From an uncultured Flavobacteriales bacterium (GTDB taxonomy: Bacteria > Bacteroidota > Bacteroidia > Flavobacteriales > Flavobacteriaceae): a DNA stretch of 64,000 nt. Made by a program: the position numbers and the translations under genes. The notes below the pieces were generated by a model, which was not told the DNA's origin, searched no databases, and was given only the letters and a program-made list of their open reading frames with translations. Below, piece by piece: positions 1 through 64,000 of this stretch. Numbering within the stretch: position 1 is the first letter of the stretch; the number at the start of each line of letters is the position of its first letter. Location: the NCBI GenBank assembly GCA_963976005.1, contig CAXBJF010000011.1, positions 11,276-75,275 of the forward strand. Reading direction: 5' to 3'.

Positions 1-1
1 G

Positions 2-391
2 CACTATCAAAAAGAATATTTTTTAACGGGTGATGAACGCAATTTAAAACCCATGATCCTAAAAGATATTGCAGATGAAATTGACATGGATGTTTCAACC
101 ATTTCAAGAGTGGCAAACAGTAAATATGTTGATACACCATATGGAACAAAATTGATTAAAGAATTCTTTTCTGAGTCCATGAAAAATGATCAAGGCGAAG
201 ATGTCTCAACACGGGAAATAAAAAAAATCCTTGAAACTGTTATTGAGGAAGAGGATAAAAAAAAGCCACTTACAGATGAAACATTAGCTGCCATTTTAAA
301 AGAAAAAGGATATCCAATCGCCCGTAGAACAGTCGCAAAATATAGGGAACAATTAGATCTTCCGGTAGCGAGATTACGTAAAAAAATGTAA
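2..391 (+). CDS. rpoN: RNA polymerase sigma-54 factor, 3' part (runs off the window)
   Basis: Frame open from base 2; HTH 'STISRV' and RpoN box 'ARRTVAKYRE'. Confidence 0.95.
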   Translation, partial: HYQKEYFLTGDERNLKPMILKDIADEIDMDVSTISRVANSKYVDTPYGTKLIKEFFSESMKNDQGEDVSTREIKKILETVIEEEDKKKPLTDETLAAILKEKGYPIARRTVAKYREQLDLPVARLRKKM

Positions 392-996
392 TGGATAAGT
401 TTTTAAAAAGTGTCTCGTTTATTTTTCATCCATTAATTATGCCCCTACTTGGCGTTATCTTTTATTTCTCAAAATCCCCAAGATATATTCCAGTACAAAT
501 AATACAGGCTAAGTTAATTTCAATATTTATACTTACTGTGGTTTTACCAATTTTGCTTTATTTTTTACTAAAAACTTTAGGCAAAGTAAAATCGGTATAT
601 TTAGATACAACACGAGAGCGAATCATTCCTTTAATACTTAATTGTATCGTGGTTTCTTTAGTTATAAAGAAAATAGTGCCCGCAAACCAAATTATTGAAT
701 TATACTATTTTTTTTTAGGTATATTAGTGTCTACGCTTGCTTGCTTGTTTTTAGCTATTATGAAGTTTAAAACCAGTATTCATATGGTTTCTGTTGCGGG
801 TTTATTAATGTTTTTTATCGCTTTGAGCATCCATTTCAGCATTAATATAAATGGAACTTTAGCTTTCATGTCAATTCTTGTTGGGGCTATTGCAACTTCA
901 AGATTACATTTAAAAGCCCATAATTATATTGAATTATTAATTGGGTTTTTTATTGGGATGATTCCGCAACTTATTTTGTTAAAATATTGGTTATAA
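391..996 (+). CDS. Multi-pass membrane protein, PAP2-like
   Basis: About 6 hydrophobic segments; 'KTSIH' and 'SRLHLKAH' (SR-x5-H) resemble PAP2 motifs; start overlaps the rpoN stop. Confidence 0.6.
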   Translation: MDKFLKSVSFIFHPLIMPLLGVIFYFSKSPRYIPVQIIQAKLISIFILTVVLPILLYFLLKTLGKVKSVYLDTTRERIIPLILNCIVVSLVIKKIVPANQIIELYYFFLGILVSTLACLFLAIMKFKTSIHMVSVAGLLMFFIALSIHFSININGTLAFMSILVGAIATSRLHLKAHNYIELLIGFFIGMIPQLILLKYWL

Positions 997-1683
997 AATA
1001 TAAAACATTAGTCCTATTTTTATGGCATTCATATCTATAACTTTGCCATTTATAGTCGCCTCTTTTGAAAAAACAGGATTTAAAGCATAATACACGTAAA
1101 AATTCCATGTATTATATCCTGCACTAAGTGATATACCATATTGAAAATTATTAAAATTCTTAATTCCATAGTATTTATACGATTGGTCATTACCATTATA
1201 TTTTGAATTATTGGCGAACATATAACTCAATTTAAGCCCTGTATAAATACGCCAAAACTCATATTTAACGGCTGTGGAAGTTCGCCATCTAAATTCAATG
1301 GGTAATTCAACCAGGTGGGTTGAAAACTTGTTTTTTGAATACGTGGTGGCGTCTTGTAATATGCTATAATTAACCACGCCCAGATTATCTTTACTGATCA
1401 ACATATTCTGATTAAAAGAATTAGCTGAATATCCAAGGCCAATACCTATTGCCAAATTTCGGTTTTTATTAATGGGCATATCTTTAATAAAACCAAAATG
1501 ATATCCAATGGAAAACCCATTTTGAGAAAGATCTACTGGCTTTTTTCCTAATAAATTATACGTTACCGCAACATAAAACTGATCTTCCCTATATAATGAA
1601 TCTATTGCCTTATTGCCAATTTCTTGAGAAAAAGACCATTGAAAACACACTACAAAAAAAGCAATAAATATTGATAATTTCAT
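991..1683 (-). CDS. Outer-membrane beta-barrel (PorT-like porin family) protein
   Basis: Signal peptide ending FS-Q, amphipathic strands, 'ELPIEFRWR' motif, aromatic C-terminal strand. Confidence 0.65.
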   Translation of the reverse strand: MKLSIFIAFFVVCFQWSFSQEIGNKAIDSLYREDQFYVAVTYNLLGKKPVDLSQNGFSIGYHFGFIKDMPINKNRNLAIGIGLGYSANSFNQNMLISKDNLGVVNYSILQDATTYSKNKFSTHLVELPIEFRWRTSTAVKYEFWRIYTGLKLSYMFANNSKYNGNDQSYKYYGIKNFNNFQYGISLSAGYNTWNFYVYYALNPVFSKEATINGKVIDMNAIKIGLMFYIL

Positions 1684-1710
1684 AAGAATAATATAGCAAC
1701 AAAAATATAA

Positions 1711-1744
1711 AAAAGGGCGTTTTGAAGTATCAAAACGCCCTTTT
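1711..1744. terminator. Intrinsic terminator after the exbBD operon
   Basis: AAAAGGGCGTTTTGA-AGTA-TCAAAACGCCCTTTT, perfect 15-bp stem. Confidence 0.85.
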
Positions 1745-1769
1745 AATAAATAAAATTAAGATTTAAAAA

Positions 1770-2246
1770 TTAACGCCTGTCAAAAACATTACCTTTTTTG
1801 GTAGTGTAATTAATTTTAAGTGCATTAACTTTTCGTAATTCTTGCTTAATATCTCCAATTAATCCCATATTAGCATCTTTATCAACTTTTAAAGCTGTTG
1901 TTAAAAACGGAACTAATTCTTCTCTTTTTGAGGCGCGTTCTGATGCAATGAATGCCGCAATATCTTCTACACCAGCAAACTTATCATTAAGTTGAATTCT
2001 AGATTCTGTACCATATTGTTTGTAAGCATCACTAGGTTTGCCTGCATAAATATACATAACCAAATCCTTTTTATCAAGTTTTTCAACCTGATCTGCATAA
2101 GGCAAATTATTATTAACCTTTAAAGTAGTTTTTCTCATTGTTGTTGCTACCATGAAAAAGAATAACAATATAAATACAATATCTGGCAATGATGCTGTAT
2201 TAACCGCAGGCATTTCGCCTCCTTTTTTCTTTTTAAATTTAGCCAT
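1770..2246 (-). CDS. exbD: ExbD/TolR biopolymer transport protein
   Basis: 'SLPDIVFILLFFFMV' TM segment with the conserved Asp. Confidence 0.9.
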   Translation of the reverse strand: MAKFKKKKGGEMPAVNTASLPDIVFILLFFFMVATTMRKTTLKVNNNLPYADQVEKLDKKDLVMYIYAGKPSDAYKQYGTESRIQLNDKFAGVEDIAAFIASERASKREELVPFLTTALKVDKDANMGLIGDIKQELRKVNALKINYTTKKGNVFDRR

Positions 2247-2272
2247 ATTATATCAATGTGTTAAATTTTAAA

Positions 2273-2860
2273 TTATTGTACTTCTGAAAGTTTTTGTGGA
2301 TATTCCACTTTTATTTGATCCAACTTTTCTTTTAACTTTTCTTTATTTCCTGGCCAGTTTACATTATCATAATCTGCTTGCATGTCACTAAAGGTCTTAC
2401 CGTATTTAGAAAGTGCTCTTTTATCTCTCAACTCATTATATGCAGCCACTAACTCATTTTGCACGGAAATATACATCTTATAAGAAGTTTCCCTTTCATT
2501 TTTAACCGAGATGATTGCTTTATCAGGGTTATCAGATGAACTAGGTGATTTTTTTCCTTGACAGTAATCACATGTTCCATCGCCACCATTATCTAAAAAT
2601 TCTTTAGCGGCTTTCCTTAAATCTTTAAGTTCCATTATTTCATCTTCTACAAGCAATTGATCCCTACCATTAATTAAAACGGTAAAAATATTTTTTTGCT
2701 TTATAATGACATCTTGCTGAGTATCATCTATTGGGGGAAGCTTACGGTTTATACCCGTATCTGTTTCAATAGTGGTGGTTACCAAGAAAAATATCAATAG
2801 AAGAAATGCAATATCGGCCATGGAGCCTGCATTAATTTCTGGTGCTACTCTTTTTGCCAT
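2273..2860 (-). CDS. exbD: ExbD/TolR biopolymer transport protein
   Basis: 'SMADIAFLLLIFFLV' motif; periplasmic insert with CDYC. Confidence 0.9.
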   Translation of the reverse strand: MAKRVAPEINAGSMADIAFLLLIFFLVTTTIETDTGINRKLPPIDDTQQDVIIKQKNIFTVLINGRDQLLVEDEIMELKDLRKAAKEFLDNGGDGTCDYCQGKKSPSSSDNPDKAIISVKNERETSYKMYISVQNELVAAYNELRDKRALSKYGKTFSDMQADYDNVNWPGNKEKLKEKLDQIKVEYPQKLSEVQ

Positions 2861-2863
2861 AAT

Positions 2864-3283
2864 TTATTTATTAAATAAGTTTTTTACTCCTGAAAGCAAC
2901 ATGGATGCTATTGCCGCAACACCAAGAAAATAAAACGTGTATAAGCCAGCGCCCACATTTTTAGAGATAGCTTCAGTGATATCCAGTCCTTTATCGTTAA
3001 AAGGTTGTAAATCTAAATCTGTTCCTGAAGATAAAAAATACGATATCACTATTATTCCTAAGAACAATCCTAATGATGTCAAAGTCTTTTTAATATCTCC
3101 TGCAAATAAACCTTTTATAACATATATTAGTACTAATATTAGTACAATTGCCAGTACAAGATAAGCAACATATAACATATTGTCAATCATAGCATCAGAT
3201 CCTGTTATTATTAATAGCGCAAAAAGTGCGCCAATAATACCAAGAGCATATGCTACATATTTTAGATATTTATGTAATTTCAT
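2864..3283 (-). CDS. Membrane protein of the exbBD operon (about 4 TM)
   Basis: Hydrophobic ORF tightly packed between exbB and exbD. Confidence 0.75.
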   Translation of the reverse strand: MKLHKYLKYVAYALGIIGALFALLIITGSDAMIDNMLYVAYLVLAIVLILVLIYVIKGLFAGDIKKTLTSLGLFLGIIVISYFLSSGTDLDLQPFNDKGLDITEAISKNVGAGLYTFYFLGVAAIASMLLSGVKNLFNK

Positions 3284-3302
3284 TTTTTTGTTGTTTAGAT
3301 TA

Positions 3303-4070
3303 TTACTTTTTTTGTCTGATTAATAAATCCATTAATGTTATAGAAGCATCTTCCATGTCATTAACGATACTATCAATTTTAGCAATAATATAATTATAAA
3401 AAATTTGAAGTATAATAGCCACAACCAATCCAAATACAGTTGTTAAAAGGGCTACTTTAATACCTCCAGCCACAAGTGACGGTTGCATATCCCCAGCTGC
3501 TTCAATTTTATCGAAGGCTTGAATCATACCTATTACCGTACCCATGAAACCAAGCATAGGAGCCAGTGCAATAAATAAAGAAATCCAAGATACGTTTTTC
3601 TCTAATTGCCCCATTTGAACACCACCATAAGCAACAACTGCTTTTTCAACGGCCTCCAATCCTTCATCCGTTCTATCCAATCCTTGATAGTAAATAGATG
3701 CAACGGGGCCTTTTGTGTTACGGCAAACTTCTTTTGCTGCATCCACACCTCCCGATGATAAAGCATCTTCAACATCTTGTGTTAATTTTTTAGTGTTTGT
3801 TGTAGAAAGGTTTAAAAAGATAATTCTTTCAATAGCAATTGCTAACCCAAGAATTAAACATAATAATACAATTCCCATAAAGCCTGGGTTTCCTTCAATA
3901 AATCTCTTTTTTAATTCTTGATGAAATCCAAGTTCTTCAGCGGGCGCCGCCTCATCTTGGGTCATACTTGCAACAGTGGTTACAGCTGTTGTGTTAACGT
4001 TTGTTGTTGCATTAGCAGTTCCGAAAGCCATCATTCCTGAAATGGCAAGGATAGAAAATAATCTTTTCAT
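3303..4070 (-). CDS. exbB: MotA/TolQ/ExbB proton channel protein
   Basis: 'APMLGFMGTVIGMI' and 'GIKVALLTTVFGL' motifs. Confidence 0.92.
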   Translation of the reverse strand: MKRLFSILAISGMMAFGTANATTNVNTTAVTTVASMTQDEAAPAEELGFHQELKKRFIEGNPGFMGIVLLCLILGLAIAIERIIFLNLSTTNTKKLTQDVEDALSSGGVDAAKEVCRNTKGPVASIYYQGLDRTDEGLEAVEKAVVAYGGVQMGQLEKNVSWISLFIALAPMLGFMGTVIGMIQAFDKIEAAGDMQPSLVAGGIKVALLTTVFGLVVAIILQIFYNYIIAKIDSIVNDMEDASITLMDLLIRQKK

Positions 4071-4143
4071 GTTCTAGGTCTTAATTTTATTAGTTAAAGT
4101 GTTAAAGATATAAAAAAAAAGTAATTAAAAATAAAAATAACAG

Positions 4144-4231
4144 CAGAGAGGAAGGGATTCGAACCCTCGATACCCTTTTGAGGTATACACACTTTCCAGG
4201 CGTGCGCCTTCGACCACTCGGCCACCTCTCT
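4144..4231 (-). tRNA. tRNA-Ser (anticodon GGA)
   Basis: Acceptor stem AGAGAGG/CCTCTCT, anticodon arm CACGC-CTGGAAA-GTGTG, long variable arm, GGTTCGAATCC T-arm; CCA not encoded. Confidence 0.97.
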
Positions 4232-4306
4232 TTATTTCAATTAACTTAATTACAAGGGCTCAAATAACAAAAAAAAAATTGAAGATTAAAACTTTATCAA
4301 CAAATT

Positions 4307-5338
4307 TTATAACATTTCTCCACGTAAAGAGGTTTCATAGATGGTTTTGAACACTTTACTTGAAATATTTTGCCCTAACATATACATTAATTTACTTATG
4401 GCGGCTTCAGTTGTAATGTCTTTGCCCGAAATCACACCTATTTTAACTAAGTTTTCACTCGTTTCATAATGCCCCATCATGACACTGCCACCAGAACATT
4501 GCGTAATATTAATAATATGTATGCCTTTTTTAATGGTTTGTTCTAGCAAATTGATAAACCATTTTTCAGTAGAACAGTTACCTGCACCATAGGTTTCTAA
4601 AATAACACCTTTTAATTGAGGAGTATTAAAAATACTTTTTATGACGGCTTCAGAAATTCCTGGAAATATTTTAATCAATGCAATGTTCGTGTCTAATTCT
4701 TTATGCACTATAAGCGATTTCTTTAAATTTGGTTTTAATAAATAATCATGGTTAATTTTTAAATGAACTCCTGATTCTGCCAAATCCGGATAATTTAATG
4801 ACGCAAAGGCCTTAAAGTGCTCCGCATTAATTTTGGTTGTTCTGTTAGCCCTGTATAGTTTGTATTCAAAATATAAACACACCTCTTTTACAACAGGTTG
4901 ATTTAAATGTTGTACAGAAGCCATTTGAATGGAGGTTATTAAGTTTTCTTTGGCATCTGTACGCAAATCACCTATTGGCAATTGAGAGCCCGTAAAAACA
5001 ACCGGTTTGGCTAAGTTTTCTAACATAAAACTTAATGCTGATGCGGTATAACTCATGGTGTCACTTCCATGAAGCACCACAAAACCATCAAATCGCTTGT
5101 AATTTACTTCTATAAGTTCAGCTATTTGCACCCAATATCCAGGATTCATATTGCTGGAATCTATTGGTTTTTCAAAAGAAACCGTTTCAATATTACAATC
5201 CAGCAATTGTAGTTCTGGTATTTGTTTTAATAGATTTGTAAAATCGAAGGCACGAAGCGTTCCTGTTTTAGAATCTTTTACCATTCCAATAGTACCACCA
5301 GTATATATAAGAAGTATATTTGGTTTTGTTTTTTTCAT
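4307..5338 (-). CDS. ansA: Type I (cytoplasmic) L-asparaginase
   Basis: 'YTGGTIGM' and 'HGSDTM' catalytic motifs. Confidence 0.93.
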   Translation of the reverse strand: MKKTKPNILLIYTGGTIGMVKDSKTGTLRAFDFTNLLKQIPELQLLDCNIETVSFEKPIDSSNMNPGYWVQIAELIEVNYKRFDGFVVLHGSDTMSYTASALSFMLENLAKPVVFTGSQLPIGDLRTDAKENLITSIQMASVQHLNQPVVKEVCLYFEYKLYRANRTTKINAEHFKAFASLNYPDLAESGVHLKINHDYLLKPNLKKSLIVHKELDTNIALIKIFPGISEAVIKSIFNTPQLKGVILETYGAGNCSTEKWFINLLEQTIKKGIHIINITQCSGGSVMMGHYETSENLVKIGVISGKDITTEAAISKLMYMLGQNISSKVFKTIYETSLRGEML

Positions 5339-5341
5339 TTT

Positions 5342-6109
5342 TTATATATTAAAAACGTCTTCAGAATTTTTGGTTGTTATTTTTGCTATTTCTTGTAAAG
5401 ATACTCCGTAGATATCTGATAACTTTTCCAACACCTTAATAATGTATCCGCTTTCGTTTCGTTTGCCTCTAAACGGCACTGGTGCTAAATATGGGGAATC
5501 AGTTTCTAAAACAATATGCCCAAGGTCTATTTGATTCAAAAACTGATCAATTTTTCCATTTTTAAATGTAATTACCCCTCCTATTCCTAATTTCATATTA
5601 TAAGAAATGGCCTGTTGTGCTTGCTTTAATGTTCCTGTGAAACAATGAAAAATTCCAAACAAATCATCACTCTTTTCAGATTCTAAAACTTCAAATATTT
5701 CATTAAATGCCTCTCTACAATGAATTACTATTGGTAGCTTATATTTTTTCGCCAATTGAATTTGATGTTTAAAAGCTTCTTGCTGAATACCAAGGGTTGT
5801 TTTCTCCCAATATAAATCAATACCTATTTCACCGACTGCATAAAAAGTTCGCTTTGCGAGCATCTCTTCTACATGATTTAATTCTTCCTTATAATTTTCT
5901 TTTACGTGGGTTGGATGTAATCCCATCATTAAAAAAACATTATCCGGATACGCCTTTTCAAGTTGAAACATGGCGTTTGTGTAAGTTGAATCAATTGCAG
6001 GAATAAAAAAACGTGTTATATTTTGATTTAACGCCCGTTGAATCATGGCGCCTCTATCTTCATCAAAAGCTTCACTATATAAATGAGTATGGGTATCTGT
6101 AATAATCAT
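5342..6109 (-). CDS. tatD: TatD family hydrolase
   Basis: 'DTHTH', 'GEIGID', 'HCRE', 'HCF' and 'ETDSPY' motifs. Confidence 0.93.
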   Translation of the reverse strand: MIITDTHTHLYSEAFDEDRGAMIQRALNQNITRFFIPAIDSTYTNAMFQLEKAYPDNVFLMMGLHPTHVKENYKEELNHVEEMLAKRTFYAVGEIGIDLYWEKTTLGIQQEAFKHQIQLAKKYKLPIVIHCREAFNEIFEVLESEKSDDLFGIFHCFTGTLKQAQQAISYNMKLGIGGVITFKNGKIDQFLNQIDLGHIVLETDSPYLAPVPFRGKRNESGYIIKVLEKLSDIYGVSLQEIAKITTKNSEDVFNI

Positions 6110-6332
6110 TTGGCAAAAGTAAAAAAGTCGCCATTAAATTCATGTTTTTCTTTTTTCTATTTTTAGTCCGTTTAAAATTAAATGCCTGCAAAAAATGGCA
6201 ATAAACTTTTGGAAAGCTTAGATATTAGTATCTTATTGAACATATATTACCAAAAACTTCTATGTTTTTATAATTTAATCATATCAATAACCTTATTTGT
6301 GTTACTTTTAATATTGAAATTTATACAAGCTC

Positions 6333-6776
6333 ATGACTGATTCATTACAACAATTCCTACTTAATAAAGATTACATTAAAGTGAAGTTAAAGCTTGCCAA
6401 AACCAATCATTTTGAGATAAAAGCTACTATAAATGGTGTAAAGGGCCTGTTTATTTTAGATACTGGCGCTTCAAGTTCATGCGTTGGCTTTGATGCTATT
6501 GAAACCTTTAAACTTAATGCTGAAGACTCTAAAATTAAAGCAGCAGGTGCTGGCGATTCCAATATGGAAACACAAATTTCCAATAAAAACATTGTTAAAA
6601 TTGGAAAGTGGCAAGACCCTAAAATTGTATTGGTTTTATTTAACTTAACACATGTAAATACAGCACTAATAAACCATAATTCAAGACCTGTTGATGGTAT
6701 CATAGGTGCAGATATTTTAATAAAAGCCAAAGCGATTATTGATTATGAAAAAAGATATTTATATTTGAAAAAGTAA
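6333..6776 (+). CDS. Retropepsin-like (clan AA) aspartyl protease
   Basis: 'FILDTGAS' catalytic motif and 'DGIIGAD' C-terminal motif. Confidence 0.85.
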   Translation: MTDSLQQFLLNKDYIKVKLKLAKTNHFEIKATINGVKGLFILDTGASSSCVGFDAIETFKLNAEDSKIKAAGAGDSNMETQISNKNIVKIGKWQDPKIVLVLFNLTHVNTALINHNSRPVDGIIGADILIKAKAIIDYEKRYLYLKK

Positions 6777-6838
6777 GTCTTGAAATAAAATCTTGCATTT
6801 ACAATAAGTTTATTGACCAATCTACTTTAACTTTTAAA

Positions 6839-7465
6839 ATGAATACCACCATTGTTGTTGCCGATGATCATCCATTTATGCTAAAAGGGCTAAGTGACTT
6901 TTTGATATCAAAAGGTTTTAATGTTGTTGGTTGTGCAGAAGATGGAAAATCGGCCTATAATCTTATTGTAAAATATAAACCAGATATTGCTGTTTTAGAT
7001 ATACGAATGCCAATTTTAAGTGGTTTAGATATAGCTGAACAATGCAAAAAAAACAATATTGACACAAAAATTATTTTAATAACTTTTGATACTGACGAAG
7101 ATTTATATGAAAAAGCGTTAAAACTAGATGTTTACGGCTATATTCTTAAAGATTTTGCTATTGAAGAAATTGAAACCTGTATAGCGAATGCTTTAAAAGA
7201 CAAGCCTTATTTTAGTGATGAAATAATATCTCACCTTAAAAAGATTCCAACAAATAACCATGTTTTGGATACTCTAACAAAGACCGAACGCAAAATTATT
7301 TCATTAATAGCTGATAATAAAACAAGTCAAGAAATTGCATCAGATCTATCAGTATCCATAAAAACCATTCATAAACACAGGAGTCATATTATTTCAAAAT
7401 TAAAATTAAATAGCGGACCAACTTCTCTTTTAGTTTGGGCCAACTTAAATAAAAACAATTTTTAA
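6839..7465 (+). CDS. NarL/FixJ (LuxR-HTH) response regulator; no kinase nearby
   Basis: Receiver domain 'ADDH...LDIRMP...K' plus 'LTKTERKI...KTIHKHRSHI' HTH. Confidence 0.92.
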   Translation: MNTTIVVADDHPFMLKGLSDFLISKGFNVVGCAEDGKSAYNLIVKYKPDIAVLDIRMPILSGLDIAEQCKKNNIDTKIILITFDTDEDLYEKALKLDVYGYILKDFAIEEIETCIANALKDKPYFSDEIISHLKKIPTNNHVLDTLTKTERKIISLIADNKTSQEIASDLSVSIKTIHKHRSHIISKLKLNSGPTSLLVWANLNKNNF

Positions 7466-7489
7466 AAATACGCATAAGTGCGTATTTTT
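7464..7489. promoter_or_regulatory. Perfect palindrome: activator site and/or terminator of the response regulator
   Basis: AAAAATACGCA-TAAG-TGCGTATTTTT; a -7-like TATCTTTA follows at 7508-7515. Confidence 0.55.
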
Positions 7490-7550
7490 TATTTCATCAG
7501 TACGGCTTATCTTTACAGAGCTATTAATTAATTCTTAGGGAGAATTTAAG

Positions 7551-7581
7551 AAGACTCTGTATTGTAATGATACAGAGTTTT
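7551..7581 (+). terminator. Hairpin with short T-tract (possible end of an sRNA or attenuator)
   Basis: AAGACTCTGTAT-TGTAATG-ATACAGAGTTTT; 9-bp perfect core. Confidence 0.55.
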
Positions 7582-7626
7582 CAATTAATGAAAATTAAAA
7601 TAATTTTAACCCCAAATTATTATAAT

Positions 7627-7731
7627 ATGATGTTTGAAGGCGATAATAGTTTAGATAAATATTTTACAATTACATTGATTGCATTAGTTATTCTTGTAAT
7701 TGCTATTAATGTCATTGTTTACTTTTATTGA
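7627..7731 (+). CDS. Small 34-aa single-TM protein (below the ORF track cutoff)
   Basis: MMFEGDNSLDKYFTITLIALVILVIAINVIVYFY*, translated by hand; preceded by an A/T-rich leader. Confidence 0.55.
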   Translation: MMFEGDNSLDKYFTITLIALVILVIAINVIVYFY

Positions 7732-7760
7732 CATTAATTTTGTTATTGGTTAAAAAAAAG

Positions 7761-7900
7761 GAGGCTGTCTAAAAAGTCATTGCGAGTCCCGATAGCTATC
7801 GGGAGAAGCAATCTATAAATTGCAAGTTGTTGATTTACAGATTACTTCAAAATAAAAATTTCTCGTAATGACGGTTAATATATACTTTTCAGACAGCCTC
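7761..7900. repeat. MITE/REP-like composite inverted-repeat element (family A)
   Basis: TIRs GAGGCTGTCTAAAAAGT and ACTTTTCAGACAGCCTC (16/17); inner arms GTCATTGCGAG/CTCGTAATGAC and GAAGCAATCT/AGATTACTTC; nested palindrome TCCCGATAGCTATCGGGA. Confidence 0.8.
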
Positions 7901-7927
7901 TTTTTTTTAAATACATCTTTCTTTAAA

Positions 7928-9145
7928 CTATAATTCCAGTGCTTTTTTAATATCATTATTCATTAATAATTCAATTGGGTTTTCTAACGCTTCTTTAACA
8001 GCAACCAAAAAACCAACACTTTCTTTTCCGTCAATGATTCTGTGATCATATGATAAAGCCACATACATAATTGGGCGGATTTCTACTTTTCCATTTATGG
8101 CAACGGGACGCTCAACAATATTATGCATTCCCAAAATACCACTTTGAGGAGGATTAATAATGGGCGTAGATAACATACTTCCAAAAACACCACCGTTTGA
8201 AATTGTGAAGGTTCCTCCGGTCATTTCATCAACCGTTATTTGTCCGTCACGTGCTCTAATTGCCAATCTTTTCACTTCGTTTTCAACGCCTCTAAACGTT
8301 AAATTTTCAACGTTACGCATCACGGGCACCATTAATCCTTTTGGTCCAGAAACTGCAATACTAATATCGCAAAAATCATAAGTAATCATTTCTTTTTCAT
8401 CAATCATTGAGTTTACTGTTGGATACATTTTTAAAGCTCTAACAACTGCTAATGAAAAGAAACTCATAAACCCTAATCCTACTCCGTGCTTCGTTTTAAA
8501 GTCTTCTTTATATTGATTTCGTAATGCAAAAATTGGAGACATATCAACTTCATTAAACGTTGTTAACATGGCCGTTGTGTTTTTTGCCTCAACTAATCGT
8601 TCTGCTACTTTTCGGCGTAGCATAGATAATTTTGTTCTGGTAGTTCCCCGATTTCCTCCAGTTGGAGTCCCCATGGATGGCGTTGCATTTACAGCATCAT
8701 CTTTAGTTATTCTACCCGCTTTTCCAGTACCTGTTACTTCTGAAGTTACAATGCCTTTTTCGTCTAAAATCTTTTTTGCTGCAGGGCTTGGGCTTCCTGT
8801 AGCATAGGTTTTAGCCTCCCCTAACCCCTCCGAAGGAGGGGAACTCGGACTTTGCTTCACCTCTGCAACTTTTTCTGGTTTTGAAGCTTCAGTGCCTTCT
8901 GGCTTTTCTGCGCTGGTATCAATTAAACATACCACCGCACCCACTGCTACAGCATCACCTTCTTCAGCTTTTAACGTAATGATTCCGCTTGCCTCCGCAG
9001 GAAGTTCAAGAGTTGCTTTATCACTATCTACTTCAGCAATGGGTTGGTCTTTTTCAACATAATCACCATCTTCAACCAACCATGTAGCAATTTCCACCTC
9101 TTTTATAGATTCCCCCGGAGAAGGAACTTTCATTTCTAAAATCAT
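7928..9145 (-). CDS. sucB: 2-oxoglutarate dehydrogenase E2 (dihydrolipoamide succinyltransferase)
   Basis: Lipoyl 'SDKAT', E3-binding '[12 protein letters not shown]', catalytic 'YDHRIIDG'. Confidence 0.97.
8814..8843. repeat. GC-rich hairpin repeat (family B) in-frame within the sucB linker
   Basis: GCCTCCCCTAA-CCCCTCC-GAA-GGAGGGG-AA; encodes part of '[13 protein letters not shown]'; related copy at 34072-34100. Confidence 0.7.
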
Positions 9146-9210
9146 TCTTTATGTTTTAATGTATTCTTATTTCAATTTTATTTTTTCAATGCAATGTCTT
9201 ACTTTAATTT

Positions 9211-11952
9211 TTAAATTTTCTCAAAAACCATATCAATCACACGTTGTTGTCTTCGTTTATCTCGCGTGCTAGAACCTGGTGCTGGAACAGAATTATAAGG
9301 TCTTGAAATGACTTCTAATTTCACCAAATCCATGCGTTGAGACATATGTGTCCATGCTCCCATATTTTTAGGTTCTTCTTGAGCCCAAGCATAATTTTTT
9401 ACATTGGGATAACGGTTGATGACGTGTTGTATTTTTTCAATATGTAAAGGAAATAGTTGCTCAATTCTAATTAAAGCCACATCCTCTCTGTTCAATTTTT
9501 CACGTTCTGCTAATAAATCATAATAGAATTTCCCAGTACAGAAAACCATTCTTTTAACTTTTTTCGGATTAACAGTATCGTCAATAACTTCATTGAATTG
9601 CCCCTTAACAAGGTCATTTAATGAGGATACCGCCTTTGGATGACGCAATAAACTTTTAGGTGTAAATACAATTAAAGGTTTTCTGAAATCGCGTTTCATT
9701 TGTCGTCGCAATAAATGGAAAAAGTTAGCTGGTGTGGTACAATCTGCCACAACCATATTATCATCTCCACATAATTGTAAAAAGCGTTCCATTCTGGCTG
9801 ATGAATGCTCTGAACCTTGACCTTCATAGCCGTGAGGCAACAACACCACAATTCCATTTTGAGATTTCCATTTATCTTCAGCTGCCGATAAATATTGGTC
9901 AAATATAATTTGAGCCCCATTACTAAAATCTCCAAACTGTGCTTCCCAAAGTGTTAAGGTATTTGGGTTAGCCAAAGCATACCCATAATCAAAACCAAGC
10001 ACTGCATATTCTGATAACAATGAGTTATAAATAGACATTTCACCTTTGTTAACAGGATTTAAATTCAACAAGTTTATTGTTTCTTCAGATATTTCATCAC
10101 GAAGAATAGCATGCCGGTGACTAAAAGTGCCGCGTTCCACATCCTGACCAGACATACGTACATTAAAACCTTCTTCTAACAAAGTACCGTAAGCCAATGT
10201 TTCAGCCATTCCCCAATCTAAGGCATCCGATTCAAAAACCATAGCAGCCCTACCGTCTAATATTCTTTCCGCTTTCCTAAGGAACTTAACGCCTTTTGGA
10301 ACGGTTGACACCAATTTAGCTAAATTTTCAAGTTTGTTTTTCGGATAAGAAGTGTCAACATCTTCAAGCATCTCATTAATGCCTTTTCGTTGGAAGCCTT
10401 TCCAACGTTCTTCCATAAATTCCCTTACTATCGAATTATCTTCCTTTTTGGATTTTGCATGTTCGGTTTCAAGCATGTCTTTAAATTCTTCAGAAATTTT
10501 TTCAACATATTCTTTATTGATGATTTTATCTGAAACTAATTTATCTGCATAAATACGTAACGGGTTTGGGTGTTTTGCTATTTCCTTATATAATTTAGGT
10601 TGTGTAAAACGAGGCTCATCGCCTTCATTATGCCCATATTTTCTGTACCCTAACAAGTCAATATAAACATCTTTTTTATATCGCATTCTATAGTCCAATG
10701 CCATTTCCACGGCATGTACAACGGCTTCAGCATCATCAGCATTAATATGCAATACTGGTGATAAAGTAACTTTTGCAACGTCTGTGCAATAGGTACTTGA
10801 ACGAGCGTCTAAATAATTGGTAGTAAAACCAATTTGATTATTTACAACAATATGAATAGTTCCTCCTGTTTTATAGCCTTTTAAAGTGCTCATTTGAGCT
10901 ACTTCATATACAATTCCCTGACCTGCTATGGCTGCATCACCATGTACTATAATGGGCAATATTTTTGAATCATCCCCATTATAATCATTATCAATTTTAG
11001 CACGTGTAATCCCTTCAGCTACAGATGTCACTGTTTCAAGATGTGATGGGTTTGGAACTAAATTCATTTTTAGGGTTTTTCCGTCCTGGTATGTTTTGTC
11101 AAGCGTTAAACCTAAATGATATTTTACATCACCATCAATATCTTCATCTTCAAAATCTTTGCCTTCAAACTCACTAAACAATTCTTTAATTGGCTTTCTA
11201 AAAATATTTACAAGTGTATTCAATCGTCCGCGGTGTGCCATTCCTAGAACACATTCCTTAACACCATATTTTTCAACAGCGTTAAAAAGAGCCACACTTA
11301 TTGCCGGAATTAATGTTTCCCCGCCTTCAAGAGAAAATCGTTTTTGACCAACATATTTGGTTTGCAAATAGTTCTCAAAGGTAACTGCTTGATTTAATTT
11401 TGAAAGAATGTATTTTTTTGCTGGAACTGAATAATTAGGATGATTATCATTCACATTAAGTTTATTCTGCCACCATTTAATAACCTCCGGATTCCTGATA
11501 TACATATACTCTACACCAATAGAACTACAGTATATTCTATTTAAATGAAAAACAATCTCTCTTAAGGTTTGTACACCAATACCTAAAACTTCTCCCGCAT
11601 TAAAAACGGTATCCAAATCACTTTCAGAAAGCCCAAAATTTTCTAAATCCAACGTAGGCTCATAGGTTCTTCTGGTTCTTACAGGATTCGTTCTTGTGAA
11701 TAAATGACCTCGTGTTCTATATCCATCAATAAGTTTTATGACTTGAAATTCCTTTTTAACATCTTCTGGAATTTGAGTCATTACGCCTTCAGCAATTACA
11801 CCATTTAATCCGTAATTTTCAGTGCCAAAATCATAGCCTTGAAAAAAGGCCCTCCAACTTGGTTCTACCGTATCCGGGTTTTGTAGATATTGGTCGTATA
11901 AATTGGCAAAATACGTAGTGTGTGCCGCGTTTAAAAAGGAAAATTTATCCAT
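9211..11952 (-). CDS. sucA: 2-oxoglutarate dehydrogenase E1
   Basis: 'GQKRFSLEG', 'GMAHRGRLN', TPP motif 'HGDAAIAGQG', 'WEAQFGDF'. Start placed at MDKFSFLN, because a -7 promoter element sits at the upstream ORF start. Confidence 0.97.
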   Translation of the reverse strand: MDKFSFLNAAHTTYFANLYDQYLQNPDTVEPSWRAFFQGYDFGTENYGLNGVIAEGVMTQIPEDVKKEFQVIKLIDGYRTRGHLFTRTNPVRTRRTYEPTLDLENFGLSESDLDTVFNAGEVLGIGVQTLREIVFHLNRIYCSSIGVEYMYIRNPEVIKWWQNKLNVNDNHPNYSVPAKKYILSKLNQAVTFENYLQTKYVGQKRFSLEGGETLIPAISVALFNAVEKYGVKECVLGMAHRGRLNTLVNIFRKPIKELFSEFEGKDFEDEDIDGDVKYHLGLTLDKTYQDGKTLKMNLVPNPSHLETVTSVAEGITRAKIDNDYNGDDSKILPIIVHGDAAIAGQGIVYEVAQMSTLKGYKTGGTIHIVVNNQIGFTTNYLDARSSTYCTDVAKVTLSPVLHINADDAEAVVHAVEMALDYRMRYKKDVYIDLLGYRKYGHNEGDEPRFTQPKLYKEIAKHPNPLRIYADKLVSDKIINKEYVEKISEEFKDMLETEHAKSKKEDNSIVREFMEERWKGFQRKGINEMLEDVDTSYPKNKLENLAKLVSTVPKGVKFLRKAERILDGRAAMVFESDALDWGMAETLAYGTLLEEGFNVRMSGQDVERGTFSHRHAILRDEISEETINLLNLNPVNKGEMSIYNSLLSEYAVLGFDYGYALANPNTLTLWEAQFGDFSNGAQIIFDQYLSAAEDKWKSQNGIVVLLPHGYEGQGSEHSSARMERFLQLCGDDNMVVADCTTPANFFHLLRRQMKRDFRKPLIVFTPKSLLRHPKAVSSLNDLVKGQFNEVIDDTVNPKKVKRMVFCTGKFYYDLLAEREKLNREDVALIRIEQLFPLHIEKIQHVINRYPNVKNYAWAQEEPKNMGAWTHMSQRMDLVKLEVISRPYNSVPAPGSSTRDKRRQQRVIDMVFEKI

Positions 11953-12134
11953 TATTATTTTTAATACAATATAGCTTAAACAAAATTTCACCAAAAATAC
12001 AACTTTTACTAAAATTAGATGTTTGTTTTATTATATTTATAAGCAGGAGTAAATGGAATCATGAAAACACTGTTCCATAATTGTTAAATTTTTGATTATT
12101 CCTAATAATTTTAACTAAAAACCATATTAGTTTT

Positions 12135-12662
12135 ATGCATTCAATTAATAAAAACACACTTACTTTTTTTTTATTAATACTGTCTTTTTCAAACCACATT
12201 CATGCTCAACAAAATTCACTAAACAATGATTTTTGGAATCATGTAAGATTTGGTGGCGGCATAGGTTTAAGTTTTGGTGATGGTTTTTTTAGTGGCACCT
12301 TAGCCCCAAGTGCTATTTATGAATTTAATAATGACGTTGCTTTAGGTGTTGGGTTAAATGGAACTTATAACCAACAAAAAGATATTTATAAATCATCTAT
12401 TTTAGGAGGTAGTTTAATTGGTTTATTTAGTCCTATTAATGAAATTCAACTTTCAGCAGAATTTGAAGAACTTCATGTAAACCGAAAGTTTGACAGTTAT
12501 TTAAATTTAGAAAATGACACCTACTGGTCTCCGGCCTTGTTTTTTGGGGCAGGTTATAGAAGTGGCAATGTTACTTTTGGAATTAGATATGATGTATTGT
12601 ATGATAAAAACAAGAGTGTTTACGCCAATGCGTGGACTCCTTTTTTGAGGTTTTATTTCTAA
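12135..12662 (+). CDS. Outer-membrane beta-barrel protein of unknown function
   Basis: Signal peptide ending IHA-Q, Gly/aromatic-rich strands, terminal 'RFYF'. Confidence 0.7.
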   Translation: MHSINKNTLTFFLLILSFSNHIHAQQNSLNNDFWNHVRFGGGIGLSFGDGFFSGTLAPSAIYEFNNDVALGVGLNGTYNQQKDIYKSSILGGSLIGLFSPINEIQLSAEFEELHVNRKFDSYLNLENDTYWSPALFFGAGYRSGNVTFGIRYDVLYDKNKSVYANAWTPFLRFYF

Positions 12663-12664
12663 AA

Positions 12665-13096
12665 TTAAAGTGGCAAAAAAGATTCTCCCAATTTTACATT
12701 TAAACTTAAGTCTTTAATTGTTTTGTTCTTTAAGCTTTCCAATATTATATTCCTGGAGGGGCTAAGGATATGATGCAACGGACAAGGTTTTTCTTTATTA
12801 CATTTCTCTAAACTTAACATACATGAATTCAACTTTTCTTCACCATCTATAACCATAATAATGCTCATTATCGATTTTTTTAAATTCTCTTCATTTAAAT
12901 AAAACCCCCCTTTTGCACCACGAAAGGAAGACACAATATTTTCCTTAACCAAAACTTGAAGTAATTTTGCAATATATGCTTGAGGAACATTTATAGGTTC
13001 GGCAATATCCTTAACCATAATTTTGTTCTCTTTACTGGAATGTATTGCTAAAAACAAGACAGCTTTTACGGCATATTTTGAAGAATTTGAGATCAT
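12665..13096 (-). CDS. Rrf2 family transcriptional regulator (Fe-S, Cys3-His)
   Basis: wHTH '...RGAKGGFYL'; C-x6-C-x5-C-P-L-H. Confidence 0.9.
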   Translation of the reverse strand: MISNSSKYAVKAVLFLAIHSSKENKIMVKDIAEPINVPQAYIAKLLQVLVKENIVSSFRGAKGGFYLNEENLKKSIMSIIMVIDGEEKLNSCMLSLEKCNKEKPCPLHHILSPSRNIILESLKNKTIKDLSLNVKLGESFLPL

Positions 13097-13130
13097 TTAA
13101 TTATTTAATTATTATCATTCAAAATAAATG

Positions 13131-13144
13131 AGACTTTTTTATCT
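13131..13144. promoter_or_regulatory. Candidate Rrf2 operator, copy 1 (rrf2/nos divergent region)
   Basis: AGACT-TTTT-TATCT; matches three other copies. Confidence 0.55.
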
Positions 13145-13149
13145 TAAAT

Positions 13150-13193
13150 ATGATTTTTATCATGTTTTATCATTTTTTTAGCCATTATTTTTG
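13150..13193 (+). promoter_or_regulatory. nos operon promoter: FNR-like box plus Bacteroidota -7 element
   Basis: ATGAT-TTTT-ATCAT (13150-63), 22 nt, TATTTTTG (13186-93). Confidence 0.7.
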
Positions 13194-13221
13194 TACCAAA
13201 TAAACATTAATATATTTTAAC

Positions 13222-13725
13222 ATGAATTCAAGATTAAAATTTTTTACCGTTTTAATTGCTGCTATACTAATGAGTTGTGGTGGTAAAGAAGAAAAAAAGA
13301 AAGAAGGTTTTTCATATGAAAAAAAGGCTTCAACTGAAACAACAACTGTTGCCCCAACAGCTAAGGTTCCGGCATCCCAACAAATTACTTTGTCAGATAA
13401 AGGTATTGGACCAATTACCTCTATTGAATTACCCGCAGAAATTGATCAAGCTATGGTTGCCCATGGTTCAGAAATATATACAAAAATGTGTACTGCTTGC
13501 CACAGACCGGACAAAAAATTTATTGGGCCTGCACCCAAAGGCATCATGGAACGCAGATCTCCAGAATGGATCATGAACATGATTTTGAATCCGGAGGAAA
13601 TGATTCAAAAAGACCCTTTGGCCAAAGCGTTATTGGCTGAATTTAATGGCGCTCCCATGGCCAATCAAAACCTTACCCAAGAGGAGGCCAGGGCTGTATT
13701 GGAATACTTTAGAACACTAAAATAA
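13222..13725 (+). CDS. Monoheme cytochrome c lipoprotein (nos-associated)
   Basis: Lipobox LMSC; CTACH; distal Met in 'APMANQ'. Confidence 0.9.
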   Translation: MNSRLKFFTVLIAAILMSCGGKEEKKKEGFSYEKKASTETTTVAPTAKVPASQQITLSDKGIGPITSIELPAEIDQAMVAHGSEIYTKMCTACHRPDKKFIGPAPKGIMERRSPEWIMNMILNPEEMIQKDPLAKALLAEFNGAPMANQNLTQEEARAVLEYFRTLK

Positions 13726-13731
13726 CAATAT

Positions 13732-14301
13732 ATGAAAACAATCAAACATCTATTTTTTGTTTTTGCACTTTTAGCCCTGGTCGGTTCCTGCAAAAACGAA
13801 AACAAGGAAGCCTCAACAAACCCAACAGGAACTACTGAAAATGCATCCACCGATAAAACCGGTCAAGCATTTATTGAAGGCGACGTGGCCAAACCAAACG
13901 TTTTGCAAATTGCCATTGGATCGCCAGATCATACCACCTTGGTGGCTGCGGTACAAGCTGCCGGATTGGAAAACTCTTTGGTAAATGCAGGGCCATTAAT
14001 GGTATTTGCGCCTACAAATGAAGCTTTTGCTGCGCTTCCTGAAGGTACCGTGGAAAACTTATTAAAACCAGAAAACAAAGATCAATTGGCTTTAATATTG
14101 AAACACCATGTCACTCCTGGGAACTACAGCAAGGAATTTTTGAAAAAATTCAAAAAATTGGGTCAAGCAAGCAATGGCTATGTCACTGTAGAAGTGAAAG
14201 GTGACGATGTTTATGTAGGAGGGGCCAAAATTATTGCAAGCATTCCAGCCGGAAACGGAATTGTCCATGTTGTGGATAAAGTCATCCTACCAGAAAATTA
14301 A
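13732..14301 (+). CDS. Fasciclin (FAS1) domain lipoprotein
   Basis: Lipobox VGSC; 'VFAPTNEAF' and 'NGIVHVVDKVILP' FAS1 motifs. Confidence 0.9.
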   Translation: MKTIKHLFFVFALLALVGSCKNENKEASTNPTGTTENASTDKTGQAFIEGDVAKPNVLQIAIGSPDHTTLVAAVQAAGLENSLVNAGPLMVFAPTNEAFAALPEGTVENLLKPENKDQLALILKHHVTPGNYSKEFLKKFKKLGQASNGYVTVEVKGDDVYVGGAKIIASIPAGNGIVHVVDKVILPEN

Positions 14302-14326
14302 ACCATAAAAATTAACACTTATAACA

Positions 14327-16291
14327 ATGAAAAATAGATTTAAAATAACGCTCGGATTTTTGATAATGGCGACTGCATTTACCAGTTGCAATAACAAATC
14401 ATCCGATTCTAAAGGAGCATTGGCATCCAGTGCTGCTGAACAAGTATATGTTGCACCTGGGCAGCATGATGAATTTTACGCTTTTTTATCAGGGGGATTT
14501 AGCGGACAATTATCTGTCTATGGCTTACCTTCCGGTAGATTGTTTAAGGTCATTCCAGTGTTTTCACAAGATGCTGAAAAAGCCTATGGTTACAATGAAG
14601 AGACCAAGCCTATGTTAATGACTTCCTTTGGGGAAATTCCTTGGGGAGATGCCCACCACCCCGATATTTCACAAACCAATGGGATATTGGATGGCCGTTG
14701 GGTTTTTATAAACGAAAACAATACACCACGTATTGCTAGAATCGATCTTACTACTTTTGAAACCACTGAGATAATAGAAATTCCAAACTCTGCTGGTAAC
14801 CACAGTTCTTCTTATGTTACAGACAACACAGAATATGTAATTGCTGGAACACGTTTTAGCGTACCTGTACCACAACGAGATATGCCAATCAAGGACTATA
14901 AGGGCAATTTTAAAGGCGCTTTGTCCTTTCTTAAAGTAGATCCTGATAGTGGACAAATGGACTTATCGTTTCAGATATTAATGCCAGGGTTTGATTATGA
15001 CAAAGCCCATCCGGGACGGGGAAAATCACATGGCTGGTTTTTCTATACAACCTATAACACCGAAGAGGCCAATACGTTGTTGGAAGTGAATGCCTCGCAA
15101 AATGACAAGGATTTTATCGCAGCTGTTAACTGGAAAAAAGCAGAAGAGTATATCAAAGAAGGTAAATTTAAAACCATGCCCGCTAAATATGCACACAATA
15201 TGTATAATGATGAAACCCATTCTGCTTCAACAACCTGGGGAACTTCTGTAAAAGTGTTGGATCCTGCCGAACTTCCTGGGCTGGTTTATTTTTTACCAAC
15301 CCCTAAATCACCTCATGGTTGTGACGTTGATCCTACTGGCGAATATATTGTTGGTAGTGGTAAATTAGCAGCTAGTCTAACTGTGCATTCTTTTACAAAA
15401 ATGATTGATGCCATTGAAAACAAGAAGTTTGCTGGTGAAGCTTACGGTATTCCAATTCTTAACTTTGACGACGTATTGGCTGGAACTGTTGAGCAACCAG
15501 GGTTAGGCCCTTTACATACCGAATTTGACAATAAAGGAAATGCCTATTCAACATTTTTCATTTCTTCTGAAATTGTAAAATGGAAACTGGGAACTTGGGA
15601 AGTATTGGATAGACAACCTGCATTTTATTCTCCTGGACATTTAATGATTCCTGGAGGTAACTCTCAACAACCCTTTGGTAAGTATTTGCTTTCCATGAAT
15701 AAAATAACAAAAGACCGTTATTTGCCAACAGGACCGGAAGTAAGCCAATCCGCTCAATTATTTGATATTTCTGGAGACAAGATGAAACTGCTATTGGATT
15801 TCCCAACAGTTGGAGAACCTCACTATGCGGCCGGAATCCCTGCTAATCTAGTGGCTCCAAAGTCCAAGAAAATTTTCAAATTGGAAGAAAATAAGCATCC
15901 TTTTGCAACTCTCAACGATGCAGATGCCAAAGTAGTTAGAGATGGAAATAATGTACATGTTTATATTACGACCATTAGAAGCCATTTTAATCCTGATAAT
16001 ATTGAAGGCGTTAAAGTAGGCGATAAAGTATTTTTCCATGTCACCAATATGGAACAAGATTACGATGTGCCCCATGGAATGAGCATGATAGGTGCAAACA
16101 CATCAGAAGTACTTGTTATGCCAGGACAGACCGAAACTTTTGTTTGGGAGCCCAAACAAGTTGGTGTATGGCCATTTTATTGTACCGATTTCTGTTCGGC
16201 ACTGCATCAAGAAATGCAAGGCTATGTTCGTGTATCAGCTGCAAACGCCAATACCCCTTTAAAGTGGTCTTTGGGTGAAGATATAGAATAG
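14327..16291 (+). CDS. nosZ: Sec-dependent (clade II) nitrous oxide reductase
   Basis: CuZ His motifs DAHHP, GNHSS, SPHG, GPLHT and EPHY; CuA 'HG...CTDFCSALHQEM'; lipobox FTSC; no Tat RR motif. Confidence 0.97.
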   Translation: MKNRFKITLGFLIMATAFTSCNNKSSDSKGALASSAAEQVYVAPGQHDEFYAFLSGGFSGQLSVYGLPSGRLFKVIPVFSQDAEKAYGYNEETKPMLMTSFGEIPWGDAHHPDISQTNGILDGRWVFINENNTPRIARIDLTTFETTEIIEIPNSAGNHSSSYVTDNTEYVIAGTRFSVPVPQRDMPIKDYKGNFKGALSFLKVDPDSGQMDLSFQILMPGFDYDKAHPGRGKSHGWFFYTTYNTEEANTLLEVNASQNDKDFIAAVNWKKAEEYIKEGKFKTMPAKYAHNMYNDETHSASTTWGTSVKVLDPAELPGLVYFLPTPKSPHGCDVDPTGEYIVGSGKLAASLTVHSFTKMIDAIENKKFAGEAYGIPILNFDDVLAGTVEQPGLGPLHTEFDNKGNAYSTFFISSEIVKWKLGTWEVLDRQPAFYSPGHLMIPGGNSQQPFGKYLLSMNKITKDRYLPTGPEVSQSAQLFDISGDKMKLLLDFPTVGEPHYAAGIPANLVAPKSKKIFKLEENKHPFATLNDADAKVVRDGNNVHVYITTIRSHFNPDNIEGVKVGDKVFFHVTNMEQDYDVPHGMSMIGANTSEVLVMPGQTETFVWEPKQVGVWPFYCTDFCSALHQEMQGYVRVSAANANTPLKWSLGEDIE

Positions 16292-16296
16292 TAAAT

Positions 16297-16364
16297 TAGG
16301 AAAATTTTGTTTTAGTGTTTATTTTCCTATAAAGGCGAGAGTTGAGTTTTTCGCTCTCGCCTTT
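16297..16364 (+). terminator. Tandem hairpins between nosZ and nosB
   Basis: TAGGAAAAT..ATTTTCCTA (9 bp), then AAAGGCGAGAG..CTCTCGCCTTT (11 bp). Confidence 0.65.
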
Positions 16365-16402
16365 CCTTTTAAAATACTAATATTAATTTTAATTGTTTTC
16401 AG

Positions 16403-17002
16403 ATGAAAAAGTCAAATGTTATCATGCTTATTGCCGCTTTATTGCCACTTGGATTATTCTTTTTTCCTCTTTGGAAAATAACGCTTGAAGCTCCTCAATA
16501 TCCAACGCCATTAGGTATGTATATTTTTATTAATGATTTTTCAGATGTAAACCCCAATGATATCAAGAACATCAACCTGATGAACCATTATGTGGGGATG
16601 AAATACATTCCTGAGGCAATTCCGGAATTCAAGATTTTTCCATTGGGAATCATCATTACTACTATTATCGGGTTAATTATCGCATTTAAAGGCAATTACA
16701 AATGGTTTTTGGCCTGGTTTATTTTAATGATTGTTTTAAGTGCTGCGGGACTATATGATTTTTATCTGTGGGAACATCATTACGGAAATGATTTGGATCC
16801 CAAAGCGATCATAAAATTTACGAATCCAGATGGTACGGTCATGGGTTTTCAACCACCATTATTTGGTTCAAAAGATATTCTTAACTTTAAAGCACATTCT
16901 TATCCAAGATTAGGCGCGTACTTTTTAGGATTAGGCATTGCCACCTCATTATTGGCCTATTTTGTTGGAAAGAAAAGTCATAAAAAAAAGGTTGCTTTGT
17001 AA
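16403..17002 (+). CDS. nosB: NosB-type membrane protein of clade II nos clusters
   Basis: 'W...LEAPQYP..L', 'INLMNHYVGM' and 'FQPPLFG.K' motifs; 4 TM; directly after nosZ. Confidence 0.8.
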   Translation: MKKSNVIMLIAALLPLGLFFFPLWKITLEAPQYPTPLGMYIFINDFSDVNPNDIKNINLMNHYVGMKYIPEAIPEFKIFPLGIIITTIIGLIIAFKGNYKWFLAWFILMIVLSAAGLYDFYLWEHHYGNDLDPKAIIKFTNPDGTVMGFQPPLFGSKDILNFKAHSYPRLGAYFLGLGIATSLLAYFVGKKSHKKKVAL

Positions 17003-17024
17003 AAAATAGGACTCAAAAACGAGT

Positions 17025-17462
17025 ATGAAAACATTAAAACACTTTGCCATAATAGCATTGCTGGTATTACTATGCAGTTGCAATGCATCACCACAAGCCA
17101 TTAACTATGGTGCTGACGGGTGTCAATTTTGCAAAATGACCATAGTAGATAAGGTTCATGCTGCAGAAATAGTTACTAAAAAAGGAAAGGTTTATAAGTT
17201 TGATGCTACAGAGTGTATGATTAATTTCTTAAAAGGTTTTGATGTTACAGAAATTAAACTCTATTTAACAAATCATTACACGGAACCTGAAACCTTAATT
17301 GATGCTAATCAAGCTACTTTTTTAATTAGTGAAAATATCCCAAGCCCAATGGGTGCTTATTTAACGGCATTTAAAAACAAAAAGGTTGCAGAGGAAATTC
17401 AAGCTAAACAAGGTGGAGCATTATATACTTGGAGCGAACTTTTAATGCATCAAAAAAAATAA
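17025..17462 (+). CDS. nosL: NosL copper chaperone lipoprotein
   Basis: Lipobox; 'CQFCKM', 'FDATEC' and 'SPMG' motifs. Confidence 0.92.
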   Translation: MKTLKHFAIIALLVLLCSCNASPQAINYGADGCQFCKMTIVDKVHAAEIVTKKGKVYKFDATECMINFLKGFDVTEIKLYLTNHYTEPETLIDANQATFLISENIPSPMGAYLTAFKNKKVAEEIQAKQGGALYTWSELLMHQKK

Positions 17463-17538
17463 ATAACATCATCTATTTATTAAATTCAACCAATAAAAAA
17501 ATCAATCCTTATTTTTGGAGTAAATCTAACGTATTGAA

Positions 17539-18783
17539 ATGTGCCGTTTATTGAAACATAGCGTCTTAATTATTTCAGCTTTAATAAGTTGTTCTGTATT
17601 TTCGCAAACCATTAATGTTTGTGAAACATGTACAATTTCAACCTTAAAAGAAGCTATTGCAGCCGCTAAAGATTTTGATACCATTGTTATAAAAAAAGGC
17701 ACTTATAAAGAACATGATATTTTAGTTGATAAACCATTAACCATTTTAGGCGAAAATTACCCTGTTATTGATGGTGAGTTAAAAGGTGAAATTATTACTA
17801 TAGTTTCAGATAATGTAACTATTGATGGGCTGCACATCATTAATGTTGGCACCAGTTATACTTCTGATTATGCTGCCATTAGGGTTAGAAGAAGTAAAAA
17901 TTTCGTCATTAAAAATCTGGTGCTAGAGAAATTATTCTTTGGTATTTATATAGAAAAATCCAGTTACGGAAAAGTTTTTCATAACAAAATAATTGGTGAT
18001 GCAGTGCAAGAATACAATTCCGGGAACGGTATCCAATTATGGTACAGCAACCATATTCAAATTGAGCAAAATATTGTTGAACATGTAAGAGATGGCATCT
18101 ATTTGGAATTTTCTGATGATTGCCTAATAAAGAATAATGTGAGCCAACAAAATCTTCGATATGGTTTACATTTTATGTTTTCCAATAACGACATTTATCA
18201 AAATAATACCTTTGAAAATAACGGTGCCGGTGTTGCTGTTATGTTTTCAAAAAAAATTAAAATGCTTCACAACACATTTAAAAAAAATTGGGGAACAGCC
18301 TCGTATGGCATGCTCTTAAAAGAAATCAATGATGCTGAAATTATAGGCAATACGTTTGAAGAAAACACCATAGGCATCAATATTGAAGGTTCCAACAGAA
18401 TTACGTATAAAAACAACAGTTTCATCAATAACGGATGGGCCATTAAAGTAAGAGGAGCCTGTTATACTAACCACTTTTTAGAAAATAATTTTTTATATAA
18501 TTCTTTTGATATTTCATATAATAGCAACATCAATGATAATGTGTTCAACAAAAATTACTGGAGTAATTATACCGGGTACGATTTAGATAAAAATGGCATA
18601 GGTGATGTACCGTACAGACCTGTGAAATTATTCTCGTACATTGTAAACAGAACTCCTGAAACCATCATTTTACTGCGTAGTTTATTCATTGATATTATAG
18701 ATTTTTCTGAAAAAGTATCTCCTGTTTTTACACCTGATAATCTGTTTGACAATCATCCTTTAATAAAAAAAATAATATGGTAA
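17539..18783 (+). CDS. nosD: NosD nitrous oxide reductase maturation protein
   Basis: Beta-helix repeats 'RDGIY', 'RYGLHFMFS'; 'NYWSNY.GYDL...GIGD.PY'. Confidence 0.95.
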   Translation: MCRLLKHSVLIISALISCSVFSQTINVCETCTISTLKEAIAAAKDFDTIVIKKGTYKEHDILVDKPLTILGENYPVIDGELKGEIITIVSDNVTIDGLHIINVGTSYTSDYAAIRVRRSKNFVIKNLVLEKLFFGIYIEKSSYGKVFHNKIIGDAVQEYNSGNGIQLWYSNHIQIEQNIVEHVRDGIYLEFSDDCLIKNNVSQQNLRYGLHFMFSNNDIYQNNTFENNGAGVAVMFSKKIKMLHNTFKKNWGTASYGMLLKEINDAEIIGNTFEENTIGINIEGSNRITYKNNSFINNGWAIKVRGACYTNHFLENNFLYNSFDISYNSNINDNVFNKNYWSNYTGYDLDKNGIGDVPYRPVKLFSYIVNRTPETIILLRSLFIDIIDFSEKVSPVFTPDNLFDNHPLIKKIIW

Positions 18784-19484
18784 GCATTCAAAATTTACAT
18801 AAAAAATTTGGAAAAAACGTAGTGCTTAGCGGCGTAAATCTTGATATTAAAGAAGGTGGCATTTTTGCAGTACTTGGGCCGAATGGGTCAGGCAAAACAA
18901 CCTTGATTAAATCTATATTAGGCATGGTTATTCCTAACGAAGGAGACATTTCTATTTTAGGAAAAAACATTAAAAAAAGTTCTGATTACCGCTATAAAAT
19001 TGATTATTTACCGCAAATAGCCAACTTTCCAAACAACCTTAAGGTTAAAGAACTCATCACCATGATTAAGGATTTAAGAGGAAAAAAAATCAATGATGAA
19101 GCTCTAATTAGTTTATTTAAATTAGAAGCTTTTTTAGATAAAAAACTTGGCAATCTTTCAGGAGGTACCAAGCAAAAAGTAAATATTGTGTTGGCCTTTA
19201 TGTTTGACAGCCCTTTGATTATTTTAGACGAACCTACATCTGGTTTGGATCCCATTTCATTGATTCGTTTAAAGGATTTGATTCAAACTGAAAAAGCGAA
19301 AGGAAAAACCATTTTGATCACCTCTCATATCATGAGTTTTGTTGAAGAGGTTTCTGATGAAATTGTTTTTCTTTTAGAAGGACAAATTTATTTTAAAGGC
19401 TCCATTAATGAACTTAAAACCAAGACGAACCAACCAGATTTTGAACGCGCTATTGCCTCTATACTAACAGATAACCATGCTTAA
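18777..19484 (+). CDS. nosF: ABC ATPase NosF
   Basis: Walker A GPNGSGKT, LSGG signature, Walker B ILDEP; nos context. Confidence 0.92.
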   Translation: MVSIQNLHKKFGKNVVLSGVNLDIKEGGIFAVLGPNGSGKTTLIKSILGMVIPNEGDISILGKNIKKSSDYRYKIDYLPQIANFPNNLKVKELITMIKDLRGKKINDEALISLFKLEAFLDKKLGNLSGGTKQKVNIVLAFMFDSPLIILDEPTSGLDPISLIRLKDLIQTEKAKGKTILITSHIMSFVEEVSDEIVFLLEGQIYFKGSINELKTKTNQPDFERAIASILTDNHA

Positions 19485-20259
19485 AATATTAAAATACAGT
19501 TTTTACGATTTAATGCGCAGCAGATGGAGTTACATTTACTTTGCGTTTTATTTACTGCTTGGTGTGGTATTATTGTTTTTAAACAATGATTTATCCAAAG
19601 CAGTCATCACGTTAATGAACGTTATTATTGTTTTAGTGCCTTTAATCGGCACCATTTTTGGCGTCATGTACTATTACAATTCCAAAGAATTTACAGAACT
19701 CTTGTTGGCACAGCCTTTAAAACGCTCTTCCATATTTTTAGGACAATATTTAGGAGTTGCCATATCGTTGTCCATGAGTTTAATTTTAGGTTTAGGTATC
19801 CCATTTATATTTTATGGCTTATTTAAAAGTAATGCGATTTGGGATTTTTCATTGCTACTAACAACCGGAACATTTCTTACCTTTATTTTTACTGCATTAG
19901 CATTCAATATTGCTTTATCCAATGAAAATAAAATTAAAGGCTTTGGTTATGCCATTTTGTTATGGTTGTTTTTAGCCATTATTTACGACGGTATTTTTTT
20001 AATGTCGTTAATCCTTTTTGAAGATTATCCTTTAGATAAATTATCACTGGTTGGCACTATGTTAAATCCTATAGACTTGTCAAGAACACTCATCTTACTT
20101 AAATTAGACATATCTGCTTTATTAGGTTATACCGGAGCCGTTTTTAAACAATTCTTCGGAACCAATTTTGGCCTAATTATTTCCTTCTTTATGTTAATCT
20201 TATGGGTGGTTTTTCCAGTTTTAAGGATTTCTTATAAATCAAAAAGAAAAGACTTTTGA
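19477..20259 (+). CDS. nosY: ABC permease NosY
   Basis: 6-TM protein with 'ELLLAQPLKR' and 'NPID'; overlaps the nosF end. Confidence 0.9.
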   Translation: MLKILKYSFYDLMRSRWSYIYFAFYLLLGVVLLFLNNDLSKAVITLMNVIIVLVPLIGTIFGVMYYYNSKEFTELLLAQPLKRSSIFLGQYLGVAISLSMSLILGLGIPFIFYGLFKSNAIWDFSLLLTTGTFLTFIFTALAFNIALSNENKIKGFGYAILLWLFLAIIYDGIFLMSLILFEDYPLDKLSLVGTMLNPIDLSRTLILLKLDISALLGYTGAVFKQFFGTNFGLIISFFMLILWVVFPVLRISYKSKRKDF

Positions 20260-20284
20260 TTTCTATTTCATGATTAAGTTATTT

Positions 20285-20449
20285 TAACGTGAATAATGTT
20301 TAAGTGTTATGATGACACTTTGATTTAAATTCTGGAAGAATTTAGTGTCGAGAAGTCTTTTATGGTAAGTAATTTACTTGTTTTCGATACACCAAATCAC
20401 AGATTTGGCACTCTAACTGACATAAATTCCTTATCCATTATTCACGTTA
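20285..20449. repeat. MITE/REP-like element (family C) between nosY and the nirK promoter
   Basis: Perfect 14-bp TIR TAACGTGAATAATG / CATTATTCACGTTA with internal hairpins (AAGTGTTA/TGACACTT; CCAAATC/GATTTGG). Confidence 0.65.
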
Positions 20450-20462
20450 TTTTAAATAAAAC

Positions 20463-20506
20463 CTGATAAAAGTCATATTTTAAAATAATCTTAACCATTA
20501 TTTTTG
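20463..20506 (+). promoter_or_regulatory. nirK operon promoter: FNR-like box plus -7 element
   Basis: CTGAT-AAAA-GTCAT (20463-76), 22 nt, TATTTTTG (20499-506); same geometry as the nos promoter. Confidence 0.7.
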
Positions 20507-20519
20507 GTTCCTATAAAAA

Positions 20520-20533
20520 GGACATAAATGTCT
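20520..20533. promoter_or_regulatory. Candidate Rrf2 operator, copy 2 (just downstream of the nirK -7 element)
   Basis: GGACA-TAAA-TGTCT within AAAGGACATAAATGTCTTTT. Confidence 0.6.
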
Positions 20534-20587
20534 TTTTTATAATTCAATACATAAATCAAACCATGAAGCTAACTAAAACAATAACAA

Positions 20588-22039
20588 ATGAAACAATTTA
20601 AATTATCCCAGGTTATTTTAGCCTCTTTTGTGCTATTAATAACGTCATGTATTAACAATAAAGAAAAGGTATATGAAAATTCGGCCGACATTCCTGTAAG
20701 CAGGGAAATGACAGCAGAATTAACATCCCCGCCAAATGTTCCAACACCTGTTGGGAGAAGAAAAGCAAAAAAACTAATGGTCAGTATGGAAATTCTAGAA
20801 AAAGAAGGCACCATGACTGATGGAACAACATACAACTATTGGACTTTTGGCGGTTCTGTTCCTGGAAGTTTTATCCGTACAAGAGTTGGTGATGAAGTAG
20901 AATTTACGCTATCAAATCATCCAGACAATAAATTACCTCATAATATTGATTTACATGCGGTAACAGGTCCAGGTGGTGGAGCTACTTCTTCATTTGTAGC
21001 CCCAGGGCATAGTAAAACATTCAGCTTTAAAACATTAAATCCAGGCATATACGTTTACCATTGTGCTACTGCACCTGTTGGAATGCACATTGCAAATGGG
21101 ATGTATGGTTTGATTTTGGTTGAACCAGAAGGTGGTTTACCTCCTGTTGACAAAGAATATTACATTATGCAGGGTGATTTTTACACTAAAGGTAAAACTG
21201 GAGACCCGGGCTTACAAGCCTTTGATATGCAGAAAGCGGTTGATGAAAAACCAGACTATGTGGTTTTTAATGGAAAAATGGGCTCACTAACTGGTGATAA
21301 TGCTCTCACCGCCAATGTTGGAGAAACTATAAGATTATTTGTAGGAAACGGAGGCCCTAATTTAGTATCCTCTTTCCATGTTATTGGCGAAATTTTTGAT
21401 AAAGTCCATGTTGAAGGAGGTTCAACCATTAATGAAAATGTACAAACTACATTAATTCCTGCTGGAGGAGCAGCTATTGTTGAGTTTAGGGTAGATGTTC
21501 CCGGTACATTTATTTTAGTGGATCATTCTATTTTTAGAGCCTTTAACAAAGGAGCTTTAGGGATGCTAAAAGTTTCTGGCGAAGAGAATAAAACCATTTA
21601 TGCAGGGGTTGTTCAAGAAGGCATTTATCATCCAGAAGGAGGAACCATTCAAACCATGCCAAATAACGGAAAAGCTAACGTTGAAGAATCAACATCTGAG
21701 AAAAGTTTAGCTGAAAAAATGGAATCCGGAAAGAAAATTTTTATGCAAACCTGCTTTGCGTGTCATCAAGCTGAAGGCCAAGGAATACCAAATGCCTTTC
21801 CACCATTAGCAAAATCAGATTATCTAAATGCCGACGTAAATCGTGCTATTGGTATTGTACTAAAAGGTAAAACAGGTGAAATTACTGTAAATGGCGCAAA
21901 ATACAATAGTGTTATGACCGCACAGTCTATAAGCAACTCTGAAATTGCCGATGTGTTGACTTATGTATATAATTCCTGGGGAAATAACAAAACCAATGTA
22001 ACTACATCTCAGGTAGATAAAGTTAGGAGTGGTAAATAA
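20588..22039 (+). CDS. nirK: Copper nitrite reductase with C-terminal cytochrome c; lipoprotein
   Basis: HNIDLH, YHC...MH...GM, SSFHVIG and VDH copper/catalytic motifs; CFACH heme motif; lipobox ITSC. Confidence 0.96.
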   Translation: MKQFKLSQVILASFVLLITSCINNKEKVYENSADIPVSREMTAELTSPPNVPTPVGRRKAKKLMVSMEILEKEGTMTDGTTYNYWTFGGSVPGSFIRTRVGDEVEFTLSNHPDNKLPHNIDLHAVTGPGGGATSSFVAPGHSKTFSFKTLNPGIYVYHCATAPVGMHIANGMYGLILVEPEGGLPPVDKEYYIMQGDFYTKGKTGDPGLQAFDMQKAVDEKPDYVVFNGKMGSLTGDNALTANVGETIRLFVGNGGPNLVSSFHVIGEIFDKVHVEGGSTINENVQTTLIPAGGAAIVEFRVDVPGTFILVDHSIFRAFNKGALGMLKVSGEENKTIYAGVVQEGIYHPEGGTIQTMPNNGKANVEESTSEKSLAEKMESGKKIFMQTCFACHQAEGQGIPNAFPPLAKSDYLNADVNRAIGIVLKGKTGEITVNGAKYNSVMTAQSISNSEIADVLTYVYNSWGNNKTNVTTSQVDKVRSGK

Positions 22040-22053
22040 TCAACGGAACTAAA

Positions 22054-22824
22054 ATGGGACTTATTTTAAGGTTGACAATTTGTATAATAATACTTAATGT
22101 AAGTTTTGCATTTTGTCAATCTAAAATGGTTTCTATTAAAGGTGGTTCATACATACCCCTTTATGGTAGAGATTCATTAAAAGTAACCATATCAGATTTT
22201 GAAATGGATGTGTATCCAGTAACAAACCAAGAGTTTTTAGAATTTGTTAAACAACATCCTACATGGCAACGTTCACAAATAAAAAAACTGTTTGCAGATA
22301 ATAGCTACTTAATTAATTGGAAATCGGATACAGAATTAAATGATTCCCAACTTTTAAAAGCACCTATAACAAATATATCTTGGTTTGTAGCCAAAGATTA
22401 CTGTGAATGTCAAGGTAAGCGTTTGCCAACTATTGATGAATGGGAATATGTAGCAATGGCAAACAAAACAGTAGCTGATGCCCGAAAACTAGAATCTTAT
22501 AACAAATTTATTTTAGGATGGTATGAAAAACCTAAAACATTTAATAATGAGATAGGGTCAACCTTCAAAAATTATTGGCATGTATATGATTTACATGGCT
22601 TGGTTTGGGAATGGACTTTAGATTTTAATTCCGTTTTATTGTCTGGAGAATCTAGGAAAGATGTAGATAAAGACACTGATTTATTCTGCGGAAGTGCTGC
22701 GATTGGGGCTACAGATTTAATGAATTATGCGGCATTTATGCGTTATGCCATTCGAGGAAGTTTAAAAGCAAAATATTCAATGAAAAACCTTGGTTTTAGA
22801 TGTGTTAAAGATATTATCAATTAA
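22054..22824 (+). CDS. FGE-sulfatase domain (NirV-like) protein
   Basis: 'PVT.QEF', 'KRLPTIDEWEY', 'DLHGLVWEW' and 'GFRC' motifs; directly after nirK. Confidence 0.85.
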   Translation: MGLILRLTICIIILNVSFAFCQSKMVSIKGGSYIPLYGRDSLKVTISDFEMDVYPVTNQEFLEFVKQHPTWQRSQIKKLFADNSYLINWKSDTELNDSQLLKAPITNISWFVAKDYCECQGKRLPTIDEWEYVAMANKTVADARKLESYNKFILGWYEKPKTFNNEIGSTFKNYWHVYDLHGLVWEWTLDFNSVLLSGESRKDVDKDTDLFCGSAAIGATDLMNYAAFMRYAIRGSLKAKYSMKNLGFRCVKDIIN

Positions 22825-22828
22825 AAAA

Positions 22829-23563
22829 ATGAATAAAGTGAAATCGATTTTAATAGTATTGCTATGCTTTGTAGCATTGACGTCATGTAAAAACGACAAA
22901 TCAAACTCGGCTATCACTGAACAGGTTGTTTATCAATGCCCTATGAAATGCGAAGGCAAAAAAACCTATAACCATTCAGGAAATTGTCCTGTTTGTAATA
23001 TGGATTTAAAACGTATTGATGAACAATCTTCAAAAGTTATTGATACCAATACTATTTCTGAAGAATCTATTTTCAACTTAACATCAAAATGGAACACAGA
23101 AGAAGGTGAAACCATTCAGCTTTCAGAATTAAAAGGAAAAACCTTAGTAATGGTTATGATTTACACTTCATGCAGATCTGCCTGCCCACGGTTAGTGGCC
23201 GATATGAGAAACATTGAATCTCAAATTCCTAAAAGCAACCTTGAAAATATTCGTTTTGTGTTAATAAGCATTGATCCAAAAACAGATACACCAAAACGCC
23301 TAAAGGAATTCGCCATAGAAAATCAAATGGATGGCAAACAATGGACCTTTTTACAAGGTACGGAAAGTAGTGTGCGCGAATTTGCCAATGTACTAGCCGT
23401 AAAATACAAACAAATTTCCCCTATGGATTTTTCACATTCAAACATGATAAGTGTGTTTAATTCAAAAGGCGAATTAATACATCAACAAGAAGGTTTAGGA
23501 GTAGATCATAAAGAAACCGTTAAAACAATCTTTGAATTATCAAATAATTGGAATATTAATTAA
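22829..23563 (+). CDS. SCO/SenC copper chaperone lipoprotein with an N-terminal Cys-rich metal-binding domain
   Basis: Lipobox LTSC; 'YQCPMKC...CPVCNMDL'; SCO motif 'YTSCRSACP' and 'FSHS'. Confidence 0.88.
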   Translation: MNKVKSILIVLLCFVALTSCKNDKSNSAITEQVVYQCPMKCEGKKTYNHSGNCPVCNMDLKRIDEQSSKVIDTNTISEESIFNLTSKWNTEEGETIQLSELKGKTLVMVMIYTSCRSACPRLVADMRNIESQIPKSNLENIRFVLISIDPKTDTPKRLKEFAIENQMDGKQWTFLQGTESSVREFANVLAVKYKQISPMDFSHSNMISVFNSKGELIHQQEGLGVDHKETVKTIFELSNNWNIN

Positions 23564-23575
23564 AACTAAATAAAT

Positions 23576-24010
23576 ATGTTATCAAAAAAACAAGCACGTG
23601 CCTTTTTCCTTGGCGGAACGCTAGTTACATTTCTCGTATTTATTGGACTTACCATTTACTCATTTAGTAAAGCACAAGACCAATCAAATGATGACGAAAT
23701 AACGGAAGCTGTTGTAAGGGGAAAGAAAATTTGGGAAGCTAACAATTGTATGGGTTGTCATACACTTTTAGGCGAAGGAGGTTATTACGCTCCAGAATTA
23801 ACTAAAGTAATTGACCGAAGAGGGGAAGGTTACGTTAAAGCCGTATTAATGACCCCGATATCTTGGGAGCCTAACGGAAGGAAAATGGTGGCCTATGGTT
23901 TCTCGAAAGAAGAAGCCGAAGATTTGATTGCCTTTTTCGATTGGATAGGTCATATTGATTTAAATGGTTTTGACACCGTTGTATCACCATTAGCCAAAGA
24001 TAAAAACTAA
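23576..24010 (+). CDS. norC: Nitric oxide reductase cytochrome c subunit
   Basis: N-terminal TM, 'CMGCH..LGEGGYYAPELT'; directly before norB. Confidence 0.92.
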   Translation: MLSKKQARAFFLGGTLVTFLVFIGLTIYSFSKAQDQSNDDEITEAVVRGKKIWEANNCMGCHTLLGEGGYYAPELTKVIDRRGEGYVKAVLMTPISWEPNGRKMVAYGFSKEEAEDLIAFFDWIGHIDLNGFDTVVSPLAKDKN

Positions 24011-24022
24011 AAAATAAAACAA

Positions 24023-25366
24023 ATGAAATATAAATCACAAAAAGTAGCGTACTGGTTTTTTGCCCTTTCCATGTTGTTGTTCGGGCTACAATTGGTCTAT
24101 GGGTTCATCATGGGATTTGCTCATGCAGGTTTTGATGGGTTGCATGAAATTATTCCTTTTAATACGGCAAAAGCAGTACACCTCAACCTTTTGGTTGTTT
24201 GGCTATTGTCGGGTTTTATGGGTGCAGCATATTATATTATTCCTGAAGAAGCACAACGCGAATTGGTAAACGTAAAACTCGCTTATGTGCAATTGATTAG
24301 TTTAGCCTTAGTTGGTGTTATAGCCATTGTAGGTTTTCACTTTAATATTTGGGAAGGACGAAAATTTTTAGAAATCCCACGAGGACTTGATTATTTGGTT
24401 GTTGCCAACGTACTTCTGTTTTTGGGCTTAATTTTATTAACTTTATATAAAGGAAAACGTAGAACCACTACGGCATTAGTGCTTTCCATGGGGCTTTTAT
24501 TTGCAGCCTTATTGTATTTACCGGGGATGCTTCCGTTTGACAGTCAGGTAAAAGATTCCTTTTTTAGATGGTGGGTTGTTCATTTATGGGTAGAAGGTGT
24601 TTGGGAATTAATCATGGGAGGTATTCTGTCTTTCTTATTGATAAAACTTACAGGTGTTGACAGGGAAGTTATTGAAAAATGGCTGTATGTTATTGTTGGG
24701 TTAACTTTCTTATCTGGTGTGTTAGGTACAGGCCACCATTACTATTATATTGGTGTTAATAAAATTTGGCTGATTGTTGGCGGCATTTTCTCTGCTCTTG
24801 AGCCTTTGGCCTTTTTGGCAATGGCATTATTTGCTGTTAATATGTACAGAAAAGGAGAAAAGAAACACCCCAACAAATTGGCTTTATACTGGACACTTGG
24901 CGCTGCCATCGTCTCTTTTATAGGGGCGGGATTATTGGGATTTGCACACACATTACCACAAACCAATATTTATACCCACGGCACTTTAGTTACCGCCATG
25001 CATGGTCACCTTGCATTTTGGGGCGCTTATGCCATGATAGTTTTAGCCATCATTAGCTATAGCTTGCCCAATATGACAGGCAGAAAATTATATGAAAGCA
25101 CCAGAGGTCTAGCTGCTTTCTGGCTATCCAATATTGGCATGATAGGTATGACCGTGGCTTTTGGGGTTGCTGGAGTTGCTCAAGTGTATTTAGAGCGCAA
25201 AATGAAAATGGAATTTATGGCAGTTCAAAAAGAAATTGAGGTTCATTTTTATGTATTGATTATTTGCGCAACCCTATTTGTTACTGGCATTATCCTATAC
25301 ATGATAGATTTTTATAAGCACGGTAAACCAACCGATGAAGCTTTGGAACCATCACCTAATAAGTAA
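24023..25366 (+). CDS. norB: Nitric oxide reductase catalytic subunit (cNOR)
   Basis: VHLN, VVHLWVEG, GHHYY, LEP and HGH ligand motifs; 447 aa with no qNOR N-terminal extension. Confidence 0.96.
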   Translation: MKYKSQKVAYWFFALSMLLFGLQLVYGFIMGFAHAGFDGLHEIIPFNTAKAVHLNLLVVWLLSGFMGAAYYIIPEEAQRELVNVKLAYVQLISLALVGVIAIVGFHFNIWEGRKFLEIPRGLDYLVVANVLLFLGLILLTLYKGKRRTTTALVLSMGLLFAALLYLPGMLPFDSQVKDSFFRWWVVHLWVEGVWELIMGGILSFLLIKLTGVDREVIEKWLYVIVGLTFLSGVLGTGHHYYYIGVNKIWLIVGGIFSALEPLAFLAMALFAVNMYRKGEKKHPNKLALYWTLGAAIVSFIGAGLLGFAHTLPQTNIYTHGTLVTAMHGHLAFWGAYAMIVLAIISYSLPNMTGRKLYESTRGLAAFWLSNIGMIGMTVAFGVAGVAQVYLERKMKMEFMAVQKEIEVHFYVLIICATLFVTGIILYMIDFYKHGKPTDEALEPSPNK

Positions 25367-25383
25367 AAATCCATCAAATAAAT

Positions 25384-25420
25384 AACCAAACCTATGGACT
25401 TCCAGTCCATAGGTTTGGTT
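25384..25420 (+). terminator. Long stem-loop after norB
   Basis: AACCAAACCTATGGACT-TCC-AGTCCATAGGTTTGGTT, perfect 17-bp stem. Confidence 0.75.
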
Positions 25421-25510
25421 TGGCAGACTGAAAGCCTGTTTCACTAAAGACTCGGTTGTTTTAACTATAATTGAGCAAATTTATACAAATTGATTAACCA
25501 ATATTCGTGT

Positions 25511-25597
25511 TCCGATAGCTATCGGGATCGTGGCTAAAAAGTTTTAGAAGTTAAAGCGAAATGCACTAAGTTACATACCTACCTGCCACCAGGCAGG
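25511..25597. repeat. Short palindromic repeat modules in the norB-porin spacer
   Basis: CCGATAGCTATCGG (25512-25, same core as at 7788) and CCTACCTG-CCAC-CAGGCAGG (25578-97). Confidence 0.55.
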
Positions 25598-25631
25598 GTT
25601 TTAAATAAATTTGAGACCAATAAAAATATTA

Positions 25632-26903
25632 ATGAAAAAATACTTAATTACCACTGTTCTAACATTTATAACAATATTTAACACCTATGCGCAACAATTT
25701 GACCTATCTGCGGAAATAAGACCGCGTTACGAAAACAGGCGTGGTTATGGGTCTTTAATTCCCACGGATACAGATGGTTCAAACTTTGTATCACAACGTA
25801 CCCGTTTAAATTTTGGTTTCAAAAACGATAAAATGCAACTAAAGGTTGTTACGCAAAACATAAGGGTCTGGGGAGATGTTAACACTTTAGCTATAGACGA
25901 TAAGGCTTCTGCTTTACACGAGGCTTGGGCTGAAGCCATTTTAACCAATAAAATATCATTGAAATTAGGCCGACAAGAAATTGTGTATGATGACCATAGG
26001 ATTTTTGGTGATGTTGATTGGACACAACAGGCACGAAGTCATGATGCTTTTCTGTTTAAATATGTACCAAACGAAAACCAGAAATTGGATATCGGGTTTG
26101 CTTTAAACTCAGATTCAGAGTCTAATATAGATAATCTGTACAGCAATGCCGCTGGTTACAAAACATTTCAATATGCATATTACCATGGTGATTTTAACAA
26201 ATTCGGATTGAGTTTCTTGTTTTTGAATACAGGCATTGAGTATTTAGAAAATATTGGGTTCAACAATGAATCACAAACCATAGATTATATGCAAACTATT
26301 GGACCCAGATTGACTTATAATTATGGTAAAATTAATGCCAATGCCGCAGCCTATTTTCAAACAGGTAAATCATTAAACACTAATGTTAGTGCTTCCTATT
26401 TTGCCGGCGACGTAGATTACAAAATAAGCAACCATTTTAATGCTGGTATTGGGATGGAGTATCTTTCTGGTAAAGATATGGATGACGTAGATACCGATAC
26501 AAAATCATTCGCACCACTGTTTGGAACAAACCACAAGTTTAATGGTTGGATGGATTATTTTTACGTAAATAATTATGCAAATAGTGTTGGTTTAAATGAT
26601 ATATATGCAACAGTAGCTTATGCCAAAGATAAGTTTTCAGCAAAAGTAATACCTCATTTCTTTTCGGCAGCTGCCAATGTATTTGATGGGACCACTAAAA
26701 TGGATAATTACCTAGGGACCGAAATAGATTTTACCATAGGTTATAAACTTGCCAAAGATATTGTCTTAAATGCAGGATATTCCAAAATGTACGCTACCAA
26801 TACCATGGAAATTTTAAAAGGAGGTGATAAAAATGAAAATAATTCATGGACTTGGGTGATGTTCACCTTTAAACCACATTTATTTTCTTATAAAGCAAAT
26901 TAA
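25632..26903 (+). CDS. Alginate-export (AlgE-like) family outer-membrane porin
   Basis: Signal peptide ending YA-Q; 'EIRPRYE.R.G', 'QRTRL', 'GRQEIVYDDHRIFG..DW.QQARSHDA', 'FGTNHKFNGWMDYF'. Confidence 0.8.
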   Translation: MKKYLITTVLTFITIFNTYAQQFDLSAEIRPRYENRRGYGSLIPTDTDGSNFVSQRTRLNFGFKNDKMQLKVVTQNIRVWGDVNTLAIDDKASALHEAWAEAILTNKISLKLGRQEIVYDDHRIFGDVDWTQQARSHDAFLFKYVPNENQKLDIGFALNSDSESNIDNLYSNAAGYKTFQYAYYHGDFNKFGLSFLFLNTGIEYLENIGFNNESQTIDYMQTIGPRLTYNYGKINANAAAYFQTGKSLNTNVSASYFAGDVDYKISNHFNAGIGMEYLSGKDMDDVDTDTKSFAPLFGTNHKFNGWMDYFYVNNYANSVGLNDIYATVAYAKDKFSAKVIPHFFSAAANVFDGTTKMDNYLGTEIDFTIGYKLAKDIVLNAGYSKMYATNTMEILKGGDKNENNSWTWVMFTFKPHLFSYKAN

Positions 26904-26936
26904 TTTATTATAAATACTGAAAGACAATTGTTTAAA

Positions 26937-27710
26937 ATGAAGGCACCATATTACCATGCTACTGATAAGGAAATAGATGTTTTTGAGCATGCCTATACCT
27001 GTAAAATACCATTTTTATTAAAGGGGCCTACGGGAACAGGAAAATCCCGTTTTATTGAGCATATGGCACATAAACTAAACACTAAATTAATCACCATTTC
27101 TTGTCATGAAGAAACCTCTTCAACAGATTTAATAGGACGGTTTATTATTAAAGGTGCTGAAACGGTTTGGTTGGATGGCCCATTGACAACAGCAGTTAAA
27201 AATGGGTATATATTGTATTTAGATGAGATAGCCGAAGCACGACCAGATGTTATCGTAGCCATCCATTCATTAACAGACCATAGACGTGAATTGTTTATAG
27301 ATAAGTTAGGTGAAACCATTAAAGCACATGAAAATTTTATGTTGGTTGCTTCATTTAACCCTGGATATCAACGCGGATTTAAGGAGTTAAAACCTTCAAC
27401 CAGACAACGATTTGTTGCCCTGTCATTTGCATATCCTGAACCAAAAATAGAAGCAGAAATATTAACTTCAGAAACAAAAATTGAACTTGATATCGCTAAA
27501 AAACTAGTAAACATTGCCACAAAAATCAGAAACTTAACCGAACTTGGGTTAACCGAAACCGTTTCAACCCGATTATTGGTAGATGCCGCTAAATTAATTC
27601 ATACAGGCTTACCTAAACGCCTTGCGGTACACGTTGCTGTTATTGAACCTTTAACAGATGATCTGGAAGTGATTCAGGCACTGAAGGATTTAAGCGATTT
27701 AATGATATGA
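26937..27710 (+). CDS. norQ: CbbQ/NirQ/NorQ AAA+ ATPase
   Basis: 'LKGPTGTGKSRF', 'DLIGR', 'LDEI.EAR', 'NPGYQ...LKPSTRQRF'. Confidence 0.93.
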   Translation: MKAPYYHATDKEIDVFEHAYTCKIPFLLKGPTGTGKSRFIEHMAHKLNTKLITISCHEETSSTDLIGRFIIKGAETVWLDGPLTTAVKNGYILYLDEIAEARPDVIVAIHSLTDHRRELFIDKLGETIKAHENFMLVASFNPGYQRGFKELKPSTRQRFVALSFAYPEPKIEAEILTSETKIELDIAKKLVNIATKIRNLTELGLTETVSTRLLVDAAKLIHTGLPKRLAVHVAVIEPLTDDLEVIQALKDLSDLMI

Positions 27711-27714
27711 AAAT

Positions 27715-27779
27715 CAGTTTCCAGTCTCAGTCACAGTTTTCAGTAATGCAAACTGCGACTGAGACTGCGACTGAAAACT
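27715..27779. repeat. Hexamer-periodic inverted repeat (family D) filling the norQ-norD gap
   Basis: CAGTCTCAGTCACAGTTT facing AAACTGCGACTGAGACTG (17/18 complementary), with extra CAGT/ACTG units. Confidence 0.7.
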
Positions 27780-27787
27780 AAAAAAAG

Positions 27788-29563
27788 ATGTTTGAATTCG
27801 AACCAGACGAATATATTTTTACAAAATTTGCCTTCTTTTTTAAAAAACGAAAAAGAATAAAAGAGGCGGCATTAGAACATGCAATTGATTTAGTTGATAT
27901 AAAACCAAGGCTTACTATTTTTGCACGTGCCATTACGGGTCAACCCATAGAAATTTTTGAAGCTGAACGTGAAGGAGGTTATAGAAACAACAACTTCTTT
28001 TTACCGGCAAAGTTTTACGATTTTGAAACTGAAGAAGAAAATTTATCCTTTTATTTATTCAGAATCTTATACTTGTCAGTTCAAAAAAATTTGAACCTTA
28101 ACTGGAATGATATTTTAGAACACAACACTGTTGAATCACAGCAAAAAGCACTGGAAACTTCACATCAGGTATTAGAATTATTGTTTTCTCAATTTCCAAT
28201 AACTGAGACATCCCATCAAAAATTCATTTCATTTTACCAAAACAAAACAACAGAAAAACAACCTGCAGACTTTTCATTTATATATGGCAAATGGATGAAA
28301 AATTCGCCAAATGACGATTCAGAAAAACAGCTAAAAAACTTTACCGATAAGGTTAAAGAAGCTAATAACGAACAACCAAAAACCATCATAAAATCAAAGG
28401 CTGTTGAAGAAATTATTTCGGTTCAAATAGACCAAAAACAAATGGAAGATGCCGTATTACAGCATCAGTTTGAAAAAGTTGAAACTGCCGAAGAATTTGG
28501 CGGGAATTTTAGAGATATGGATGGAGATGATGATTTAGAAGACCATTCCAATGCCTTAGATGAAGTAAATATGAAGTTTACGGTGCGTGTTGATGATACG
28601 GCACACTCGGTTTATCAAGCCGATTTTATTGAAAATACAACAGTTTCTGAAAGTGCCGAAAGCGAAAGCAACGGACACTTTATTCATTACGATGAATGGG
28701 ATTATACCAAACGCACTTACAAAGAAGATTTTTGTAAAGTCTATCCAAAAACACCGTTAAAAACAGACGTTTCTTATTATAAAAAAACACTCAACGAAAA
28801 TCGTTCAACACTAATTGGTTTGCGTAAAATGTTAACCACGGTTAACAATAAATACCAACAACAACGCAGGCAAACACAAGGAGAGGAATTTGATATTGAT
28901 GCCATAACCGATTTGTATATCGATGTAAAATCGGGTCATACCCCATCAGAAAAAATATATGTATCCAAACGGAAAAAAGAAAAAGATCTTTCGATTTTAT
29001 TACTGTTGGATATTAGTTTATCCAGTGATGGTTATGCTGCAGGAAACAGGGTCATTGATGTAGAAAAGCAAGTATCTATTTTATTTGGAGAAATTTTAAA
29101 TGAGTTTAATATCGATTTTTCCATTGATTGTTTTTACTCAAAAACCAGAAATCATTCTTCCTATTTGAGCCTCAAGGATTTTGATGATAACTGGGATACC
29201 GCCAAATATAGAATTGGTGCTATTGAACCTAGTGGATATACCCGAATTGGTGCCGCATTACGACATTCGGGTGCTTTGTTGGATAAGCGTGATACCAAGA
29301 ATAAATGGGTGGTTTTAATATCAGACGGCAAACCAAATGATTATGATAAGTACGAAGGCAAATACGGTATTAACGATGTAAAACAGGCATTACGCGAGTT
29401 GAACGAACGCCAAATAAATTCGTATGCCTTGGCCATTGAAGCACAGGCAAAATATTATTTACCCCAAATGTTCGGACAAAACCATTATCAAATTCTTACT
29501 ACACCCGTTGAGTTATTGCAATCGCTGGTTAAGCTGTACGAAAAAATCAAACATCAGTCATAA
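27788..29563 (+). CDS. norD: NorD VWA-domain activation protein
   Basis: 'YDEWDY', MIDAS 'DISLS', 'TRIGAALRH' and 'SDGKPND'; follows norQ. Confidence 0.92.
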   Translation: MFEFEPDEYIFTKFAFFFKKRKRIKEAALEHAIDLVDIKPRLTIFARAITGQPIEIFEAEREGGYRNNNFFLPAKFYDFETEEENLSFYLFRILYLSVQKNLNLNWNDILEHNTVESQQKALETSHQVLELLFSQFPITETSHQKFISFYQNKTTEKQPADFSFIYGKWMKNSPNDDSEKQLKNFTDKVKEANNEQPKTIIKSKAVEEIISVQIDQKQMEDAVLQHQFEKVETAEEFGGNFRDMDGDDDLEDHSNALDEVNMKFTVRVDDTAHSVYQADFIENTTVSESAESESNGHFIHYDEWDYTKRTYKEDFCKVYPKTPLKTDVSYYKKTLNENRSTLIGLRKMLTTVNNKYQQQRRQTQGEEFDIDAITDLYIDVKSGHTPSEKIYVSKRKKEKDLSILLLLDISLSSDGYAAGNRVIDVEKQVSILFGEILNEFNIDFSIDCFYSKTRNHSSYLSLKDFDDNWDTAKYRIGAIEPSGYTRIGAALRHSGALLDKRDTKNKWVVLISDGKPNDYDKYEGKYGINDVKQALRELNERQINSYALAIEAQAKYYLPQMFGQNHYQILTTPVELLQSLVKLYEKIKHQS

Positions 29564-29594
29564 ATTAAAAATTTTAAAATAAAAAAACATCACA

Positions 29595-30569
29595 ATGAAT
29601 TCATTTTTACCCACCGTTGAGCAATTACCACAAGGTCATCCAATAAAAGTTTATTACGAAGAAAGTGCCTTAATTCAAGACCTTATTTTAGAACTTAAAG
29701 ATTCAAATCCTGCAGAAGATTTTCAGAAATACTTCAACATTTTCAACCAAATAACCACCATTGAAAAACGTTTCAAACGAAAAGAAAATCAATTATTCCC
29801 GTATTTAGAAAAACATAATTGGCATGGGCCATCGCAAGGCATGTGGTCCTTCCACGATAATTTACGCGAACAAATAAGGCTGTTAAATGGTTACAATTCA
29901 GATAGAAACATTCCTAAAATTTCTGAAGATATCCCATATTTAGTCGATGGTATAACTAGATTATTAACTATTGAAGACATGCGTTTATTCCCGAATGCCA
30001 TAGAATTAATTTCTGAAGAAGAATGGAAAGAATTTTACACTGGCGACGAAGAAATTGGCTGGATGTTGTTAGAAAAACCCGCACCTTACCCTGCGGTAGA
30101 AGCGGCTTATGTACACCCAAGCGAGGATTTTACACAACGTGACTTATCTTTTTCCTTAGAAAACACATTTCATTACGATGAAGGCTATATGACACCCGAA
30201 CAGGTAAACCTTTTGTTGCGTTTTTTACCAATTGATATTACTTATGTGGATGAAAACGATAAAGTGATATTTTACAACCGTGGCGACGACCGGGTTTTTG
30301 CTCGAAGCAAAGGCATAATTGGTAGAGAAGTGCGCTTTTGCCATCCCCCAAAAAGTGTCGATATGGTTTTGCGTATTGTTGATGAATTTAGGGCAGGCAC
30401 TAAAGATGTGGCAGAGTTTTGGTTCAATTTTAAAGGCAGAATTATTCATGTTCGATACTTCGCCATTAGAGATCACAACAAACAATACAAAGGTGTTATA
30501 GAAATGTCTCAAGATATTACGGACATTCAAAAATTAGAAGGTGAAAAACGATTATTAGATTGGGATTAA
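29595..30569 (+). CDS. Hemerythrin-like plus PAS domain protein (DUF438/PAS_10 type)
   Basis: 'GHP', 'KRFKRKENQLFP', 'MWSFHD', 'EDMRLFP'; C-terminal PAS 'LPIDITYVDEND...RFCHPPKS'. Confidence 0.78.
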   Translation: MNSFLPTVEQLPQGHPIKVYYEESALIQDLILELKDSNPAEDFQKYFNIFNQITTIEKRFKRKENQLFPYLEKHNWHGPSQGMWSFHDNLREQIRLLNGYNSDRNIPKISEDIPYLVDGITRLLTIEDMRLFPNAIELISEEEWKEFYTGDEEIGWMLLEKPAPYPAVEAAYVHPSEDFTQRDLSFSLENTFHYDEGYMTPEQVNLLLRFLPIDITYVDENDKVIFYNRGDDRVFARSKGIIGREVRFCHPPKSVDMVLRIVDEFRAGTKDVAEFWFNFKGRIIHVRYFAIRDHNKQYKGVIEMSQDITDIQKLEGEKRLLDWD

Positions 30570-30572
30570 AAC

Positions 30573-31154
30573 ATGCAAACACAAGACATCAATTATAAAA
30601 ACATCTATTATCCGCCAGGAGGAATTCTTATCTGGATGATCATTTTTTTAGAGCTCATCACTTTTGGGGCAGCATTGATTGCCATGGTGTTTTATGGTAA
30701 ACAAGAAGTTGAAATATTCCATAATTCCAGACTTCAGTTAAATGCTGCTTTTGGTATGATAAACACCATGTTCCTATTAACCAGCGGCTATTTCATGGCT
30801 GTTTCAGTCGCAGAATTAAAGCGGAAAAATATTAAAAAATTCAAAACCCTCCTTCTTTTAACCATGCTTTTCGGGGTATTGTTCTTAGGGCTTAAAAGTT
30901 TTGAATATTCAGAAAAACTATCAGAAGGGCTAGACATAGGGTATAACACGTTTTTCACATTTTATTGGATGCTCACGCTGTTTCATGTTATTCATGTGCT
31001 TGTTGGTTTGGTCATTTTAACCTCGGTTTACTTCGGAATAAAAAAAGAAAACTCCAGCACAACCATTGAAGATGTTGAGGCCAGTGCAGCCTTTTGGCAC
31101 ATGTGTGATTTAATTTGGATATTACTTTTCCCGGTCATTTATTTACTTTTTTAA
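30573..31154 (+). CDS. norE: Cytochrome oxidase subunit III-like NorE
   Basis: 'FYWMLTLFHVIHV' and 'FWHMCDLIW' motifs; nor context. Confidence 0.85.
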   Translation: MQTQDINYKNIYYPPGGILIWMIIFLELITFGAALIAMVFYGKQEVEIFHNSRLQLNAAFGMINTMFLLTSGYFMAVSVAELKRKNIKKFKTLLLLTMLFGVLFLGLKSFEYSEKLSEGLDIGYNTFFTFYWMLTLFHVIHVLVGLVILTSVYFGIKKENSSTTIEDVEASAAFWHMCDLIWILLFPVIYLLF

Positions 31155-31155
31155 C

Positions 31156-31392
31156 ATGAAAAAATCAACAACCATAACTTGGATCGTTCTCTTGGCATTA
31201 ACCATTGCATCTGCCCTATTATCCAAACTCAACCCACCCTATGTAGCACTAATAATTTTAATATTGGCAGCACTAAAATTTATTGGAATATCTTTTCAGT
31301 TTATGGAAATGAAAAAAGCAAACCCCTTTTGGAAAGGGATGATTCTGGGGTTTTTATTACTATTTGTAACAATAATATTTGTGGTTAATTAG
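31156..31392 (+). CDS. norF: Cytochrome oxidase subunit IV-like NorF
   Basis: 3 TM, 'KFIGISFQFMEMK'; follows norE. Confidence 0.75.
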   Translation: MKKSTTITWIVLLALTIASALLSKLNPPYVALIILILAALKFIGISFQFMEMKKANPFWKGMILGFLLLFVTIIFVVN

Positions 31393-31411
31393 CAATAATT
31401 AAATTGATTTT

Positions 31412-31567
31412 AGGCGTTACCACAAGGGTCGGGCTTTCCGTTACAATCTTTTTAAAAATCAAGGTCATTGCGAAACAAATTTTAATTTGCTGTGGCAATC
31501 CCTTAATAGGGAGTCATAGCATTTTTATTTTTTAAAAAGGATTTCTACTGCAATCCCTAACGCAAAT
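31412..31567. repeat. Intergenic repeat (family E), long form
   Basis: Ends GGCGTT..GGTCGGGCTTTCCGTTACA and CTGCAATCCCTAACGCAAAT; short form at 54689; internal GTCATTGCGA module. Confidence 0.65.
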
Positions 31568-31587
31568 TCCGGTTCAATTTATACATA

Positions 31588-32049
31588 TCATTTCCAGAAC
31601 TCATCATCCAGTTTGTCCTTAAAAGGCTCTTGATAATGTATTTTTTCTATGTGAAGTAATTGATTGTCAGTTGCAACTTTTTGAATTTCAGGAAAAAGAA
31701 TCCGTTCTTCAAAACGAATATGTTTATCCAGCTCTTCTTCAATCTTACTTAAAACCAAACCAAGGTCCTGTTCTTTTTTAAAAAGTCGTATTAAACGCCG
31801 GTGGTCAGCTAGGGCTTTTTTAATAAGCTGATTATCATTTCCTAAAATATTAAAAATGTGCATTTCTTCCATTTCAAAATGAGGGATTAAATGTGTTTCA
31901 AAAAACCAATTCGCATAATTTTTTATACGTTCTGGCGACACATTTTTACTAAAACCAGTTCGTATTTTCCAAGAGAGCAATAATCCTTGATGATGATCCC
32001 TGCTTAAGGGCTGTAAAGCTTTATGGCGTTTTTGTGATTGATTTTTCAT
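31588..32049 (-). CDS. Hemerythrin domain protein
   Basis: 'DHHQGL', 'HFEMEE', 'DH' and 'HIRFEERILFP' di-iron motifs. Confidence 0.88.
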   Translation of the reverse strand: MKNQSQKRHKALQPLSRDHHQGLLLSWKIRTGFSKNVSPERIKNYANWFFETHLIPHFEMEEMHIFNILGNDNQLIKKALADHRRLIRLFKKEQDLGLVLSKIEEELDKHIRFEERILFPEIQKVATDNQLLHIEKIHYQEPFKDKLDDEFWK

Positions 32050-33232
32050 GATTGTAGTGTTTGATAGTATTAATTAATATAAGAACAATTCCTAATGGCA
32101 ACAGTACACTAAAAAGGAAAAGTAACATAAAATAATGTGGAAGTATTCCGCCTCCAAAATAAAATTTATATCCTTGAAAACCAAGTAAGATTTCAGTTAA
32201 TAAAAAACCTAAAACAAAGGTATAGATTCCAACATGCAATCCTTTAGAAGTAGATGCTAATTGATTTTTAAAAATAAATGAAAACAAAAACCCGGTAACA
32301 ACGCCCAACATGGAAAGGTGTATGAATCCAATCACAAAATTGCGGTGCTCAAAAACCACTTTTGAAAATGTTGGAATCAGCGAAAGTGACTGCAATACAT
32401 TTTTTAAGATAAAGCAAAAAATAGCAAAACTATATAAATAAACAATGAGCGTTGAGTTGTTTTTTAATATTATTGGAAATGCCGGCTTTATGAGTTTTAA
32501 AAATATAAACAAAGCGGCAAGTTGCAGCAAAATGCCTAATCCGTTAATAAATAACAAAAATTCACGAGGTACAAACCAATATATAGGTAATGAAAATGTA
32601 AGTATGGTTGCCCCTATTAAAAGTATAAAAAACAACCTGAATTGTTTAGAATCTTGAAGTTGTATTTGATGTAAAAACACCGCTAAAACCGCAATTAAAA
32701 ACCACCCATTAAACTGAAAATGCAAAAAGAACTGGATGGCTATTTGATAAAATGCAGATGTTTGCCCCAACATGGAAACTGCGGGCCCTAAACACCAAAC
32801 CCCTAATGTGGATATTACCATAAACAAAAGAGAAGTTCTCAATAAATAACGTGCTGGCAAGTTCTTAATTTTATGATGTTTCCAAATAAGATAAGCAAAA
32901 TAATAACTGCATAAAATATGCAATGTAGAAAACGAAATAGATGCCCATGCATACCCTTGAATAGGAAAACTAATCATCATCCCAATTACAGAAATTTCAG
33001 TAAGCCAAAACAATCTGTTAAATACTGGTTTTTTTTCTTCAATAAAATAATGAACAAAAAGGGTATATAACATTAAATACACCCACCCTAACATGGCTAC
33101 ATGTGAATGGGCATGGGTTAAAAAACGGTAATTAATTGGAACTGAATTTATAAATGAGTAGCGTAAAATTAAACCCATTAAGGCGGCCATTAAAAAATTA
33201 ACTAAACATACTATAACTAACTTTTTTTGCAC
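32021..33232 (-). CDS. About 12-TM His-rich membrane protein (NnrS-like / heme-copper-fold-like), GTG start
   Basis: TM His motifs 'HAHSH', 'LHFQFNGW' and 'FIHL'; lies between ric and a hemerythrin. Confidence 0.6.
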   Translation of the reverse strand: MQKKLVIVCLVNFLMAALMGLILRYSFINSVPINYRFLTHAHSHVAMLGWVYLMLYTLFVHYFIEEKKPVFNRLFWLTEISVIGMMISFPIQGYAWASISFSTLHILCSYYFAYLIWKHHKIKNLPARYLLRTSLLFMVISTLGVWCLGPAVSMLGQTSAFYQIAIQFFLHFQFNGWFLIAVLAVFLHQIQLQDSKQFRLFFILLIGATILTFSLPIYWFVPREFLLFINGLGILLQLAALFIFLKLIKPAFPIILKNNSTLIVYLYSFAIFCFILKNVLQSLSLIPTFSKVVFEHRNFVIGFIHLSMLGVVTGFLFSFIFKNQLASTSKGLHVGIYTFVLGFLLTEILLGFQGYKFYFGGGILPHYFMLLFLFSVLLPLGIVLILINTIKHYNHEKSITKTP

Positions 33233-33264
33233 TTTTAATTTTTATTTCGGCAATGTATAAATTT

Positions 33265-33306
33265 AAAAAAAATTCCAGAATGACTTTTAGAGACTTTCTG
33301 GAATTT
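33265..33306 (-). terminator. Intrinsic terminator after ric
   Basis: AAATTCCAGAA..TTCTGGAATTT stem with an 8-T tract on the minus strand. Confidence 0.7.
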
Positions 33307-33336
33307 CATAAATAAAACTATTAATAAAAATTGCTA

Positions 33337-34068
33337 TTAACCAAATTGTTGTTCTAATTTAATTGCTCCAGGAAATAAAATGTTATTTTCTAAATGTATG
33401 TGTAAATGTAAATCTTGTTCAAATTCCTGAAGCATTGAAAAGGCTACTTTATAAGTGTTGCAGCCATCTGCCGGCGGGTTATAGTTATTTGATGTTTCTG
33501 CAATTTGTCTGAAACGTTCACCTTCATTATCATGTTCTTGCATCATAGAAGCAATAGGGTTTTCTACGGTGCCAAACTGTGGTGATTGAATAACGCTATT
33601 TCCCAATTTTGCGCTCACCATTTTTTTAATAAACGGAAATAAAATCAATTCTTCTTTTTTCATATGTGAAGCGAGTTCACCGGCCGAAGCTGTAAAAAGT
33701 TCATTTATTTTAAATAATTCCGGATGGTTTCCTCCATGTACAGAACATAGTTTATCTAAAAACTGACGTATTACAGGTGTTTTTTCTGCTACGTATCTGT
33801 GGTGTTTTTTCTCAATATAATCTGCCAATAAATCTAAAGGCCATGTTTTATAATCAGTAGATTGACTCGTAGTTGAGTTTAAAACAGCCTGAAGCTCATC
33901 TAAAAGGGTATTTACTTCTATTCCTTTTTTATTGCAAACTTCTTCAACTGTTCTGTCTCCTTTACAGCAAAAATCGATGCCATGGTTACTGAATACTGCT
34001 GCAGTTCTGAAATCGTCTGCAACAAATTGCCCTATTTGTTTTTCTGAATTTTTATTTATTACTTCCAT
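33337..34068 (-). CDS. ric: Iron-sulfur cluster repair di-iron protein (Ric/YtfE/ScdA)
   Basis: 'GIDFCCKG', 'HHRY', 'HMKKEE.ILFP', 'EHD' and 'HIHLENNILFP'. Confidence 0.95.
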   Translation of the reverse strand: MEVINKNSEKQIGQFVADDFRTAAVFSNHGIDFCCKGDRTVEEVCNKKGIEVNTLLDELQAVLNSTTSQSTDYKTWPLDLLADYIEKKHHRYVAEKTPVIRQFLDKLCSVHGGNHPELFKINELFTASAGELASHMKKEELILFPFIKKMVSAKLGNSVIQSPQFGTVENPIASMMQEHDNEGERFRQIAETSNNYNPPADGCNTYKVAFSMLQEFEQDLHLHIHLENNILFPGAIKLEQQFG

Positions 34069-34071
34069 AAT

Positions 34072-34100
34072 CCTCTCCCAACCCTCTCCAAAGGAAAGGG
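34072..34100. repeat. Family B hairpin repeat directly upstream of the ric ATG
   Basis: CCTCTCCCAA-CCCTCTCC-AAA-GGAAAGGG; same architecture as 8814-8843. Confidence 0.65.
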
Positions 34101-34138
34101 CCTTTTTTGGGTTTTTATTAATTAAACAATTTTATTTC

Positions 34139-34152
34139 GGATAAATTTATCC
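34139..34152. promoter_or_regulatory. Candidate Rrf2 operator, copy 3 (ric promoter)
   Basis: Perfect palindrome GGATA-AATT-TATCC; contains a -7-like TAAATTTA. Confidence 0.7.
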
Positions 34153-34172
34153 TATTAATATTCAAATTTTTT

Positions 34173-34607
34173 TTACGCCTTTAAAAATGAAAAGCCTGAT
34201 TTTATATTTAGCGCTAATTCTTCCAGACTCGTATTTTCCAACATATACTTTAACTCATCCCTTACAATTTTAAATTTATCATGCACCGGACACGGATGAT
34301 TTTCATCACAGGTATGTAAACCCAAACCGCATCCGTTATAAATTTTATCGCCATCAATGGCATTTACTATTTGAGATAATTTAATTGATGCTAAACTATT
34401 TTTATTCAATTCAAAGCCCCCATGAGCACCTTTTATTGAATAAATTATGTCATGCCGTACTAAATCCTGTAATATTTTGGCCGTAAATGCTTCAGGTGAG
34501 TTTATTTCTTTAGCAATGGCTTTTGGACTTACACGCTTGTTTTCATATGAGTTTATGGCAATAAAAATTGCTGCTTTAATACCATACTCACACGCTTTTG
34601 AAAACAT
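34173..34607 (-). CDS. Rrf2 family transcriptional regulator (Fe-S, Cys3-His)
   Basis: 'MFSKACEYGIKA', 'KGAHGGF'; C-x6-C-x5-C-P-V-H. Confidence 0.92.
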   Translation of the reverse strand: MFSKACEYGIKAAIFIAINSYENKRVSPKAIAKEINSPEAFTAKILQDLVRHDIIYSIKGAHGGFELNKNSLASIKLSQIVNAIDGDKIYNGCGLGLHTCDENHPCPVHDKFKIVRDELKYMLENTSLEELALNIKSGFSFLKA

Positions 34608-34652
34608 ATTGTCATTAAATTTAATACAAATATATGAAGATATTTTTAATTA

Positions 34653-34666
34653 AGATAAGTTTATCC
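34653..34666. promoter_or_regulatory. Candidate Rrf2 operator, copy 4 (autoregulatory position)
   Basis: AGATA-AGTT-TATCC, 18 nt upstream of a minus-strand TATATTTG -7 element (34627-34). Confidence 0.65.
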
Positions 34667-34674
34667 TATTTAAT

Positions 34675-35028
34675 TTATTTATACTTGTTTCTAAACCATA
34701 CTTTTTGCCATTCGCGCCTTAAAATTAAAAACACAACCTCTTCTGATAATTTAAGTGTATCATCGCCATCCAAGGCTCTTACCTGTTTTTCTGAAACATC
34801 AATGATGTAAAGAAGGTTCAAATATTCTGTAAATTTTTCCTGAATAAGCTTATAAACCGTTTCATGAAGCAGTAACTTTAAACTTGTTGGTAAAATATCT
34901 TCATGAAAATCCAAGTCAATATTAGCAAGTAAAAAATCTTTATTAAGCTGGTGAATCAACTTTTTATACAAATCCATTTGGTTTGCTTCTTGTATTAATT
35001 CATCAAAAGTTGCGGGTAATGACATCAA
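34675..35028 (-). CDS. Hypothetical protein
   Basis: 117-aa ORF overlapping the polyprenyl synthase stop; 'YLNLLYIIDVSE...ILRREWQKVW' looks like a conserved motif. Confidence 0.7.
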   Translation of the reverse strand: MMSLPATFDELIQEANQMDLYKKLIHQLNKDFLLANIDLDFHEDILPTSLKLLLHETVYKLIQEKFTEYLNLLYIIDVSEKQVRALDGDDTLKLSEEVVFLILRREWQKVWFRNKYK

Positions 35029-35999
35029 ACCGTTCTATTCATTAACTGTTCTCCAAATTGTTTCAAAATCAATTTTTTATCATCAGAAATATCCAATGCA
35101 TCCAATACAGAAAATGCTTTATTTGTGAATTTTTTAATTTCTTGCTTTGTTGCTTCAGTAGCACCGCTTGAGGTGAAGATTTGTTTTGTTTTTTGAATTT
35201 TTTCTTCGGGATTGGACGGACTTATGCTAAACAAATGTTGTAATTGCAATGCATCATGCTTATTAGAAAATTCAATTGCCTTTAAATATAAATAGGTCTT
35301 TTTGTTTTCAATAATATCACCTCCTACTTGTTTCCCAAAGGTTTTTGGATCTCCAAAGGCATCTAAATAATCATCTTGTAATTGAAATGCAATACCCAAA
35401 TTCTTACCAAATTCATAAATATGATGACGGTCATTTTCTGAAGCTTCAGCAACAATAGCACCCATTTTCATGGCAGCACCAACTAAAACAGCTGTTTTAT
35501 ATTCAATCATTTTTAAATATTCAGAAATGGTTACATCATCTCTAATTTCAAAATCAACATCATATTGCTGACCTTCACAAACCTCAAGCGCCGTTTTACT
35601 AAATAATTGCGCCAAAGATTTAAAGGTGATTTGATCATAATTTTCAAATAATTGATACGCCATAATAAGCATGGCATCTCCAGAGAGAATACCTGTATTC
35701 GTATCCCACTTTTCATGAACCGTTTTTTGTCCTCTTCGCAAAGGTGCATCATCCATTATGTCATCATGAACCAATGAAAAATTATGAAAAACCTCAACAC
35801 TTAACGCCGCATTTAAGGCCATTTTATAATCACAATTAAAAACCTCAGCAGTCATTAAAGTTAAAACCGGGCGTAAGCGCTTACCACCTAAGTTTAAAAT
35901 ATATTGAATGGGTTCATATAAACTTTTAGGTTCTTTTATGACGGCATATTCTTGAAGAAATTCAATAAACTTCTCTTGGTATTTTTCTATTGAAAGCAT
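35025..35999 (-). CDS. Polyprenyl diphosphate synthase
   Basis: 'GGKRLRP', 'HDDIMD' (FARM), 'KTA' and 'FQLQDDYLD' (SARM). Confidence 0.95.
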   Translation of the reverse strand: MLSIEKYQEKFIEFLQEYAVIKEPKSLYEPIQYILNLGGKRLRPVLTLMTAEVFNCDYKMALNAALSVEVFHNFSLVHDDIMDDAPLRRGQKTVHEKWDTNTGILSGDAMLIMAYQLFENYDQITFKSLAQLFSKTALEVCEGQQYDVDFEIRDDVTISEYLKMIEYKTAVLVGAAMKMGAIVAEASENDRHHIYEFGKNLGIAFQLQDDYLDAFGDPKTFGKQVGGDIIENKKTYLYLKAIEFSNKHDALQLQHLFSISPSNPEEKIQKTKQIFTSSGATEATKQEIKKFTNKAFSVLDALDISDDKKLILKQFGEQLMNRTV

Positions 36000-36073
36000 A
36001 AAACAAAAATAACGGAATTCATCCTATGAAAAAGAGTGTATTTAAATTAATTATAAAAAATAAATAAAACTAC

Positions 36074-36113
36074 GGAAACTATTTTTGTTTTTAAAGTTTC
36101 CATTGTACATTTG
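36074..36113 (+). promoter_or_regulatory. TetR operon promoter with an inverted-repeat operator
   Basis: GGAAACT-N14-AGTTTCC (36074-101) spanning a TTTG; TACATTTG -7 at 36106-13. Confidence 0.6.
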
Positions 36114-36121
36114 CACCCATT

Positions 36122-36721
36122 ATGAGAGAAAAAATATTAATTAACGCTCAAGAATTATTTTTAAACTACGGGTTTAAAAGTATTACCATGGATGATATTT
36201 CCAATCATATTGGAATATCCAAGAAAACCATTTACCAACATTTTGAAAACAAAACCACTCTTGTAGAGGCTGTTTCTTTGCATGTTTTTGATACTATTTC
36301 TTGTGGGATAGGTGATATCTGTTCATTAAAAAAGAACCCTATTGATGAGATCTACGACATTAAACAATTTGTAATGGAACATTTAAAGGATGAAAAATCT
36401 TCTCCTCAATATCAGTTACAAAAATATTATCCAAGAATCTTCAGCACACTTAAAAAGAAGCAATTTGAAATGATGCAAGACTGTGTTAAAGACAATCTTA
36501 ACAGGGGTATAGATCAGGGATTATATCTTAAATCAATTAACGTAGAATTTATATCTAGAATCTATTTTAACTCAATGACTGCATTAAAAGATAAAGAGCT
36601 CTTCCCGTTAGATAATTTTTCAATGAATACCCTCATGGAGTATTATTTGGAGTATCATTTAAGGGGAATTTGTACTGAAAAAGGACTCTTAACATTAAAC
36701 AAATTCATCAAAAATCACTAA
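36122..36721 (+). CDS. TetR/AcrR family regulator
   Basis: 'GFKSITMDDISNHIGISKKTIYQHF.NK' HTH. Confidence 0.93.
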   Translation: MREKILINAQELFLNYGFKSITMDDISNHIGISKKTIYQHFENKTTLVEAVSLHVFDTISCGIGDICSLKKNPIDEIYDIKQFVMEHLKDEKSSPQYQLQKYYPRIFSTLKKKQFEMMQDCVKDNLNRGIDQGLYLKSINVEFISRIYFNSMTALKDKELFPLDNFSMNTLMEYYLEYHLRGICTEKGLLTLNKFIKNH

Positions 36722-36727
36722 TATAAA

Positions 36728-38071
36728 ATGACAAGTAAAAAAATATTCATCCTAACATTTCTTATGTCTTCTATGGTGTTCTCACAAGAAGTCGTGCAAA
36801 GTTTTAGTTTACAACAAGCTATAAATTACGCCATGGAACATAACAGGACAGCAAAAAATGCAGCCAGTGACATTGAGGCTGCAGAGAAACAAAAATGGGA
36901 AACCACAGCAACAGGTTTGCCACAAATAAGTGCATCCATAGATTACAGTAAATGGCTGCAACAACAATTGGCATTGATCCCAGCAGAGTTTCTTGGAGGT
37001 GCTTCAGGTGAATTTGTAGAAGTTCCCTTTGGAACCAAACAATCTGTAAATGCAACCGTTATTTTAAATCAAAAGATTTTTGATGGCTCGTATTTGGTAG
37101 GCTTGCAATCGGCAAAAGTGTTTTTGGAAATTTCAAGAAACGCCAAGGAAAAAACCGATTTGGAAATCAGGAAAGCCGTTATCAATGCTTATGGCAATGT
37201 CTTGCTTGCCGAAGAAAGTGTTCTTATTCTTGAACGAAATAAAGCCGTTTTGGAAAAAAACCTATATGAATTGACCAAGATTTACGAAAATGGCCTGGAA
37301 GAAGAAGAAAGTGTTGAACAATTGCAAATCACCTTATCTGGTGTTGAAAGTTCTTTAAAAAACACCTTGCGCTTAAAAACACTTTCCTATCAAATGCTAA
37401 ACATTACCATGGGACTGGATATTTACAGTAAAACCATTCTTACCGACAGTCTTGAAAACCTAACCATAAAAAACATGTCGCTGGAGTTACTTGAAACAGA
37501 GGGCACCGTTGAAAGCAATATTGATTACATGATTGCCGAAAATGATAAAAAGGCCAAAGAACTATTGCTAAAATTAGAAAAAAGCAAGGCTCTGCCTACT
37601 CTAAATGCATTTATAAATGGCGTTTATGATGGCTATGACGATAATTTTAAATTTTTACAAAAAGAACAAGATTGGTTAGGGTCTTCTTTGATTGGGGTAA
37701 GAATGAATATTCCCATATTCAGCTCATTTGGCAGAAGTGCCGCAACCCAACGGGCCAAAATAAACCTTGAAAAAGCGGAAAATGATTTAACTGAAGCCGA
37801 ACAACAGATACGCCTTAAAATTGCTTTGGCAAAAAGCGATTACCAATTTGCAGTTGAAGACTATTCAAATAAAAAGGAAAATTTAAACTTAGCAGAACGC
37901 ATTGAAGAAAAAAATCAAACAAAATTTTTTGAAGGCATCTCCTCTAGTTTCGATTTAAGACAAGCACAAACACAACTATACTCAGCACAGCAAGAATTTT
38001 TACAGGCCATGCTTAATGTAATTAACAACAAAGCAGGGCTTGAAACCATATTAAACACCATAAATAATTAA
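36728..38071 (+). CDS. TolC family outer-membrane efflux protein
   Basis: Signal peptide; two OEP repeats ('LPQISAS', 'LPTLNAF', 'F.EG..SS.DL'). Confidence 0.9.
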   Translation: MTSKKIFILTFLMSSMVFSQEVVQSFSLQQAINYAMEHNRTAKNAASDIEAAEKQKWETTATGLPQISASIDYSKWLQQQLALIPAEFLGGASGEFVEVPFGTKQSVNATVILNQKIFDGSYLVGLQSAKVFLEISRNAKEKTDLEIRKAVINAYGNVLLAEESVLILERNKAVLEKNLYELTKIYENGLEEEESVEQLQITLSGVESSLKNTLRLKTLSYQMLNITMGLDIYSKTILTDSLENLTIKNMSLELLETEGTVESNIDYMIAENDKKAKELLLKLEKSKALPTLNAFINGVYDGYDDNFKFLQKEQDWLGSSLIGVRMNIPIFSSFGRSAATQRAKINLEKAENDLTEAEQQIRLKIALAKSDYQFAVEDYSNKKENLNLAERIEEKNQTKFFEGISSSFDLRQAQTQLYSAQQEFLQAMLNVINNKAGLETILNTINN

Positions 38072-38085
38072 AATCAACTAAAAAC

Positions 38086-39264
38086 ATGAAACATATAGTA
38101 TCAATTATAATCATTGCCTTTGTTTTTTCTTCATGTGGAGGAGAAAAGAAACAGTCTGTAGAATCCATTATTGCAACAAATAATCTGGAAAAAATAAGAG
38201 CCAAGAAAAACTTATTGGATGCCGAACAGCAACAGCTAAATTCTGAATTAAAACAATTGGAAATAAAAATCAAAGAATTAGACCCGTTAGAAAAAATTCC
38301 ATTAGTAACCACCTTTTCTGCCAAAGAAGATGTTTTTACTCATTACCTGGAGCTACAAGGTAACGTGAGCACCAAACAAAATTTAGTTATTTATCCAGAG
38401 TTTTCAGGGGTTTTAACTCATGTGTACGTTAAGGATGGACAACCTGTAACAAAAGGACAAATATTGGCAAAAATTGATGATGGTGGATTAAATCAACAAG
38501 TTTCTCAATTTAAAATTCAGGCTGAATTGGCTAAAACCACGTTTGAGCGTCAAGAGCGATTATGGAATCAAAAAATTGGAAGTGAAATACAATATTTGCA
38601 GGCCAAATCAATGTATGAAAGTCAACAAAAAGCAGTAAACCAATTACAACAACAAATTGAAAGAACGGTAGTAAGGGCTCCATTTTCAGGAACTATTGAT
38701 GATGTCATAACAGAACAAGGCAGTGTTGTAGCCCCAGGACAAACGGCACTTTTCAGAATTGTAAATCTTAACAATATGTACATAGAAACTGAAGTGCCCG
38801 AACGTTATATATCTGACGTAACATTAGGTAAGGAAGTTTTGGTTGAATTCCCAATATTAGGGACTTCATTGGTTTCAAAAGTTCGTCAAGCCGGAAATTT
38901 CATTAATCCTGCAAACAGAACATTCAAAGTGGAGGTAGCTGTTCCGAATAAGGACAAAAATATAAAGCCCAACCTTACTGCTAAACTTAAAATTAACGAT
39001 TACACAAACCATAAGTCTATATTAGTCCCACAAAGTATTATTTCTGAAAATGCTGAAGGAGATCAATATGTGTATACGGTAATCAATAAAACTGAAAACA
39101 AAGGAAATGCTAAACAAGTTATTATTCAAACCGGAAAAACTCAAGGCGATTTTATTGAAATACTTAGCGGTTTGGAAAACGGAAATGAAATAATTCAAGA
39201 AGGTGCGCGAAGTGTGAAAGATGGGCAAGAAATAAAAATTCTTGTCGTTAATGGGTCAAATTAA
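38086..39264 (+). CDS. RND efflux periplasmic adaptor (MFP) lipoprotein
   Basis: Lipobox FSSC; 'VKDGQPVTKGQILAKID', 'VRAPFSG' and 'RTFKV'. Confidence 0.92.
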   Translation: MKHIVSIIIIAFVFSSCGGEKKQSVESIIATNNLEKIRAKKNLLDAEQQQLNSELKQLEIKIKELDPLEKIPLVTTFSAKEDVFTHYLELQGNVSTKQNLVIYPEFSGVLTHVYVKDGQPVTKGQILAKIDDGGLNQQVSQFKIQAELAKTTFERQERLWNQKIGSEIQYLQAKSMYESQQKAVNQLQQQIERTVVRAPFSGTIDDVITEQGSVVAPGQTALFRIVNLNNMYIETEVPERYISDVTLGKEVLVEFPILGTSLVSKVRQAGNFINPANRTFKVEVAVPNKDKNIKPNLTAKLKINDYTNHKSILVPQSIISENAEGDQYVYTVINKTENKGNAKQVIIQTGKTQGDFIEILSGLENGNEIIQEGARSVKDGQEIKILVVNGSN

Positions 39265-39287
39265 TTCAAATCCTTAAAGCTTAAAAA

Positions 39288-42200
39288 ATGAGTAAAATAA
39301 AAAAACAAGTAGATAAGGAGTTTGGATTATCCTCTTGGGCTATTAATAACAAAACAACTATGTATGTTTTAATAACCCTTATCTTAATTCTAGGTGTAAG
39401 CGCATATTATAGTATGCCCAGGGAAAGTTTTCCTGAAATTAAAGAAACTAAAATTTACGTTAGCTCCATATATCCGGGAAATACTGCTGAAGATGTGGAA
39501 AAGCTGATTACAGATCCCATTGAAGAAAAACTAAAAACAGTAAGCAATGTTATTAAAATAACATCAACCAGTCAAGAAGATTATTCCATTATAATTGTTG
39601 AATTTGACGAAAACATCTCGGTTGAAACTGCCAAACAAAAAGTAAAGGACGAAATAGATTCTAAAACTTCAGGTGAAGACTGGCCAACCTTTAATGGTGC
39701 CAAGGTTACACCTAATGTTTTTGATTTAAGTATGTCTGAAGAAATCCCTATTTTGAACATTAATATTTCAGGCGATTATCCAACAGAAAAATTAAAAGAG
39801 TATGGGGAATATTTAGAAGATGAGATAGAAAGTCTTCAAGAAATTAAACAGGTAGATATTCGTGGGGCACAAGAAAAAGAAGTTGAAGTTGCCGTAGATA
39901 TCTACAAAATGATGGCTGCTCAAGTAAGCTTTAATGATGTAATAAGCACCATTAACAATGAAAACATGACCATGTCTGCCGGCAATTTAATTACAAGCGG
40001 GCAACGTCGTACTGTTAGAATTCTTGGTGAGATTGATAAACCAAGTGATTTAGAAAATTTTGTGGTGAAATCTGAACAAAACAATCCCATTTATCTTAAA
40101 GATATTGCTAAAGTCACTTTTAAGGACGAAGATAAAACAACGTACGCCAGAGAATTCGGCAAACCCGTTGTGATGCTTGATGTTAAAAAACGTGCCGGAA
40201 AAAACATGGTTGAAGCTGTTGACCAAATTAAAGCTATTGTTGATAAAGCCATTACCAATGTATTCCCACCAGACCTAAAAGTTACCATCTCAAACGATCA
40301 GTCATCAAAAACTATTGGTCAGGTTGATGACTTGGTTAATAACATCTTTTTCGGAATCATTCTGGTAGTAACCGTATTAATGTTCTTTTTAGGTTTTAAA
40401 AACGCACTATTTGTTGGTTTCGCCATTCCCATGTCTATGTTTATGTCGCTTATGATATTAAATCTTTTGGGATACACCATGAATACCATGATTCTATTTG
40501 GTTTAATTATGGGCTTAGGAATGCTGGTTGATAATGGTATTGTTGTGGTTGAAAATGTGTACCGATTAATGACCGGTGAAGGCATGAACCGGATTGAAGC
40601 TGCAAAAAAAGGAATTGGTGAAATTGCTTTCCCTATCATCATTTCAACAGCTACAACAGTAGCAGCATTTATACCGCTGGGTTTATGGCCAGGAGTTATG
40701 GGAGAGTTTATGGTTTATTTTCCAATAACACTGTCAGTGGTATTAGGGTCGTCCTTATTTGTGGCCATATTCTTTAACTCCGTGATGGTTTCTCAATTTA
40801 TGACCACGGAAGATAAAAATCTACCCTTAAATCAAATCATCAAATTATCAGGCACCATAGCCTTTATAGGTATCTTGGTTTTTATTTTTGGAGGTAGTTA
40901 TCGAGGGTTAGGAACATTAATGGTGATCACTTCCATAATGCTATGGGTCTATAGACTTTTCTTAAGAAAATGGGCCAATCACTTTCAAAATGACATTTTA
41001 CCAAAATATGAACGTTTGTATGAAAGAACCTTAAGAGCCGCTTTAAAAGGAAAACGCCCTATATGGATTAGCATTGGTACTTTTGCCTTACTCATCATAG
41101 CTTTTGCAGGTTTTGGAGCTTCCATTGGCAGCCAAAGGACTAAAGTGGAGTTTTTTCCAGACAACACGCCTAACCAAATTATTGTTTATATAGAATACCC
41201 AGAAGGCACTGATATTAACAAAACCAATGATGTTACAAAAGATATTGAACAACGAGTATATAAAATAATTAATGATCCCATTTACAAAGATGGTGATTAT
41301 AATTTTTTAACTGAAAGTGCTGTTTCTCAAGTTGGTGAAGGCGCAGGGAACCCTGAAACTGATGGTGGTTCTGCTGCTGAAATGCCACACCGCGCAAAAA
41401 TCACTGCTTCCATGCGTGAATATAAATATAGGCGAGGTGCTGACAGCAATCTGGTTCTTAAAAAAATTCAGGAAGATCTAAAAGATATTTATCCTGGTGT
41501 TGCCATTTCTGTTGAAAAAGAAAACGTTGGCCCTCCGGCAGGCTATCCCATTAACATTGAATTAGAAGGTGAAGACTATGCTGAATTGATAAATGCGGCT
41601 GAAAAAATGCGAAACTTCTTAAACCTACAAAACATCCCTGGCATTGATGAATTAAAAATTGATGTAAATAAATCAAAACCTTCCATGCAAGTGCATGTTG
41701 ATAGGAAAAAAGCAGGTGAACTTGGTGTTTCTTCAGGACAAGTTGGACAACAATTACGTAATTCAATTTTCGGGGCTAAAGCTGGCATTTATAAAGAAAA
41801 TGGCGAAGATTATGACATTTATGTGCGTTTTAATGAAGAAAACAGATATAATACAAGCGCCATTTTCAATCAGAAAATAACCTTTAGGGATCCAGCGTCA
41901 GGACAAATAAAGGAAATTCCAGTATCTGCTGTTGCCAAACAAAATAATACGTCTGGTTTTAGCGCCATTAAACATAAAAATGTAAAGCGTGTGGTAACTT
42001 TGTATTCTGCGCTTTCGCCAGGATTTACTGATGCTGGTGCCATTGTTGCAAAAATTCAACATGAAATGCAAAGTTTCACAGAAAAACCGGATAATGTAAA
42101 AATTGATTTTACGGGACAAATTGAAGAACAAAATAAGCAGATGGCCTTTTTAATGAGCGCGTTTTTTATAGGTTTAGGTTTGATTTTCTTTATTTTAATA

Positions 42201-42782
42201 TTCCAGTTTAACTCAGTTTCAAAACCAGGCATTATCATGCTCGCCATTTTCTTAAGTTTAATAGGGGTTTTTGGCGGTTTGATTATTACTGGTGCTTCCT
42301 TTGTTATTATGATGACCATGATGGGCATTATTTCATTGGCAGGTATCGTGGTAAATAATGGCGTTGTATTACTGGACTACACGCAATTATTAATAGACAG
42401 AAAGAAAGTAAAACATTTGTTGGATGACCATCAATATTTAGAGAAAGAAGATTTGTTGGATGCCATTATTAAAGGTGGAAAAGCACGTTTAAGACCTGTA
42501 TTATTGACTGCCATTACCACCATTTTAGGATTAATCCCTCTTGCAACAGGCTTAAATATTGATTTCTTTACCTTCTTTAGTGATTTTGATGCCAATATTT
42601 ATGTAGGGGGTGATAACGTAATTTTTTGGGGGCCATTAGCGTGGACGGTTATTTACGGATTATTCATTGCAACATTTTTAACATTGATTGTGGTGCCTAT
42701 TTTATTCTATTTAGTAACCAGATTTAAAATGTGGTTATTTAAAGATAGAGTCGTTAGTAATAAAAATATTGCTGCAGAATAA
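39288..42782 (+). CDS. RND (AcrB/HAE1-like) efflux permease
   Basis: 'GMLVDNGIVVVEN', 'GIVVNNGVVLLD' and 'RLRPVLLTAITT'. Confidence 0.95.
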   Translation: MSKIKKQVDKEFGLSSWAINNKTTMYVLITLILILGVSAYYSMPRESFPEIKETKIYVSSIYPGNTAEDVEKLITDPIEEKLKTVSNVIKITSTSQEDYSIIIVEFDENISVETAKQKVKDEIDSKTSGEDWPTFNGAKVTPNVFDLSMSEEIPILNINISGDYPTEKLKEYGEYLEDEIESLQEIKQVDIRGAQEKEVEVAVDIYKMMAAQVSFNDVISTINNENMTMSAGNLITSGQRRTVRILGEIDKPSDLENFVVKSEQNNPIYLKDIAKVTFKDEDKTTYAREFGKPVVMLDVKKRAGKNMVEAVDQIKAIVDKAITNVFPPDLKVTISNDQSSKTIGQVDDLVNNIFFGIILVVTVLMFFLGFKNALFVGFAIPMSMFMSLMILNLLGYTMNTMILFGLIMGLGMLVDNGIVVVENVYRLMTGEGMNRIEAAKKGIGEIAFPIIISTATTVAAFIPLGLWPGVMGEFMVYFPITLSVVLGSSLFVAIFFNSVMVSQFMTTEDKNLPLNQIIKLSGTIAFIGILVFIFGGSYRGLGTLMVITSIMLWVYRLFLRKWANHFQNDILPKYERLYERTLRAALKGKRPIWISIGTFALLIIAFAGFGASIGSQRTKVEFFPDNTPNQIIVYIEYPEGTDINKTNDVTKDIEQRVYKIINDPIYKDGDYNFLTESAVSQVGEGAGNPETDGGSAAEMPHRAKITASMREYKYRRGADSNLVLKKIQEDLKDIYPGVAISVEKENVGPPAGYPINIELEGEDYAELINAAEKMRNFLNLQNIPGIDELKIDVNKSKPSMQVHVDRKKAGELGVSSGQVGQQLRNSIFGAKAGIYKENGEDYDIYVRFNEENRYNTSAIFNQKITFRDPASGQIKEIPVSAVAKQNNTSGFSAIKHKNVKRVVTLYSALSPGFTDAGAIVAKIQHEMQSFTEKPDNVKIDFTGQIEEQNKQMAFLMSAFFIGLGLIFFILIFQFNSVSKPGIIMLAIFLSLIGVFGGLIITGASFVIMMTMMGIISLAGIVVNNGVVLLDYTQLLIDRKKVKHLLDDHQYLEKEDLLDAIIKGGKARLRPVLLTAITTILGLIPLATGLNIDFFTFFSDFDANIYVGGDNVIFWGPLAWTVIYGLFIATFLTLIVVPILFYLVTRFKMWLFKDRVVSNKNIAAE

Positions 42783-42810
42783 AAATATAACTTTATTTTA
42801 AAACAAAAAA

Positions 42811-43028
42811 GAGGCTGTATAAAAAGTCTTTATTATTGATTTGTCAGGTTGAGCCTGTGCTGATCGAAGCCGAAGTCTCGTTACGTTTCCTTATAACTTC
42901 TACAGGCTCGACTTGACATAGTTGTTCTTTTCCTTATTGCTTCGACAGGCTCAGCTTGACAACTGTTTTCTATCGGAGCAAAGTCGAAGTACTCAATATG
43001 ACTTTAGAATTCACTTTTTATACAGCCT
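42811..43028. repeat. Family A TIR element with a different internal cargo
   Basis: Perfect 16-bp TIR AGGCTGTATAAAAAGT / ACTTTTTATACAGCCT; inside are GTCAGGTTGAGCCTGT (42843) and two inverted 21-nt units at 42897 and 42940. Confidence 0.8.
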
Positions 43029-43061
43029 TATTTTTTTAGTGGTGAGATTTTAGATTAATGG

Positions 43062-45752
43062 TTAAAACTTAAAAGTAATACCGCCATTAAAGGTTGTTCC
43101 ATTAAATCCAAACTGGTTGACTTCCCAAGGATATTTAAAACGTCCACCAAGATCAGTTACAAAGTCACCTTTGGTATCAATCACATCTGGATACACATTT
43201 AATAAATTACTCACGGAAGCATTCAATGAAAATTTATTGGAGATTTCAAAATTAATAATTATGTCTGTAAGGATTTTTCCAGCAAAGGTTTGATCGTAGG
43301 CAGAATCTTCAATAGGAAGATTAGCCCCTCCAGGGCCTAATGGCGCTCCATTTAATCCATTGTTTGAATGTTGCCAGCTTACTTCCCCAAAATAGGTGTT
43401 GTTTAATGCAAAATTCCATTTGTTAATGTTATAATCAAGCCCTAGAAGTATTTTAGATTTTGGTCTGGCAGATGTAATTCTAGATTGTTCTTTTCTATTA
43501 AATATATCATAACCATTGTCCGCCAATAACTTCGGTGTTCCAATTTGTCCGTCAATTTTAGTATCATTAAAATTAGCGGCTAAGGTCGCACCCAATTTCC
43601 CATTTCCTAATTCAATGTTTGAATAACTAACCACTAAATCAACTCCTGTTGTATTGGTGTTTACGGCATTTACAAAGAATTTTAAACTGGTTATTGAATT
43701 GTCCAACAAAATTTGTTCTACAGGGTTCGTAGTACCTGAATCCCCATCAAAACCAATTTCCCCTGTAAATAGCACTCGGTTATCAACTTTAACATTATAG
43801 AAATCTACAGATAATGATAAATTAGATACTGGTTTATATGTAAAACCTGCTGATATATTTTTAGAAGTTTCTGCCGTTAATTGAGGCACTCCCAAACCTT
43901 CTCTAATAATTGGATCTACATTATTAAACGTTCCTTGGTTTGAAATTGTACCTCCAGAAACTAATGTTTGCACATTGCTTAAATAAATTTGATGTAACGA
44001 TGGTGCTCTAAAACCCGTACTGTATGAGGCCCTAATGGCACCTTTATCTCCTAATAAATACCTGCTGCTTACCTTCCAGGAAGTATTGTCTCCAAAATCA
44101 CTAAAATCTTCATACCTAACGGCTGCACCTATTAACAAGTTTTTGGTTAGTTCCCAATCTATGTCACCATAAACACCATAATTATTTCTGGTGGCATCAA
44201 CTGCATTACTTGGTTGCAACCCAGGAAATGATTGTGCTCCTCCAGCTCCAGTTGGGTTAAAATAAGACGCTGGCTCTCCTGCCTTGGCTGTAAAATTTTC
44301 TCCTTTAACTTCAGCTCCAAACCCAACACTTACCTGACCAAAATTTCTTGAAATATCTAAATTGGCAAGTATATTACTAAAAGTATAGGCCCCAACATCA
44401 AACGAGGTTGGACTGGCCGCCCCTAAATCTCTGTTAAGGCTATTATTTACGTTATAGTCCACCGCATTTCTGCCATAGGTTCCACTTAAATCAACATCAA
44501 AGCTAAACAGTTGCCATTTACTTCCCATGGTGATGCTGTTATCTCTAACATCGGTTTCAAAAGTAGGTTGGAATCCTTGGTACGTAGAACCAGCTTCATG
44601 CAATAAACTAAAAGGATCTGGAACCCAATACGGCGTTCTGTATAAAGCAAAACTAATTCCTGTCCTATAGGTTAACCCGCCAAAGGTATAAAACTCTCCA
44701 TTCCCACCTTTAAAGGGTATTGCTGCATTAAAAAACACATCCGTTTTTTTTAACTCTGGTTGCCCAACCGTCATTCCTAAATCTGGATTATCAGCTAACC
44801 ATGACCCCCAGGTAGGGTCATTGGCAGCAACTCCAAATAAAACATCGTCTCCAGGCGTTCCGGCTCTATTGGTTTTGTCTTGTTCATAATACCCCACGGT
44901 AAAATTTAAATACCCTCCATTATCTCCAATGTTAATTGCTGTGTTTAGATCAACTCCAAAATTAAAACCATCACCTTCAGTAGTTACTCCAGTACTAGCA
45001 TTAACAGTTGTATATTCAACATTCTTTTTTAGGACCATGTTAATAACCCCTGCTATAGCATCAGATCCATATTGTGCCGAAGCTCCATCGCGTAATACTT
45101 CAATTCTTTCTATGGCGGCCGCAGGGATACTTTTTAGGTCCACCCCAACTTCTCCTTTTCCTGGTGTATCATTAATGTACACTAAAGCGCTTTGGTTTTT
45201 ACGCTTTCCATTAACCAAAACCAATGTTCTACTAGGGCCTAAGCCTCTTAAATCTGCTGGGTCAAAATGTGCGGTAGCATCAGAAATTGCTTGATTGGTA
45301 GAATTAAATGACGGTACTTTATAAGTTAACATTTTATCAATTGTAGGTTGCCCCGTATTACGTAATTCATCAACCCCAATGTTATCAATTGGAACTGGTG
45401 AATCCAAAATGGTTCTAGGCTTTGATCTGTTTCCTACTAAAATAACTTCATCGAGGGCAACTCCTGCTTGCATTGTTACATTCAACACGTTTCCTGTAAC
45501 TGTAATTTCTTTCGAGTTAAAGCCAACATAAGTAATCACAAGTACGTCTCCTTTATTTGCTTTAATTGAATATTTTCCATCAAAATCGGCTGTTGTTCCT
45601 ATAGAGGTGCCTTTAATAACTATAGAAACTCCTGGCAAAGGTTGGGAAGAATCATCGAAAATTGTTCCAGAAACTTGTTGTGCTAAAACTACATTTGATG
45701 CTCCAAAAAACATTAAAAGTGTAAGCAATTTGATAGATAATAGTTTGTTCAT
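43062..45752 (-). CDS. TonB-dependent receptor with N-terminal carboxypeptidase-regulatory-like domain
   Basis: Signal peptide; plug 'LRGLGPSRTLVLVNGKR...IERIEVLRDGASAQYGSDAIAGVIN'; C-terminal F. Confidence 0.93.
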   Translation of the reverse strand: MNKLLSIKLLTLLMFFGASNVVLAQQVSGTIFDDSSQPLPGVSIVIKGTSIGTTADFDGKYSIKANKGDVLVITYVGFNSKEITVTGNVLNVTMQAGVALDEVILVGNRSKPRTILDSPVPIDNIGVDELRNTGQPTIDKMLTYKVPSFNSTNQAISDATAHFDPADLRGLGPSRTLVLVNGKRKNQSALVYINDTPGKGEVGVDLKSIPAAAIERIEVLRDGASAQYGSDAIAGVINMVLKKNVEYTTVNASTGVTTEGDGFNFGVDLNTAINIGDNGGYLNFTVGYYEQDKTNRAGTPGDDVLFGVAANDPTWGSWLADNPDLGMTVGQPELKKTDVFFNAAIPFKGGNGEFYTFGGLTYRTGISFALYRTPYWVPDPFSLLHEAGSTYQGFQPTFETDVRDNSITMGSKWQLFSFDVDLSGTYGRNAVDYNVNNSLNRDLGAASPTSFDVGAYTFSNILANLDISRNFGQVSVGFGAEVKGENFTAKAGEPASYFNPTGAGGAQSFPGLQPSNAVDATRNNYGVYGDIDWELTKNLLIGAAVRYEDFSDFGDNTSWKVSSRYLLGDKGAIRASYSTGFRAPSLHQIYLSNVQTLVSGGTISNQGTFNNVDPIIREGLGVPQLTAETSKNISAGFTYKPVSNLSLSVDFYNVKVDNRVLFTGEIGFDGDSGTTNPVEQILLDNSITSLKFFVNAVNTNTTGVDLVVSYSNIELGNGKLGATLAANFNDTKIDGQIGTPKLLADNGYDIFNRKEQSRITSARPKSKILLGLDYNINKWNFALNNTYFGEVSWQHSNNGLNGAPLGPGGANLPIEDSAYDQTFAGKILTDIIINFEISNKFSLNASVSNLLNVYPDVIDTKGDFVTDLGGRFKYPWEVNQFGFNGTTFNGGITFKF

Positions 45753-45886
45753 AATTTTTTATTTATTGAGTTAGTCATGCTAATATATCTAAATATTTTT
45801 TTAATAATCATCAAATACCTCCAGAATAATTATAAATTCTTTTATTAATGTTAAAAATATTACGAAAATGGCAATTTTGTAAATAC

Positions 45887-45916
45887 AAAAAACCTCAACA
45901 TGTGTTGAGGCTTTTT
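45887..45916 (-). terminator. Terminator between the two TBDR genes
   Basis: AAAAAA-CCTCAACA-TG-TGTTGAGG-CTTTTT. Confidence 0.7.
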
Positions 45917-45940
45917 CAATAATAAAAATAAATAATAATA

Positions 45941-48820
45941 CTATTTTAAGTCAAAACTTAATCTGGCAAATAAGAAACGACCACCAATTCCAAATTGTTG
46001 CGCTCTTCTTGACCAATCAAAACGACCACCACTTCTGTTGCCAAAGGCAGCATCAGCTCTGTCTGGATAAATATCTAACAAGTTGTTTGCTCCAACAGTA
46101 ATGGTAGTGCTTTCGGCTACTTTATAACCAAAAGATAAATCGGTCACGATTTTAGAACCAAAAACCTGTTGGTTAGCTATGGTATTTGTTGCTTCTGTAA
46201 CTTTCCCAAACCAAACATTTCTAAAGAATACATTGAATTTACCGGTTGTTAAACTATTTGTTAAGTTAACTTTAGATCGAGGGACAGCTTCTTCCAAATA
46301 CACCCTGCTGTCTTCAGGAAAATAAGTTCCTACCAAACCTGCATTTTCTAATACTTCGGATGCTTTTATAGCTCCAACTTTTCTAGTTTGAGAAAATGTT
46401 CCTGATAAATCATTTTTTAATTTTGCAGAGCTTCCTATTCTAACATCTTGGGTAATCACAATATCCAACCCTTTTGATTCTGTATCAATGGCATTTGCGA
46501 AAAATGAAGCTGCAGAAGCATTGGCTTGTGATAATAAATTATCCAATTCAGTACCTGTTCCTGGGCCTTCAAATTGTCCAGTATAAACAACTCTATCATC
46601 AATTCCTACCCAATAGCCATCAACCGTTAAAGTTAAATGTGCTGCAGGCATTTTAGTTGTAAACCCTACACTGATACTTCTAGAGGTTTCTTCTTTTAAT
46701 TTTGGGATGCCCAATAATTTAGCCGCTCTACTATCATTGGCAAAGGTTCCTACTTCTTGAGGGTTTCCAGCTTGATCAAATATTGTTGAGGTTGAGTTAA
46801 AATTTAATTGGTGCAGGGAAGGTGCCCTAAACCCCGTGTTAAATGCGGCTCTAAAATTAGTATTGTCACTAGCTTTAATCCTGGTGGCTAATTTAAAGTT
46901 AAGTGTAGAGCCAAAATCTGAATAATCTTCATATCGGGCAGCAAAGCTTAACAAAAAGCTTTCGGTAATATCCGATTCTATATCTAAATACCCAGCAATA
47001 CTACTTCTGTTTCTTGATAGTTCATTGTTTGGGCCAAAGCCAGGAAAAACTTGGGAGCCTCCAGGCCTATTATTGTCAAAGAAATCCAATGATGGGACTT
47101 GAGAAGCCAAAGTAATGGCCTGACCGTCGGCCGTGTATTGTGCATAAGATGCCTGTTCACCAGCCACAATATCATAGGTCTCTACTCGATATTCAGAACC
47201 AAAAGCAACGTTTGTGCCTGCAAAAATATCATCATAAAATTTGCTGATATCTAAATTAGTGGTATTCTGGGCAAATGAAAACCCGCCAGCATCAAAAAAT
47301 GTTGGCGATGCATTCTGCATAGACGCATTAAAGCTATTGCCTATGGTATAAAAGAACTCATTTCTTCCAAAGGTATTGCTAAAATCGACATCCCAATCAT
47401 TTATTTTACCTTTAATGCCTACGGCAAGTGATTTGTCCCTAATATCAGAATTGATTTCCGGCAAGAATCCATTCATATAAGCCGGTGTATAGGTTCTCTC
47501 TTGATTAGGCAATCTGTAAAAACCAGCAGCATTTCCTTGTCTCGAACTTATTCCTGCAAATGAATACAATTCGGTACCTTGATCATCTAATGGCAATGAA
47601 AAGTTTGCAAAGAAACGGCCACCACGTAATGCAGATTGACCAACACGCATGTTAAAATCGCTTGCAACCAATCCACGTGCTGCCAATTCAGCAGCTGTAT
47701 TATCAGCTCCTAAAACACCCTGTAAGTCTGCTTTGGTAGAAGCTCCGTTCAATGCAATTCCTGCTTCATTGGCATATTGAATAACATCTGAAACATCATC
47801 ATCCAATAATTTAGATAAATCATAACCATCATTATTGGCAAATCGTTCTACAGTATTATATAAGTTAAAAATATCTCCTTCCCATGCTTTCATTCTGTTG
47901 TAATCTTCCCTCACATCAAAATCACCCGTAAAATTAATGAATCCACCTTTTTCTCCCAATGATAAACCATAATTGGCACTCACATTGGTGGTTCCACCAT
48001 CAACGCCACCTGTTTGGTCGTTTGCGTTTTTTGTAAAATTTGCTCCAGTTGTAATGTTTAAATTTAATTCATTGGTGCTTCTTTTAAGTACAATATTAAT
48101 AACACCAGCAATGGCGTCAGAACCATATTGTGCGGCTGCACCATCACGTAACACTTCAATACGTTGTATAGCTGCTGCTGGAATAGCATTTAAATCAGTT
48201 CCAACACTACCACGCCCAAAAGTTCCATTTACATTTACTAAAGATGAATTGTGTCTTCTTTTCCCATTGATTAAAACCAATACCTGATCTGGGCCTAAGC
48301 CTCTTAAAGATGCAGGGTCAATATGGTCAGTACCATCAGAAATGGTTTGTGTGTTTGATGTAAATGATGGTGCCACATAATTTAAAATTTGATTTAAATT
48401 TACCTGTGGCCCTGCGGTCAACAACTCGGTTACATCAATAACATCAACAGGTACCGCGGTGTCTGTTGCTGAACGGTTTGGGTTTCTTGTTCCAATAAGC
48501 ACGACCTCGTTTAAAGCAACACCTTCATCAAGAGAAACCAAAATATTTCCTGCTTTTGAAACTACAACTTCTTGTGTATTATATCCAACAGAGGACACAA
48601 CAATTGTAACTGGAAAACCAGTTATGTTTAATTTGAAATTACCATCAAAATCGGTAGTGGTACCGTTGGTAGTTCCTTTAATAATAACGTTCGCGCCTGG
48701 TAAAGGCTCATTTGTGTTTGCTATTGAAACTGTTCCTGTTAGGTTTCCTTGAGCCATAATAGCTAAAGGAAATAACATGATCAGCTACAAGTAAAACTTA
48801 GAAAGTAAAAAATTTTTCAT
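45941..48820 (-). CDS. TonB-dependent receptor, paralog of the neighbour; probable true start 48820 with an in-frame TAG at 48785-48787 (possible pseudogene)
   Basis: Plug 'LRGLGPDQVLVLINGKRRH...RIEVLRDGAAAQYGSDAIAGVIN'; upstream in-frame MKNFLLSKFYL*LI joins MLFPLAIMA-Q. Confidence 0.88.
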
Positions 48821-49110
48821 ATATGTTTTGGATTAATTATTAGACATGCAATATAAACTTTTAAAGTCAAAACTCCTCTCTAAAGTCAAAATTATTGCAC
48901 ACGCATAGTGTTTTTTAACAGTAAATATGTTAAAATTCTGAAGTTTATTTAATGATTTATTAAAAATAATGTAGCTATCTTACATATTTACAATAAAAAC
49001 TAAATTTATTCATAAAGATTCTGATTGTAACCTAGTTAGTACTCAAAAAAAACAATAAAAAATTTGTACTCCATTGTAAATCCGTAAATTTGCACTTCAA
49101 TTTTCTAAAT

Positions 49111-50859
49111 ATGTATCGAAGTCATAATTGCGGTGAATTAACCGCTGCAAATATTAATGAACAAGTAACGCTTGCAGGTTGGGTTCAAAAAACGCGTGAC
49201 AAAGGGTTTATGTTATGGTTAGATATCCGAGACAGGTACGGCATCACCCAACTTATTTTTGATGAAGAACGCACCTCAAAAACAATTATAAATCAAGCAA
49301 AAACACTTGGTAGGGAATTTGTGATTCAAGTAAAAGGAACCGTGATTGAGCGTACTTCAAAAAATCCCAATCTTGCAACAGGTGCTATTGAAATTTTAGT
49401 TTCAGAATTAACCATTTTAAATAAAGCATTGTTGCCTCCTTTTACCATTGAAGACGACACGGATGGTGGAGAAGAATTGCGAATGAAATATCGTTATTTA
49501 GACATTCGCCGTAACCCAGTAAAAAACAGTTTGATTTTTAGACATAAAGTAGCACAAGCAGTAAGGAATTATTTGTCAAATGAAGGGTTTATAGAAGTTG
49601 AAACGCCTTACTTAATTAAGTCAACCCCGGAAGGTGCCAGGGATTTTGTGGTTCCTAGCAGAATGAACGAAGGTCAATTTTATGCCCTTCCGCAATCACC
49701 TCAAACCTTTAAGCAATTGCTTATGGTTGGCGGCATGGATAAATACTTCCAAATTGTAAAATGCTTTAGAGATGAAGATTTACGCGCTGACAGACAACCT
49801 GAATTTACTCAGATAGACTGCGAAATGGCGTTTGTGGAACAAGAAGATATTTTAAATGCATTTGAAGGGTTAACACGTCATCTTTTAAAAGAAATTAACG
49901 GAATTGAGATAGAAAAATTCCCTAGAATGCTGTATGATGATGCCATGCGATTATATGGTAATGATAAGCCAGATATACGTTTTGGAATGCAATTTGGTGA
50001 GCTTAATGAGGTTGCAAAACATAAAGATTTTGACCTTTTTAACAGTGCTGAATTAGTTGTTGGTTTTGCTGTTCCCGGAGGAAATAATTTCACCAGAAAA
50101 GAAATAGACCAATTAATTGATTGGTTAAAGCGCCCTCAAATTGGAGCCCAAGGCATGGTTTATTGCCGTTGCAATGACGATGGTACTTTTAAATCATCTG
50201 TAGATAAATTTTATAACGAAACAGACTTAGCTAAATGGGCTGAAATTACTGGAGCCAAAGCTGGAGATTTAATTTGTGTTCTTTCCGGTGACACCAATAA
50301 AGTGCGTGCACAATTAAGCGCTTTAAGAATGGAACTTGCAACACGATTGGGTTTGCGAAACCCTAAAGAATTTGCACCACTTTGGGTGATTGATTTTCCG
50401 CTGTTGGAATGGGATGAAGACACCAAACGATATCATGCCATGCACCACCCTTTTACATCACCAAAACCTGGCCAGCTGGAATTATTATCTACAAATCCCG
50501 GAGATGTAAAAGCCAATGCTTATGACTTGGTGCTTAACGGGAATGAAATTGGTGGTGGTTCTATTAGAATTCACGATAAAAAAACTCAAGCATTGATGTT
50601 TGATTATTTAGGCTTCACTCCAGAACAAGCTAAGGCTCAATTTGGATTCTTAATGGATGCTTTCCAATATGGTGCGCCCCCTCATGGTGGATTAGCCTTT
50701 GGTTTAGATAGATTAGTAGCTATATTAGCTGGACAAGAAATAATTAGGGATTTTATAGCGTTTCCAAAAAACAATTCTGGGCGTGATGTCATGATAGATG
50801 CCCCAGCACCCATTGATGATGCCCAATTAAAAGAGCTTCATTTGAAAATAAACTTATAG
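49111..50859 (+). CDS. aspS: Aspartate--tRNA ligase
   Basis: 'YRSHNCGEL', '[11 protein letters not shown]', '[16 protein letters not shown]', 'GAPPHGG.AFGLDR'; TAAATTTG -7 at 49085-92. Confidence 0.98.
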
Positions 50860-50869
50860 CTTTTTCAAG

Positions 50870-52636
50870 ATGCCACCAAAAGTTCCTAAAAAATTAAGCC
50901 AATTAGCTGCAACGGCCATTTGTGGAAATGATATAAGTTCTTCTGTTTTATATGTTTCTGCTTTAGCCATTGCTTTTGCTGGTCAATATGCGTGGATAAC
51001 CCTATTAATAGTGTCTGTAGTATTATTTTTATTCAGAAGCATTTATGGGGAAGTGGTTGGTGCATTACCTTTAAATGGGGGCGCCTATAATGCTCTGTTA
51101 AACACCACAAGTAAGTTAATGGCTTCTTTTGCAGCCACATTAACGCTTCTATCTTATATGGCTACGGCCGTAATTTCAGGTAATGAAGCCATTCATTATT
51201 TACATCATTTAATTCCATCAATGCCAATTATTTTGGCAACTGTTGGGTTATTGGCAATTTTTGCTATTCTTACCATTGGTGGTATAACAGAATCTGCTAA
51301 AGTTGCCATTGGTATTTTTATTTTTCATTTAACATCTTTGGTTATTTTAAGTGGTTTTATTGTTTTTTATTTGAACAAAAATGGGATTGGGCTCTTTTTT
51401 GAAAACTGGAATTTTACAGGAAATGGAGGCAGTATTACCAACGCTATCTTTTTTGGTTTTGCCGCCTCTATGTTAGGCGTATCAGGATTTGAAAGTTCCG
51501 CAAATTTTGTTGAGGAACAAGAAAAAGGAGTATTCCCTAAAACATTAAGAAACATGTGGTCCATTGTAAGTGTAATCAATCCCTTAATGGCCATATTTGC
51601 ATTGGCTTTATTTACTATTCCAGTTTTACAAAGCAATGAATATCAAAACACATTATTGGTGGAGATGGGTAAACATGTTGGTGGTACCTGGGTTGCAACT
51701 TTAATATCTATTGATGCATTTTTAGTGTTAAGTGGTGCTGTATTAACCAGTTTTGTTGGGGTTTCTGGATTGCTTGAACGAATGACTTTAGATAGAATTT
51801 TACCTCAATTTTTCTTAAAGAAAAATAAAAGAGGAAGTTCATACAGAATTATATTAATGTTTTTCATTTTATCAGTTTCTGTATTGCTTATAACCAAAGG
51901 AAATGTGAAATTACTAGCTGGTGTTTATTCTATTTCTTTTTTATCAGTGATGGTTTTATTTGGGGTAGGCAATATTTTATTAAAAGTAAGAAGAGGTAAA
52001 TTACCGAGACCTGAAAAAGCAACATGGTTAGCTGTTATTATTGCCATTGGCGCTGTAGGAATAGCACTTTACGGAAACATCATAATGGAGACAAAAGGTG
52101 ATTTACCAAGTAATTTTGGCATTTTTCTTGATTATTTTATTCCTGCCATCATTTTTATTGTTTTTATGTTAAACAGAACTGTCCTGTTGGCATTTTTATT
52201 AAATGTTATACATTCCGTTTTTGATCCGATTCGTAGTTTGGTTTTGCAAACAGATAAAAAAATTCTTTCAACCATTCACAGGATAAATTCCCAGGAATTT
52301 GTATTTTTCACAAAAGGGGATAACATTGCAACTCTCAATAAAGTGATGCTTTACATTACTAAAAATGAGCATACCAAGAAGCTTAAAATTGTGTTAGCTT
52401 TAGATAAAAATGATGTTGTACCAAAAAACTTGGCTCAGGAAATTGATTTCTTGGACAGGGAATACCCCGAAGTGAACATCGAATTTATTATTGAAAAAGG
52501 AAAATTTAGCCCAGAATTAATTAGAACCTTATCAAAAAAATGGGGTATTCCAATAAACTTTATGTTTATTGGCTCCCCTAGTGATAAATTTCCTTATAGG
52601 GTTCAGGATTTGGGTGGCGTAAGGTTAATTATTTAA
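50870..52636 (+). CDS. APC-superfamily permease with a cytoplasmic C-terminal domain
   Basis: TM1 'AICGNDISSSVLY', TM6 'GVSGFESSAN'; about 12 TM plus a soluble tail. Confidence 0.8.
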   Translation: MPPKVPKKLSQLAATAICGNDISSSVLYVSALAIAFAGQYAWITLLIVSVVLFLFRSIYGEVVGALPLNGGAYNALLNTTSKLMASFAATLTLLSYMATAVISGNEAIHYLHHLIPSMPIILATVGLLAIFAILTIGGITESAKVAIGIFIFHLTSLVILSGFIVFYLNKNGIGLFFENWNFTGNGGSITNAIFFGFAASMLGVSGFESSANFVEEQEKGVFPKTLRNMWSIVSVINPLMAIFALALFTIPVLQSNEYQNTLLVEMGKHVGGTWVATLISIDAFLVLSGAVLTSFVGVSGLLERMTLDRILPQFFLKKNKRGSSYRIILMFFILSVSVLLITKGNVKLLAGVYSISFLSVMVLFGVGNILLKVRRGKLPRPEKATWLAVIIAIGAVGIALYGNIIMETKGDLPSNFGIFLDYFIPAIIFIVFMLNRTVLLAFLLNVIHSVFDPIRSLVLQTDKKILSTIHRINSQEFVFFTKGDNIATLNKVMLYITKNEHTKKLKIVLALDKNDVVPKNLAQEIDFLDREYPEVNIEFIIEKGKFSPELIRTLSKKWGIPINFMFIGSPSDKFPYRVQDLGGVRLII

Positions 52637-52644
52637 AATAATAA

Positions 52645-54432
52645 ATGAATCAATCTAAAATTTTATTTACCAAATTTTTAAAATGGCGATATAAAAATAT
52701 CTCCAACAAACAATTTACCAATATAGCCAGTGCTGTTATTGGTCTGTTAGCAGGACTTGGAGCTGTGGTATTAAAAAACTTAGTACACTTCATTAAGGAA
52801 ATACTTGAAGGTGAATTTATAAAAGAAATCCATAGTGCCTTTTATTTTATTTTTCCAATTATTGGCTTATTATTAGTACTGATCATTATTAAATACATCA
52901 TAAGAAAAAATGTTGGTCATGGAATTCCTTCAACATTATATGCTATTTCAAAGCTAAAAGGGATTATGCCTAGCCATCAAATGTGGGCCTCAGTAATAAC
53001 AGCACCTATAACCGTTGGTTTTGGCGGGTCTGTAGGGCTTGAAGGGCCAACAGTTGCTACAGGTGCTGCTTTGGGCTCAAATTTTGCGCGTTTGTTTCAT
53101 TTAAACCAAACTACAAGAACATTACTTATTGGCGCAGCAGCAGCAGGTGCCATGTCTTCCATTTTTAAAGCACCCATTGCGGCCATTGTATTTGCAGTTG
53201 AAATTTTTAGCTTAGAACTAACCTTGGCTTCCATGATACCATTATTATTGGCATCAATTACAGCTGTTTTAACTTCTTATTTCTTTTTAGGTGATGAAAT
53301 TTTACTCCATTTTCAAATACAAGACAAATTTTCATTAAAAGATGTTCTGTTTTATATTCTTCTGGGAATTTCATCAGCAGGCGCATCCATATATTTTAGC
53401 AAAGTGTATTTTGGAATTGGAGATTTTTTTAAACGTTTTTCAAATCCATATCAACGCTTAATAATTGGCGGCGTGTTACTAGGGATCATCGTTTATTTCA
53501 TTCCGCCTCTTTTTGGAGAAGGTTATGATACTATTAATAACATTTTAAAAGGAAGCATTGATGAAGTTTTAACAAACAACATATTTCATTCTGTAATTGA
53601 AGATATATGGGTTATTATCGCACTTCTTGTTGGTTTAATTTTATTTAAAATAGTTGCTACATCCCTAACTTTTGGGGCTGGCGGCATTGGTGGTGTATTT
53701 GCACCTACCCTTTTTACTGGAAGCATAACCGGATATGTTTTTGCATTGATCATTAATTATAGTCATATTTTCAATCATAAATTATCATCAACCAATTTTG
53801 CTATGGTTGGAATGGCTGGTTTAATGGCCGGCGTGTTACAGGCTCCTTTAACAGCTATCTTCTTAATAGCTGAAATTACTGGCGGTTATGAGCTTTTCGT
53901 TCCCCTCATGATTGTGGCATCCATCTCCTTTTTAATTACTAAACGATTTATTCCTCACAACATCTACGCCCATGAACTGGCAAAAAAAGGAGAACTGATC
54001 ACACATGATAAAGACAAAAATGTGTTGATGATGCTGGACATCGATAAATTAATAGAAACCAATTTTATATTATTATATCCAGAAATGACCTTAGGTGATG
54101 TGGTAAAGAATGCCGTGGCAAAATCACCTCGAAATCATTTCCCTGTAGTAAGTGAAGAAAATGATTTTTTAGGGATTCTTACCATTAATGATATCAGGGG
54201 TATTATGTTTAATACAGAAATGTATGATACCATTACCGTAGAGTCTTTAATGCATGAAGGTTTAGATACAATTTATTATGAAAAAGATTCTGTAGAAGAA
54301 ATTCTGAACAAATTCAAAAGAACTGGGGCATGGAACTTGGTCGTTTTAAAAAACAATAAGTATTCTGGTTTTATTTCTAAATCCAGGTTGCTAACGGCAT
54401 ACCGGCAACAGCTAATTAATTTTACTAAATAA
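52645..54432 (+). CDS. ClC family chloride channel/antiporter with CBS pair
   Basis: 'GHGIP', 'GLEGPT' and 'GVFAP' motifs; C-terminal CBS domains. Confidence 0.93.
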   Translation: MNQSKILFTKFLKWRYKNISNKQFTNIASAVIGLLAGLGAVVLKNLVHFIKEILEGEFIKEIHSAFYFIFPIIGLLLVLIIIKYIIRKNVGHGIPSTLYAISKLKGIMPSHQMWASVITAPITVGFGGSVGLEGPTVATGAALGSNFARLFHLNQTTRTLLIGAAAAGAMSSIFKAPIAAIVFAVEIFSLELTLASMIPLLLASITAVLTSYFFLGDEILLHFQIQDKFSLKDVLFYILLGISSAGASIYFSKVYFGIGDFFKRFSNPYQRLIIGGVLLGIIVYFIPPLFGEGYDTINNILKGSIDEVLTNNIFHSVIEDIWVIIALLVGLILFKIVATSLTFGAGGIGGVFAPTLFTGSITGYVFALIINYSHIFNHKLSSTNFAMVGMAGLMAGVLQAPLTAIFLIAEITGGYELFVPLMIVASISFLITKRFIPHNIYAHELAKKGELITHDKDKNVLMMLDIDKLIETNFILLYPEMTLGDVVKNAVAKSPRNHFPVVSEENDFLGILTINDIRGIMFNTEMYDTITVESLMHEGLDTIYYEKDSVEEILNKFKRTGAWNLVVLKNNKYSGFISKSRLLTAYRQQLINFTK

Positions 54433-54442
54433 ACCCTCTAAA

Positions 54443-54682
54443 ATGAAATACATCATTATCTTTTTGTTTTTAGTATCGTTCGGTAGCATTTTAGCAGGAT
54501 ATTTAATGGATTTAGACTGTTCAGAAAAACTGATTGGATTTGGTGTTTCTGGCTTATTTTTTATCGTTTTTCCATTATTCTCCTACTACAGATGGAAGGA
54601 TAAAGATGTTAAAGATTATATCCTTACCAAAGAAAATTTAGATAAAATGCGTGAGCGCGAAGGGGATACAAGACAAAAATAA
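54443..54682 (+). CDS. Small 2-TM hypothetical protein
   Basis: 79 aa, two hydrophobic helices and a charged tail; packed behind the ClC gene. Confidence 0.65.
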   Translation: MKYIIIFLFLVSFGSILAGYLMDLDCSEKLIGFGVSGLFFIVFPLFSYYRWKDKDVKDYILTKENLDKMREREGDTRQK

Positions 54683-54688
54683 TTTTTT

Positions 54689-54754
54689 GGGCGTTTTCTT
54701 TCAGGTTGTGCTTTCCGCGTTACATGCCAACCTGCTGTAATAGCTAACGCAAAT
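54689..54754. repeat. Family E repeat, short form, between convergent stops
   Basis: GGGCGTT..GGTTGTGCTTTCCGCGTTACA..CTGTAATAGCTAACGCAAAT. Confidence 0.6.
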
Positions 54755-55203
54755 TAATTCAAATTCCGTTTTTGTATAAAAAATCGTTTTAAAAGTTCAG
54801 CCGCTTCAACCTCCATGATACCTCCTTTTATAACTGTTTTAGGGTGCAGTTTCGTTTTTAAGTTTATACAACCCCGCTCCATATCCCTGGTGCCATAAAC
54901 AATGTTTGAAATCTGACTCCAATACAAGGCTCCGGCACACATTTGGCAAGGTTCTAACGTTACATATAAGGTGCAATTTTGCAGATATTTGCCTCCTAAA
55001 AAATTGGCGGCAGCAGTAATAGCCTGCATTTCTGCATGTGCCGTTACATCATTCAAGGTTTCTGTTAAATTATGTCCCTTTGCTATAATCCGGTTTTCAA
55101 TTACAATAACAGCTCCCACAGGAATTTCACCTTTTTCAAAAGCTATCTCAGCTTCTAAAAGCGCCTTTTTCATAAAATAGGTATCATCAAACGGGTCTAA
55201 CAT
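54754..55203 (-). CDS. tadA: tRNA adenosine deaminase / nucleoside deaminase
   Basis: 'EIPVGAV', 'HAE' and 'LEPCQMC'. Confidence 0.88.
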   Translation of the reverse strand: MLDPFDDTYFMKKALLEAEIAFEKGEIPVGAVIVIENRIIAKGHNLTETLNDVTAHAEMQAITAAANFLGGKYLQNCTLYVTLEPCQMCAGALYWSQISNIVYGTRDMERGCINLKTKLHPKTVIKGGIMEVEAAELLKRFFIQKRNLN

Positions 55204-55370
55204 AAAAATTAAGTGAATAAAATAACAATGGAACGTTAACTATGTTTTCAAAAATACAATTTCATCTGTTAATATGTATTCTTTTTTTAGTTAGATGTCA
55301 TGCTACATAATTTATTTTAGACCTATTAAATTTATTACTTTGGCATTTCAAATAGTACATTTGTGTCCTC

Positions 55371-57137
55371 ATGACTAAAATTTTAAACAATATTAATTCC
55401 CCAAAAGATTTACGCCATCTTACTCAAGATGAATTACCTCAACTTGCCCAAGAATTACGTGAATTTATCATCAATATTGTTGCTGCCAAAGAAGGTCATT
55501 TAGGAGCAAGTCTAGGTGTGGTGGAATTAACCATTGCACTTCATTATGTGTTTAATACGCCTCATGACCAACTCATTTGGGATGTAGGCCACCAAGCTTA
55601 CGGGCATAAAATTTTAACTGGCAGACGTGATGATTTTCACACTAACAGACAACTTGGAGGACTCAGTGGTTTTCCTAAGCGTGAAGAAAGTATTTATGAT
55701 ACTTTTGGCGTTGGGCATGCTTCAACTTCTATTTCTGCAGCTTTAGGGATGGCATTGGCTTCCCAACTAAAAAGCGATGAAGAAAAACAACATATTGCAG
55801 TTATTGGAGATGCATCCATTGCCGGCGGAATGGCTTTTGAAGGCTTGAATCATGCAGGCGTTACCAATGCTAATTTACTGGTTATTTTAAATGATAACGC
55901 CATTGGTATTGACCCAAGTATTGGTGCCTTAAAACAATATTTAACCCATGTAAAAAAAGGAACACCACAACAAGATAATATTTTTGAAGCTTTAAATTTT
56001 GATTATTCCGGACCCATTGATGGTCATGATATTAATAAACTAATTTCAGAATTACAGCGATTAAAAACGATAAAAGGACCCAAGTTTTTACACGTTATCA
56101 CAACCAAAGGAAAAGGATTAAAACAAGCGGAAGAGGATCAAGTAAAATACCATGCACCCGGAAAATTTGACGTGCAAACGGGTAATGTTTTTACTAAATC
56201 TGATTTGATTCAACCACCTAAATATCAAGACGTTTTTGGATATACCATTGTTGAACTTGCAAAACAAAATAAAAATATTGTTGGTATTACGCCTGCTATG
56301 CCTACCGGTAGTTCATTAAAATATATGATGGATGAAATACCCGATCGCGCCTTTGATGTTGGAATTGCAGAGCAACATGCGGTAACGCTGGCCGCTGGTA
56401 TGACAACCCAAGGAATGATTCCATTTTGTAATATTTATTCAACCTTTTTACAGCGTGCCTATGACCAAGTCATTCATGATGTAGCTCTCCAAAAACTGCC
56501 TGTTGTTTTTTGTTTAGACCGTGCTGGTTTAGTTGGCGAAGATGGCGCCACACATCATGGTGTTTTTGATTTATCGTACTTAAGATGCATCCCTAATCTT
56601 ATTGTTTTTGCCCCAAGAAATGAAATGGAATTGCGTAATATTATGTATACCGCTCAACTTGGTTTACAACAACCTATCGCTATCAGATATCCCAGAGGGC
56701 GCGGTAGTAATTTAGACTGGAAACAACCATTCTCCAAAATAGACATAGGTATAGGTGTTCAACTTAAAGAAGGCAATAAATTAGCTGTTTTAAGTATTGG
56801 AACCATGGCTAATAATGCAGAAGATGCAATAAAAAGTTGCAATAAACCCGAGGAAATTGCACATTATGATATGCGTTTTGTAAAACCTTTGGATGAAAAA
56901 TTATTGCACAACATTCTAAAAAAATATGAAAGTGTAATAACTATTGAAGATGGCACTATTATAGGTGGATTTGGAAGTGCTATTCTGGAATTTGCATCAG
57001 CTAATAACTATAAAAACAACATTAAAATTTTAGGTATTCCAGATACGTTTATTGAGCACGGAAGTGTATTGGAATTGCAACAATCCATTGGTTTAGATTC
57101 TGAAAGTTTGACAAATTATTTTAATGAGTTAGTATAA
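55371..57137 (+). CDS. dxs: 1-deoxy-D-xylulose-5-phosphate synthase
   Basis: 'GHLGASLG', 'WDVGHQAY.HK', 'GDAS..GGMAFE' and 'YSTFLQRAYDQ'. Confidence 0.97.
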   Translation: MTKILNNINSPKDLRHLTQDELPQLAQELREFIINIVAAKEGHLGASLGVVELTIALHYVFNTPHDQLIWDVGHQAYGHKILTGRRDDFHTNRQLGGLSGFPKREESIYDTFGVGHASTSISAALGMALASQLKSDEEKQHIAVIGDASIAGGMAFEGLNHAGVTNANLLVILNDNAIGIDPSIGALKQYLTHVKKGTPQQDNIFEALNFDYSGPIDGHDINKLISELQRLKTIKGPKFLHVITTKGKGLKQAEEDQVKYHAPGKFDVQTGNVFTKSDLIQPPKYQDVFGYTIVELAKQNKNIVGITPAMPTGSSLKYMMDEIPDRAFDVGIAEQHAVTLAAGMTTQGMIPFCNIYSTFLQRAYDQVIHDVALQKLPVVFCLDRAGLVGEDGATHHGVFDLSYLRCIPNLIVFAPRNEMELRNIMYTAQLGLQQPIAIRYPRGRGSNLDWKQPFSKIDIGIGVQLKEGNKLAVLSIGTMANNAEDAIKSCNKPEEIAHYDMRFVKPLDEKLLHNILKKYESVITIEDGTIIGGFGSAILEFASANNYKNNIKILGIPDTFIEHGSVLELQQSIGLDSESLTNYFNELV

Positions 57138-57315
57138 ACTTGAGTTCGATTTATATCAACTTGAAATTGAATTATTTATGAATAAAAGGCAACCAGTTGT
57201 CTCCTTGACAAAAAATTAATATGCTAAAAATAAATAAGTTACATATTCAGAATTAATCAGACTCCCGTTATAAGAATCTTTTTCCAGAAGAATGATATTG
57301 TTGTTATCCGGCTAT

Positions 57316-58017
57316 TTAATTCACATTAAATTTCCAAATTTGCCCTATCGTTTTTGCCCCAAAATTATCTAGAGTGTTGACTTTCCAATAATATGTTTTA
57401 CCAGAAACTAAATTAACATTTGAAGTTTCAGTTGTCAAACCGCTAACAATTAAAGGAGGGTCTGAAGTTTCTCCAAAAAATAAATCGTAAGTTAATAGAT
57501 CTCCTGTATTTGTATCTCCCCCAGCCCAATCTAAACTTATAGTACCAGCATTCACATTCACATCATAATCTGGACTAACCAAAGCTGCCGTAAATGGCGC
57601 ATAATTTGACACACCTGCTCCTGCTGTATAAAATGCCAATGTTTCTGTTGGTTCTGCTTCATTACCTTTACTATCCATTGCTGTTACGCTCCAATAATAA
57701 GCAACTGCTTTCTCAAGCTCAATATTAATTTTTATGCTTGTAGATGTTCTCTGTTCAACAATTTCATTTAAATTTCTATCCCTAGCTATTGTAAGCCTGT
57801 ATTTAACCGTATCGCCATCAGGATCTGTTGTGGCAATCCATTCAAAAGCAATATTATTATCTATACATAATAAATTTGCAGATGGATAAATTAATTGTGT
57901 TTGTGGTGGGGCAACATTAACTGGAGCTGCCGGTGGGTCATCTCCACCGCCTCCACAAGCAATAATTACCAATGCAAGTGTAGTTATTACTAAATAAGTT
58001 TTAAACGTATTTTTCAT
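57316..58017 (-). CDS. Lipoprotein with two Ig/Fn3-like domains
   Basis: Lipobox IIAC followed by GGGGDD; two repeats ending 'YYWSV' and 'YYWKV'. Confidence 0.75.
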   Translation of the reverse strand: MKNTFKTYLVITTLALVIIACGGGGDDPPAAPVNVAPPQTQLIYPSANLLCIDNNIAFEWIATTDPDGDTVKYRLTIARDRNLNEIVEQRTSTSIKINIELEKAVAYYWSVTAMDSKGNEAEPTETLAFYTAGAGVSNYAPFTAALVSPDYDVNVNAGTISLDWAGGDTNTGDLLTYDLFFGETSDPPLIVSGLTTETSNVNLVSGKTYYWKVNTLDNFGAKTIGQIWKFNVN

Positions 58018-58116
58018 GTGTTTATATTTATTGTTTTAATGGTCACATGGAACATCCTTTTAAAAGCATTCCCTTTGGTATCGAGAATTCGATATGGATG
58101 TTTCATCTCCTAAATA

Positions 58117-61100
58117 TTATTTAATGATTTTAAAAACCTTTGGTTTTTCAATATTAACTTTTACAAAATAGATTCCGCTATCAAACTTTTCAAAAGGAAT
58201 TTCTATAAAATTAGATTGCCCTTTATTTAAAATTTGATTAAATACCAATTTTCCGCCAATGTTATAAATTTGAACAGGAATTTGTTTGTCATTACTAAAA
58301 GGCAAAGTCACTTTTAGCAAGTTAACCACTGGATTTGGGCTAGCTGCAACTTTTTCAAAGCTTTCTTTATTTATCATTGTTTTAAACGTTCCTTCACAAG
58401 CCTTAGCAGATGATATCTCAAGAGTTCCAGAAATTGGGGTTTCTATTTCGAAAGATTTCTCACTTGTTGTTCTTAAAGTTTGACCATTAAAGGTCACGTT
58501 AAATGGAGGGGTTCCTTGATCTATTATGATGGATGTTTTATCAGAATTATCCTCGATTTTTCCTAATACAACATTTAATACTTCAGCTACATCAATATTA
58601 ATTTCAAAACATTGTTCAAAATCCTTTCCATCAACTGAAACACAGACTATATATGACCCAACCGCAATATCCACAAAGCTATAAGAACCTACAAACCCTT
58701 CTGATAAATTAAAACCGGTACCGGTAAGTGTTGCTGTATAAGTTACATAAGTCTCTTTAGTTGTTATATTAATAATCCCATTGTTTAAACCTTGACATGT
58801 CTCAGATATTATTTCCAGAGAAATATTATCTGGCGCTTCATAACTTGTATCGCAAAGATCCCCAATACCATTCCCATTTGTATCTTGCTGATCGGGATTG
58901 GCTAATTCCATACAATTATCTTCTAAATCAATAATACCATCATTATCAAAATCTTCACAAGCATCTCCAATGCCATTTCCGTCAGCATCTATTTGATCAA
59001 AATTCAATCTCTCTGGGCAATTATCGTTTATATCTATTATTGAATCTTTATCTGTATCTTGACAAACATCCCCAATACCATTTCCATCAATATCTGCTTG
59101 ATCGGTATTGGCAAACTCTGGACAATTATCAATTCCGTTAGGTACCGTATCTCCATCTAAATCTCCATTGGGATCTAAAGTGAATTCTCCAGAAAAAACA
59201 CCCCTGCCATAAGTTGATGCAAATACCATGTTATCATTTCTTAGATCCAAATCCGTCACTTTTACGTTGCTCATCCCGTTAAAAGCAGAATTCCAATCTG
59301 GAGCATCGGCCGAAAAATTATCTGTGTACCAAACACCTAGATCGGTGCCAACTATAACTTCGTTACTATTTAATGGGTTTTGCAAAATGGCCTTTACAGG
59401 TAAATCTGGCAAATTACCTTCTTTGTTTTTCCAGTTGGCACCCCCATCATTGGTATACCAAACATTAACTACACCATAATTATGCATCGTAACAAAAATT
59501 TCATATTCATTTCTGCCAAACTCGATATCAGAAACACTTCCTACAAAACTGGATCCCGAAATTTCATTCCAAATAGGTGTGCCGCCTTCTGCTTTTTCAA
59601 TTTTTAACACGTCTCCTAAAATTGTTCCAACATACAGCGTAGAGGATGTTTTTGTATAGGGAGACACCGTTAATGCCGTTGGTCTCGATGTTAATAGATT
59701 GTTCGTTAGATCAACTTTAATAAGTGTGGAAGCATCTTTAATTCCAGAGTATCTTTTTATAATAGCATTTGCTCCAGATGAATAATTGGAATATAAAATA
59801 TTCAAATTAGAATCTAATGCTTCAGGATTGATAAAAGAACCTTGAGCCGTACTTTCGTCATTTATAGTAACCCATTCACCTGTATCATAATCAAACAAGT
59901 ATATACCATCGTTATAAACAACATTGGCAATAAAATATCTATCAATTCCATCTTGATCGAAAAAACTAAAAGCCCCATCGCCACCTACTGCCCTAAATGA
60001 TTCATCAGGGCCATTTGGGTTTGAACTTTGAAAAACTTGTGTGCCATTATCTTGGGCGCCTGCAAGAAAATAATCCCCTGTTAATGCCGTTGTTGGTGCA
60101 ACACCCACAGTGTAAAATTGTGTGACATTATAGCCATTATTGCGCTCCTCAATGGTAATCCCGCCATCACCGGAATAATATACACCGCCATCATTTCCAA
60201 AGAGTATTTTGCTAATATCTTCATTACCAAAAACAATAACGTGTTGGTCTGGATGAACTTCATTCAATCCAGTACTTGAATAATATTCAGTAATTTGGGA
60301 CCAAGTAGCTCCCGAATCTACCGTTTTAAATAAGTCAATCCCCCCAACATATACTATGGCATCATCTAATGGGTTTGCCTTAATAATTAAATCATAAAAT
60401 GCTTGCCCATTGGTAAAATCGTTTGCCGGTATTCCATCATATACATCGTTGGGCAAAGTCATACTGGTTGTGGATGTAAAACCATCCTCGGTTTTTTCCA
60501 TAATTATGGGTGAAGTACCAGAGCCTTCTGCTAAAACATAAATTTTTTGTGCATCACTTGATGACGTTGTAATTTGTGTTCTATTACCTTCTGTGATTTC
60601 ATAAGTTTTTTCAAATGTTACCCCATCTGATGATGATAACACAGTACCTCCGCCATCGCCAAAAACTGTACTATTAATCGTAGATATCCAAATTTTATTA
60701 TCCGCTCCTACCTCAATATCATTGGGGCAGTACTTGTTTCCATTTGTTGTAAGTCCTAATGAAATTTCCTCCCAATTTAAACCACCATCAATAGATTTAT
60801 ATAATCCGAATTCTGGCCCACCAAGAAACGTTGTTGCATTGGCATCGGAATAGAATGAATCTCCTGCTGCTGCATATATTTCAGATACACCTGCGTTATC
60901 CCTAATTACGATATCATTTATGTGCTGAATGCCTGGAACAAGAATCCCTGTGAAATCACCATTTCTTGGGTTTAAGGATACGTTGACTGTTTCTGTGATT
61001 AAAGTCGTTTCTATTAAATCTCCATCTGCCTTGGTAATCATAACAGCTGGAATAGTAATAGAAGCATCCGATCCACCCATAGGAGTTGGAGCACCATCTA

Positions 61101-62082
61101 TATTATTCATAACAATAGCCGCGATAGCTCCAGCATTTTGTGCGTTTTTAACTTTATCAGTAAAATTACAGCTTCCTCTTCTAATTAGGGCTATTTTTCC
61201 GTTAATGCTTGCCCCATTAACCAATGCATTACACCCTTCTGTTGGCAATACTGTACTATCATCTACCAATACAACATCTGCCGTAATAACAGCCGTAATT
61301 TGTGATCCAAAATTACTTGTTGGTTGATATAAATAATCTCCAGCAATTGCTACTGGAGAGTTTATCGATAAATTTGTAGCAGATTGATAAAAACTATCCC
61401 CGCTGATCCCTCCAAAAACATTAACCCATGTACTGCCCCTATCAGTTGATTTCCAAACACCATTACCATTAACGTCTCCGCCAACATAAGATTCCCCTGT
61501 ACCAACATAAAAAATATTTAAATTATTAGGATCGTAAGCAATGCTTGAAACGGCTAAATTTTCTGGAATATCCAATTTTTGCCATTGAGATACTGCATTG
61601 GAAATATTCGTGTTTTTCCATAAACCTCCACTAACACCTCCCGCAAAAACAATTTCATTAGTAGCATCATTAGGATCAAACATGACAGCCCTAGTTCTGC
61701 CTCCCACATTATTAGGCCCTCTTTCTATCCAATTGTTATCTGCTTTGTCACCTGGGACTTTTGCAAAACCACCCTGACCTCGTCTCTTAGCGAGTCCTTC
61801 CTGAATATATTTTAAATTTTCTGAAGTAGGTTTTCCTAAAGCAGGGTTCATTGTAAGTTCCCATTGCTCTTCAAAATATTTATTGGGTGGTATCCCCTTT
61901 GCCTTCCTTTGTTCTTTGCTTAGCTTAAGTGTTTCTTTAAATGGGCTATTTCTTAAAAACTCTTCATGTTGCTTTCTCAATTCAGCTATTTTATCATAGG
62001 ATTCATGATTATTGTTTTTTACAATAAAAACCACTGTAATTAAAATAGCAAGTGACAGTAAAGAAAATAAAGTTTTTTTCAT
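58117..62082 (-). CDS. T9SS-secreted protein: BNR/VPS10-like beta-propeller with inserted PA domain, TSP3 repeats and C-terminal T9SS signal
   Basis: 'GPNNVGGRTRA', S-x-D-x-G-x-x-W BNR repeats, PA 'LIRRGSCNFTDKVKNAQNAGA', CTD 'PNPV...IYNIGGK...GIYFVKV...KIIK'. Confidence 0.85.
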   Translation of the reverse strand: MKKTLFSLLSLAILITVVFIVKNNNHESYDKIAELRKQHEEFLRNSPFKETLKLSKEQRKAKGIPPNKYFEEQWELTMNPALGKPTSENLKYIQEGLAKRRGQGGFAKVPGDKADNNWIERGPNNVGGRTRAVMFDPNDATNEIVFAGGVSGGLWKNTNISNAVSQWQKLDIPENLAVSSIAYDPNNLNIFYVGTGESYVGGDVNGNGVWKSTDRGSTWVNVFGGISGDSFYQSATNLSINSPVAIAGDYLYQPTSNFGSQITAVITADVVLVDDSTVLPTEGCNALVNGASINGKIALIRRGSCNFTDKVKNAQNAGAIAAIVMNNIDGAPTPMGGSDASITIPAVMITKADGDLIETTLITETVNVSLNPRNGDFTGILVPGIQHINDIVIRDNAGVSEIYAAAGDSFYSDANATTFLGGPEFGLYKSIDGGLNWEEISLGLTTNGNKYCPNDIEVGADNKIWISTINSTVFGDGGGTVLSSSDGVTFEKTYEITEGNRTQITTSSSDAQKIYVLAEGSGTSPIIMEKTEDGFTSTTSMTLPNDVYDGIPANDFTNGQAFYDLIIKANPLDDAIVYVGGIDLFKTVDSGATWSQITEYYSSTGLNEVHPDQHVIVFGNEDISKILFGNDGGVYYSGDGGITIEERNNGYNVTQFYTVGVAPTTALTGDYFLAGAQDNGTQVFQSSNPNGPDESFRAVGGDGAFSFFDQDGIDRYFIANVVYNDGIYLFDYDTGEWVTINDESTAQGSFINPEALDSNLNILYSNYSSGANAIIKRYSGIKDASTLIKVDLTNNLLTSRPTALTVSPYTKTSSTLYVGTILGDVLKIEKAEGGTPIWNEISGSSFVGSVSDIEFGRNEYEIFVTMHNYGVVNVWYTNDGGANWKNKEGNLPDLPVKAILQNPLNSNEVIVGTDLGVWYTDNFSADAPDWNSAFNGMSNVKVTDLDLRNDNMVFASTYGRGVFSGEFTLDPNGDLDGDTVPNGIDNCPEFANTDQADIDGNGIGDVCQDTDKDSIIDINDNCPERLNFDQIDADGNGIGDACEDFDNDGIIDLEDNCMELANPDQQDTNGNGIGDLCDTSYEAPDNISLEIISETCQGLNNGIINITTKETYVTYTATLTGTGFNLSEGFVGSYSFVDIAVGSYIVCVSVDGKDFEQCFEINIDVAEVLNVVLGKIEDNSDKTSIIIDQGTPPFNVTFNGQTLRTTSEKSFEIETPISGTLEISSAKACEGTFKTMINKESFEKVAASPNPVVNLLKVTLPFSNDKQIPVQIYNIGGKLVFNQILNKGQSNFIEIPFEKFDSGIYFVKVNIEKPKVFKIIK
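58852..59163 (-). repeat. Three thrombospondin type 3 (Ca-binding) repeats, about 35 aa each
   Basis: D.D.D...D..DNC....N.DQ.D.DGNGIGD.C three times. Confidence 0.9.
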
Positions 62083-62122
62083 TTTAATTTTTTCTAAATA
62101 TCCATTATTATAAAAAATCATA

Positions 62123-63466
62123 TTAGTTTATTTGAAACCCTCTTATTTTATTAAATAATAAAATAGCATTACTATCAGACATAATAGAAACAAAACTACA
62201 TACAGTTAAAATTCTTTGATATAAAGAATCTTCGTTTTTTTGGTGAATTTCAGGCAATAATCGTAATATTAAATTGTTGTAATTTGAAGACGAATTTGAA
62301 TAAGAACCGTTAACAGCTGTTATGAAAACGCTTAATAATTCAGACAACACCCTGTAGCCTGCAATTTCCTTTTCAACAACCTCTTTGCTTTGATATACCT
62401 TCTCTACACTTACTTTAATAATGTCATTAATTTGAGCTTCGTATTTACTTTTATCTAATAATGCCGATTGAAACGCACCTTTTAAAATAAATTCCTCATG
62501 ATTCATAAAAATAGTTACCACTTCATTAATTAAGGTGTTTATTGCTAAAGCTCGCAAGTAACTAACTCTGTCTTGTGTGTTTTTTAACTGGTGATATTTC
62601 TTGGTATTTATGGTATCACGCACCAAATTAATTAAGTATTCAAGGGCAAACTCTTCTTGTATAAGACCTAAGTTAATACCGTCTTCAAAATCAATAATCG
62701 TATAGCAAATATCATCGGCTGCTTCGACCAAAAATGCCAAAGGATGACGAGAAAAACTTATATTTTTTTCGCTTCTTTTTACCAAGCCCAATTCATTAGC
62801 CACATTTAAAAACCCGTCTTTTTCAGATTGAAAAAAGCCGTATTTTTTATCGCATATATCCTTGGTTGGTTTTTTAGGCAAGGACTCTTTTGGGTATTTC
62901 ATAAAAGCTCCCAATGTTGCGTAGCTTAATCGTAAACCACCTTCTCTACCTTCTCTGCTATCAGTTAAAATTCTAAAACCGTTCGCATTCCCTTCAAAAT
63001 CACATAAATCTTGATATTCTTTGTCGGTTAATTGCCCTTTAAACTCTTTTCCTTTCCCTGTTTTAAAAAATTCACCTATTGCTTTTTCTCCCGAATGCCC
63101 AAAAGGCGGATTCCCAATATCATGGGCCAAAGATGCTGCAGCTACAATAGCTCCAAAATCATTTGCTTGATAGCCATGAACTGTTTGTAAATGAGGATGT
63201 TTTTCTAATAATTTCTGCCCAACTTTTCTACCAATAGATCGTCCTACCACACTTACTTCCAAGCTATGTGTTAAGCGTGTATGTACAAAATCGGTTTGTG
63301 ACAATGGAATGACTTGTGTTTTATCTTGAAGGCTTCTAAATTCAGAAGAAAAAATTACCCTGTCATAATCCACTTCAAATCCCAAACGGGTTTCATCCTG
63401 TTCTTTTCGAATGCGTTTATTGGTATCGCCAAAGCGTTTTAAGGATAGTAATTGTTCCCAGTTCAT
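62123..63466 (-). CDS. dgt: Deoxyguanosinetriphosphate triphosphohydrolase (HD family)
   Basis: 'LQDKTQV', 'HTRLTHSLEV', 'HDIGNPPFGHSGE' and 'EAADDICY'. Confidence 0.95.
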   Translation of the reverse strand: MNWEQLLSLKRFGDTNKRIRKEQDETRLGFEVDYDRVIFSSEFRSLQDKTQVIPLSQTDFVHTRLTHSLEVSVVGRSIGRKVGQKLLEKHPHLQTVHGYQANDFGAIVAAASLAHDIGNPPFGHSGEKAIGEFFKTGKGKEFKGQLTDKEYQDLCDFEGNANGFRILTDSREGREGGLRLSYATLGAFMKYPKESLPKKPTKDICDKKYGFFQSEKDGFLNVANELGLVKRSEKNISFSRHPLAFLVEAADDICYTIIDFEDGINLGLIQEEFALEYLINLVRDTINTKKYHQLKNTQDRVSYLRALAINTLINEVVTIFMNHEEFILKGAFQSALLDKSKYEAQINDIIKVSVEKVYQSKEVVEKEIAGYRVLSELLSVFITAVNGSYSNSSSNYNNLILRLLPEIHQKNEDSLYQRILTVCSFVSIMSDSNAILLFNKIRGFQIN

Positions 63467-63524
63467 TTTTCAAATTTAGTAGTGGCAAGATAACTAAATT
63501 CAAGAAAAATAACGTGTAAATTTA

Positions 63525-63586
63525 GTAACATTAAGGTAACATTTTAATGACGGTTGTTTAATAATGACATAACATATTGGTAATAT
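63525..63586 (+). promoter_or_regulatory. 11-bp-periodic direct-repeat array (Pho-box / OmpR-PhoB-like)
   Basis: GTAACAT at 63525 and 63536, TTAATAA 63558, ATAACAT 63569, GTAATAT 63580, all in 11-bp phase; 63547 (ATGACGG) is a poor match. Confidence 0.55.
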
Positions 63587-63625
63587 TTAAACTGTTTATT
63601 TGTACCATATTATTATAGATACAAT

Positions 63626-64000
63626 ATGAAACACGTTTTTACATTTTTATTTCTAATGTTTTCAAGTTTAACCTTTGCCCAAAATATGGGTTTAATTGTT
63701 GGAAAAGTAGTTGATAAAGAAATGAATCAAGAGCCTTTAATTTACGCTAATATTTCTATTAAGGGAACGCCTATAGAATCAGATTCAGATATCACAGGAT
63801 TATACATTCTTGAAAATTTAAAAGACGGTAATTATACTTTGGTTTGCAGTTTTATTGGATATGAAACTAAAGAACAAAATATCCAGATAGTTTCTGGTCA
63901 ACCTACTCAAGTTAATTTCTCATTAGAGCCAACCACCATTTCTTTACATGATTTGGCCTCTTTAAATACTATTGCTAAGGATGTTGATAAAATATCTGTA
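63626..64000 (+). CDS. Exported protein with carboxypeptidase-regulatory-like domain, probably a TonB-dependent receptor N-terminus (truncated by window)
   Basis: Hand translation MKHVFTFLFLMFSSLTFA-QNMGLIVGKVVDKEMNQEPLIYANISIKGT...SFIGYET; frame open to the window end. Confidence 0.75.
   Translation, partial: MKHVFTFLFLMFSSLTFAQNMGLIVGKVVDKEMNQEPLIYANISIKGTPIESDSDITGLYILENLKDGNYTLVCSFIGYETKEQNIQIVSGQPTQVNFSLEPTTISLHDLASLNTIAKDVDKISV

Follow-up and report, generated by a model that had tools for sequence, protein, structure and literature searches.

A probable in-frame copy of the BoxC/PIT/TM triplex repeat family in the SucB linker of Flavobacteriaceae and its possible connection with DUF559 nuclease cassettes

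How a GC-rich palindromic repeat comes to be translated inside an enzyme of an essential pathway is the question raised by the sucB gene in a 64-kb stretch of DNA from an uncultured Flavobacteriales bacterium (the whole of which is called the window here). A preliminary description of this DNA had pointed to a GC-rich hairpin lying in frame in the linker of this AT-rich gene, and the feature proved real in sequence, reading frame, predicted stem and composition, being one of only eight 30-nt islands that reach 66% G+C, against about 33% for the window. We consider it probable (roughly 0.8) that the feature is a solo in-frame copy of a pan-bacterial intrastrand-triplex/hairpin repeat family, which goes under the names BoxC, PIT, TM_ECO and HPGQ. 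The coordinates are collected in Table 1.

Table 1. Features of the sucB locus and the second repeat copy (window coordinates).
Feature	Positions	Strand	Sequence, basis or remarks
sucB	7928-9145	-	ORF; E2 dihydrolipoyllysine-residue succinyltransferase of 2-oxoglutarate dehydrogenase, 405 aa
SucB Pfam domains			Biotin_lipoyl aa 4-75; E3_binding aa 120-150; 2-oxoacid_dh aa 167-395
Inter-domain linker, lipoyl to E3-binding (aa 76-119)	8789-8920	-	Pfam limits and coordinate conversion
Whole in-frame repeat unit	8808-8847	-	CGAGTT-CCCCTCC-TTC-GGAGGGG-TTA-GGGGAGG-CTAAAAC, about 35-40 nt
Arm 1, pyrimidine	8835-8841	-	CCCCTCC; sequence and three-arm scan
Loop 1	8832-8834	-	TTC; orthologues vary: TTT, or flipped form GAA
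Arm 2, purine	8825-8831	-	GGAGGGG; Watson-Crick partner of arm 1
Loop 2	8822-8824	-	TTA ('type A' in Holder et al., PMC4666352); orthologues: CTA, TCA, ACG
Arm 3	8815-8821	-	GGGGAGG; exact mirror of arm 2
Second family copy, non-coding	34072-34100	-	CCCTTTCC-TTT-GGAGAGGG-TT-GGGAGAGG, one stem mismatch

The host protein has the lipoyl, E3-binding and catalytic acyltransferase domains that, with an adjacent sucA, mark the E2 component of 2-oxoglutarate dehydrogenase; sucA (927 aa) lies directly upstream, relatives show the same synteny, and proteins 100% identical to it carry the name SucB in a Yeosuana genome. An alignment of 120 orthologues revealed the inter-domain linker as the sole strongly variable block of SucB. 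The peptide encoded by the repeat (aa 101-111, plus-strand positions 8813-8845) falls within this linker. The repeat sits in the only sequence-unconstrained part of the protein. The whole unit encodes 12 residues, flanked by (P) and (T). Its frame, the only stop-free sense frame in which the TTA of loop 2 is a codon, yields a Ser/Pro/Gly/Glu-rich peptide suited to a flexible tether. A contig derived from RNA covers positions 8819-8969 with zero differences. An assembly artefact was rejected, since the allele recurs in many independent contigs as well as in isolate and complete genomes (Yeosuana, Flavivirga CP141266, Mariniflexile).

At the DNA level, plus-strand positions 8814-8848 read GCCTCCCCTAACCCCTCCGAAGGAGGGGAACTCGG, and on the minus strand 8815-8841 is CCCCTCC-TTC-GGAGGGG-TTA-GGGGAGG, in which a perfect 7-bp hairpin precedes the purine arm repeated in mirror order. 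Watson-Crick folding prediction returned the perfect 7-bp stem with a 3-nt loop on both strands. The folding-energy z-scores of the element were unremarkable against dinucleotide shuffles (-0.2 to -1.5), so the evidence lies in architecture and family membership and not in folding energy. The layout of pyrimidine arm, loop, purine arm, loop and mirror arm turns up at two places in the window but in none of 20 shuffled versions of it, and the pattern CCTCNCCNAACCC has exact matches only at 8815 and 34072, with about 0.03 estimated by chance. Only exact matches count here, as the same pattern with up to two mismatches was not enriched in the window (10 matches vs 5.5 expected). An Rfam gathering scan of the window gave a tRNA and Flavo-1 only, and no family over the sucB element.

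The second of the two family copies found in the window by the three-arm scan is flanked by genes for an Rrf2 regulator and a ScdA/RIC-type hemerythrin, stopping 3 nt short of the ATG of the latter, which bears out the earlier statement that the architecture recurs at this non-coding site. The structural scan took the place of a fixed-length consensus search (up to six substitutions, about 230 kb of related loci), which had found the sucB copies only, because arm lengths differ within the family. Further copies were found near nosL in relatives and at other loci in the same metagenomes. The metagenome contigs from other loci align only to positions 8808-8851, diverging at 8809/8813 on one side and at 8839-8847 on the other, in a contig-level comparison that is insensitive to rare excision variants, and the unit flanks GAGTT and CTAAAAC recur in the copies that relatives carry outside sucB.

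BoxC and PIT elements were reportedly treated by Bachellier and colleagues in the 1990s and by Hoyne and colleagues in 2000. The ITxF criteria of Holder et al. (NAR 2015, PMC4666352) for an intrastrand triplex motif comprise three consecutive blocks on one strand, a stem of 6-15 nt, loops of 1-6 nt and at most one mismatch; the sucB element has arms of 7 nt, loops of 3 nt and no mismatch. Its third arm fits a purine-motif (class II) intrastrand triplex with seven predicted triads, the sequence allowing the G*G-C, A*A-T or T*A-T triads formed when arm 3 runs antiparallel to the purine arm. Across the family, the third arm covaries with the purine arm: of 659 unconstrained positions, 619 agree with the G*G / A*A / T*A rule (0.94, vs a mean of 0.82 and a maximum of 0.86 in permutations). 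The element extends beyond the hairpin to include this third, mirror arm, which is conserved and covarying. Kinship is further indicated by the G/C-rich arms, a TTA or CTA second loop and the GTTCC lead-in, and by the fact that one degenerate pattern retrieves the sucB type, intermediates and the E. coli/Pseudomonas type, GTTCCCTCTCCCTTYGGGAGAGGGYTAGGGTGAGGG, alike. In the genome collection the degenerate pattern had at least 123 matches, and the arms were perfectly complementary in 90 of the 123 matches listed. Exact copies of the sucB type are present at loci other than sucB, and identical or nearly identical copies are found both outside coding sequence and within further genes of Flavobacteriaceae and of many phyla. 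The E. coli consensus was present in 5409 of 5426 genomes at a median of 18 places, and the published family sequence string was found in both PMC4666352 and PMC5100583. The suggestion of a Bacteroidota-specific or Rickettsia-type repeat was given up: the family is pan-bacterial, already described in E. coli, and unlike Rickettsia palindromic elements (RPEs) in size and probably in sequence.

Translation of the repeat is not peculiar to SucB. At least 17 of the 123 family copies, among the matches listed, are in frame within recognisable genes across phyla, and in-frame copies were confirmed in LeuRS, an IcmF-like mutase, RecG, urocanase, MetH, UvrA and others, the LeuRS copy occupying the same site and encoding the same peptide in three species. 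The DNA of the sucB copy and its peptide recur in unrelated proteins, the same DNA is also found in non-coding positions, and the opposite orientation encodes quite different peptides in other proteins (PLTPSKGGGT, TPNPSPKERGT). The claim that a dispersed repeat, defined at the level of DNA, is read through in the E2 linker is upheld. Our literature search, of incomplete coverage, found no prior description of the encoded peptides. In being translated, the sucB copy departs from the intergenic location stated for all E. coli copies. That location is a described trait of the E. coli copies and not a structural definition.

With regard to the history of the linker, close orthologues mostly have an Ala/Pro/Lys/Glu linker without the peptide, just as had been predicted for an alignment of orthologues. 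The repeat is carried by 18 of 120 SucB orthologues from several genera of Flavobacteriaceae, at no fewer than nine scattered positions of a neighbour-joining tree that is weakly resolved, the proteins being 85-90% identical. All repeat-bearing alleles share one junction, AGT CCR AGT TCC, and a private insertion of this genome is thus contradicted by the same junction in at least nine lineages. The notion that the repeat simply added a peptide fared no better. Linkers that carry the repeat have a median length of 35 aa and those that lack it 33 aa (net about +2 aa), and in two loci with 90% identical sucB DNA (L003 and L128) a 48-nt block stands in place of a 42-nt block, the flanks being nearly identical and the linker blocks unrelated. 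What the repeat-free allele has at this place is another sequence block, not the repeat-bearing one with 39 nt removed, and comparison of the sucB alleles recognised no target-site duplication or clean empty site. The repeat replaces linker sequence rather than adding to it. Within same-amino-acid pairs, codon identity is 0.79 in the element vs 0.57 in the rest of sucB, and the top three of 380 eleven-codon windows all overlap the element. The stem is intact in seven of nine sequenced alleles, with changes mainly in the loops.

These observations suggest that the repeat may have entered the linker once, with the loss of a similar length of the old linker, that it would be selectively near-neutral for the enzyme, and that the allele may then have passed from one related species to another through short-tract homologous recombination or homing-like gene conversion. 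Such movement would also account for the synonymous conservation of the element, which is the highest in sucB.

An alternative is that the ancestor of this clade of Flavobacteriaceae already had the repeat-bearing linker, which then descended vertically with many independent losses. The single junction common to all copies, the poor resolution of the protein tree and the degenerate forms seen among orthologues (EGQREA, TPPSEGTGEA, SSSPSEGSGE) could all be expected under vertical descent. We nevertheless regard it as unlikely: in both major clades the linkers lacking the repeat are mutually homologous (APKxETxK...) rather than degraded copies of it, the repeat is confined to a small part of the orthologues, and the unrelated block within the near-identical flanks of L003 and L128 calls for replacement, not decay. 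Because of this block swap, gradual decay of an ancestral repeat was ruled out as the general origin of repeat-free linkers.

Less probable still is that the nucleotide structure itself is functional in sucB and kept by selection, either as an mRNA hairpin that pauses ribosomes between the lipoyl and E3-binding domains or as a triplex/hairpin in the non-template DNA strand that modulates transcription. The stability of the predicted RNA hairpin, the synonymous conservation of the element and the concentration of changes in its loops agree with such a role, but the conservation is equally well explained by recent lateral spread. Moreover, the repeat is missing from most orthologues, even from the closest ones (90% identity), yet these keep the same domain spacing, the stem of one allele (L005) has decayed, and the element also resides in unrelated genes and intergenic DNA. 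In E. coli the family showed no promoter, terminator or polymerase-blocking activity in vivo in the work of Maher's group, as far as it is summarised in PMC4666352.

A possible means of spread is indicated by genes for DUF559, a Vsr/EDxHD-like nuclease domain (PF04480). Cognate inverted repeats flank 59 of 80 metagenome DUF559 loci, and 21 of 80 have no repeat within 150 nt under a strict rule. As predicted, the flanking also held in both of two gene families picked independently of the repeats. Repeat density reaches 3.83 per kb adjoining DUF559, compared with 0.17 in other sequence. Of the 38 flanking pairs, 36 have an inverted orientation and 15 have identical arms, where 2 would be expected. 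The cassettes, with their inverted repeat ends, often lie in frame inside aminoacyl-tRNA synthetases, and one at about aa 324 of LeuRS was found in many contigs. The DUF559 profile matches PDB 3HRL and the homing endonuclease I-Bth0305I (3R3P, E 1e-4). By tblastn, no DUF559 gene was detected in the window or in the sucB loci of relatives, none of which had a SucB carrying a DUF559 cassette, and no match in the DUF559 protein search was named as Yeosuana. In the literature, as far as it was covered, no earlier account of DUF559 or YcjD together with the repeats was found.

This association suggests that DUF559 nucleases may mobilise or target the repeat family, much as REP sequences relate to RAYT transposases. 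We tentatively propose, with a confidence somewhat short of even, that BoxC/TM repeats, far from being orphan structural motifs, would be the cognate ends or targets of compact mobile TM(-)-DUF559-TM(+) cassettes spread in a homing-type manner by the Vsr/EDxHD-like nuclease. Cassettes and solo repeats alike would be able to stay in frame in essential genes (aminoacyl-tRNA synthetases, MetH, SucB, RecG), since the product of their stop-free frames would be harmless loops rich in Pro, Gly and Ser. On this view the patchily distributed sucB allele would be one footprint of the process.

The same association could mean that a homing-type enzyme placed the repeat repeatedly and independently at one sucB site. 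The recurrent use of single sites in LeuRS, by the repeat in three species and by the DUF559 cassette, and the link with a nuclease resembling homing endonucleases would accord with this, to which we give only a slim chance. The junctions are identical across lineages, and the shared upstream codons (K-x-S/N-P-S) are absent from the repeat in other copies, so independent events would have to copy the flank as well; this amounts to gene conversion from a donor allele and merges independent insertion with the preferred reading, in which a single entry would have been followed by allele transfer. That the peptide is a selected protein motif with an incidental hairpin, or the palindrome a chance GC-rich one, is hardly credible: Ser/Pro-rich linkers are indeed common in E2 proteins, but the same DNA is non-coding elsewhere or encodes quite different peptides in the opposite orientation, the rare codons GGG, GAG, TCC and TCG are kept, and the architecture did not arise in the shuffles.

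In the literature, BoxC/PIT/TM repeats go back to the 1990s, with no function and no mode of spread assigned to them. Both principal studies place them neither in ORFs nor near mobility genes: the E. coli copies are reported as strictly intergenic with no mobility gene nearby (PMC4666352), and the HPGQ motifs as all outside ORFs (PMC5100583). The reach of the family now extends to Flavobacteriaceae, a group absent from Holder et al. (PMC4666352), and to many other phyla. A sizeable fraction of copies is translated in conserved enzymes, so that the family repeatedly supplies proteins with short in-frame insertions, far outside the Rickettsia precedent, and the REP/RAYT-like bracketing of DUF559 genes opens the old problem of how BoxC moves to direct testing. 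In annotation, the family accounts for common odd Pro/Gly-rich peptides and for split or extended gene calls in metagenomes.

Compared with known systems, the sucB element shares with BoxC/PIT/TM_ECO the pyrimidine arm, complementary purine arm and mirror purine arm, the G/C-richness, the 3-nt loops and the TTA second loop; the family occurs in many phyla, often as inverted pairs, and is tied to local genome variability (PMC4666352). It differs in its arms of 7 nt, those of E. coli being 9 nt (CCCTCTCCC / GGGAGAGGG / GGGTGAGGG), and in its translation in an essential-pathway enzyme. As HPGQ (HPG1/HPG2), the same E. coli family has been viewed as a 'G-quadruplex-hairpin-duplex switch' by Kaplan et al. 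(NAR 2016, PMC5100583), whose Table 1 includes a copy adjoining ycjD (printed yjcD). HPGQ motifs are defined by four tracts of at least three G with short loops and an adjacent complementary C-rich arm. The C-rich arm is present in the sucB copy, but GGAGGGGTTAGGGGAGG (GG A GGGG TTA GGGG A GG) falls outside the four-tract rule because only two of its tracts have three or more G, and the sequence could form a two-tetrad quadruplex at most.

RPEs are about 100-150 bp long, restricted to Rickettsia and related lineages, presumably unrelated in sequence to the sucB unit, and read in frame within housekeeping proteins, on the surface or in linkers. The likeness is one of functional analogy, in that such proteins put up with a selfish palindrome in their reading frame; by size, host and description the sucB unit is distinct, being about 40 nt long, located in Flavobacteriaceae, and belonging to a pan-bacterial family with a third, mirror arm. 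REP/REPIN-RAYT systems resemble the present one in their short GC-rich multicopy hairpins, in one coding gene flanked by cognate inverted copies and in arm-gene covariation. However, the flanked gene here encodes a DUF559 Vsr/EDxHD-like nuclease of predicted activity and not an IS200/IS605-type Y1 transposase, the GTAG/CGTC tag is absent from the sucB element, and REPs are extragenic, whereas the triplex repeats are often translated. For MITEs, which have terminal inverted repeats and a target-site duplication and derive from an autonomous element, the observations point both ways: the DUF559 cassettes end in inverted repeats, and at sucB no target-site duplication was recognised. EDxHD homing endonucleases such as I-Bth0305I (Taylor et al. 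2011, PMC3239194) are approached through the match of the DUF559 profile to the catalytic domain 3R3P, and homing elements in general through the fixed sites that the cassettes occupy in conserved genes (LeuRS, IleRS, ValRS, MetH). Unlike introns and inteins, the DUF559 cassettes had no intron or Hint/intein splicing domain around them in Pfam scans; they are read through as extra protein and bounded by triplex repeats.

The feature within sucB is a translated, solo member of the BoxC/PIT/TM repeat family, and it lies in the only stretch of SucB with almost no constraint on sequence. In the ORF map of the window, sucA lies immediately upstream of the gene. Arms 1 and 2 of the element form a perfect 7-bp hairpin and arm 3 mirrors the purine arm exactly, a layout suited to an intramolecular triplex of the purine motif, for which G*G-C and A*A-T triads are predicted. 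Just eight stretches of 30 nt in the window (about 33% G+C) reach 66% G+C or more, and the element is one of them; a tRNA gene accounts for another. Its folding-energy z-scores were unremarkable, hence the case was not built on thermodynamics. A three-arm scan recovered two sites in the window, in sucB and at 34072-34100, and none in 20 shuffled windows. Both the sequence of the linker repeat and the presence of the same architecture in non-coding DNA had been reported in the preliminary description and were confirmed; its 13-mer pattern has exact matches in the window solely at 8815 and 34072. An RNA-derived contig spans 8819-8969 with zero differences (a contig-level comparison, in which rare variants are hidden), and metagenome contigs of other loci, compared likewise, align solely over 8808-8851, which sets the limits of the repeat unit.

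The neighbours of the non-coding copy are a gene for an Rrf2 regulator on one side and one for a hemerythrin of the ScdA/RIC type on the other. Its purine-rich third arm stops 3 nt ahead of the hemerythrin ATG, a Shine-Dalgarno-like position, and on the plus strand the hairpin is followed by terminator-like T-runs. A weak three-arm match near the Flavo-1 RNA, with mismatches in the stem and in the third arm, is probably due to chance.

Coordinates of the features in the window and in loci fetched for comparison
Feature	Position	Strand	Basis or remark
sucB, 405 aa	7928-9145	-	ORF and Pfam: lipoyl 4-75, E3-binding 120-150, catalytic 167-395
Repeat-encoded 11-residue peptide, SucB linker	aa 101-111; 8813-8845 (+ strand numbering)		Coordinate conversion
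sucB element, coding strand CGAGTT-CCCCTCC-TTC-GGAGGGG-TTA-GGGGAGG-CTAAAAC	8808-8847	-	Read from sequence
Non-coding copy CCCTTTCC-TTT-GGAGAGGG-TT-GGGAGAGG	34072-34100	-	Same plan as sucB element, other letters
Hemerythrin gene	33337-34068	-	ORF
Flavo-1 RNA (RF01705)	31423-31568	-	Rfam, 51 bits vs gathering score 42
Weak three-arm match	31323-31352	+	Scan
tRNA gene	4144-4231	-	Rfam, 56 bits
Flavivirga sucB element (L003)	10301-10329		GAA loop
ORF6N-domain gene, 168 aa (L004, Mariniflexile)	9485-9991
In-frame element in nosL (L007)	1693-1722
nosL (L007)	1260-1760	-
Family hairpin with insert (L007)	~1780-1870	-
Identical repeats (L025, Prevotellaceae contig)	6675-6703 and 6753-6781		78 nt apart

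A degenerate pattern that summarises the copies already identified was run on a genome collection and returned at least 119 stretches, with 123 matches listed as an arbitrary sample. The matches listed span Pseudomonas, Enterobacterales, Planctomycetota, Chloroflexota, Acidobacteriota, Cyanobacteria, Nitrospirota and many Bacteroidota; their most frequent form is GTTCCCTCTCCC-TTY-GGGAGAGGG-YTA-GGGTGAGGG, and the exact sucB-type arms CCCCTCC/GGAGGGG/GGGGAGG also occur at non-sucB loci of Flavobacteriaceae and other Bacteroidota. In 90 of these 123 the unconstrained arm cores are perfectly complementary. Arm sequence varies between copies and the third arm tracks the purine arm: among the matches listed, the triplex rule (third-arm G against G, third-arm A or T against A) is kept at 619 of 659 pattern-free positions (0.94), compared with a mean of 0.82 and a maximum of 0.86 in 200 permutations. 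A literature search with the sequence string pinned the family down; by its sequence it is the BoxC/PIT/TM_ECO "intrastrand triplex motif" (Holder et al. 2015, PMC4666352), and the HPGQ "G-quadruplex-hairpin-duplex switch" (Kaplan et al. 2016, PMC5100583) is the same family. Its E. coli 36-nt form was present in 5409 of 5426 complete E. coli genomes, at a median of 18 places, none of them annotated. A point made by both papers is that every copy in E. coli is intergenic; Holder et al. found no mobility gene near them and make no mention of Bacteroidetes. The element is not specific to Bacteroidota: copies come from many phyla and the family is known from E. coli. The sucB element agrees with the family in its architecture, its loop type, the triad rule and its kinship in sequence; it breaks with the E. 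coli copies, described as intergenic without exception, and it falls outside the canonical four-tract G-quadruplex definition. What is new relative to the known family is the translated, non-intergenic location.

The sucB copy is one instance of a general phenomenon. Of the 123 family copies listed, 39 have an open frame running 40 codons or more to either side, and Pfam found 17 recognisable proteins among 18 long repeat-bearing ORFs. LeuRS of three Flavobacteriaceae carries an identical 11-residue peptide at one site, directly ahead of the anticodon-binding domain. An IcmF-like B12-MeaB-mutase fusion of two species carries the repeat, which occurs there in both orientations. In RecG it separates the two helicase lobes, and in a NuoF/GltD-like protein and in a hybrid histidine kinase it likewise falls between domains; further hosts are urocanase, alpha-2-macroglobulins, UvrA, ComEC, a Mur ligase, a radical-SAM protein and MetH. 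Opposite-orientation translations read PLTPSKGGGT, TPNPSPKERGT, SLTLPKGKGT and HPNPLPKGEGT. No stop-bearing frames (TAG/TAA out of the TTAG/CTAA stretches) occurred among the in-frame copies examined, as expected if insertions free of stops simply survive wherever the site tolerates them. NosL of L007 has 166 aa vs 145-146 aa in three relatives, the extra EFPFLWKGLGIGLKH, in the signal-peptide region, being the triplex repeat; besides sucB, it is the second example of in-frame reading in this group of genomes. In the same locus a family hairpin, TTCCCTTCC ... GGAAAGGG TTA AGGG, holds in its loop a palindromic insert of about 75 nt that looks like a nested insertion. The repeat pair of L025 belongs to a unit duplicated in tandem, and the open frame around it runs for 235 codons.

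The 120 best SucB homologues, all of 400-411 aa, were compared, and the repeat peptide or a recognisable variant was found in 18 of them; the others show, in the same columns, the Ala/Pro/Lys/Glu linker APKxETxK...E(S/A)K that the preliminary description had expected. The repeat-bearing alleles have in common AGT CCR AGT TCC CCT CCT TCG GAG GGG YTA GGG GAG GCN, and since the upstream codons AGT CCR are absent from the repeat at other loci, the sucB copies share a junction and a common origin. Differences are concentrated in the loops (loop 1 TTC, TTT or GAA; loop 2 TTA/CTA/TCA/ACG). The Flavivirga allele has GAA for TTC in an otherwise identical hairpin, changing Ser to Lys in the protein, and reads as the flipped loop expected of a hairpin; in the allele of L005 the stem has decayed. 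sucA and sucB are adjacent in every examined locus except L004, where the ORF6N-domain gene is wedged between them.

In a linker-masked tree, which is weak because the proteins are very similar, repeat-bearing SucB appears at nine or more separate places, mostly beside repeat-free ones. The closest mixed pair, L003 with the repeat and L128 without, is 90% identical in DNA with near-identical flanks, and a 48-nt repeat-containing block in the former takes the place of an unrelated 42-nt block in the latter. The median linker is 35 aa with and 33 aa without the repeat, so the repeat replaced linker and did not lengthen it, contrary to the earlier claim of added peptide sequence. Codon identity at same-amino-acid pairs is 0.79 in the element and 0.57 in the rest of sucB, and the element overlaps the top 3 of 380 eleven-codon windows in this respect. 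Taken together, the tree scatter, block swap, linker lengths and codon identity point to two linker alleles swapped between related lineages by short tracts, or to homing-like conversion. Vertical descent with repeated replacement of the linker may also account for the scatter. The DNA or RNA structure may also act within sucB, for instance by pausing translation between domains or by influencing transcription, yet such a role is superfluous for explaining the data, and most SucB orthologues do without the element. An assembly artefact was rejected, because the allele occurs in isolate and complete genomes (Yeosuana, Flavivirga, Mariniflexile). We favour allele exchange: the repeat would have entered the linker once, with loss of a similar linker length, would be near-neutral for the enzyme, and would have spread between related species via short-tract recombination or conversion.

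A candidate partner of the family is the DUF559 nuclease. Pfam placed a DUF559 domain within LeuRS (L102) and within MetH (L061), the latter bracketed by two inverted repeats with everything in one frame, and all four DUF559 homologues within the at least 119 listed repeat loci lie 51 nt or less from a repeat. In E. coli a repeat lies 174 nt downstream of ycjD, the K-12 DUF559 gene, a copy also included in Table 1 of Kaplan et al. 2016 (PMC5100583). A metagenome scan seeded solely with the nuclease core motif gave 80 DUF559 loci, 59 of which have a repeat within 150 nt (upstream 52, downstream 49, both sides 42), at a density of 3.83 per kb in the flanks vs 0.17 per kb elsewhere in the same loci. 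Flanking pairs are inverted in 36 of 38, with hairpins facing the gene and third arms outermost. Purine arms match within a locus and differ between loci, being identical on both flanks in 15 of 38 (expected 2.0; maximum 6 in 500 shuffles). As a prediction test, two stand-alone gut Bacteroidales DUF559 families (P0141 and P0126) were picked from a protein search regardless of repeats, and both have inverted flanking repeats. The loci behind these observations on DUF559 (PF04480) are L131-L218, L061, L102, L014, L022 and L130, the last being the E. coli ycjD region.

Open frames of at least 300 aa contain 36 of the 80 homologues; Pfam identified the hosts as LeuRS (several sites, with two copies in the gene of L153), IleRS, ValRS, a GlgB-like branching enzyme, an AAA_11/12 helicase and the HsdM C-terminus. 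The in-frame loci are L153, L147, L177, L197, L179, L135, L136, L185, L139, L061 and L102; Pfam scans of them returned no intein or Hint domain. Gene calling sometimes breaks the host gene at the insert, and JGI labels DUF559 ORFs of 146-169 aa 'leucyl-tRNA synthetase' or 'RecG'. The conserved E-x-D-G-x-x-H-D core is intact in the in-frame copies, and the DUF559 profile hits two PDB entries: 3HRL ("endonuclease-like protein", E 9e-36) and 3R3P (E 1e-4). The latter entry is the catalytic domain from I-Bth0305I, which is a proven homing endonuclease and belongs to the Vsr-related EDxHD family (PMC3239194). A DUF559 gene is absent from the 64-kb window and from the sucB neighbourhoods of relatives, and a literature search of incomplete coverage found no paper tying DUF559 or YcjD to these repeats. 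If borne out biochemically, the association would outweigh the sucB feature in importance.

Regarding known systems, the Rickettsia palindromic elements cited as a precedent in the preliminary description hold as a functional analogy and not as kin of the sucB element, since size, host and structure differ. The association suggests that the repeat family may depend on DUF559 nucleases, as REP sequences do on RAYT transposases or MITEs on their parent elements; the likeness to REP/RAYT is one of analogy, not of membership.

Follow-up and report, generated by a model that had tools for sequence, protein, structure and literature searches.

What binds the four similar palindromes that lie among the denitrification genes of this bacterium, and to what signal does the bound protein respond? 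The window, the whole stretch analyzed here, is 64 kb of marine metagenome DNA with 66% A+T. The initial annotation had proposed that the palindromes belong to a nitric oxide-sensing Rrf2 regulon of Flavobacteriaceae, with an operator unlike that of NsrR.

The locus and its palindromes

The two regulator genes and the gene clusters around them are arranged as follows.

12665..13096, minus strand: rrf2-1, 143 aa, C-x6-C-x5-C-P-x-H; the nos-linked paralogue; TIGR00738 96.4 bits
13222..20259, plus strand: nos cluster, in the order cytochrome c, fasciclin protein, Sec-type NosZ, 199-aa membrane protein, NosL, NosD-like protein, NosF-like ABC ATPase, NosY-like permease
20588..31154, plus strand: nirK-nor cluster, in the order NirK-cytochrome c fusion, FGE-like protein, SCO1/SenC, NorC, NorB, porin-like protein, NorQ, NorD, hemerythrin-PAS protein, NorE-like protein
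31588..34068, minus strand: ric cluster, downstream of operator 3
31588-32049, minus strand: hemerythrin-domain protein of the ric cluster, Pfam match
32021-33232, minus strand: 403-aa membrane protein, downstream of operator 3
33337-34068, minus strand: ric, RIC TIGR03652 237.8 bits
34173..34607, minus strand: rrf2-2, 144 aa, C-x6-C-x5-C-P-x-H; the widespread paralogue; TIGR00738 84.7 bits

Both regulators exceed the 73.3-bit cut-off of TIGR00738 (Rrf2 family). In the nos cluster the cytochrome c was called by profile and the fasciclin protein and NosL by Pfam, while NosZ, NosD, NosF and NosY were named from their translations and the gene order. NirK scores 359.7 bits with TIGR02376, and the SCO1 and hemerythrin/PAS proteins were called by Pfam. 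Judging from the tight same-strand spacing, nirK-nor is probably a single operon. The 403-aa membrane protein had no family match in the Pfam search.

The predicted operators, scored with the weight matrix described below, are the following.

13126..13149, no strand: operator 1, core AGACTTTTTTATCT at 13131-13144, 11.9 bits; between rrf2-1 and the cytochrome c gene (13222) that opens the nos cluster
20515..20538, no strand: operator 2, core GGACATAAATGTCT at 20520-20533, 16.8 bits; between nosY (end 20259) and nirK (20588), over the predicted nirK transcription start
34134..34157, no strand: operator 3, core GGATAAATTTATCC at 34139-34152, 25.8 bits; in the spacer between rrf2-2 and ric
34648..34671, no strand: operator 4, core AGATAAGTTTATCC at 34653-34666, 28.9 bits; between rrf2-2 and the 117-aa ORF upstream, over the -33 region of the rrf2-2 promoter

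Re-reading the window showed that the coordinates first given for the palindromes are exact and that all four are intergenic. Operator 2 begins 13 nt past the nirK -7 box TATTTTTG, as had been claimed. The core had been described as RGAYW-N4-TRTCY. The palindrome stands, but its symmetric form is RGAYW-N4-WRTCY and it is part of a 24-28 bp palindrome with AT-rich arms. The full operator is (TT)AATTA-RGAYW-N4-WRTCY-TAATT(AA), also written (AATTA)RGAYA-N4-TRTCY(TAATT).

Motif statistics and conservation

A 24-bp symmetrised weight matrix was trained on the regions upstream of rrf2-2 orthologues from 61 other genomes, with the window excluded. Scanning the 64-kb window gave exactly four matches of at least 6 bits, and these are the four claimed sites. 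Under a first-order Markov null, 0.21 matches of at least 10 bits are expected per window and 0.007 of at least 16 bits; three matches reached the higher threshold. The core positions of the matrix are partly circular because the training sites were picked with the core pattern of the initial annotation, while the locations of the matches lie outside that circularity. The degenerate pattern RGAYWN4TRTCY occurs at 6 places in the window (11 strand matches) where 2.8 would be expected, and none of 100 shuffled sequences reached 11 strand matches, so the motif does exceed its background frequency. The two extra places (6220 and 9340) have negative matrix scores. Operator 1 is borderline by its score alone (11.9 bits; 0.11-0.21 expected per window), yet its position is conserved at orthologous loci: in L007, L035, L051 and L077 a site lies 76-87 nt from the cytochrome c gene, as operator 1 does.

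Conservation was examined in 157 related loci, each a 2-16 kb fragment. The matrix found the motif upstream of rrf2-2 in 68/79 orthologues; the core is perfect in 61/79 and has at most one mismatch in 74/79, 55-63 nt from the ATG. Site-bearing orthologues come from over 30 genera in at least three orders, and the distance is fixed. The conserved footprint consists of a 28-bp block and the -7 box only, and the intergenic sequence on either side is uninformative. At 12 bits or more, sites lie upstream of ric in 56 of 66 orthologues, with a near-invariant AAATAGGATAAAATTATCCGAAAT, and upstream of nirK in 15 of 19, qNor/norB in 6 of 13 and norC in 2 of 4. The divergent rrf2-1/nos region has such a site in 35 of 72 cases (median 11.9), and a conserved block, ATTTAAGAYAAAAAYATCTTTTTT, is present upstream of rrf2-1 orthologues. 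One flavohaemoglobin gene (hmp) is a further target in other genomes. At the same threshold more than 20 other neighbouring gene families (n=4-51 each) in the 157 loci had zero sites, two other families had one site each, and unassigned ORFs had 17 in 836.

The expectation of NsrR-type targets was thus borne out in other genomes, where ric, nirK, nor/qNor, the nos region and hmp carry upstream sites. The regulon is present in Flavobacteriaceae as proposed but is not confined to them, since operator-bearing orthologues were also found in Sphingobacteriaceae, Flammeovirgaceae and Marivirga assemblies. Judged by sequence comparison, the palindromes are real, evolutionarily conserved cis-elements tied to Rrf2 genes. 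That the four matches reflect chance or composition, either AT-rich intergenic DNA or palindrome-like TAnnTTTG -7 boxes, has next to no probability: the A+T content, the perfect TAnnTTTG within the operator consensus GGATAAATTTGTCC and the borderline operator 1 speak for it, but the shuffles, the matrix scan, the Markov null and the orthologue conservation refute it, the G/C positions being symmetric, the sites being kept in orthologous promoters across dozens of genera while neighbouring bases vary, and the nirK operator coming on top of a separate -7 box.

Promoter geometry and a second palindrome

Bacteroidetes promoters have -33 and -7 elements. The -7 boxes at the locus, and two boxes of another kind, are listed here.

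13120..13127, minus strand: rrf2-1 -7-like box TTATTTTG, one mismatch to TAnnTTTG
13186..13193, plus strand: nos-cluster -7 box TATTTTTG, perfect TAnnTTTG in orthologous regions
20499..20506, plus strand: nirK -7 box TATTTTTG, read in the window and kept in nirK orthologues
34627..34634, minus strand: rrf2-2 -7 box TATATTTG, conserved 28-29 nt from the operator centre
13150..13163, no strand: FNR/CRP-like box ATGATTTTTATCAT, common to the nos promoter and the divergent rrf2-1 promoter, at about -41 of both
20464..20475, no strand: FNR/CRP-like box TGATAAAAGTCA, nirK promoter, its centre 33 nt before that of the -7 box

At rrf2-2 the operator centre is upstream of the -7 box, and the TTTG of the operator lies 20 nt before TAnnTTTG. 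Relative to the centre of the -7 box, the operator centre is 21-25 nt downstream in nirK orthologues and 13-15 nt upstream in rrf2-1 orthologues. All four sites had been described as compatible with repression. This holds for rrf2-2 (over -33), nirK (over the start) and rrf2-1 (between -33 and -7) but is questionable for operator 1 toward nos. Operator 1 is at about -22 for rrf2-1 and precedes the nos start by about 60 nt; in at least 19 orthologous regions 52 nt separate the operator centre from a perfect nos TAnnTTTG. Because about -60, beyond the activator-type box, is not a classical repressor position, direct repression of nos by operator 1 is doubtful.

The FNR-like palindrome at 13150-13163 and 20464-20475 is distinct from the motif of the initial annotation, which did not include it. 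Of the regions upstream of rrf2-1, 45/58 contain TGAY-N4-RTCA, as do 42/56 of those upstream of the cytochrome c gene, versus 5% for other genes; for nirK orthologues, 17/17 full-length upstream regions have the box. Its position at about -41 of nirK and nos implies dual control.

The 5-N4-5 core of the operators itself has the geometry of a CRP/FNR box, and another factor could therefore bind it. RGAYW-N4-WRTCY shares its 5-4-5 layout with the FNR (TTGAT-N4-ATCAA) and HcpR2 (GTAAC-N4-GTTAC) boxes, and the centre of the rrf2-2 site, at about -37, is about 4-5 nt off the class II activator position. The motif would then be bound by another regulator, for example a CRP/FNR-family protein of HcpR/NnrR/DNR type that senses NO, and the rrf2 genes would be members of its regulon. 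This is very unlikely. First, the nirK site downstream of -7 and the rrf2-1 site between -33 and -7 are in repressor-only positions. Second, symmetric conservation reaches 24-28 bp, like Rrf2 operators. Third, nirK and nos already have the separate FNR-like box at -41. In addition the site accompanies rrf2-2 at a fixed distance in 74/79 genomes, and no Crp/Fnr protein was found among the five regulator-sized window ORFs (195-233 aa) checked.

The Rrf2 proteins, their possible signal and known systems

Rrf2-1 and Rrf2-2 are 40% identical, and the recognition helix PQA[FY][TI]AK[IL]LQ is common to both paralogue families. The rrf2-1 orthologues are divergent to the nos cluster in metagenome loci. 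Rrf2-2 has 4836 homologues at E<=1e-10, with at least 80% identity across Flavobacteriaceae genera, and its AF2 model (pLDDT 83.7) has the Rrf2 fold. The C-x6-C-x5-C-x2-H motif reported at the outset is present in both proteins and kept in 240/240 homologues checked. Both proteins miss the NsrR equivalog model (24-36 bits, cut-off 182) and the IscR equivalog cut-off (207.55), scoring 51-62 bits with IscR/SUF-regulator models. Their closest solved relatives by profile search and Foldseek are RsrR, IscR and CymR, not NsrR. Placed by sequence, they are a separate Bacteroidota clade of putative Fe-S-type Rrf2 regulators with an NsrR-like regulon.

Because the ligand set and the solved relatives are nearer to IscR/RsrR than to NsrR, the effector could be redox or Fe-S status. 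The Rrf2 proteins would then bind the motif and sense Fe-S status, iron, redox or oxygen, and the NO genes would be a cluster-damage response. The IscR-like Cys3-His set, the higher IscR/SUF scores and the function of ric, the most conserved target, in repairing damaged iron centres are consistent with this. It is nevertheless unlikely, since the identified targets (ric, nirK, norCB, qNor, hmp, nos) are all NO-producing, -consuming or -damage genes and no Fe-S assembly gene (isc/suf) adjoining a site was found in the 157 loci, all fragments.

The four palindromes are probably operators of the Bacteroidota-specific Fe-S-type Rrf2 repressors Rrf2-2 and Rrf2-1, which would respond to NO. The motif, its conservation and gene associations, the promoter geometry and the invariant ligand residues are observed; which protein binds, that it represses, how the paralogues share the work, and the nature of cluster and effector are our inferences. 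An Rrf2 dimer would make major-groove contacts to GAY/RTC through the shared recognition helix and hold the AT-rich arms with its wings; in size and in their symmetric AT-rich arms the operators resemble the 23-bp Rrf2 operators at which wing arginines read the ends (PMC9338935). When there is no signal, holo-repressor would cover the -33 element of its own promoter (rrf2-2 autoregulation) and the transcription start at nirK(-nor). In the rrf2-2/ric spacer it may form a block within an rrf2-2-ric transcript or lie over a ric promoter, and at rrf2-1 it would sit between -33 and -7. The signal may be NO, or nitrosative damage to a cluster on Cys93, Cys100, Cys106 and His109. On this signal the repressor would leave the DNA, and ric, qNor/norCB, nirK and, in other genomes, hmp would be induced. 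nirK, nos/rrf2-1 and some norC would also need a CRP/FNR-type activator on TGAY-N4-RTCA near -41, so that expression from denitrification promoters would require an activating signal plus relief of Rrf2 repression. This gives a first testable model for how NO, nitrite and N2O reduction are switched on in abundant marine Bacteroidota.

NsrR, with the consensus gATGyAT-N5-ATrCATc, controls a regulon with ric/ytfE/dnrN, hmp, norB, nirK and nnrS-like genes (PMC1274295). The operator described here, RGAYW-N4-WRTCY with AATTA arms, is distinct from that consensus, as first proposed. Like NsrR of Proteobacteria, Bacillus and Streptomyces, the Rrf2 proteins have the Rrf2 winged-helix fold and three conserved Cys, and would be negative regulators with an autoregulatory site. 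The predicted repressor site is downstream of an FNR-type activator site at denitrification promoters, an order also seen for NsrR at the enterobacterial hcp promoter (PMC1274295). In contrast to NsrR, the Cys are spaced x6/x5, an invariant His follows the third Cys by two residues, there are two paralogues, and the Rrf2-2 model has 12-13% identity to ScNsrR. In the alignment neither Rrf2 protein has a conserved N-terminal Asp (E7 in Rrf2-2, K7 in Rrf2-1).

With IscR the proteins share the Cys3-His arrangement and a similar fold, and it gives the best equivalog model after generic Rrf2. The E. coli IscR ligand motif is C-x5-C-x5-C-x2-H, whereas here the first spacing is x6 and all targets are NO-related. 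Among solved relatives, the redox sensor RsrR of Streptomyces venezuelae comes closest both by profile (E 7e-11) and by Foldseek, and the first and third Cys align with its cluster cysteines, but the proteins are only about 20% identical to it and its regulon is unrelated. The RsrR cluster is ligated by Cys2 and by Glu/His of the partner subunit. Finally, TGAY-N4-RTCA is the core of the TTGAT-N4-ATCAA box and lies at about -41 of nirK and nos, 33 nt before the -7 box between centres at both promoters, as DNR/NnrR sites do at nir, nor and nos; unlike in the FNR/DNR/NnrR boxes, its outer base is A or C, not T (ATGAY/CTGAY).

Four palindromes and their conservation

The initial annotation had described four copies of the palindrome RGAYW-N4-TRTCY as the candidate operator of an NO-sensing Rrf2 regulon. 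The coordinates of these four sites were exact, and an ORF map combined with family searches placed all of them between genes. The sites and the genes around them, including those of the nos-linked paralogue Rrf2-1 and the widespread paralogue Rrf2-2, are as follows.

Sites and genes in the window
12665-13096, minus strand: rrf2-1
13131-13144: site 1, AGACTTTTTTATCT, intergenic region between rrf2-1 and the cytochrome c gene at the start of the nos cluster
13222-20259: nos cluster, clade-II-type (cytochrome c, fasciclin, Sec-type NosZ, NosL and NosD-, NosF- and NosY-like proteins)
20520-20533: site 2, GGACATAAATGTCT, intergenic, between the nos cluster and nirK
20588: nirK, with same-strand genes for FGE-like, SCO1, NorC, NorB, porin, NorQ, NorD, hemerythrin-PAS and NorE-like proteins downstream of it
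33337-34068, minus strand: ric (RIC family)
34139-34152: site 3, GGATAAATTTATCC, 104-nt spacer between rrf2-2 and ric
34173-34607, minus strand: rrf2-2
34653-34666: site 4, AGATAAGTTTATCC, upstream of rrf2-2

The palindrome is more frequent in the window than the background predicts. The pattern gave 11 strand matches at six places, where 2.8 are expected, and none of 100 shuffles reached 11. A symmetrised 24-bp matrix was built on 61 sites upstream of rrf2-2 orthologues, none from the window, its core positions reflecting training sites picked with the annotated pattern itself. When the window was scanned with this matrix, exactly four positions scored at least 6 bits (28.9, 25.8, 16.8 and 11.9 bits), and these were the four annotated sites. 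A first-order Markov null predicts 0.21 matches for the whole window at a threshold of 10 bits and 0.007 at a threshold of 16 bits. The pattern matches at 6220 and 9340 were dropped as sites, with matrix scores of -8.0 and -14.6. The former is a perfect-looking palindrome, AGATATTAGTATCT (6220-6233), in an intergenic region (6109 to 6333) near a gene for a LuxR-type response regulator (6839-7465). At -8 bits on the operator matrix, it is probably unrelated to the operator.

Rrf2-2 has thousands of close homologues, with at least 80% identity across Flavobacteriaceae genera. Comparison of 79 genomic loci with rrf2-2 orthologues, fragments that come in many cases from related genera, showed a palindrome 55-63 nt from the ATG that is a perfect RGAYA-N4-TRTCY in 61 and has at most one mismatch in 74. 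Its extended consensus is TTTAATTAGGATAAATTTGTCCTAATTAAA. Measured against the local AT-rich background, the information in these upstream regions is confined essentially to two places, a 28-bp operator block and the Bacteroidetes -7 box TAnnTTTG. The conservation is thus that of a footprint and not of insufficient divergence. Because the palindrome is also present in assemblies labelled Sphingobacteriaceae, Flammeovirgaceae and Marivirga, the restriction to Flavobacteriaceae in the initial annotation was too narrow. The closest named relatives of both Rrf2 proteins are Mariniflexile and Yeosuana, which makes an uncultured member of the Flavobacteriaceae the most likely source of the window. 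Only 2018 marine metagenome runs contain 99-100% of the sampled words of the window; the runs that contain the window are marine, aquatic and sediment, and one metatranscriptome has 7% of the sampled words.

Promoter geometry and a second palindrome

At rrf2-2, the operator centre lies 28-29 nt upstream of the centre of the -7 box. A TTTG inside the operator stands 20 nt before TAnnTTTG, which is the expected place of the Bacteroidetes -33 element, since the usual spacing from -33 to -7 is about 19-21 nt. An Rrf2 protein bound at this operator would occlude the -33 element. In addition, the operator consensus GGATAAATTTGTCC, seen at 34653-34666 and at orthologous sites, includes a perfect Bacteroidetes -7 motif, TAAATTTG. 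With its TTTG doubling as the -33 element, operator and core promoter signals are therefore made of the same bases. An ORF of 117 aa ending in ...REWQKVWFRNKYK (34675-35028, minus strand) lies directly 5' of rrf2-2, in many other genera as well; it matches no Pfam family and is not preceded by an operator. Its 3' end can be seen in the sequences upstream of the rrf2-2 orthologues.

At nirK, the conserved order is TGAY-N4-RTCA, 23-24 nt, TAnnTTTG, 8-13 nt, operator, and the operator spans the point where transcription is predicted to begin. The rrf2-1 promoter has the operator between its -33 and -7 elements, centred 13-15 nt before the -7 box. Seen from the nos promoter on its other side, site 1 precedes the -7 box by about 52 nt and lies farther out than the TGAY-N4-RTCA box; it appears placed for rrf2-1 control and would not be an obvious repressor site for nos. 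The repressor-compatible positions claimed for all four sites held for rrf2-2, nirK and rrf2-1, and are doubtful for site 1 with respect to nos.

In most genomes the short spacer between rrf2-2 and ric is filled by a near-invariant AAATAGGATAAAATTATCCGAAAT, with the operator centre 22 nt from the ATG. The window carries an extra GC-rich insertion of about 56 nt (34069-34125) between operator 3 and the ric ATG, which puts the centre at 78 nt. Unrelated insertions occur at the same spot in loci L036, L037 and L059-L061, and most orthologous loci have none. A 9-bp hairpin in the GC-rich ric leader was not significant as a fold (z -1.3). A ric promoter could not be defined from the TTTG that follows the rrf2-2 stop, which at 13 nt is too close to the -7-like TAAATTTA within the operator. 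Operator 3 may act through overlap with this weak -7-like element, or as a block within an rrf2-2-ric transcript.

The TGAY-N4-RTCA box is a second, FNR-like palindrome that the initial annotation had missed at two places.

FNR-like boxes in the window
13150-13163: ATGATTTTTATCAT, directly adjoining site 1
20464-20475: TGATAAAAGTCA, also written cTGATAAAAGTCAt, upstream of nirK

The box resembles the CRP/FNR site TTGAT-N4-ATCAA, an inverted repeat near -41.5, where class II activators bind. The distance from its centre to the centre of the -7 box is 33 nt, which puts it at about -41; at nirK this was seen in about 12 genera. In the window, the nos, rrf2-1 and nirK starts each follow a box at a distance of about 41 nt. 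All 17 upstream regions of nirK have the element, as do 75-78% of those of rrf2-1/nos. The frequency is 5% in rrf2-2 regions, 5% in other upstream regions and 0 of 13 in qNor regions. Across the window TGAY-N4-RTCA is not enriched (7 against 3.95 expected), and it was counted because it is conserved at orthologous nirK and nos promoters. This conservation implies a putative Crp/Fnr-type activator of the denitrification genes in these bacteria; none of five window ORFs checked (195-233 aa) encodes a Crp/Fnr protein, one being a LuxR-type response regulator. From the pairing of FNR-like box and Rrf2 site, denitrification promoters appear to combine a CRP/FNR-type activator with an Rrf2 repressor. 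The NO-detoxification genes ric, qNor and hmp have the Rrf2 site only.

A third palindrome, GTAAC-N4-GTTAC, was observed upstream of distant rrf2-1-like genes (L136-L138, L145, L152 and L155). It precedes both the FNR-like box and the Rrf2 operator, and its sequence is that of the HcpR2 consensus published for Bacteroides and Clostridia.

Gene content of the predicted regulon

A total of 157 related loci, 79 with rrf2-2 orthologues and 78 metagenome loci with rrf2-1 orthologues, were scanned with a cut-off of at least 12 bits. Upstream sites were found for 68 of 79 rrf2-2 genes, 56 of 66 ric genes, 15 of 19 nirK genes, 6 of 13 qNor/norB genes and 2 of 4 norC genes. The shared rrf2-1/nos intergenic region had one in 35 of 72 cases with a median of 11.9 bits, so almost all such regions have a weaker site. 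More than 20 other gene families in these loci (n = 4-51 each) gave zero sites, two families gave one each, and 17 of 836 unassigned ORFs had a site. The nirK sites come from about a dozen genera, and in orthologous loci the nos cytochrome c gene has a site 76-87 nt in front of it (84 nt in the window); these orthologous positions validate sites 2 and 1.

Single further targets are a flavohaemoglobin (hmp) whose domains are globin, FAD and NAD, quinol-type NO reductases, a haem-copper oxidase, a hemerythrin-PAS gene, a homologue of a 403-aa membrane protein and a small membrane protein. A predicted membrane protein of 131-132 aa, which has a CNGKC motif but matches no Pfam family, occurs in L015 (13565-13963), L038, L040, L044 and L046, which are Winogradskyella and Gelatiniphilus loci. 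Its operator scores 20-26 bits and is centred 20 nt from the ATG, making this protein a candidate new member of an NO regulon. In the rrf2-1 loci no target was found besides the shared nos intergenic region, and neither the window nor the fetched fragments contain suf or isc genes. The targets were described at the outset as typical of NsrR, and sites do precede ric, nirK, qNor/norCB, hmp and both rrf2 genes. Like gene content, namely NO detoxification and denitrification, defines the NsrR regulons of Proteobacteria and Firmicutes (PMC1274295).

After ric, on the same strand, lie genes for the 403-aa multi-pass membrane protein and an overlapping hemerythrin-domain protein (31588-33232, minus strand). 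The 403-aa protein has no Pfam or NCBIfam match and may have an NnrS-like function. Its homologue in L078, 28% identical and without a Pfam family, has its own operator.

The Rrf2 proteins and comparison with NsrR and IscR

Both proteins belong to the Rrf2 family. They score 96.4 (Rrf2-1) and 84.7 (Rrf2-2) bits with TIGR00738 (cut-off 73.3), and PF02082 is assigned to all homologues in precomputed annotation. The two are 40% identical. The AlphaFold model of Rrf2-2 (pLDDT 83.7) has the Rrf2 fold, a winged helix-turn-helix with a dimerisation helix, and Foldseek aligned it with RsrR, CymR, IscR and NsrR at TM 0.63-0.72; its identity with ScNsrR is 12-13%. Searched against solved structures, a profile of the two families ranked RsrR first, then IscR, CymR and NsrR, all remote; single-sequence comparison with the same structures found CymR alone, weakly. 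Both proteins also score far under the RirA, CymR and SUF-regulator equivalog cut-offs.

The C-x6-C-x5-C-x2-H arrangement read from both proteins was recovered as C-x6-C-x5-C-P-x-H and is present in 240 of 240 homologues. Residues C93, C100, C106, P105, P107 and H109 are invariant in both families (28 aligned sequences). In ScNsrR the fourth ligand is Asp8 of the partner subunit (PMC5411485). The N-termini MFSKACEYGIKA and MLSNSSKYAIKA have no Asp, position 7 being Glu in Rrf2-2 and Lys in Rrf2-1, and the fourth ligand could instead be His109, which is invariant.

The recognition helices are almost identical (PQAFTAKILQ against PQAYIAKLLQ), and the paralogues probably read the same operator core. 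At the wing position of Arg59/60 in IscR and NsrR, a residue known from protein-DNA complexes to read the AT-rich ends of operators (PMC9338935), Rrf2-2 has Lys and Rrf2-1 has Arg. Operators next to rrf2-1 are AGAYA...TATCT with a T-rich arm, and those of ric, qNor and nirK are GGAYA...TRTCC. Together these differences are suggestive of a partly divided specificity.

Judged on sequence evidence, the palindrome is likely the operator of Rrf2-1 and Rrf2-2. An NO signal is favoured over redox or Fe-S status with somewhat less assurance. These comparisons support an NsrR-like regulon under the control of Rrf2 proteins from a distinct clade that use an operator of their own. A fuller reading is put forward tentatively: a separate, Bacteroidota-wide Rrf2 clade with a Cys3-His cluster would have taken the NsrR role independently, and its duplication in nos-carrying Flavobacteriaceae would have given rise to a feed-forward circuit. 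Rrf2-2, with the wing Lys, would be the general NO-stress repressor acting at the GGAYA...TRTCC operators of ric, qNor and nirK. Rrf2-1, with the wing Arg, would be the nos-cluster-linked repressor acting at AGAYA...TATCT operators with T-rich arms, and would itself be driven by an FNR-like activator. Such a circuit would set the timing of N2O reduction against that of NO production in organisms with clade II nosZ, which lack NosR.

Flavobacteriia and other Bacteroidota account for a large part of the clade II nosZ and nirK genes in the environment. To our knowledge, almost nothing is known of how these genes are regulated in Bacteroidota. No description of the motif or regulon was found in a literature search whose reach ended short of most subscription journals, RegPrecise and regulon databases. 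Rrf2 genes beside clade II nos clusters were noted in a metagenomic study that called their role unpredictable (PMC6264515). The analysis yields a concrete predicted operator, a core regulon of defined content and a promoter model with two inputs, an FNR-like activator and an Rrf2 repressor. If the model is true, NO-responsive genes would be predictable from sequence across Bacteroidota genomes and metagenomes, and the system would be a natural case for studying possible NO sensing by Rrf2 proteins whose ligand set is IscR-like.

As in NsrR, three conserved Cys lie in the C-terminal half of both proteins, here with x6/x5 spacing. The predicted repressor, an Rrf2 protein that would control its own gene along with ric, hmp, nor and nirK, likewise parallels NsrR, whose regulon includes hmp, ytfE/dnrN, norB and nirK together with autoregulation (PMC1274295), and so does a repressor site downstream of an FNR-type site at denitrification promoters. 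The operator differs: AATTAGGATAAATTTGTCCTAATT here is distinct, as the initial annotation had held, from the NsrR consensus gATGyAT-N5-ATrCATc (PMC1274295). The proteins also differ from NsrR in scoring 36.1 and 24.6 bits with its equivalog NF008240 (cut-off 182), and ScNsrR ranked below RsrR, IscR and CymR in the profile search. Unlike IscR, they fall under both equivalog cut-offs, with 62.3 and 51.4 bits for TIGR02010 (cut-off 207.55) and 44.4 and 29 bits for NF008110 (cut-off 275). E. coli IscR has one residue fewer between the first two Cys. The likeness to IscR lies in the ligand set, as originally noted: the Cys3-His motif C-x6-C-x5-C-x2-H, invariant here.

Follow-up and report, generated by a model that had tools for sequence, protein, structure and literature searches.

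The nos (N2O reductase) operon and the nirK (nitrite reductase) operon in the window (the whole stretch of DNA analysed, 64 kb, from a marine flavobacterium) are each preceded by a 14-bp inverted repeat placed exactly 22 nt upstream of a −7 element, and the same repeat at the same distance recurs 5′ of nos and other genes in Bacteroidota. We propose that a Crp/Fnr-type activator binds the repeat at about −41.5, that a REC-Crp fusion controlled by a haem-PAS kinase is the regulator, and that an Rrf2 palindrome is superimposed at the N-oxide promoters; we assign this whole model a probability of roughly 0.7. The features concerned are listed below.

12665..13096, minus strand: Rrf2_A, Rrf2-family regulator gene divergent from nos, with three Cys (C92-x6-C99-x5-C105)
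13120..13127, minus strand: −7-like element TTATTTTG in the Rrf2_A promoter, with one mismatch, spaced 23 nt from box 1
13150..13163, no strand: activator box 1, perfect 14-bp palindrome ATGAT-TTTT-ATCAT, common to the nos (plus) and divergent Rrf2_A (minus) promoters
13186..13193, plus strand: −7 element TATTTTTG of the nos promoter, predicted transcription start site (TSS) A13198, 5 nt past the G
13222..20259, plus strand: nos operon, encoding cytochrome c, fasciclin lipoprotein, nosZ (clade II), a 199-aa protein, nosL, nosD, nosF and nosY
20463..20476, plus strand: activator box 2, CTGAT-AAAA-GTCAT, 5′ of nirK
20499..20506, plus strand: −7 element TATTTTTG of the nirK promoter, predicted TSS near 20511
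20588..25366, plus strand: nirK-cytochrome c fusion, FGE-sulfatase-like (NirV-like) gene, SCO1/SenC, norC and norB

An earlier sequence-only reading had assigned the two operons to nos and nirK, correctly, and had claimed an identical 22-nt spacing between box and −7 element in both. By direct reading of the sequence, box 1 (ATGATTTTTATCAT, 13150–13163) and box 2 (CTGATAAAAGTCAT, 20463–20476) are indeed each followed by 22 nt and then by TATTTTTG (13186–13193 and 20499–20506), site 1 lying 28 nt 5′ of the cytochrome c / fasciclin / nosZ-nosL-nosD-nosF-nosY operon and site 2 lying 81 nt 5′ of the nirK-cytochrome c fusion. Both sites are composed of two 5-bp half-sites, inverted and 4 bp apart, around a TGA-N6-TCA core. 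The composite TGAT-N4-RTCAT-N22-TAnnTTTG matched twice in the window and never in 100 dinucleotide shuffles; the bare TGAT-N4-RTCA was not enriched there (9 observed, 4.9 expected). The two spacers also begin with N-TTTTA and end in TTA(G/A)CCAT, as had been described. In a logo of 68 sites, TTARCCAT was kept in no other locus, so that this similarity is specific to the window, and we rejected TTARCCAT as a second functional element because no relative conserves it.

The observation at nos and nirK is correct and beyond chance, since dozens of independent Bacteroidota loci keep the same spacing. We examined 80 independent nos loci (1.49 Mb in total), including loci of Flavobacteriaceae, Saprospiraceae and Cytophagales; loci throughout were selected by similarity of NosZ or of the regulator. 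Counting from TCA, TAnnTTTG followed TGAY-N4-RTCA at 23 nt in 66 cases; no other spacing between 0 and 60 nt was seen more than 9 times, and control boxes, scrambled or re-spaced, peaked at 2 or below. A secondary peak at 45–46 nt was explained by boxes in tandem at 22-bp intervals, most of them in loci of Saprospiraceae and Cytophagales. Composites with at most one mismatch stood 5′ of nosZ in 53 of 76 loci, and 13 of the 76 carried no composite at all. Of the 61 loci whose length allowed matched controls, 38 had the composite, compared with 1–2 in control regions or shuffles; two-mismatch composites were not counted as evidence, being found at a background rate of 8–11/61 in real and control regions alike. 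ATGAT-N4-ATCAT was also present 5′ of all three other nirK genes in the fetched loci, which are from Aquimarina. In addition, box 1 faces the divergent Rrf2_A promoter at a symmetric spacing of 23 nt, and a single palindrome with −7 elements 23–24 nt off on either side is strictly kept in 7 other loci; divergent promoters equally spaced from one palindrome are what a symmetric dimer would lead one to expect.

The E. coli FNR box is TTGAT-N4-ATCAA, centred at −41.5 in class II promoters, and its outer flanking T is contacted by Ser212. In the logo of the 68 sites both half-sites were symmetrically conserved and the spacer was not, and the outer flank was A in 50 sites and T in only 4, giving ATGAT-N4-ATCAT. 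At the −33 position the logo reads TTTT in place of TTTG, a degeneracy that is only suggestive of activator-dependent transcription. A was enriched 5 nt past the G of the −7 element, and mapped TSSs of Flavobacterium put the −7 element of sigma-A between −12 and −5 (PMC9723704); together these predict a box centre at −41.5, the position of a class II activator. Thus, of the FNR-like box proposed earlier, the Crp/Fnr-type dimer site and its class-II-like position (about −41.5 from the predicted TSS) stood at both operons, and the match to the FNR consensus did not. The sole non-Bacteroidota locus, L039, has a TTGAT box adjoining a regulator whose recognition helix reads E--SR. We consider the boxes very likely to be genuine activator sites of Crp/Fnr type, at which a dimeric activator centred at about −41.5 of sigma-A promoters (−7 TAnnTTTG, degenerate −33) would recruit RNA polymerase in the class II manner.

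These sites share with class II FNR/CRP promoters the 5-4-5 inverted repeat, the TGA-N6-TCA core, the rigid distance to the core promoter (predicted centre about −41.5) and a weak upstream promoter element, and differ from them in the A/T flanks (ATGAT...ATCAT, not T/A) and in the Bacteroidota −33/−7 promoter. The regulons are also alike in covering anaerobic respiration, hemN and maturation genes of high-affinity oxidases. The first genes 3′ of strict composites, in the selected loci covered by this list, encoded Usp (70), nos (41), HPF (8), Rrf2 (7), TerB-like proteins (6), hemN (4), ccoI (2) and thioredoxins, a gene set that looks like a hypoxia regulon. The composite had been predicted to occur at hemN and cbb3-maturation genes, and it was found in relatives four times at hemN and twice at ccoI/fixI. 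The consensus A-TGAY-wwwT-RTCA-T would accordingly mark a conserved Bacteroidota regulon of low-oxygen/dormancy type, comprising many tandem-domain Usp genes, a ribosome hibernation factor, hemN, ccoI/fixI, thioredoxins, nos and nirK.

As had been supposed, the activator would be encoded elsewhere: the window contains no Crp/Fnr gene, and the 10 kb past each of its ends hold housekeeping genes only and no regulator. In relatives the candidate is a response regulator of about 350 aa with the domain order REC-cNMP_binding-HTH_Crp_2. In 80 metagenome loci fetched by this REC-Crp protein, 101 strict composites were counted in 1.0 Mb, compared with 0 in 20 shuffles; the exact box lay within about 150 nt past the regulator stop codon in 67 of 77 metagenomic loci, and just 5′ of the kinase gene in about 23 of the 77. 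Aequorivita has 7 intergenic boxes around the kinase/regulator pair together with nos within 21 kb, and in a relative with 80% NosZ identity one contig carries both the pair and nosZ, about 20 kb apart. The PAS domain of the kinase (L081) matched haem-PAS O2 sensors only (RmFixL, E=4e-15; DosP; BjFixL), with the proximal His aligned; a kinase of this kind was found in relatives only, the window having no such gene. In alignments with FNR, the recognition helix of the candidate regulators reads E--IR where that of FNR reads E--SR, keeping Glu and Arg, which fits a TGAT core with an altered flank. The N-terminal Cys cluster of FNR was absent from the short Crp/Fnr proteins and likewise from the 350-aa proteins, which have a receiver domain instead; unlike E. 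coli FNR, therefore, the candidates carry Ile for Ser212 and lack the N-terminal Fe-S cysteines. The earlier proposal of a Crp/Fnr-family activator is supported as to family, with the likeliest regulator now a REC-cNMP-HTH_Crp protein under a FixL-like haem-PAS kinase and not a classical O2-labile Fe-S FNR. In the proposed mechanism, the REC-Crp regulator would be phosphorylated by a soluble kinase that is co-transcribed with it and bears a haem-PAS domain of FixL/DosP type; in this genome the regulator gene would have to lie outside the window. The regulator is linked to the box by genomic association, and the usp gene beside the regulator could answer to another factor; for this particular genome, we lean towards the REC-Crp fusion as the regulator.

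A second palindrome, RGAY-N6-RTCY, accompanies the box at the N-oxide promoters, and is represented in the window by two sites.

13131..13144, no strand: AGAC-TTTTTT-ATCT, probable Rrf2/NsrR-type operator
20520..20533, no strand: GGAC-ATAAAT-GTCT, just 3′ of the nirK −7 element, centre about +15.5, probable Rrf2/NsrR-type operator

The centre of the first lies 19 bp from the box centre; relative to the predicted TSSs, this is about −60.5 at nos and about −22.5 at Rrf2_A. AAGAC-N6-GTCTT occupies the place equivalent to the second in three Aquimarina nirK promoters, and of 41 nos promoters in other loci, 27 have RGAY-N6-RTCY at −19/−20 relative to the start of the box. None of 67 usp, 8 hpf and 4 hemN promoters with the box has this palindrome, which was confined to N-oxide promoters. 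The cysteines of Rrf2_A follow C-x6-C-x5-C, in agreement with the three Cys ligands of NsrR/Rrf2 proteins, and RGAY-N6-RTCY is probably, judging from the sequence, the operator of this Fe-S Rrf2 protein encoded beside nos. The palindrome overlaps the promoter at nirK (about +15.5) and lies within the Rrf2_A promoter core, whereas at nos (about −60.5) its position is non-occluding.

The sequence-only reading had put both operons under an AND gate of low O2 and NO, the latter through release of Rrf2. At nirK this gate is well supported, the palindrome being in a classical position for repression and conserved in Aquimarina; there it would overlap the transcript start, so that transcription would follow 'activator AND NOT repressor'. 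At nos the gate is only plausible, with the palindrome at about −60.5 abutting the box on its upstream side. Since the palindrome is upstream of the box, repression of nos would have to act by blocking or counteracting the activator; the palindrome also lies within the core promoter of the Rrf2 gene itself, which would provide autoregulation. The sequences, the constant spacing and its conservation, the set of genes behind the boxes and the linkage of boxes to the regulator gene are observed; the TSS positions, the protein that binds, O2 and NO as the signals, and the sign of regulation are what we infer.

Regulators other than the REC-Crp fusion were weighed against these data. Instead of the REC-Crp regulator, or together with it, a short free-standing Crp/Fnr protein (about 200 aa, without the N-terminal Cys cluster, possibly responsive to NO or N2O like Dnr/NnrR) might bind the box, just as Anr and Dnr of Pseudomonas have FNR-type boxes in common. 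Genes for such proteins lie inside or directly beside the nos clusters of four loci (L027, L029, L035 and L069), which still carry the box 5′ of nos, and their recognition helix is also E--IR. However, they occur within 10 kb in only 4–5 of the 80 nos loci and nowhere in the window, and cannot account for the dense usp and hpf boxes around the REC-Crp gene, so we regard this reading as unlikely. Far less probable still is a non-Crp regulator from nearby, either the adjacent Rrf2 protein, which is encoded divergently from nos with the palindrome region in common, or the REC-GerE (NarL/FixJ-type) response regulator at 6839–7465, 5.7 kb from nos; activation from about −42 is also within the reach of LuxR-type dimers. 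Against Rrf2, the box stands at the 67 usp, 8 hpf and 4 hemN promoters with neither an Rrf2-type palindrome nor an Rrf2 gene nearby, and it is the separate palindrome RGAY-N6-RTCY that tracks Rrf2 genes. REC-GerE was syntenic in just 2 of the 80 nos loci (L001 and L031) and was therefore rejected as a general regulator of the box, whose TGA-N6-TCA core is a Crp/Fnr signature.

A regulatory role for the composites might itself be questioned, because the pattern was defined after the two sites had been seen and because the TTARCCAT shared by both spacers could hint at duplication; the likeness would then be that of AT-rich promoters by chance, or a remnant of a duplicated promoter. The conservation data effectively rule this reading out: the box recurs at its spacing in independent genomes whose spacers are unrelated, and the 100 shuffles gave no composite. 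Its probability is negligible.

The proposed system of REC-Crp regulator and haem-PAS kinase resembles FixL-FixJ-FixK of rhizobia and Caulobacter in that, in relatives, a FixL-type haem-PAS kinase appears from its sequence to be tied to a Crp/Fnr-type output, and the gene sets are comparable, with cbb3 maturation, hemN and denitrification genes under TTGA-N6-TCAA-like boxes. It would differ in having no FixJ (LuxR-type) intermediate, its two tiers apparently being united in one protein by fusion of the receiver to the Crp/Fnr body; the partner of the kinase was the REC-cNMP_binding-HTH_Crp_2 fusion and not a separate FixJ (REC-LuxR HTH). DosS/DosT-DosR of Mycobacterium likewise combines a haem sensor kinase and a response regulator over many Usp genes, a hibernation factor and anaerobic respiration, but has a LuxR-type output and GAF-haem kinases, so the likeness is functional only. 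For the N-oxide promoters the closest parallel drawn here is aniA (nirK) of Neisseria, which is activated by FNR and repressed by the Rrf2 protein NsrR (PMC1802743; Isabella et al. 2009 via PMC6264515). Alike are the FNR-type activator site and the probable promoter-overlapping Rrf2-family operator at nirK, which would give low-O2 AND NO logic; phylum, promoter type and box sequences are different, and at nos, unlike in Neisseria, the palindrome is upstream of the box at a fixed 19-bp offset.

We found no published account of the box or of the REC-Crp regulator, in a search that left most subscription journals outside, so this absence is no proof. A metagenomic study noted that Rrf2 genes adjoin clade II nos clusters, regulation outside Proteobacteria being poorly known (PMC6264515), and a CRP/FNR meta-regulon study reported no evidence of CRP/FNR control of denitrification in MAGs of Flavobacteriales or Saprospiraceae (PMC8510549). 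Among the important sinks for N2O in oceans, soils and wastewater are Bacteroidota that carry clade II NosZ, and Cloacibacterium has already been put to use against N2O emissions from farmland (PMC11168931). With the geometry of the cis-element defined exactly, a kinase/regulator pair as candidate and a regulon predicted, the model of O2 sensing and of the switching-on of nos is directly testable, and genome sequence could serve to predict the potential for nos expression. In its strongest form, to which we give slightly less than even odds, a FixL-like haem kinase and a REC-Crp/Fnr fusion acting on ATGAY-N4-RTCAT at −41.5 would constitute the master hypoxia switch of Bacteroidota, directly activating clade II N2O reductase and nirK, with the Fe-S Rrf2 protein docked 19 bp off (about −60.5). 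If this is true, docking of Rrf2 at about −60.5 would represent a new architecture of anti-activation or co-activation, beyond simple occlusion of an operator.

The public runs holding the sequence were metagenomic DNA and one metatranscriptome only, and the RNA recovered was one 208-nt contig at the fasciclin/nosZ junction (14153–14360), inside the operon.

The composite of an FNR-like palindrome (the box, core TGAY-N4-RTCA) and a -7 element TAnnTTTG at fixed spacing had 2 matches in the 64-kb window, at nos and nirK, and none in 100 shuffles, and the bare box without the -7 element was not enriched in the window by itself. The two matched sites, which the sequence-only reading had placed at the same spacing, are confirmed exactly, with 22 nt at both, and the interpretation then attached to them is partly supported and sharpened below.

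Features of the window (window coordinates; centres relative to predicted transcription start sites)
12665-13096, minus strand: Rrf2-family regulator gene, divergent from nos
13131-13144: palindrome RGAY-N6-RTCY, nos side, centre about -60.5 relative to nos, about -22.5 relative to the Rrf2 promoter
13150-13163: nos box, ATGAT-TTTT-ATCAT, read directly
13186-13193: nos -7 element, TATTTTTG, after the 22-nt spacer
20463-20476: nirK box, CTGAT-AAAA-GTCAT, read directly
20499-20506: nirK -7 element, TATTTTTG, after the 22-nt spacer
20520-20533: palindrome RGAY-N6-RTCY, nirK, centre about +15.5
34173-34607: second Rrf2 gene, adjoining a ScdA/hemerythrin gene

The first gene of the nos operon (cytochrome c / fasciclin / nosZ-L-D-F-Y) begins 28 nt past the nos site, and the nirK site is followed by a nirK-cytochrome c fusion, an FGE-sulfatase-like gene, SCO1, norC and norB. 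A relaxed scan of the window gave one more promoter-like composite, before the Rrf2 gene, made up of the nos palindrome in minus-strand orientation and TTATTTTG at 23 nt from it. Both 22-nt spacers end in TTA(G/A)CCAT (13178-13185 and 20491-20498), directly before TATTTTTG; this ending was conserved in none of the related loci, being window-specific, and could represent a promoter duplication or a lineage-specific element. A marine metatranscriptome contig is identical to the window over 14153-14360 and bridges the fasciclin/nosZ intergenic gap, consistent with co-transcription of the nos operon and its expression in situ.

Since the pattern had been defined after the fact, it was tested on independent DNA, namely 80 Bacteroidota loci fetched by NosZ protein (69-92% identity, 1.49 Mb), in which every distance of 0-60 nt from TGAY-N4-RTCA to TAnnTTTG was scanned (23 nt from TCA equals 22 nt from TCAT). 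Spacing 23 occurred 66 times and any other spacing at most 9 times, while scrambled or re-spaced control boxes gave at most 2 at any spacing. Of the 76 loci with enough upstream sequence, 53 have the composite, with up to one mismatch, ahead of nosZ on the same strand as nos, and the matched-control comparison gave 38/61 loci versus 1-2/61 for coding or downstream regions and shuffles; two-mismatch composites were at background level and so were not counted. The loci cover Flavobacteriaceae, Saprospiraceae, Cytophagales and others, which makes the element phylum-wide. Outside the window, nirK was present at just three loci (Aquimarina), and each of them (3/3) has ATGAT-N4-ATCAT upstream of the gene, with TATTTTTA following after 24 nt. 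A secondary peak at 45-46 nt in the spacing histogram is due to tandem boxes 22 bp apart: in six loci (L011, L061, L071, L077, L079 and L080; Saprospiraceae, Cytophagales and Cyclobacteriaceae), the -41.5 box is preceded by another TGAY-N4-RTCA box whose centre is 22 bp further upstream, so that nos, ccoI, Rrf2 and other genes have paired sites at about -41.5 and -63.5. At one Flavobacteriaceae locus (L027:9350-9440), the nos box comes directly after the end of a short Crp/Fnr gene, and the sole -7 element of good quality stands at 39 nt instead of 23, so that this promoter is either rearranged or uses a weaker -7 element. The closest NosZ relative (L001, 92% identity) is on a contig of 14 kb that carries the bin label 'Chlorobiota bacterium', has flavobacterial gene content and promoters and is probably mis-binned.

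The logo of 68 strict sites reads A-TGAY-wwwT-RTCA-T, ATTTt, a spacer without conservation, TAnnTTTG and, 5 nt past the G, a position enriched in A. As TAnnTTTG maps to -12 to -5 in Flavobacterium psychrophilum (PMC9723704), this A is probably +1, which puts the box centre at -41.5, likely the classical class II position, with predicted start sites at 13198 for nos and about 20511 for nirK, within 1 nt of the earlier estimates. The -33 position is TTTT, versus the TTTG of Bacteroidota, in line with dependence of the promoter on an activator. The description of the box as FNR-like holds for its core and class-II-like position but not for its outer flank, which is A/T against T/A in the FNR consensus (T in 4/68 sites). 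In several loci, as in the window, a single palindrome serves two divergent promoters at 23-24 nt on each side, which fits a symmetric dimer. The arrangement would be class II activation of the Crp/Fnr type in a form adapted to Bacteroidota promoters. In Proteobacteria, control of nir, nor and nos by FNR/Dnr/FixK through -41.5 boxes is textbook knowledge (PMC1274295). For Flavobacteriales/Saprospiraceae MAGs, no evidence for CRP/FNR control of denitrification was reported (PMC8510549), and our literature search found no published account of this box or of the regulator described below in Bacteroidota. One study noted only that Rrf2 genes adjoin clade II nos (PMC6264515).

The second palindrome, RGAY-N6-RTCY, the probable Rrf2 operator, was specific to N-oxide promoters (0/67 usp, 0/8 hpf and 0/4 hemN promoters). 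It occurred in 27/41 nos promoters, starting 19-20 nt upstream of the box (28-29 nt in three fasciclin-led promoters) with a fixed 19-bp centre-to-centre offset, and this position was kept even without a divergent or adjacent Rrf2 gene; it also lay in the spacer of 5/7 Rrf2 promoters and, at nirK, downstream of the -7 element, an arrangement conserved in Aquimarina. Both Rrf2 proteins of the window retain three Cys (C-x6-C-x5-C). The uniform AND gate of low O2 and NO proposed for both operons is only partly supported. At nirK, the logic 'hypoxia activator AND NOT Rrf2' is well supported by the architecture, with a parallel in Neisseria aniA (PMC1802743). At nos, the predicted operator position of about -60.5 rules out occlusion of RNA polymerase; the operator might hinder or oppose the neighbouring activator, or even serve co-activation from a class-I-like position, and its fixed place suggests protein-protein interplay with the activator, not simple occlusion.

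As anticipated, the activator would be encoded elsewhere, no Crp/Fnr gene being present in the window or in the 10 kb flanking it at each end; the window's REC-GerE regulator showed synteny in two loci only. Two kinds of Crp-family genes were found among the 80 nos loci, a 350-aa Response_reg-cNMP_binding-HTH_Crp_2 fusion (REC-Crp) and a short Crp/Fnr protein of about 200 aa, whose gene is located within or next to nos in L027, Myroides and Salegentibacter. In Aequorivita, the REC-Crp gene is translationally coupled to a PAS-HisKA-HATPase kinase gene, and in 21 kb the pair is surrounded by 7 intergenic boxes, located before the kinase gene and at hpf-usp, five usp promoters and nos. The fusion family is very large (at least 7,999 members, 7,999/8,000 scored candidates having E <= 1e-20), and source records name its members merely 'response regulator'. 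In 80 metagenome loci fetched with the REC-Crp protein (43-75% identity, 1.0 Mb), 101 strict composites were found versus 0 in 20 shuffles. An exact box lay directly past the REC-Crp stop codon in 67/77 loci, with more at the next usp promoters, and about 23 exact boxes just upstream of the kinase gene suggest autoregulation. The kinase PAS domain matched haem-PAS O2 sensors only (RmFixL, 4e-15, DosP and BjFixL), with the proximal His aligned. One MAG, with a NosZ sharing 80% identity with that of the window, has the pair and nosZ on a single contig, about 20 kb apart.

Both kinds of regulator have the recognition helix E--IR. In FNR, Glu and Arg read the G of TGAT and Ser212 reads the outer T; the E--IR helix keeps this Glu and Arg and replaces Ser212, which is consistent with the changed box flank. 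The sole non-Bacteroidota-labelled MAG has a Crp/Fnr gene (L039:8634-9338) with an FNR-type E--SR helix and, beside it, a canonical TTGAT-N4-ATCA box about 614 nt upstream of nosZ, as against ATGAT with E--IR in Bacteroidota; as a single case, this apparent co-variation is anecdotal. The short protein may be an extra nos-specific regulator using the same box in some genomes; REC-Crp is ranked above it because its linkage to boxes is tight and widespread. The box promoters would probably be driven by the candidate receiver-Crp fusion under the haem kinase.

For the genes behind the box, the nearest downstream gene was recorded for every strict composite across all the fetched loci, with Pfam annotation; the loci having been picked by NosZ or regulator similarity, the counts are not genome-wide.

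First genes downstream of strict composites
Tandem-domain universal stress proteins: 70
nos operons: 41
Ribosome hibernation factor: 8
Rrf2: 7
TerB-like 135-aa protein: 6
HemN: 4
MlaE-like permease: 3
CcoI/FixI ATPase: 2
DnaJ/CbpA-like: 2
LytTR regulators: 2
Thioredoxins, OsmC, nitroreductase, NorC-like cytochrome, NirK: fewer each

This is a low-oxygen/dormancy-type set, and the boxes forecast at hemN and cbb3-maturation genes are present in the fetched relatives. At the kinase/REC-Crp loci L081 and L170 (11100-16000), five to six tandem-domain Usp genes, several with their own box, directly follow the kinase/regulator pair, and about 5 kb upstream of it an hpf-usp pair also has a box, a set resembling the mycobacterial DosR dormancy regulon. 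Strict box promoters near nos (L046:13669, L054:7899 and L037:4745) also drive small membrane proteins of 113-131 aa, which share a conserved C-x(7-10)-C-x-G-K-C-x-L motif and have no Pfam match.

Follow-up and report, generated by a model that had tools for sequence, protein, structure and literature searches.

Loss of a surface receptor is a classical path to phage and colicin resistance in Escherichia coli, with FhuA, BtuB and Fiu as well-known cases. Known loss alleles of such receptors include single substitutions that create a stop codon in an otherwise intact receptor gene, and these single-nonsense alleles occupy narrow lineages whose sisters carry independent lesions in the same or a neighbouring gene. 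The locus described here resembles them in both respects and lies in a 64,000-nucleotide stretch of DNA from an uncultured Flavobacteriales bacterium (GCA_963976005.1, CAXBJF010000011.1:11276-75275; hereafter the window, with positions counted from its first letter). It differs from them in that the stop is located inside the signal peptide and leaves a nearly whole open reading frame (ORF) with an ATG 6 nt further on; moreover, whereas receptor loss in E. coli has phage or colicin phenotypes, the present host is uncultured and known from sequence. A literature search for nonsense alleles of TonB-dependent receptors (TBDRs) in connection with phage resistance in Flavobacteria retrieved no directly relevant paper.

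Sec signals require a positively charged n-region and an h-region of minimal length and hydrophobicity (PMC5875014), and cleavage before Gln is known as the Q-rule of Bacteroidetes (PMC5837995). Such Bacteroidota Sec/signal peptidase I (SPI) signals share with the ancestral leader of our gene the n-region, the hydrophobic core, small residues at -1 and -3 and Gln at +1; in the window allele, in contrast, the stop severs the n-region and most of the h-region. Translation initiation in Flavobacterium johnsoniae depends on A-rich determinants and proceeds without Shine-Dalgarno recognition (PMC6847099). Finally, the SusC/RagA-type transporters have an N-terminal CarboxypepD_reg-like domain and a plug similar to those of the receptor described here, which nevertheless scores below the cut-off of that family and is devoid of an adjacent SusD-like gene.

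An amber codon interrupts the leader of a TonB-dependent receptor gene

The gene, termed TBDR1, is located on the minus strand at 45941..48820 and was delimited by reading of the sequence and Pfam searches. Ancestrally it comprises 959 codons ending at its own terminator TAG (45941-45943), and it is interrupted at codon 12. Its product combines a CarboxypepD_reg-like domain, a plug and a 22-strand-type barrel: CarbopepD_reg_2 was detected with 72 bits, Plug (PF07715) with 66.1 bits for a cut-off of 23.9 and TonB_dep_Rec_b-barrel (PF00593) with 89.2 bits for a cut-off of 27, so that a plug followed by a C-terminal barrel, both above their gathering scores, identifies a TonB-dependent receptor. 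Read on the minus strand from the ATG at 48820-48818, the gene continues AAA AAT TTT TTA CTT TCT AAG TTT TAC TTG TAG(48787-48785), and after this amber CTG ATC ATG(48778-48776) TTA TTT CCT TTA GCT ATT ATG GCT CAA GGA AAC, which translates as MKNFLLSKFYL*LIMLFPLAIMAQGN. From Met15 the frame is uninterrupted for 945 codons (ORF 45941-48778). A first-pass annotation had described an amber codon within a signal peptide followed by an open frame of this length, and our reading bears it out.

The SusC/RagA model TIGR04056 matched residues 13-254 only of TBDR1, with 118.9 bits for a cut-off of 368.25, and no NCBIfam subfamily model exceeded its own cut-off. The neighbours of TBDR1 are aspS and a second TBDR gene, and no SusD-like gene adjoins it. 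Membership in the SusC/RagA family was rejected on the basis of this score, far under the cut-off, and of the missing adjacent SusD-like lipoprotein gene. We also considered a conserved neighbourhood as a clue to the substrate; none emerged among the orthologue loci, where TBDR1 orthologues are stand-alone genes with no conserved partner genes around them, their neighbours (SDR, AspRS, M20 peptidase, DHODH, GH31, AcrB) being unrelated.

A hairpin followed by a T-run (CCTCAACA-CATG-TGTTGAGG then TTTTTTG; 45893..45910, minus strand) forms a putative terminator 3' of TBDR1. Because it lies after TBDR1, this gene is predicted to be monocistronic and therefore no polar effect of its amber on the downstream paralogue is expected. 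Two small metatranscriptome contigs map to 46013-46212 in the 3' part of the gene, a region uninformative on the allele at codon 12. Upstream of TBDR1 we noted two copies of the direct repeat TTTTGACTTTA, a motif without enrichment in the window (7 matches at up to one mismatch, for 6.65 expected).

The amber allele is present in independent assemblies

The first-pass annotation had offered three explanations for the amber: a very recent nonsense mutation, an assembly error, or a leader of 11 codons that exerts control through readthrough or re-initiation. Only the first of these withstood comparison with other data sets. A sequencing or assembly artefact, masking a sense codon 12 in the organism itself, could be envisaged for a window that comes from a metagenome-assembled genome and is seen as contigs. 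However, the same TAG occurs in two Logan runs and in five independent assemblies that are distinguished from one another by 0-3 SNPs or, alternatively, a recombinant tract; furthermore, the change is a substitution and not a homopolymer indel. Three of these assemblies, L081 (ERZ3422020), L082 (a Tara scaffold) and L083 (ERZ3421838), have an identical 5' region with TAG and display respectively 0, 2 and 3 base differences from the window over 7-9 kb, while L088 (ERZ3421832) carries TAG on a different recombinant background. The Logan contigs of runs X1 and X2, which belong to another accession set, show zero differences from the window across 48500-49100, at word depths of 27 and 7.6. Altogether, six public contigs encode precisely the 945-aa product of the window. 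The allele in the TAG-bearing runs was read at contig level, so that a minor sense allele may be present in those samples. In the window's own population no contig encodes an amino acid at this position. We consider an artefact very improbable. The TBDR1 amber is a real, derived allele spread over several samples: the stop is present in the DNA where close relatives have a sense codon. The "complete" 945-aa protein called from Met15, which is present in the NCBI, ENA and Tara collections, merits a disrupted-gene flag.

Close relatives carry a sense codon at position 12

Runs X3, X4, X5 and X7 differ from the window by T>A at position 48786 of the plus strand, which gives TTG (Leu) at codon 12, and the strain of X3 and X4 is nearly identical to the window strain outside a few tracts. 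TTG was likewise found in L084 (NCBI MAG GCA_052740255.1), in the Logan contig L085 and in the JGI contig L089. In the sister haplotype represented by L084 and L085, TBDR1 is an unbroken 959-codon gene, the product of which is named TonB-dependent receptor [Yeosuana sp.] at NCBI for L084, and the leader encoded by L089 (protein P0014) is the same as that of the window save for Leu12. Populations about 94% identical (X13, X14) have TTT (Phe) at this codon. As had been anticipated in the first-pass annotation, aligned orthologues therefore have a sense codon at position 12, and the proposal of a recent nonsense mutation is upheld by near-identical haplotypes with Leu.

The closest intact alleles are the 959-aa proteins P0013 (WP_445956612.1, Yeosuana sp.) and P0014 (JGI), 98-99% identical to TBDR1 along their whole length. 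Promoter region, cleavage site and domains are as in the window gene, from which both differ by TTG (Leu) at codon 12. P0013 further differs by K3, I6, D68 and S931 and by alternative plug tracts, and its genome has an amber in the paralogue. We considered whether K3N might represent derived decay of the leader and rejected it, Asn3 being found also in more distant homologues.

Conversion of TTG to the amber codon 12 (48785..48787, minus strand) requires a single transversion, T->A in coding-strand terms, and TAG is the only stop reachable from TTG in one step. Near-identical relatives have TTG and the stop is confined to the window lineage, which argues for a derived TTG->TAG change and against a leader or recoding site. 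An evolved regulatory leader would consist of an 11-codon upstream ORF with programmed re-initiation or readthrough, and the geometry, in which the stop of a short ORF is followed at 6 nt by an ATG, is indeed what such a device would look like. Yet the stop is missing in the nearest haplotypes, in the ~94% relatives and in all homologue N-termini examined, and the supposed leader amounts to the first half of the ancestral signal, with which it aligns without gaps. Programmed recoding would likewise call for a stop conserved among orthologues, whereas the present one is restricted to the window lineage. The control leader put forward in the first-pass annotation thus appears scarcely credible, its stop being absent from every relative examined.

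The homologue leaders also define the normal length of this signal. In 102 of the 117 homologue clusters, 20-24 residues stand ahead of the conserved Gln, and clusters with an undisrupted full-length start call have signals of at least 20 residues; in more than 100 clusters such a signal carries a hydrophobic residue at the site of the amber. The 23-residue signals of the closest homologues (MKNFLRIKICLIFGLFFPLAMMAQG, MKKTLQFNFYLFVLLFSPLAMMAQG and others) align without gaps to the window leader, position 12 being occupied by Ile, Phe or Leu, so that the placement of the stop goes beyond coincidence. The short homologue N-termini that could be checked resulted either from a differing start call on a shared contig (P0076/P0062, P0089/P0080) or from a broken gene (P0081, P0119), and no true orthologue begins at the second Met, an arrangement that would have undermined the initial interpretation of the amber.

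Over the 3-kb gene region the TAG-bearing contigs show one synonymous difference (A940, L083), and L088 additionally has the alternative form of a 75-bp tract. Because these contigs are nearly invariant, the TAG allele must be young, and the integrity of the other 945 codons is best attributed to a recent event rather than to a gene demonstrably in use. The allele is nonetheless old enough to have reached several data sets and two recombinant backgrounds, from which it follows that it is not strongly counter-selected.

Predicted consequences for initiation and export

The ancestral start ATG1 (48818..48820, minus strand) was recognized by its context score and by alignment to Met1 of the homologues, and lies in an A-rich initiation context of the Bacteroidota type. 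The start chosen by gene callers, the Met15 ATG (48776..48778, minus strand), lies 6 nt past the stop in a poor context; it is already present in the TTG haplotypes (P0013, P0014), while more distant homologues have no Met there. In order to compare both codons we used a position weight matrix of the initiation context built on 43 window gene starts versus 372 internal ATGs. ATG1 scored 5.4, at the 67th percentile of true starts and higher than all 372 internal ATGs, whereas Met15 scored -3.1, which places it at the 7th percentile among true starts and at the 76th among internal ATGs. This context favours ATG1, rather than Met15, as the predicted ribosome start, a preference consistent with the A-rich determinants of Flavobacterium johnsoniae (PMC6847099).

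The signal peptide was assessed by alignment and by reading of the sequence. The ancestral N-terminus MKNFLLSKFYLLLIMLFPLAIMA/QG displays a basic n-region, a hydrophobic core, Ala at -1, Ile at -3 and Gln at +1, which upholds the earlier description of a textbook Sec signal cleaved before Gln. The SPI site I-M-A/Q (Ala23/Gln24; 48749..48757, minus strand), also read from the sequence, conforms to the Q-rule of Bacteroidetes (A-I-M-A/Q-G-N), and the A/G/S-Q junction is conserved among TBDR1 homologues. In the window the contiguous signal expected of an exported receptor is broken, TAG splitting off the n-region and half of the h-region. The stub MLFPLAIMA, produced by a start at Met15, is devoid of a charged n-region, and its h-region amounts to about 4 residues ahead of the A-I-M-A c-region. 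Its nine residues had been flagged as atypical in the first-pass annotation, in agreement with the 20-24 residues of homologue signals.

From these data we consider that a natural, segregating nonsense allele of TBDR1 deprives the outer membrane of the receptor, either completely (null) or largely (severe hypomorph), a reading to which we assign a probability of about 0.75. The allele originated by a TTG->TAG change at Leu codon 12, in the hydrophobic core of the Sec/SPI signal of this conserved receptor. The change arose in a single lineage of a marine, uncultured species of the Flavobacteriaceae whose sister MAGs are labelled Yeosuana sp. by NCBI. Ribosomes would load at ATG1, translate 11 residues and be released at the amber. 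Any product of re-initiation at Met15 would have only MLFPLAIMA ahead of the cleavage site and, because this stub is without a basic n-region and has about 4 h-region residues, would stay mostly in the cytoplasm. We infer that the receptor is functionally absent from the outer membrane and that, judged by its leader, the TAG allele is null or severely hypomorphic for this localization.

A milder outcome, in which efficient re-initiation at Met15 and export driven by the strongly hydrophobic MLFPLAIMA supply enough receptor for reduced but working uptake, is unlikely in our opinion, although several features speak for it: the in-frame ATG stands 6 nt past the stop and has an A at -3, the A-I-M-A/Q cleavage site is unaffected, the promoter region is the same as in the TTG haplotype L084, and the allele persists in several samples and two recombinant backgrounds without additional lesions. 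Against this, the context of Met15 resembles that of an internal ATG, the stub has neither a basic n-region nor more than about 4 h-region residues where full-length homologue signals have at least 20 residues in total, Sec export demands a minimal h-region length (PMC5875014), and the absence of extra lesions is equally expected of a young pseudogene. Some function could still be kept by the TAG allele, via re-initiation or via leaky termination at UAG-C.

The tandem paralogue carries its own amber in a sister haplotype

The second receptor gene, TBDR2 (43062..45752, minus strand), is a tandem paralogue of TBDR1 with 40% amino acid identity and is intact in the window. Its N-terminus begins with MNKLLSIKLLTLLMFFGASNVVLAQQ, matching the paralogue sequence quoted in the initial description of the locus. 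Codon 315 of TBDR2 is TGG in the window (44808-44810, minus strand) and TAG in the sister haplotype with intact TBDR1 (W315*; window position 44809 C>T on the plus strand). This change divides TBDR2 into ORFs of 314 aa and 570 aa. It is present in X3 and X4, in two NCBI MAGs and in two Logan contigs; run X8, from the same study as X3 and X4, has the intact base at codon 315.

The fact that both disrupting mutations in the host species are amber codons raises the question of whether TAG could be decoded, by a suppressor tRNA or by leaky termination at UAG-C. All 23 signal residues and a normal receptor would then be made, and W315* would be tolerable in the same way. The base following the TBDR1 amber is C, and in E. 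coli termination at UAG-C is comparatively weak. Basal readthrough, however, would yield only a small fraction of product. In addition, TAG terminates 4 of the 44 long ORFs of the window, with the essential gene aspS and TBDR1 among them, the sole tRNA encoded in the window is tRNA-Ser(GGA), with no suppressor tRNA within it, and the two ambers sit in different haplotypes. Their coincidence is itself unsurprising, as TAG is the sole one-step stop from TTG and one of two from TGG. We therefore regard decoding as improbable. General reassignment of TAG was also considered and was rejected on the grounds that this codon ends 4/44 long ORFs, which if read through as sense would merely gain short tails.

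Recombinant plug tracts and probable receptor turnover

The window was compared with the sister haplotype L084 over 17.7 kb. Outside recombinant tracts, TBDR1 and TBDR2 together display 1 synonymous and 6 nonsynonymous codon differences, two of the latter being nonsense: N3K, L6I, *12L, G68D and G931S in TBDR1 and W315* in TBDR2 are the nonsynonymous changes concerned. In the flanking genes the corresponding figures are 34 synonymous and 9 nonsynonymous codons. The resulting nonsynonymous excess in the two receptor genes is based on 7 codons (Fisher test, p = 0.002; p = 0.03 when aspS is left out).

Two recombinant tracts were delimited in TBDR1. The first covers codons 120-144 (48389..48463, minus strand), and the TAG allele is associated with the window type of this tract and, in L088, with the other type. 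The second covers codons 163-271 in the plug domain (48008..48334, minus strand) and distinguishes TAG from TTG haplotypes. Both tracts are about 15% divergent in nucleotide sequence between haplotypes, chiefly at synonymous positions. By their sequence they are best described as recombinational imports from a diverged functional allele and not as decay. Gene conversion from TBDR2 was rejected as their source, because TBDR2 shares 64% identity with the window-type tract and 59% with the alternative one.

Near-identical strains thus differ mainly by the knockout of either TBDR1 or TBDR2 and by imported plug tracts. Such microdiversity is expected under phage or toxin pressure and could be used to seek matching phages in the same metagenomes. 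The picture resembles a rapid turnover of the two surface receptors inside one species, and the loss of TBDR1 is probably one instance of such strain-level change under relaxed or diversifying selection, for instance by phages. Phages or other receptor-exploiting agents are candidate selective causes of TBDR1/TBDR2 turnover. More speculatively, and with rather long odds against it, the tandem receptors might be alternative targets of phages or bacteriocin-like agents, with negative frequency-dependent selection keeping both TBDR1 L12* and TBDR2 W315* strains and plug recombination adding diversity. As a sub-variant of this scenario, a stop in the signal peptide may be favoured since a trickle of product from Met15 would give resistance without complete loss of uptake. 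The TBDR1 amber is in itself an ordinary kind of event that involves no new mechanism, and its population context is modestly interesting.

Lesions in other lineages

Lesions in the 5' part of the gene were also observed among homologues outside the host species. The homologue search yields only near-full-length proteins and is biased to 5' lesions, so no 5' hotspot is claimed. Two of these lesions are weaker cases. In L090 the codon for Gln+1 reads TAA, and L093 lacks one nucleotide close to codon 56. The TAA is unreliable, as assembly ERZ25039603 has homopolymer frameshifts elsewhere (L094). A Lutibacter-like orthologue displays a 13-nt deletion between ATTTAC repeats in the signal peptide, found in three assemblies (L091, L092, L095), two of which have near-identical flanks and gene bodies about 10% divergent. 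At least one lineage besides that of the window thus has a genuine 5' lesion in a TBDR1 homologue.

Haplotype differences at the tandem receptor genes

In the sister haplotype, which carries TTG (Leu) at codon 12 and an uninterrupted TBDR1, it is the tandem paralogue TBDR2 that is interrupted: codon 315 (window 44808-44810) is changed from TGG to TAG, and this W315* change breaks the gene into two ORFs of 314 and 570 aa (L084:7023-9713, in an NCBI MAG labelled "Yeosuana sp.", and L086:217-2907). Sequencing runs X3 and X4 carry the amber codon, as do two MAGs from NCBI; in run X8, from a study that also gave W315* carriers, the base at this position is intact.

The two haplotypes were more than 99.9% identical outside two tracts in the region encoding the TBDR1 plug domain (window 48008-48334 and 48389-48463), where they diverge by about 15% at the nucleotide level through mainly synonymous differences. 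Codons ending in G or C are commoner in the 'other-type' tract, and both versions of tract 1 were found together with the TAG allele. Both tracts are recombination imports. Another divergent tract with respect to L084 lies in aspS (window 49500-50286), of which positions 49500-49995 display 15 differences and the following approximately 290 bp (49996-50286) gave no blastn alignment; almost all changes are synonymous. The Logan contigs of run X1 were interrupted at window 46002-46035 and 46398-46429, suggesting that the sample contained co-existing strains differing near 46001/46030 (A940 synonymous, G931S) and near 46400.

Lesions in orthologues of other lineages

Lutibacter-like orthologues from three assemblies (L091:1240-1300, L092 and L095) exhibit a lesion of the signal-peptide region that is independent of that in the window, in which 13 nt have been deleted between direct ATTTAC repeats, shifting MNSKKQFLLAILSLFT out of frame relative to ...AIYAQSYQVSG. 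The upstream flanks of L091 and L095 are near-identical, whereas their gene bodies, open in both, are about 10% divergent. At L090:1430-1500, a TAA replaces the conserved Gln+1 codon (MKNLLHLKICLFLSLLFPFAMVA*G); this stop may be an error, since homopolymer frameshifts occur in L094, another contig of the same assembly (ERZ25039603). The L093 orthologue carries a 1-nt deletion near codon 56. Among GTDB species representatives the closest is a long-read MAG (85% amino acid identity); an apparent frameshift at about codon 717 of its TBDR1 orthologue (L012:5109) is probably an assembly error.

Sequences flanking the receptor genes

On the minus strand, 40-70 nt upstream of the ancestral TBDR1 start (ATG1, 48818-48820), two exact direct copies of TTTTGACTTTA are found 19 nt apart (window 48862-48872 and 48881-48891), adjoined by a TAnnTTTG-like element, TAATTTTG. 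Together they may constitute a promoter or operator; a search for enrichment of the TTTTGACTTTA motif across the whole window returned none. Downstream of TBDR2, the 45 bp at window 42976-43020 were matched by contigs from elsewhere in runs X1, X3 and X7 that then continue into unlike sequence, a pattern indicating a dispersed repeat.
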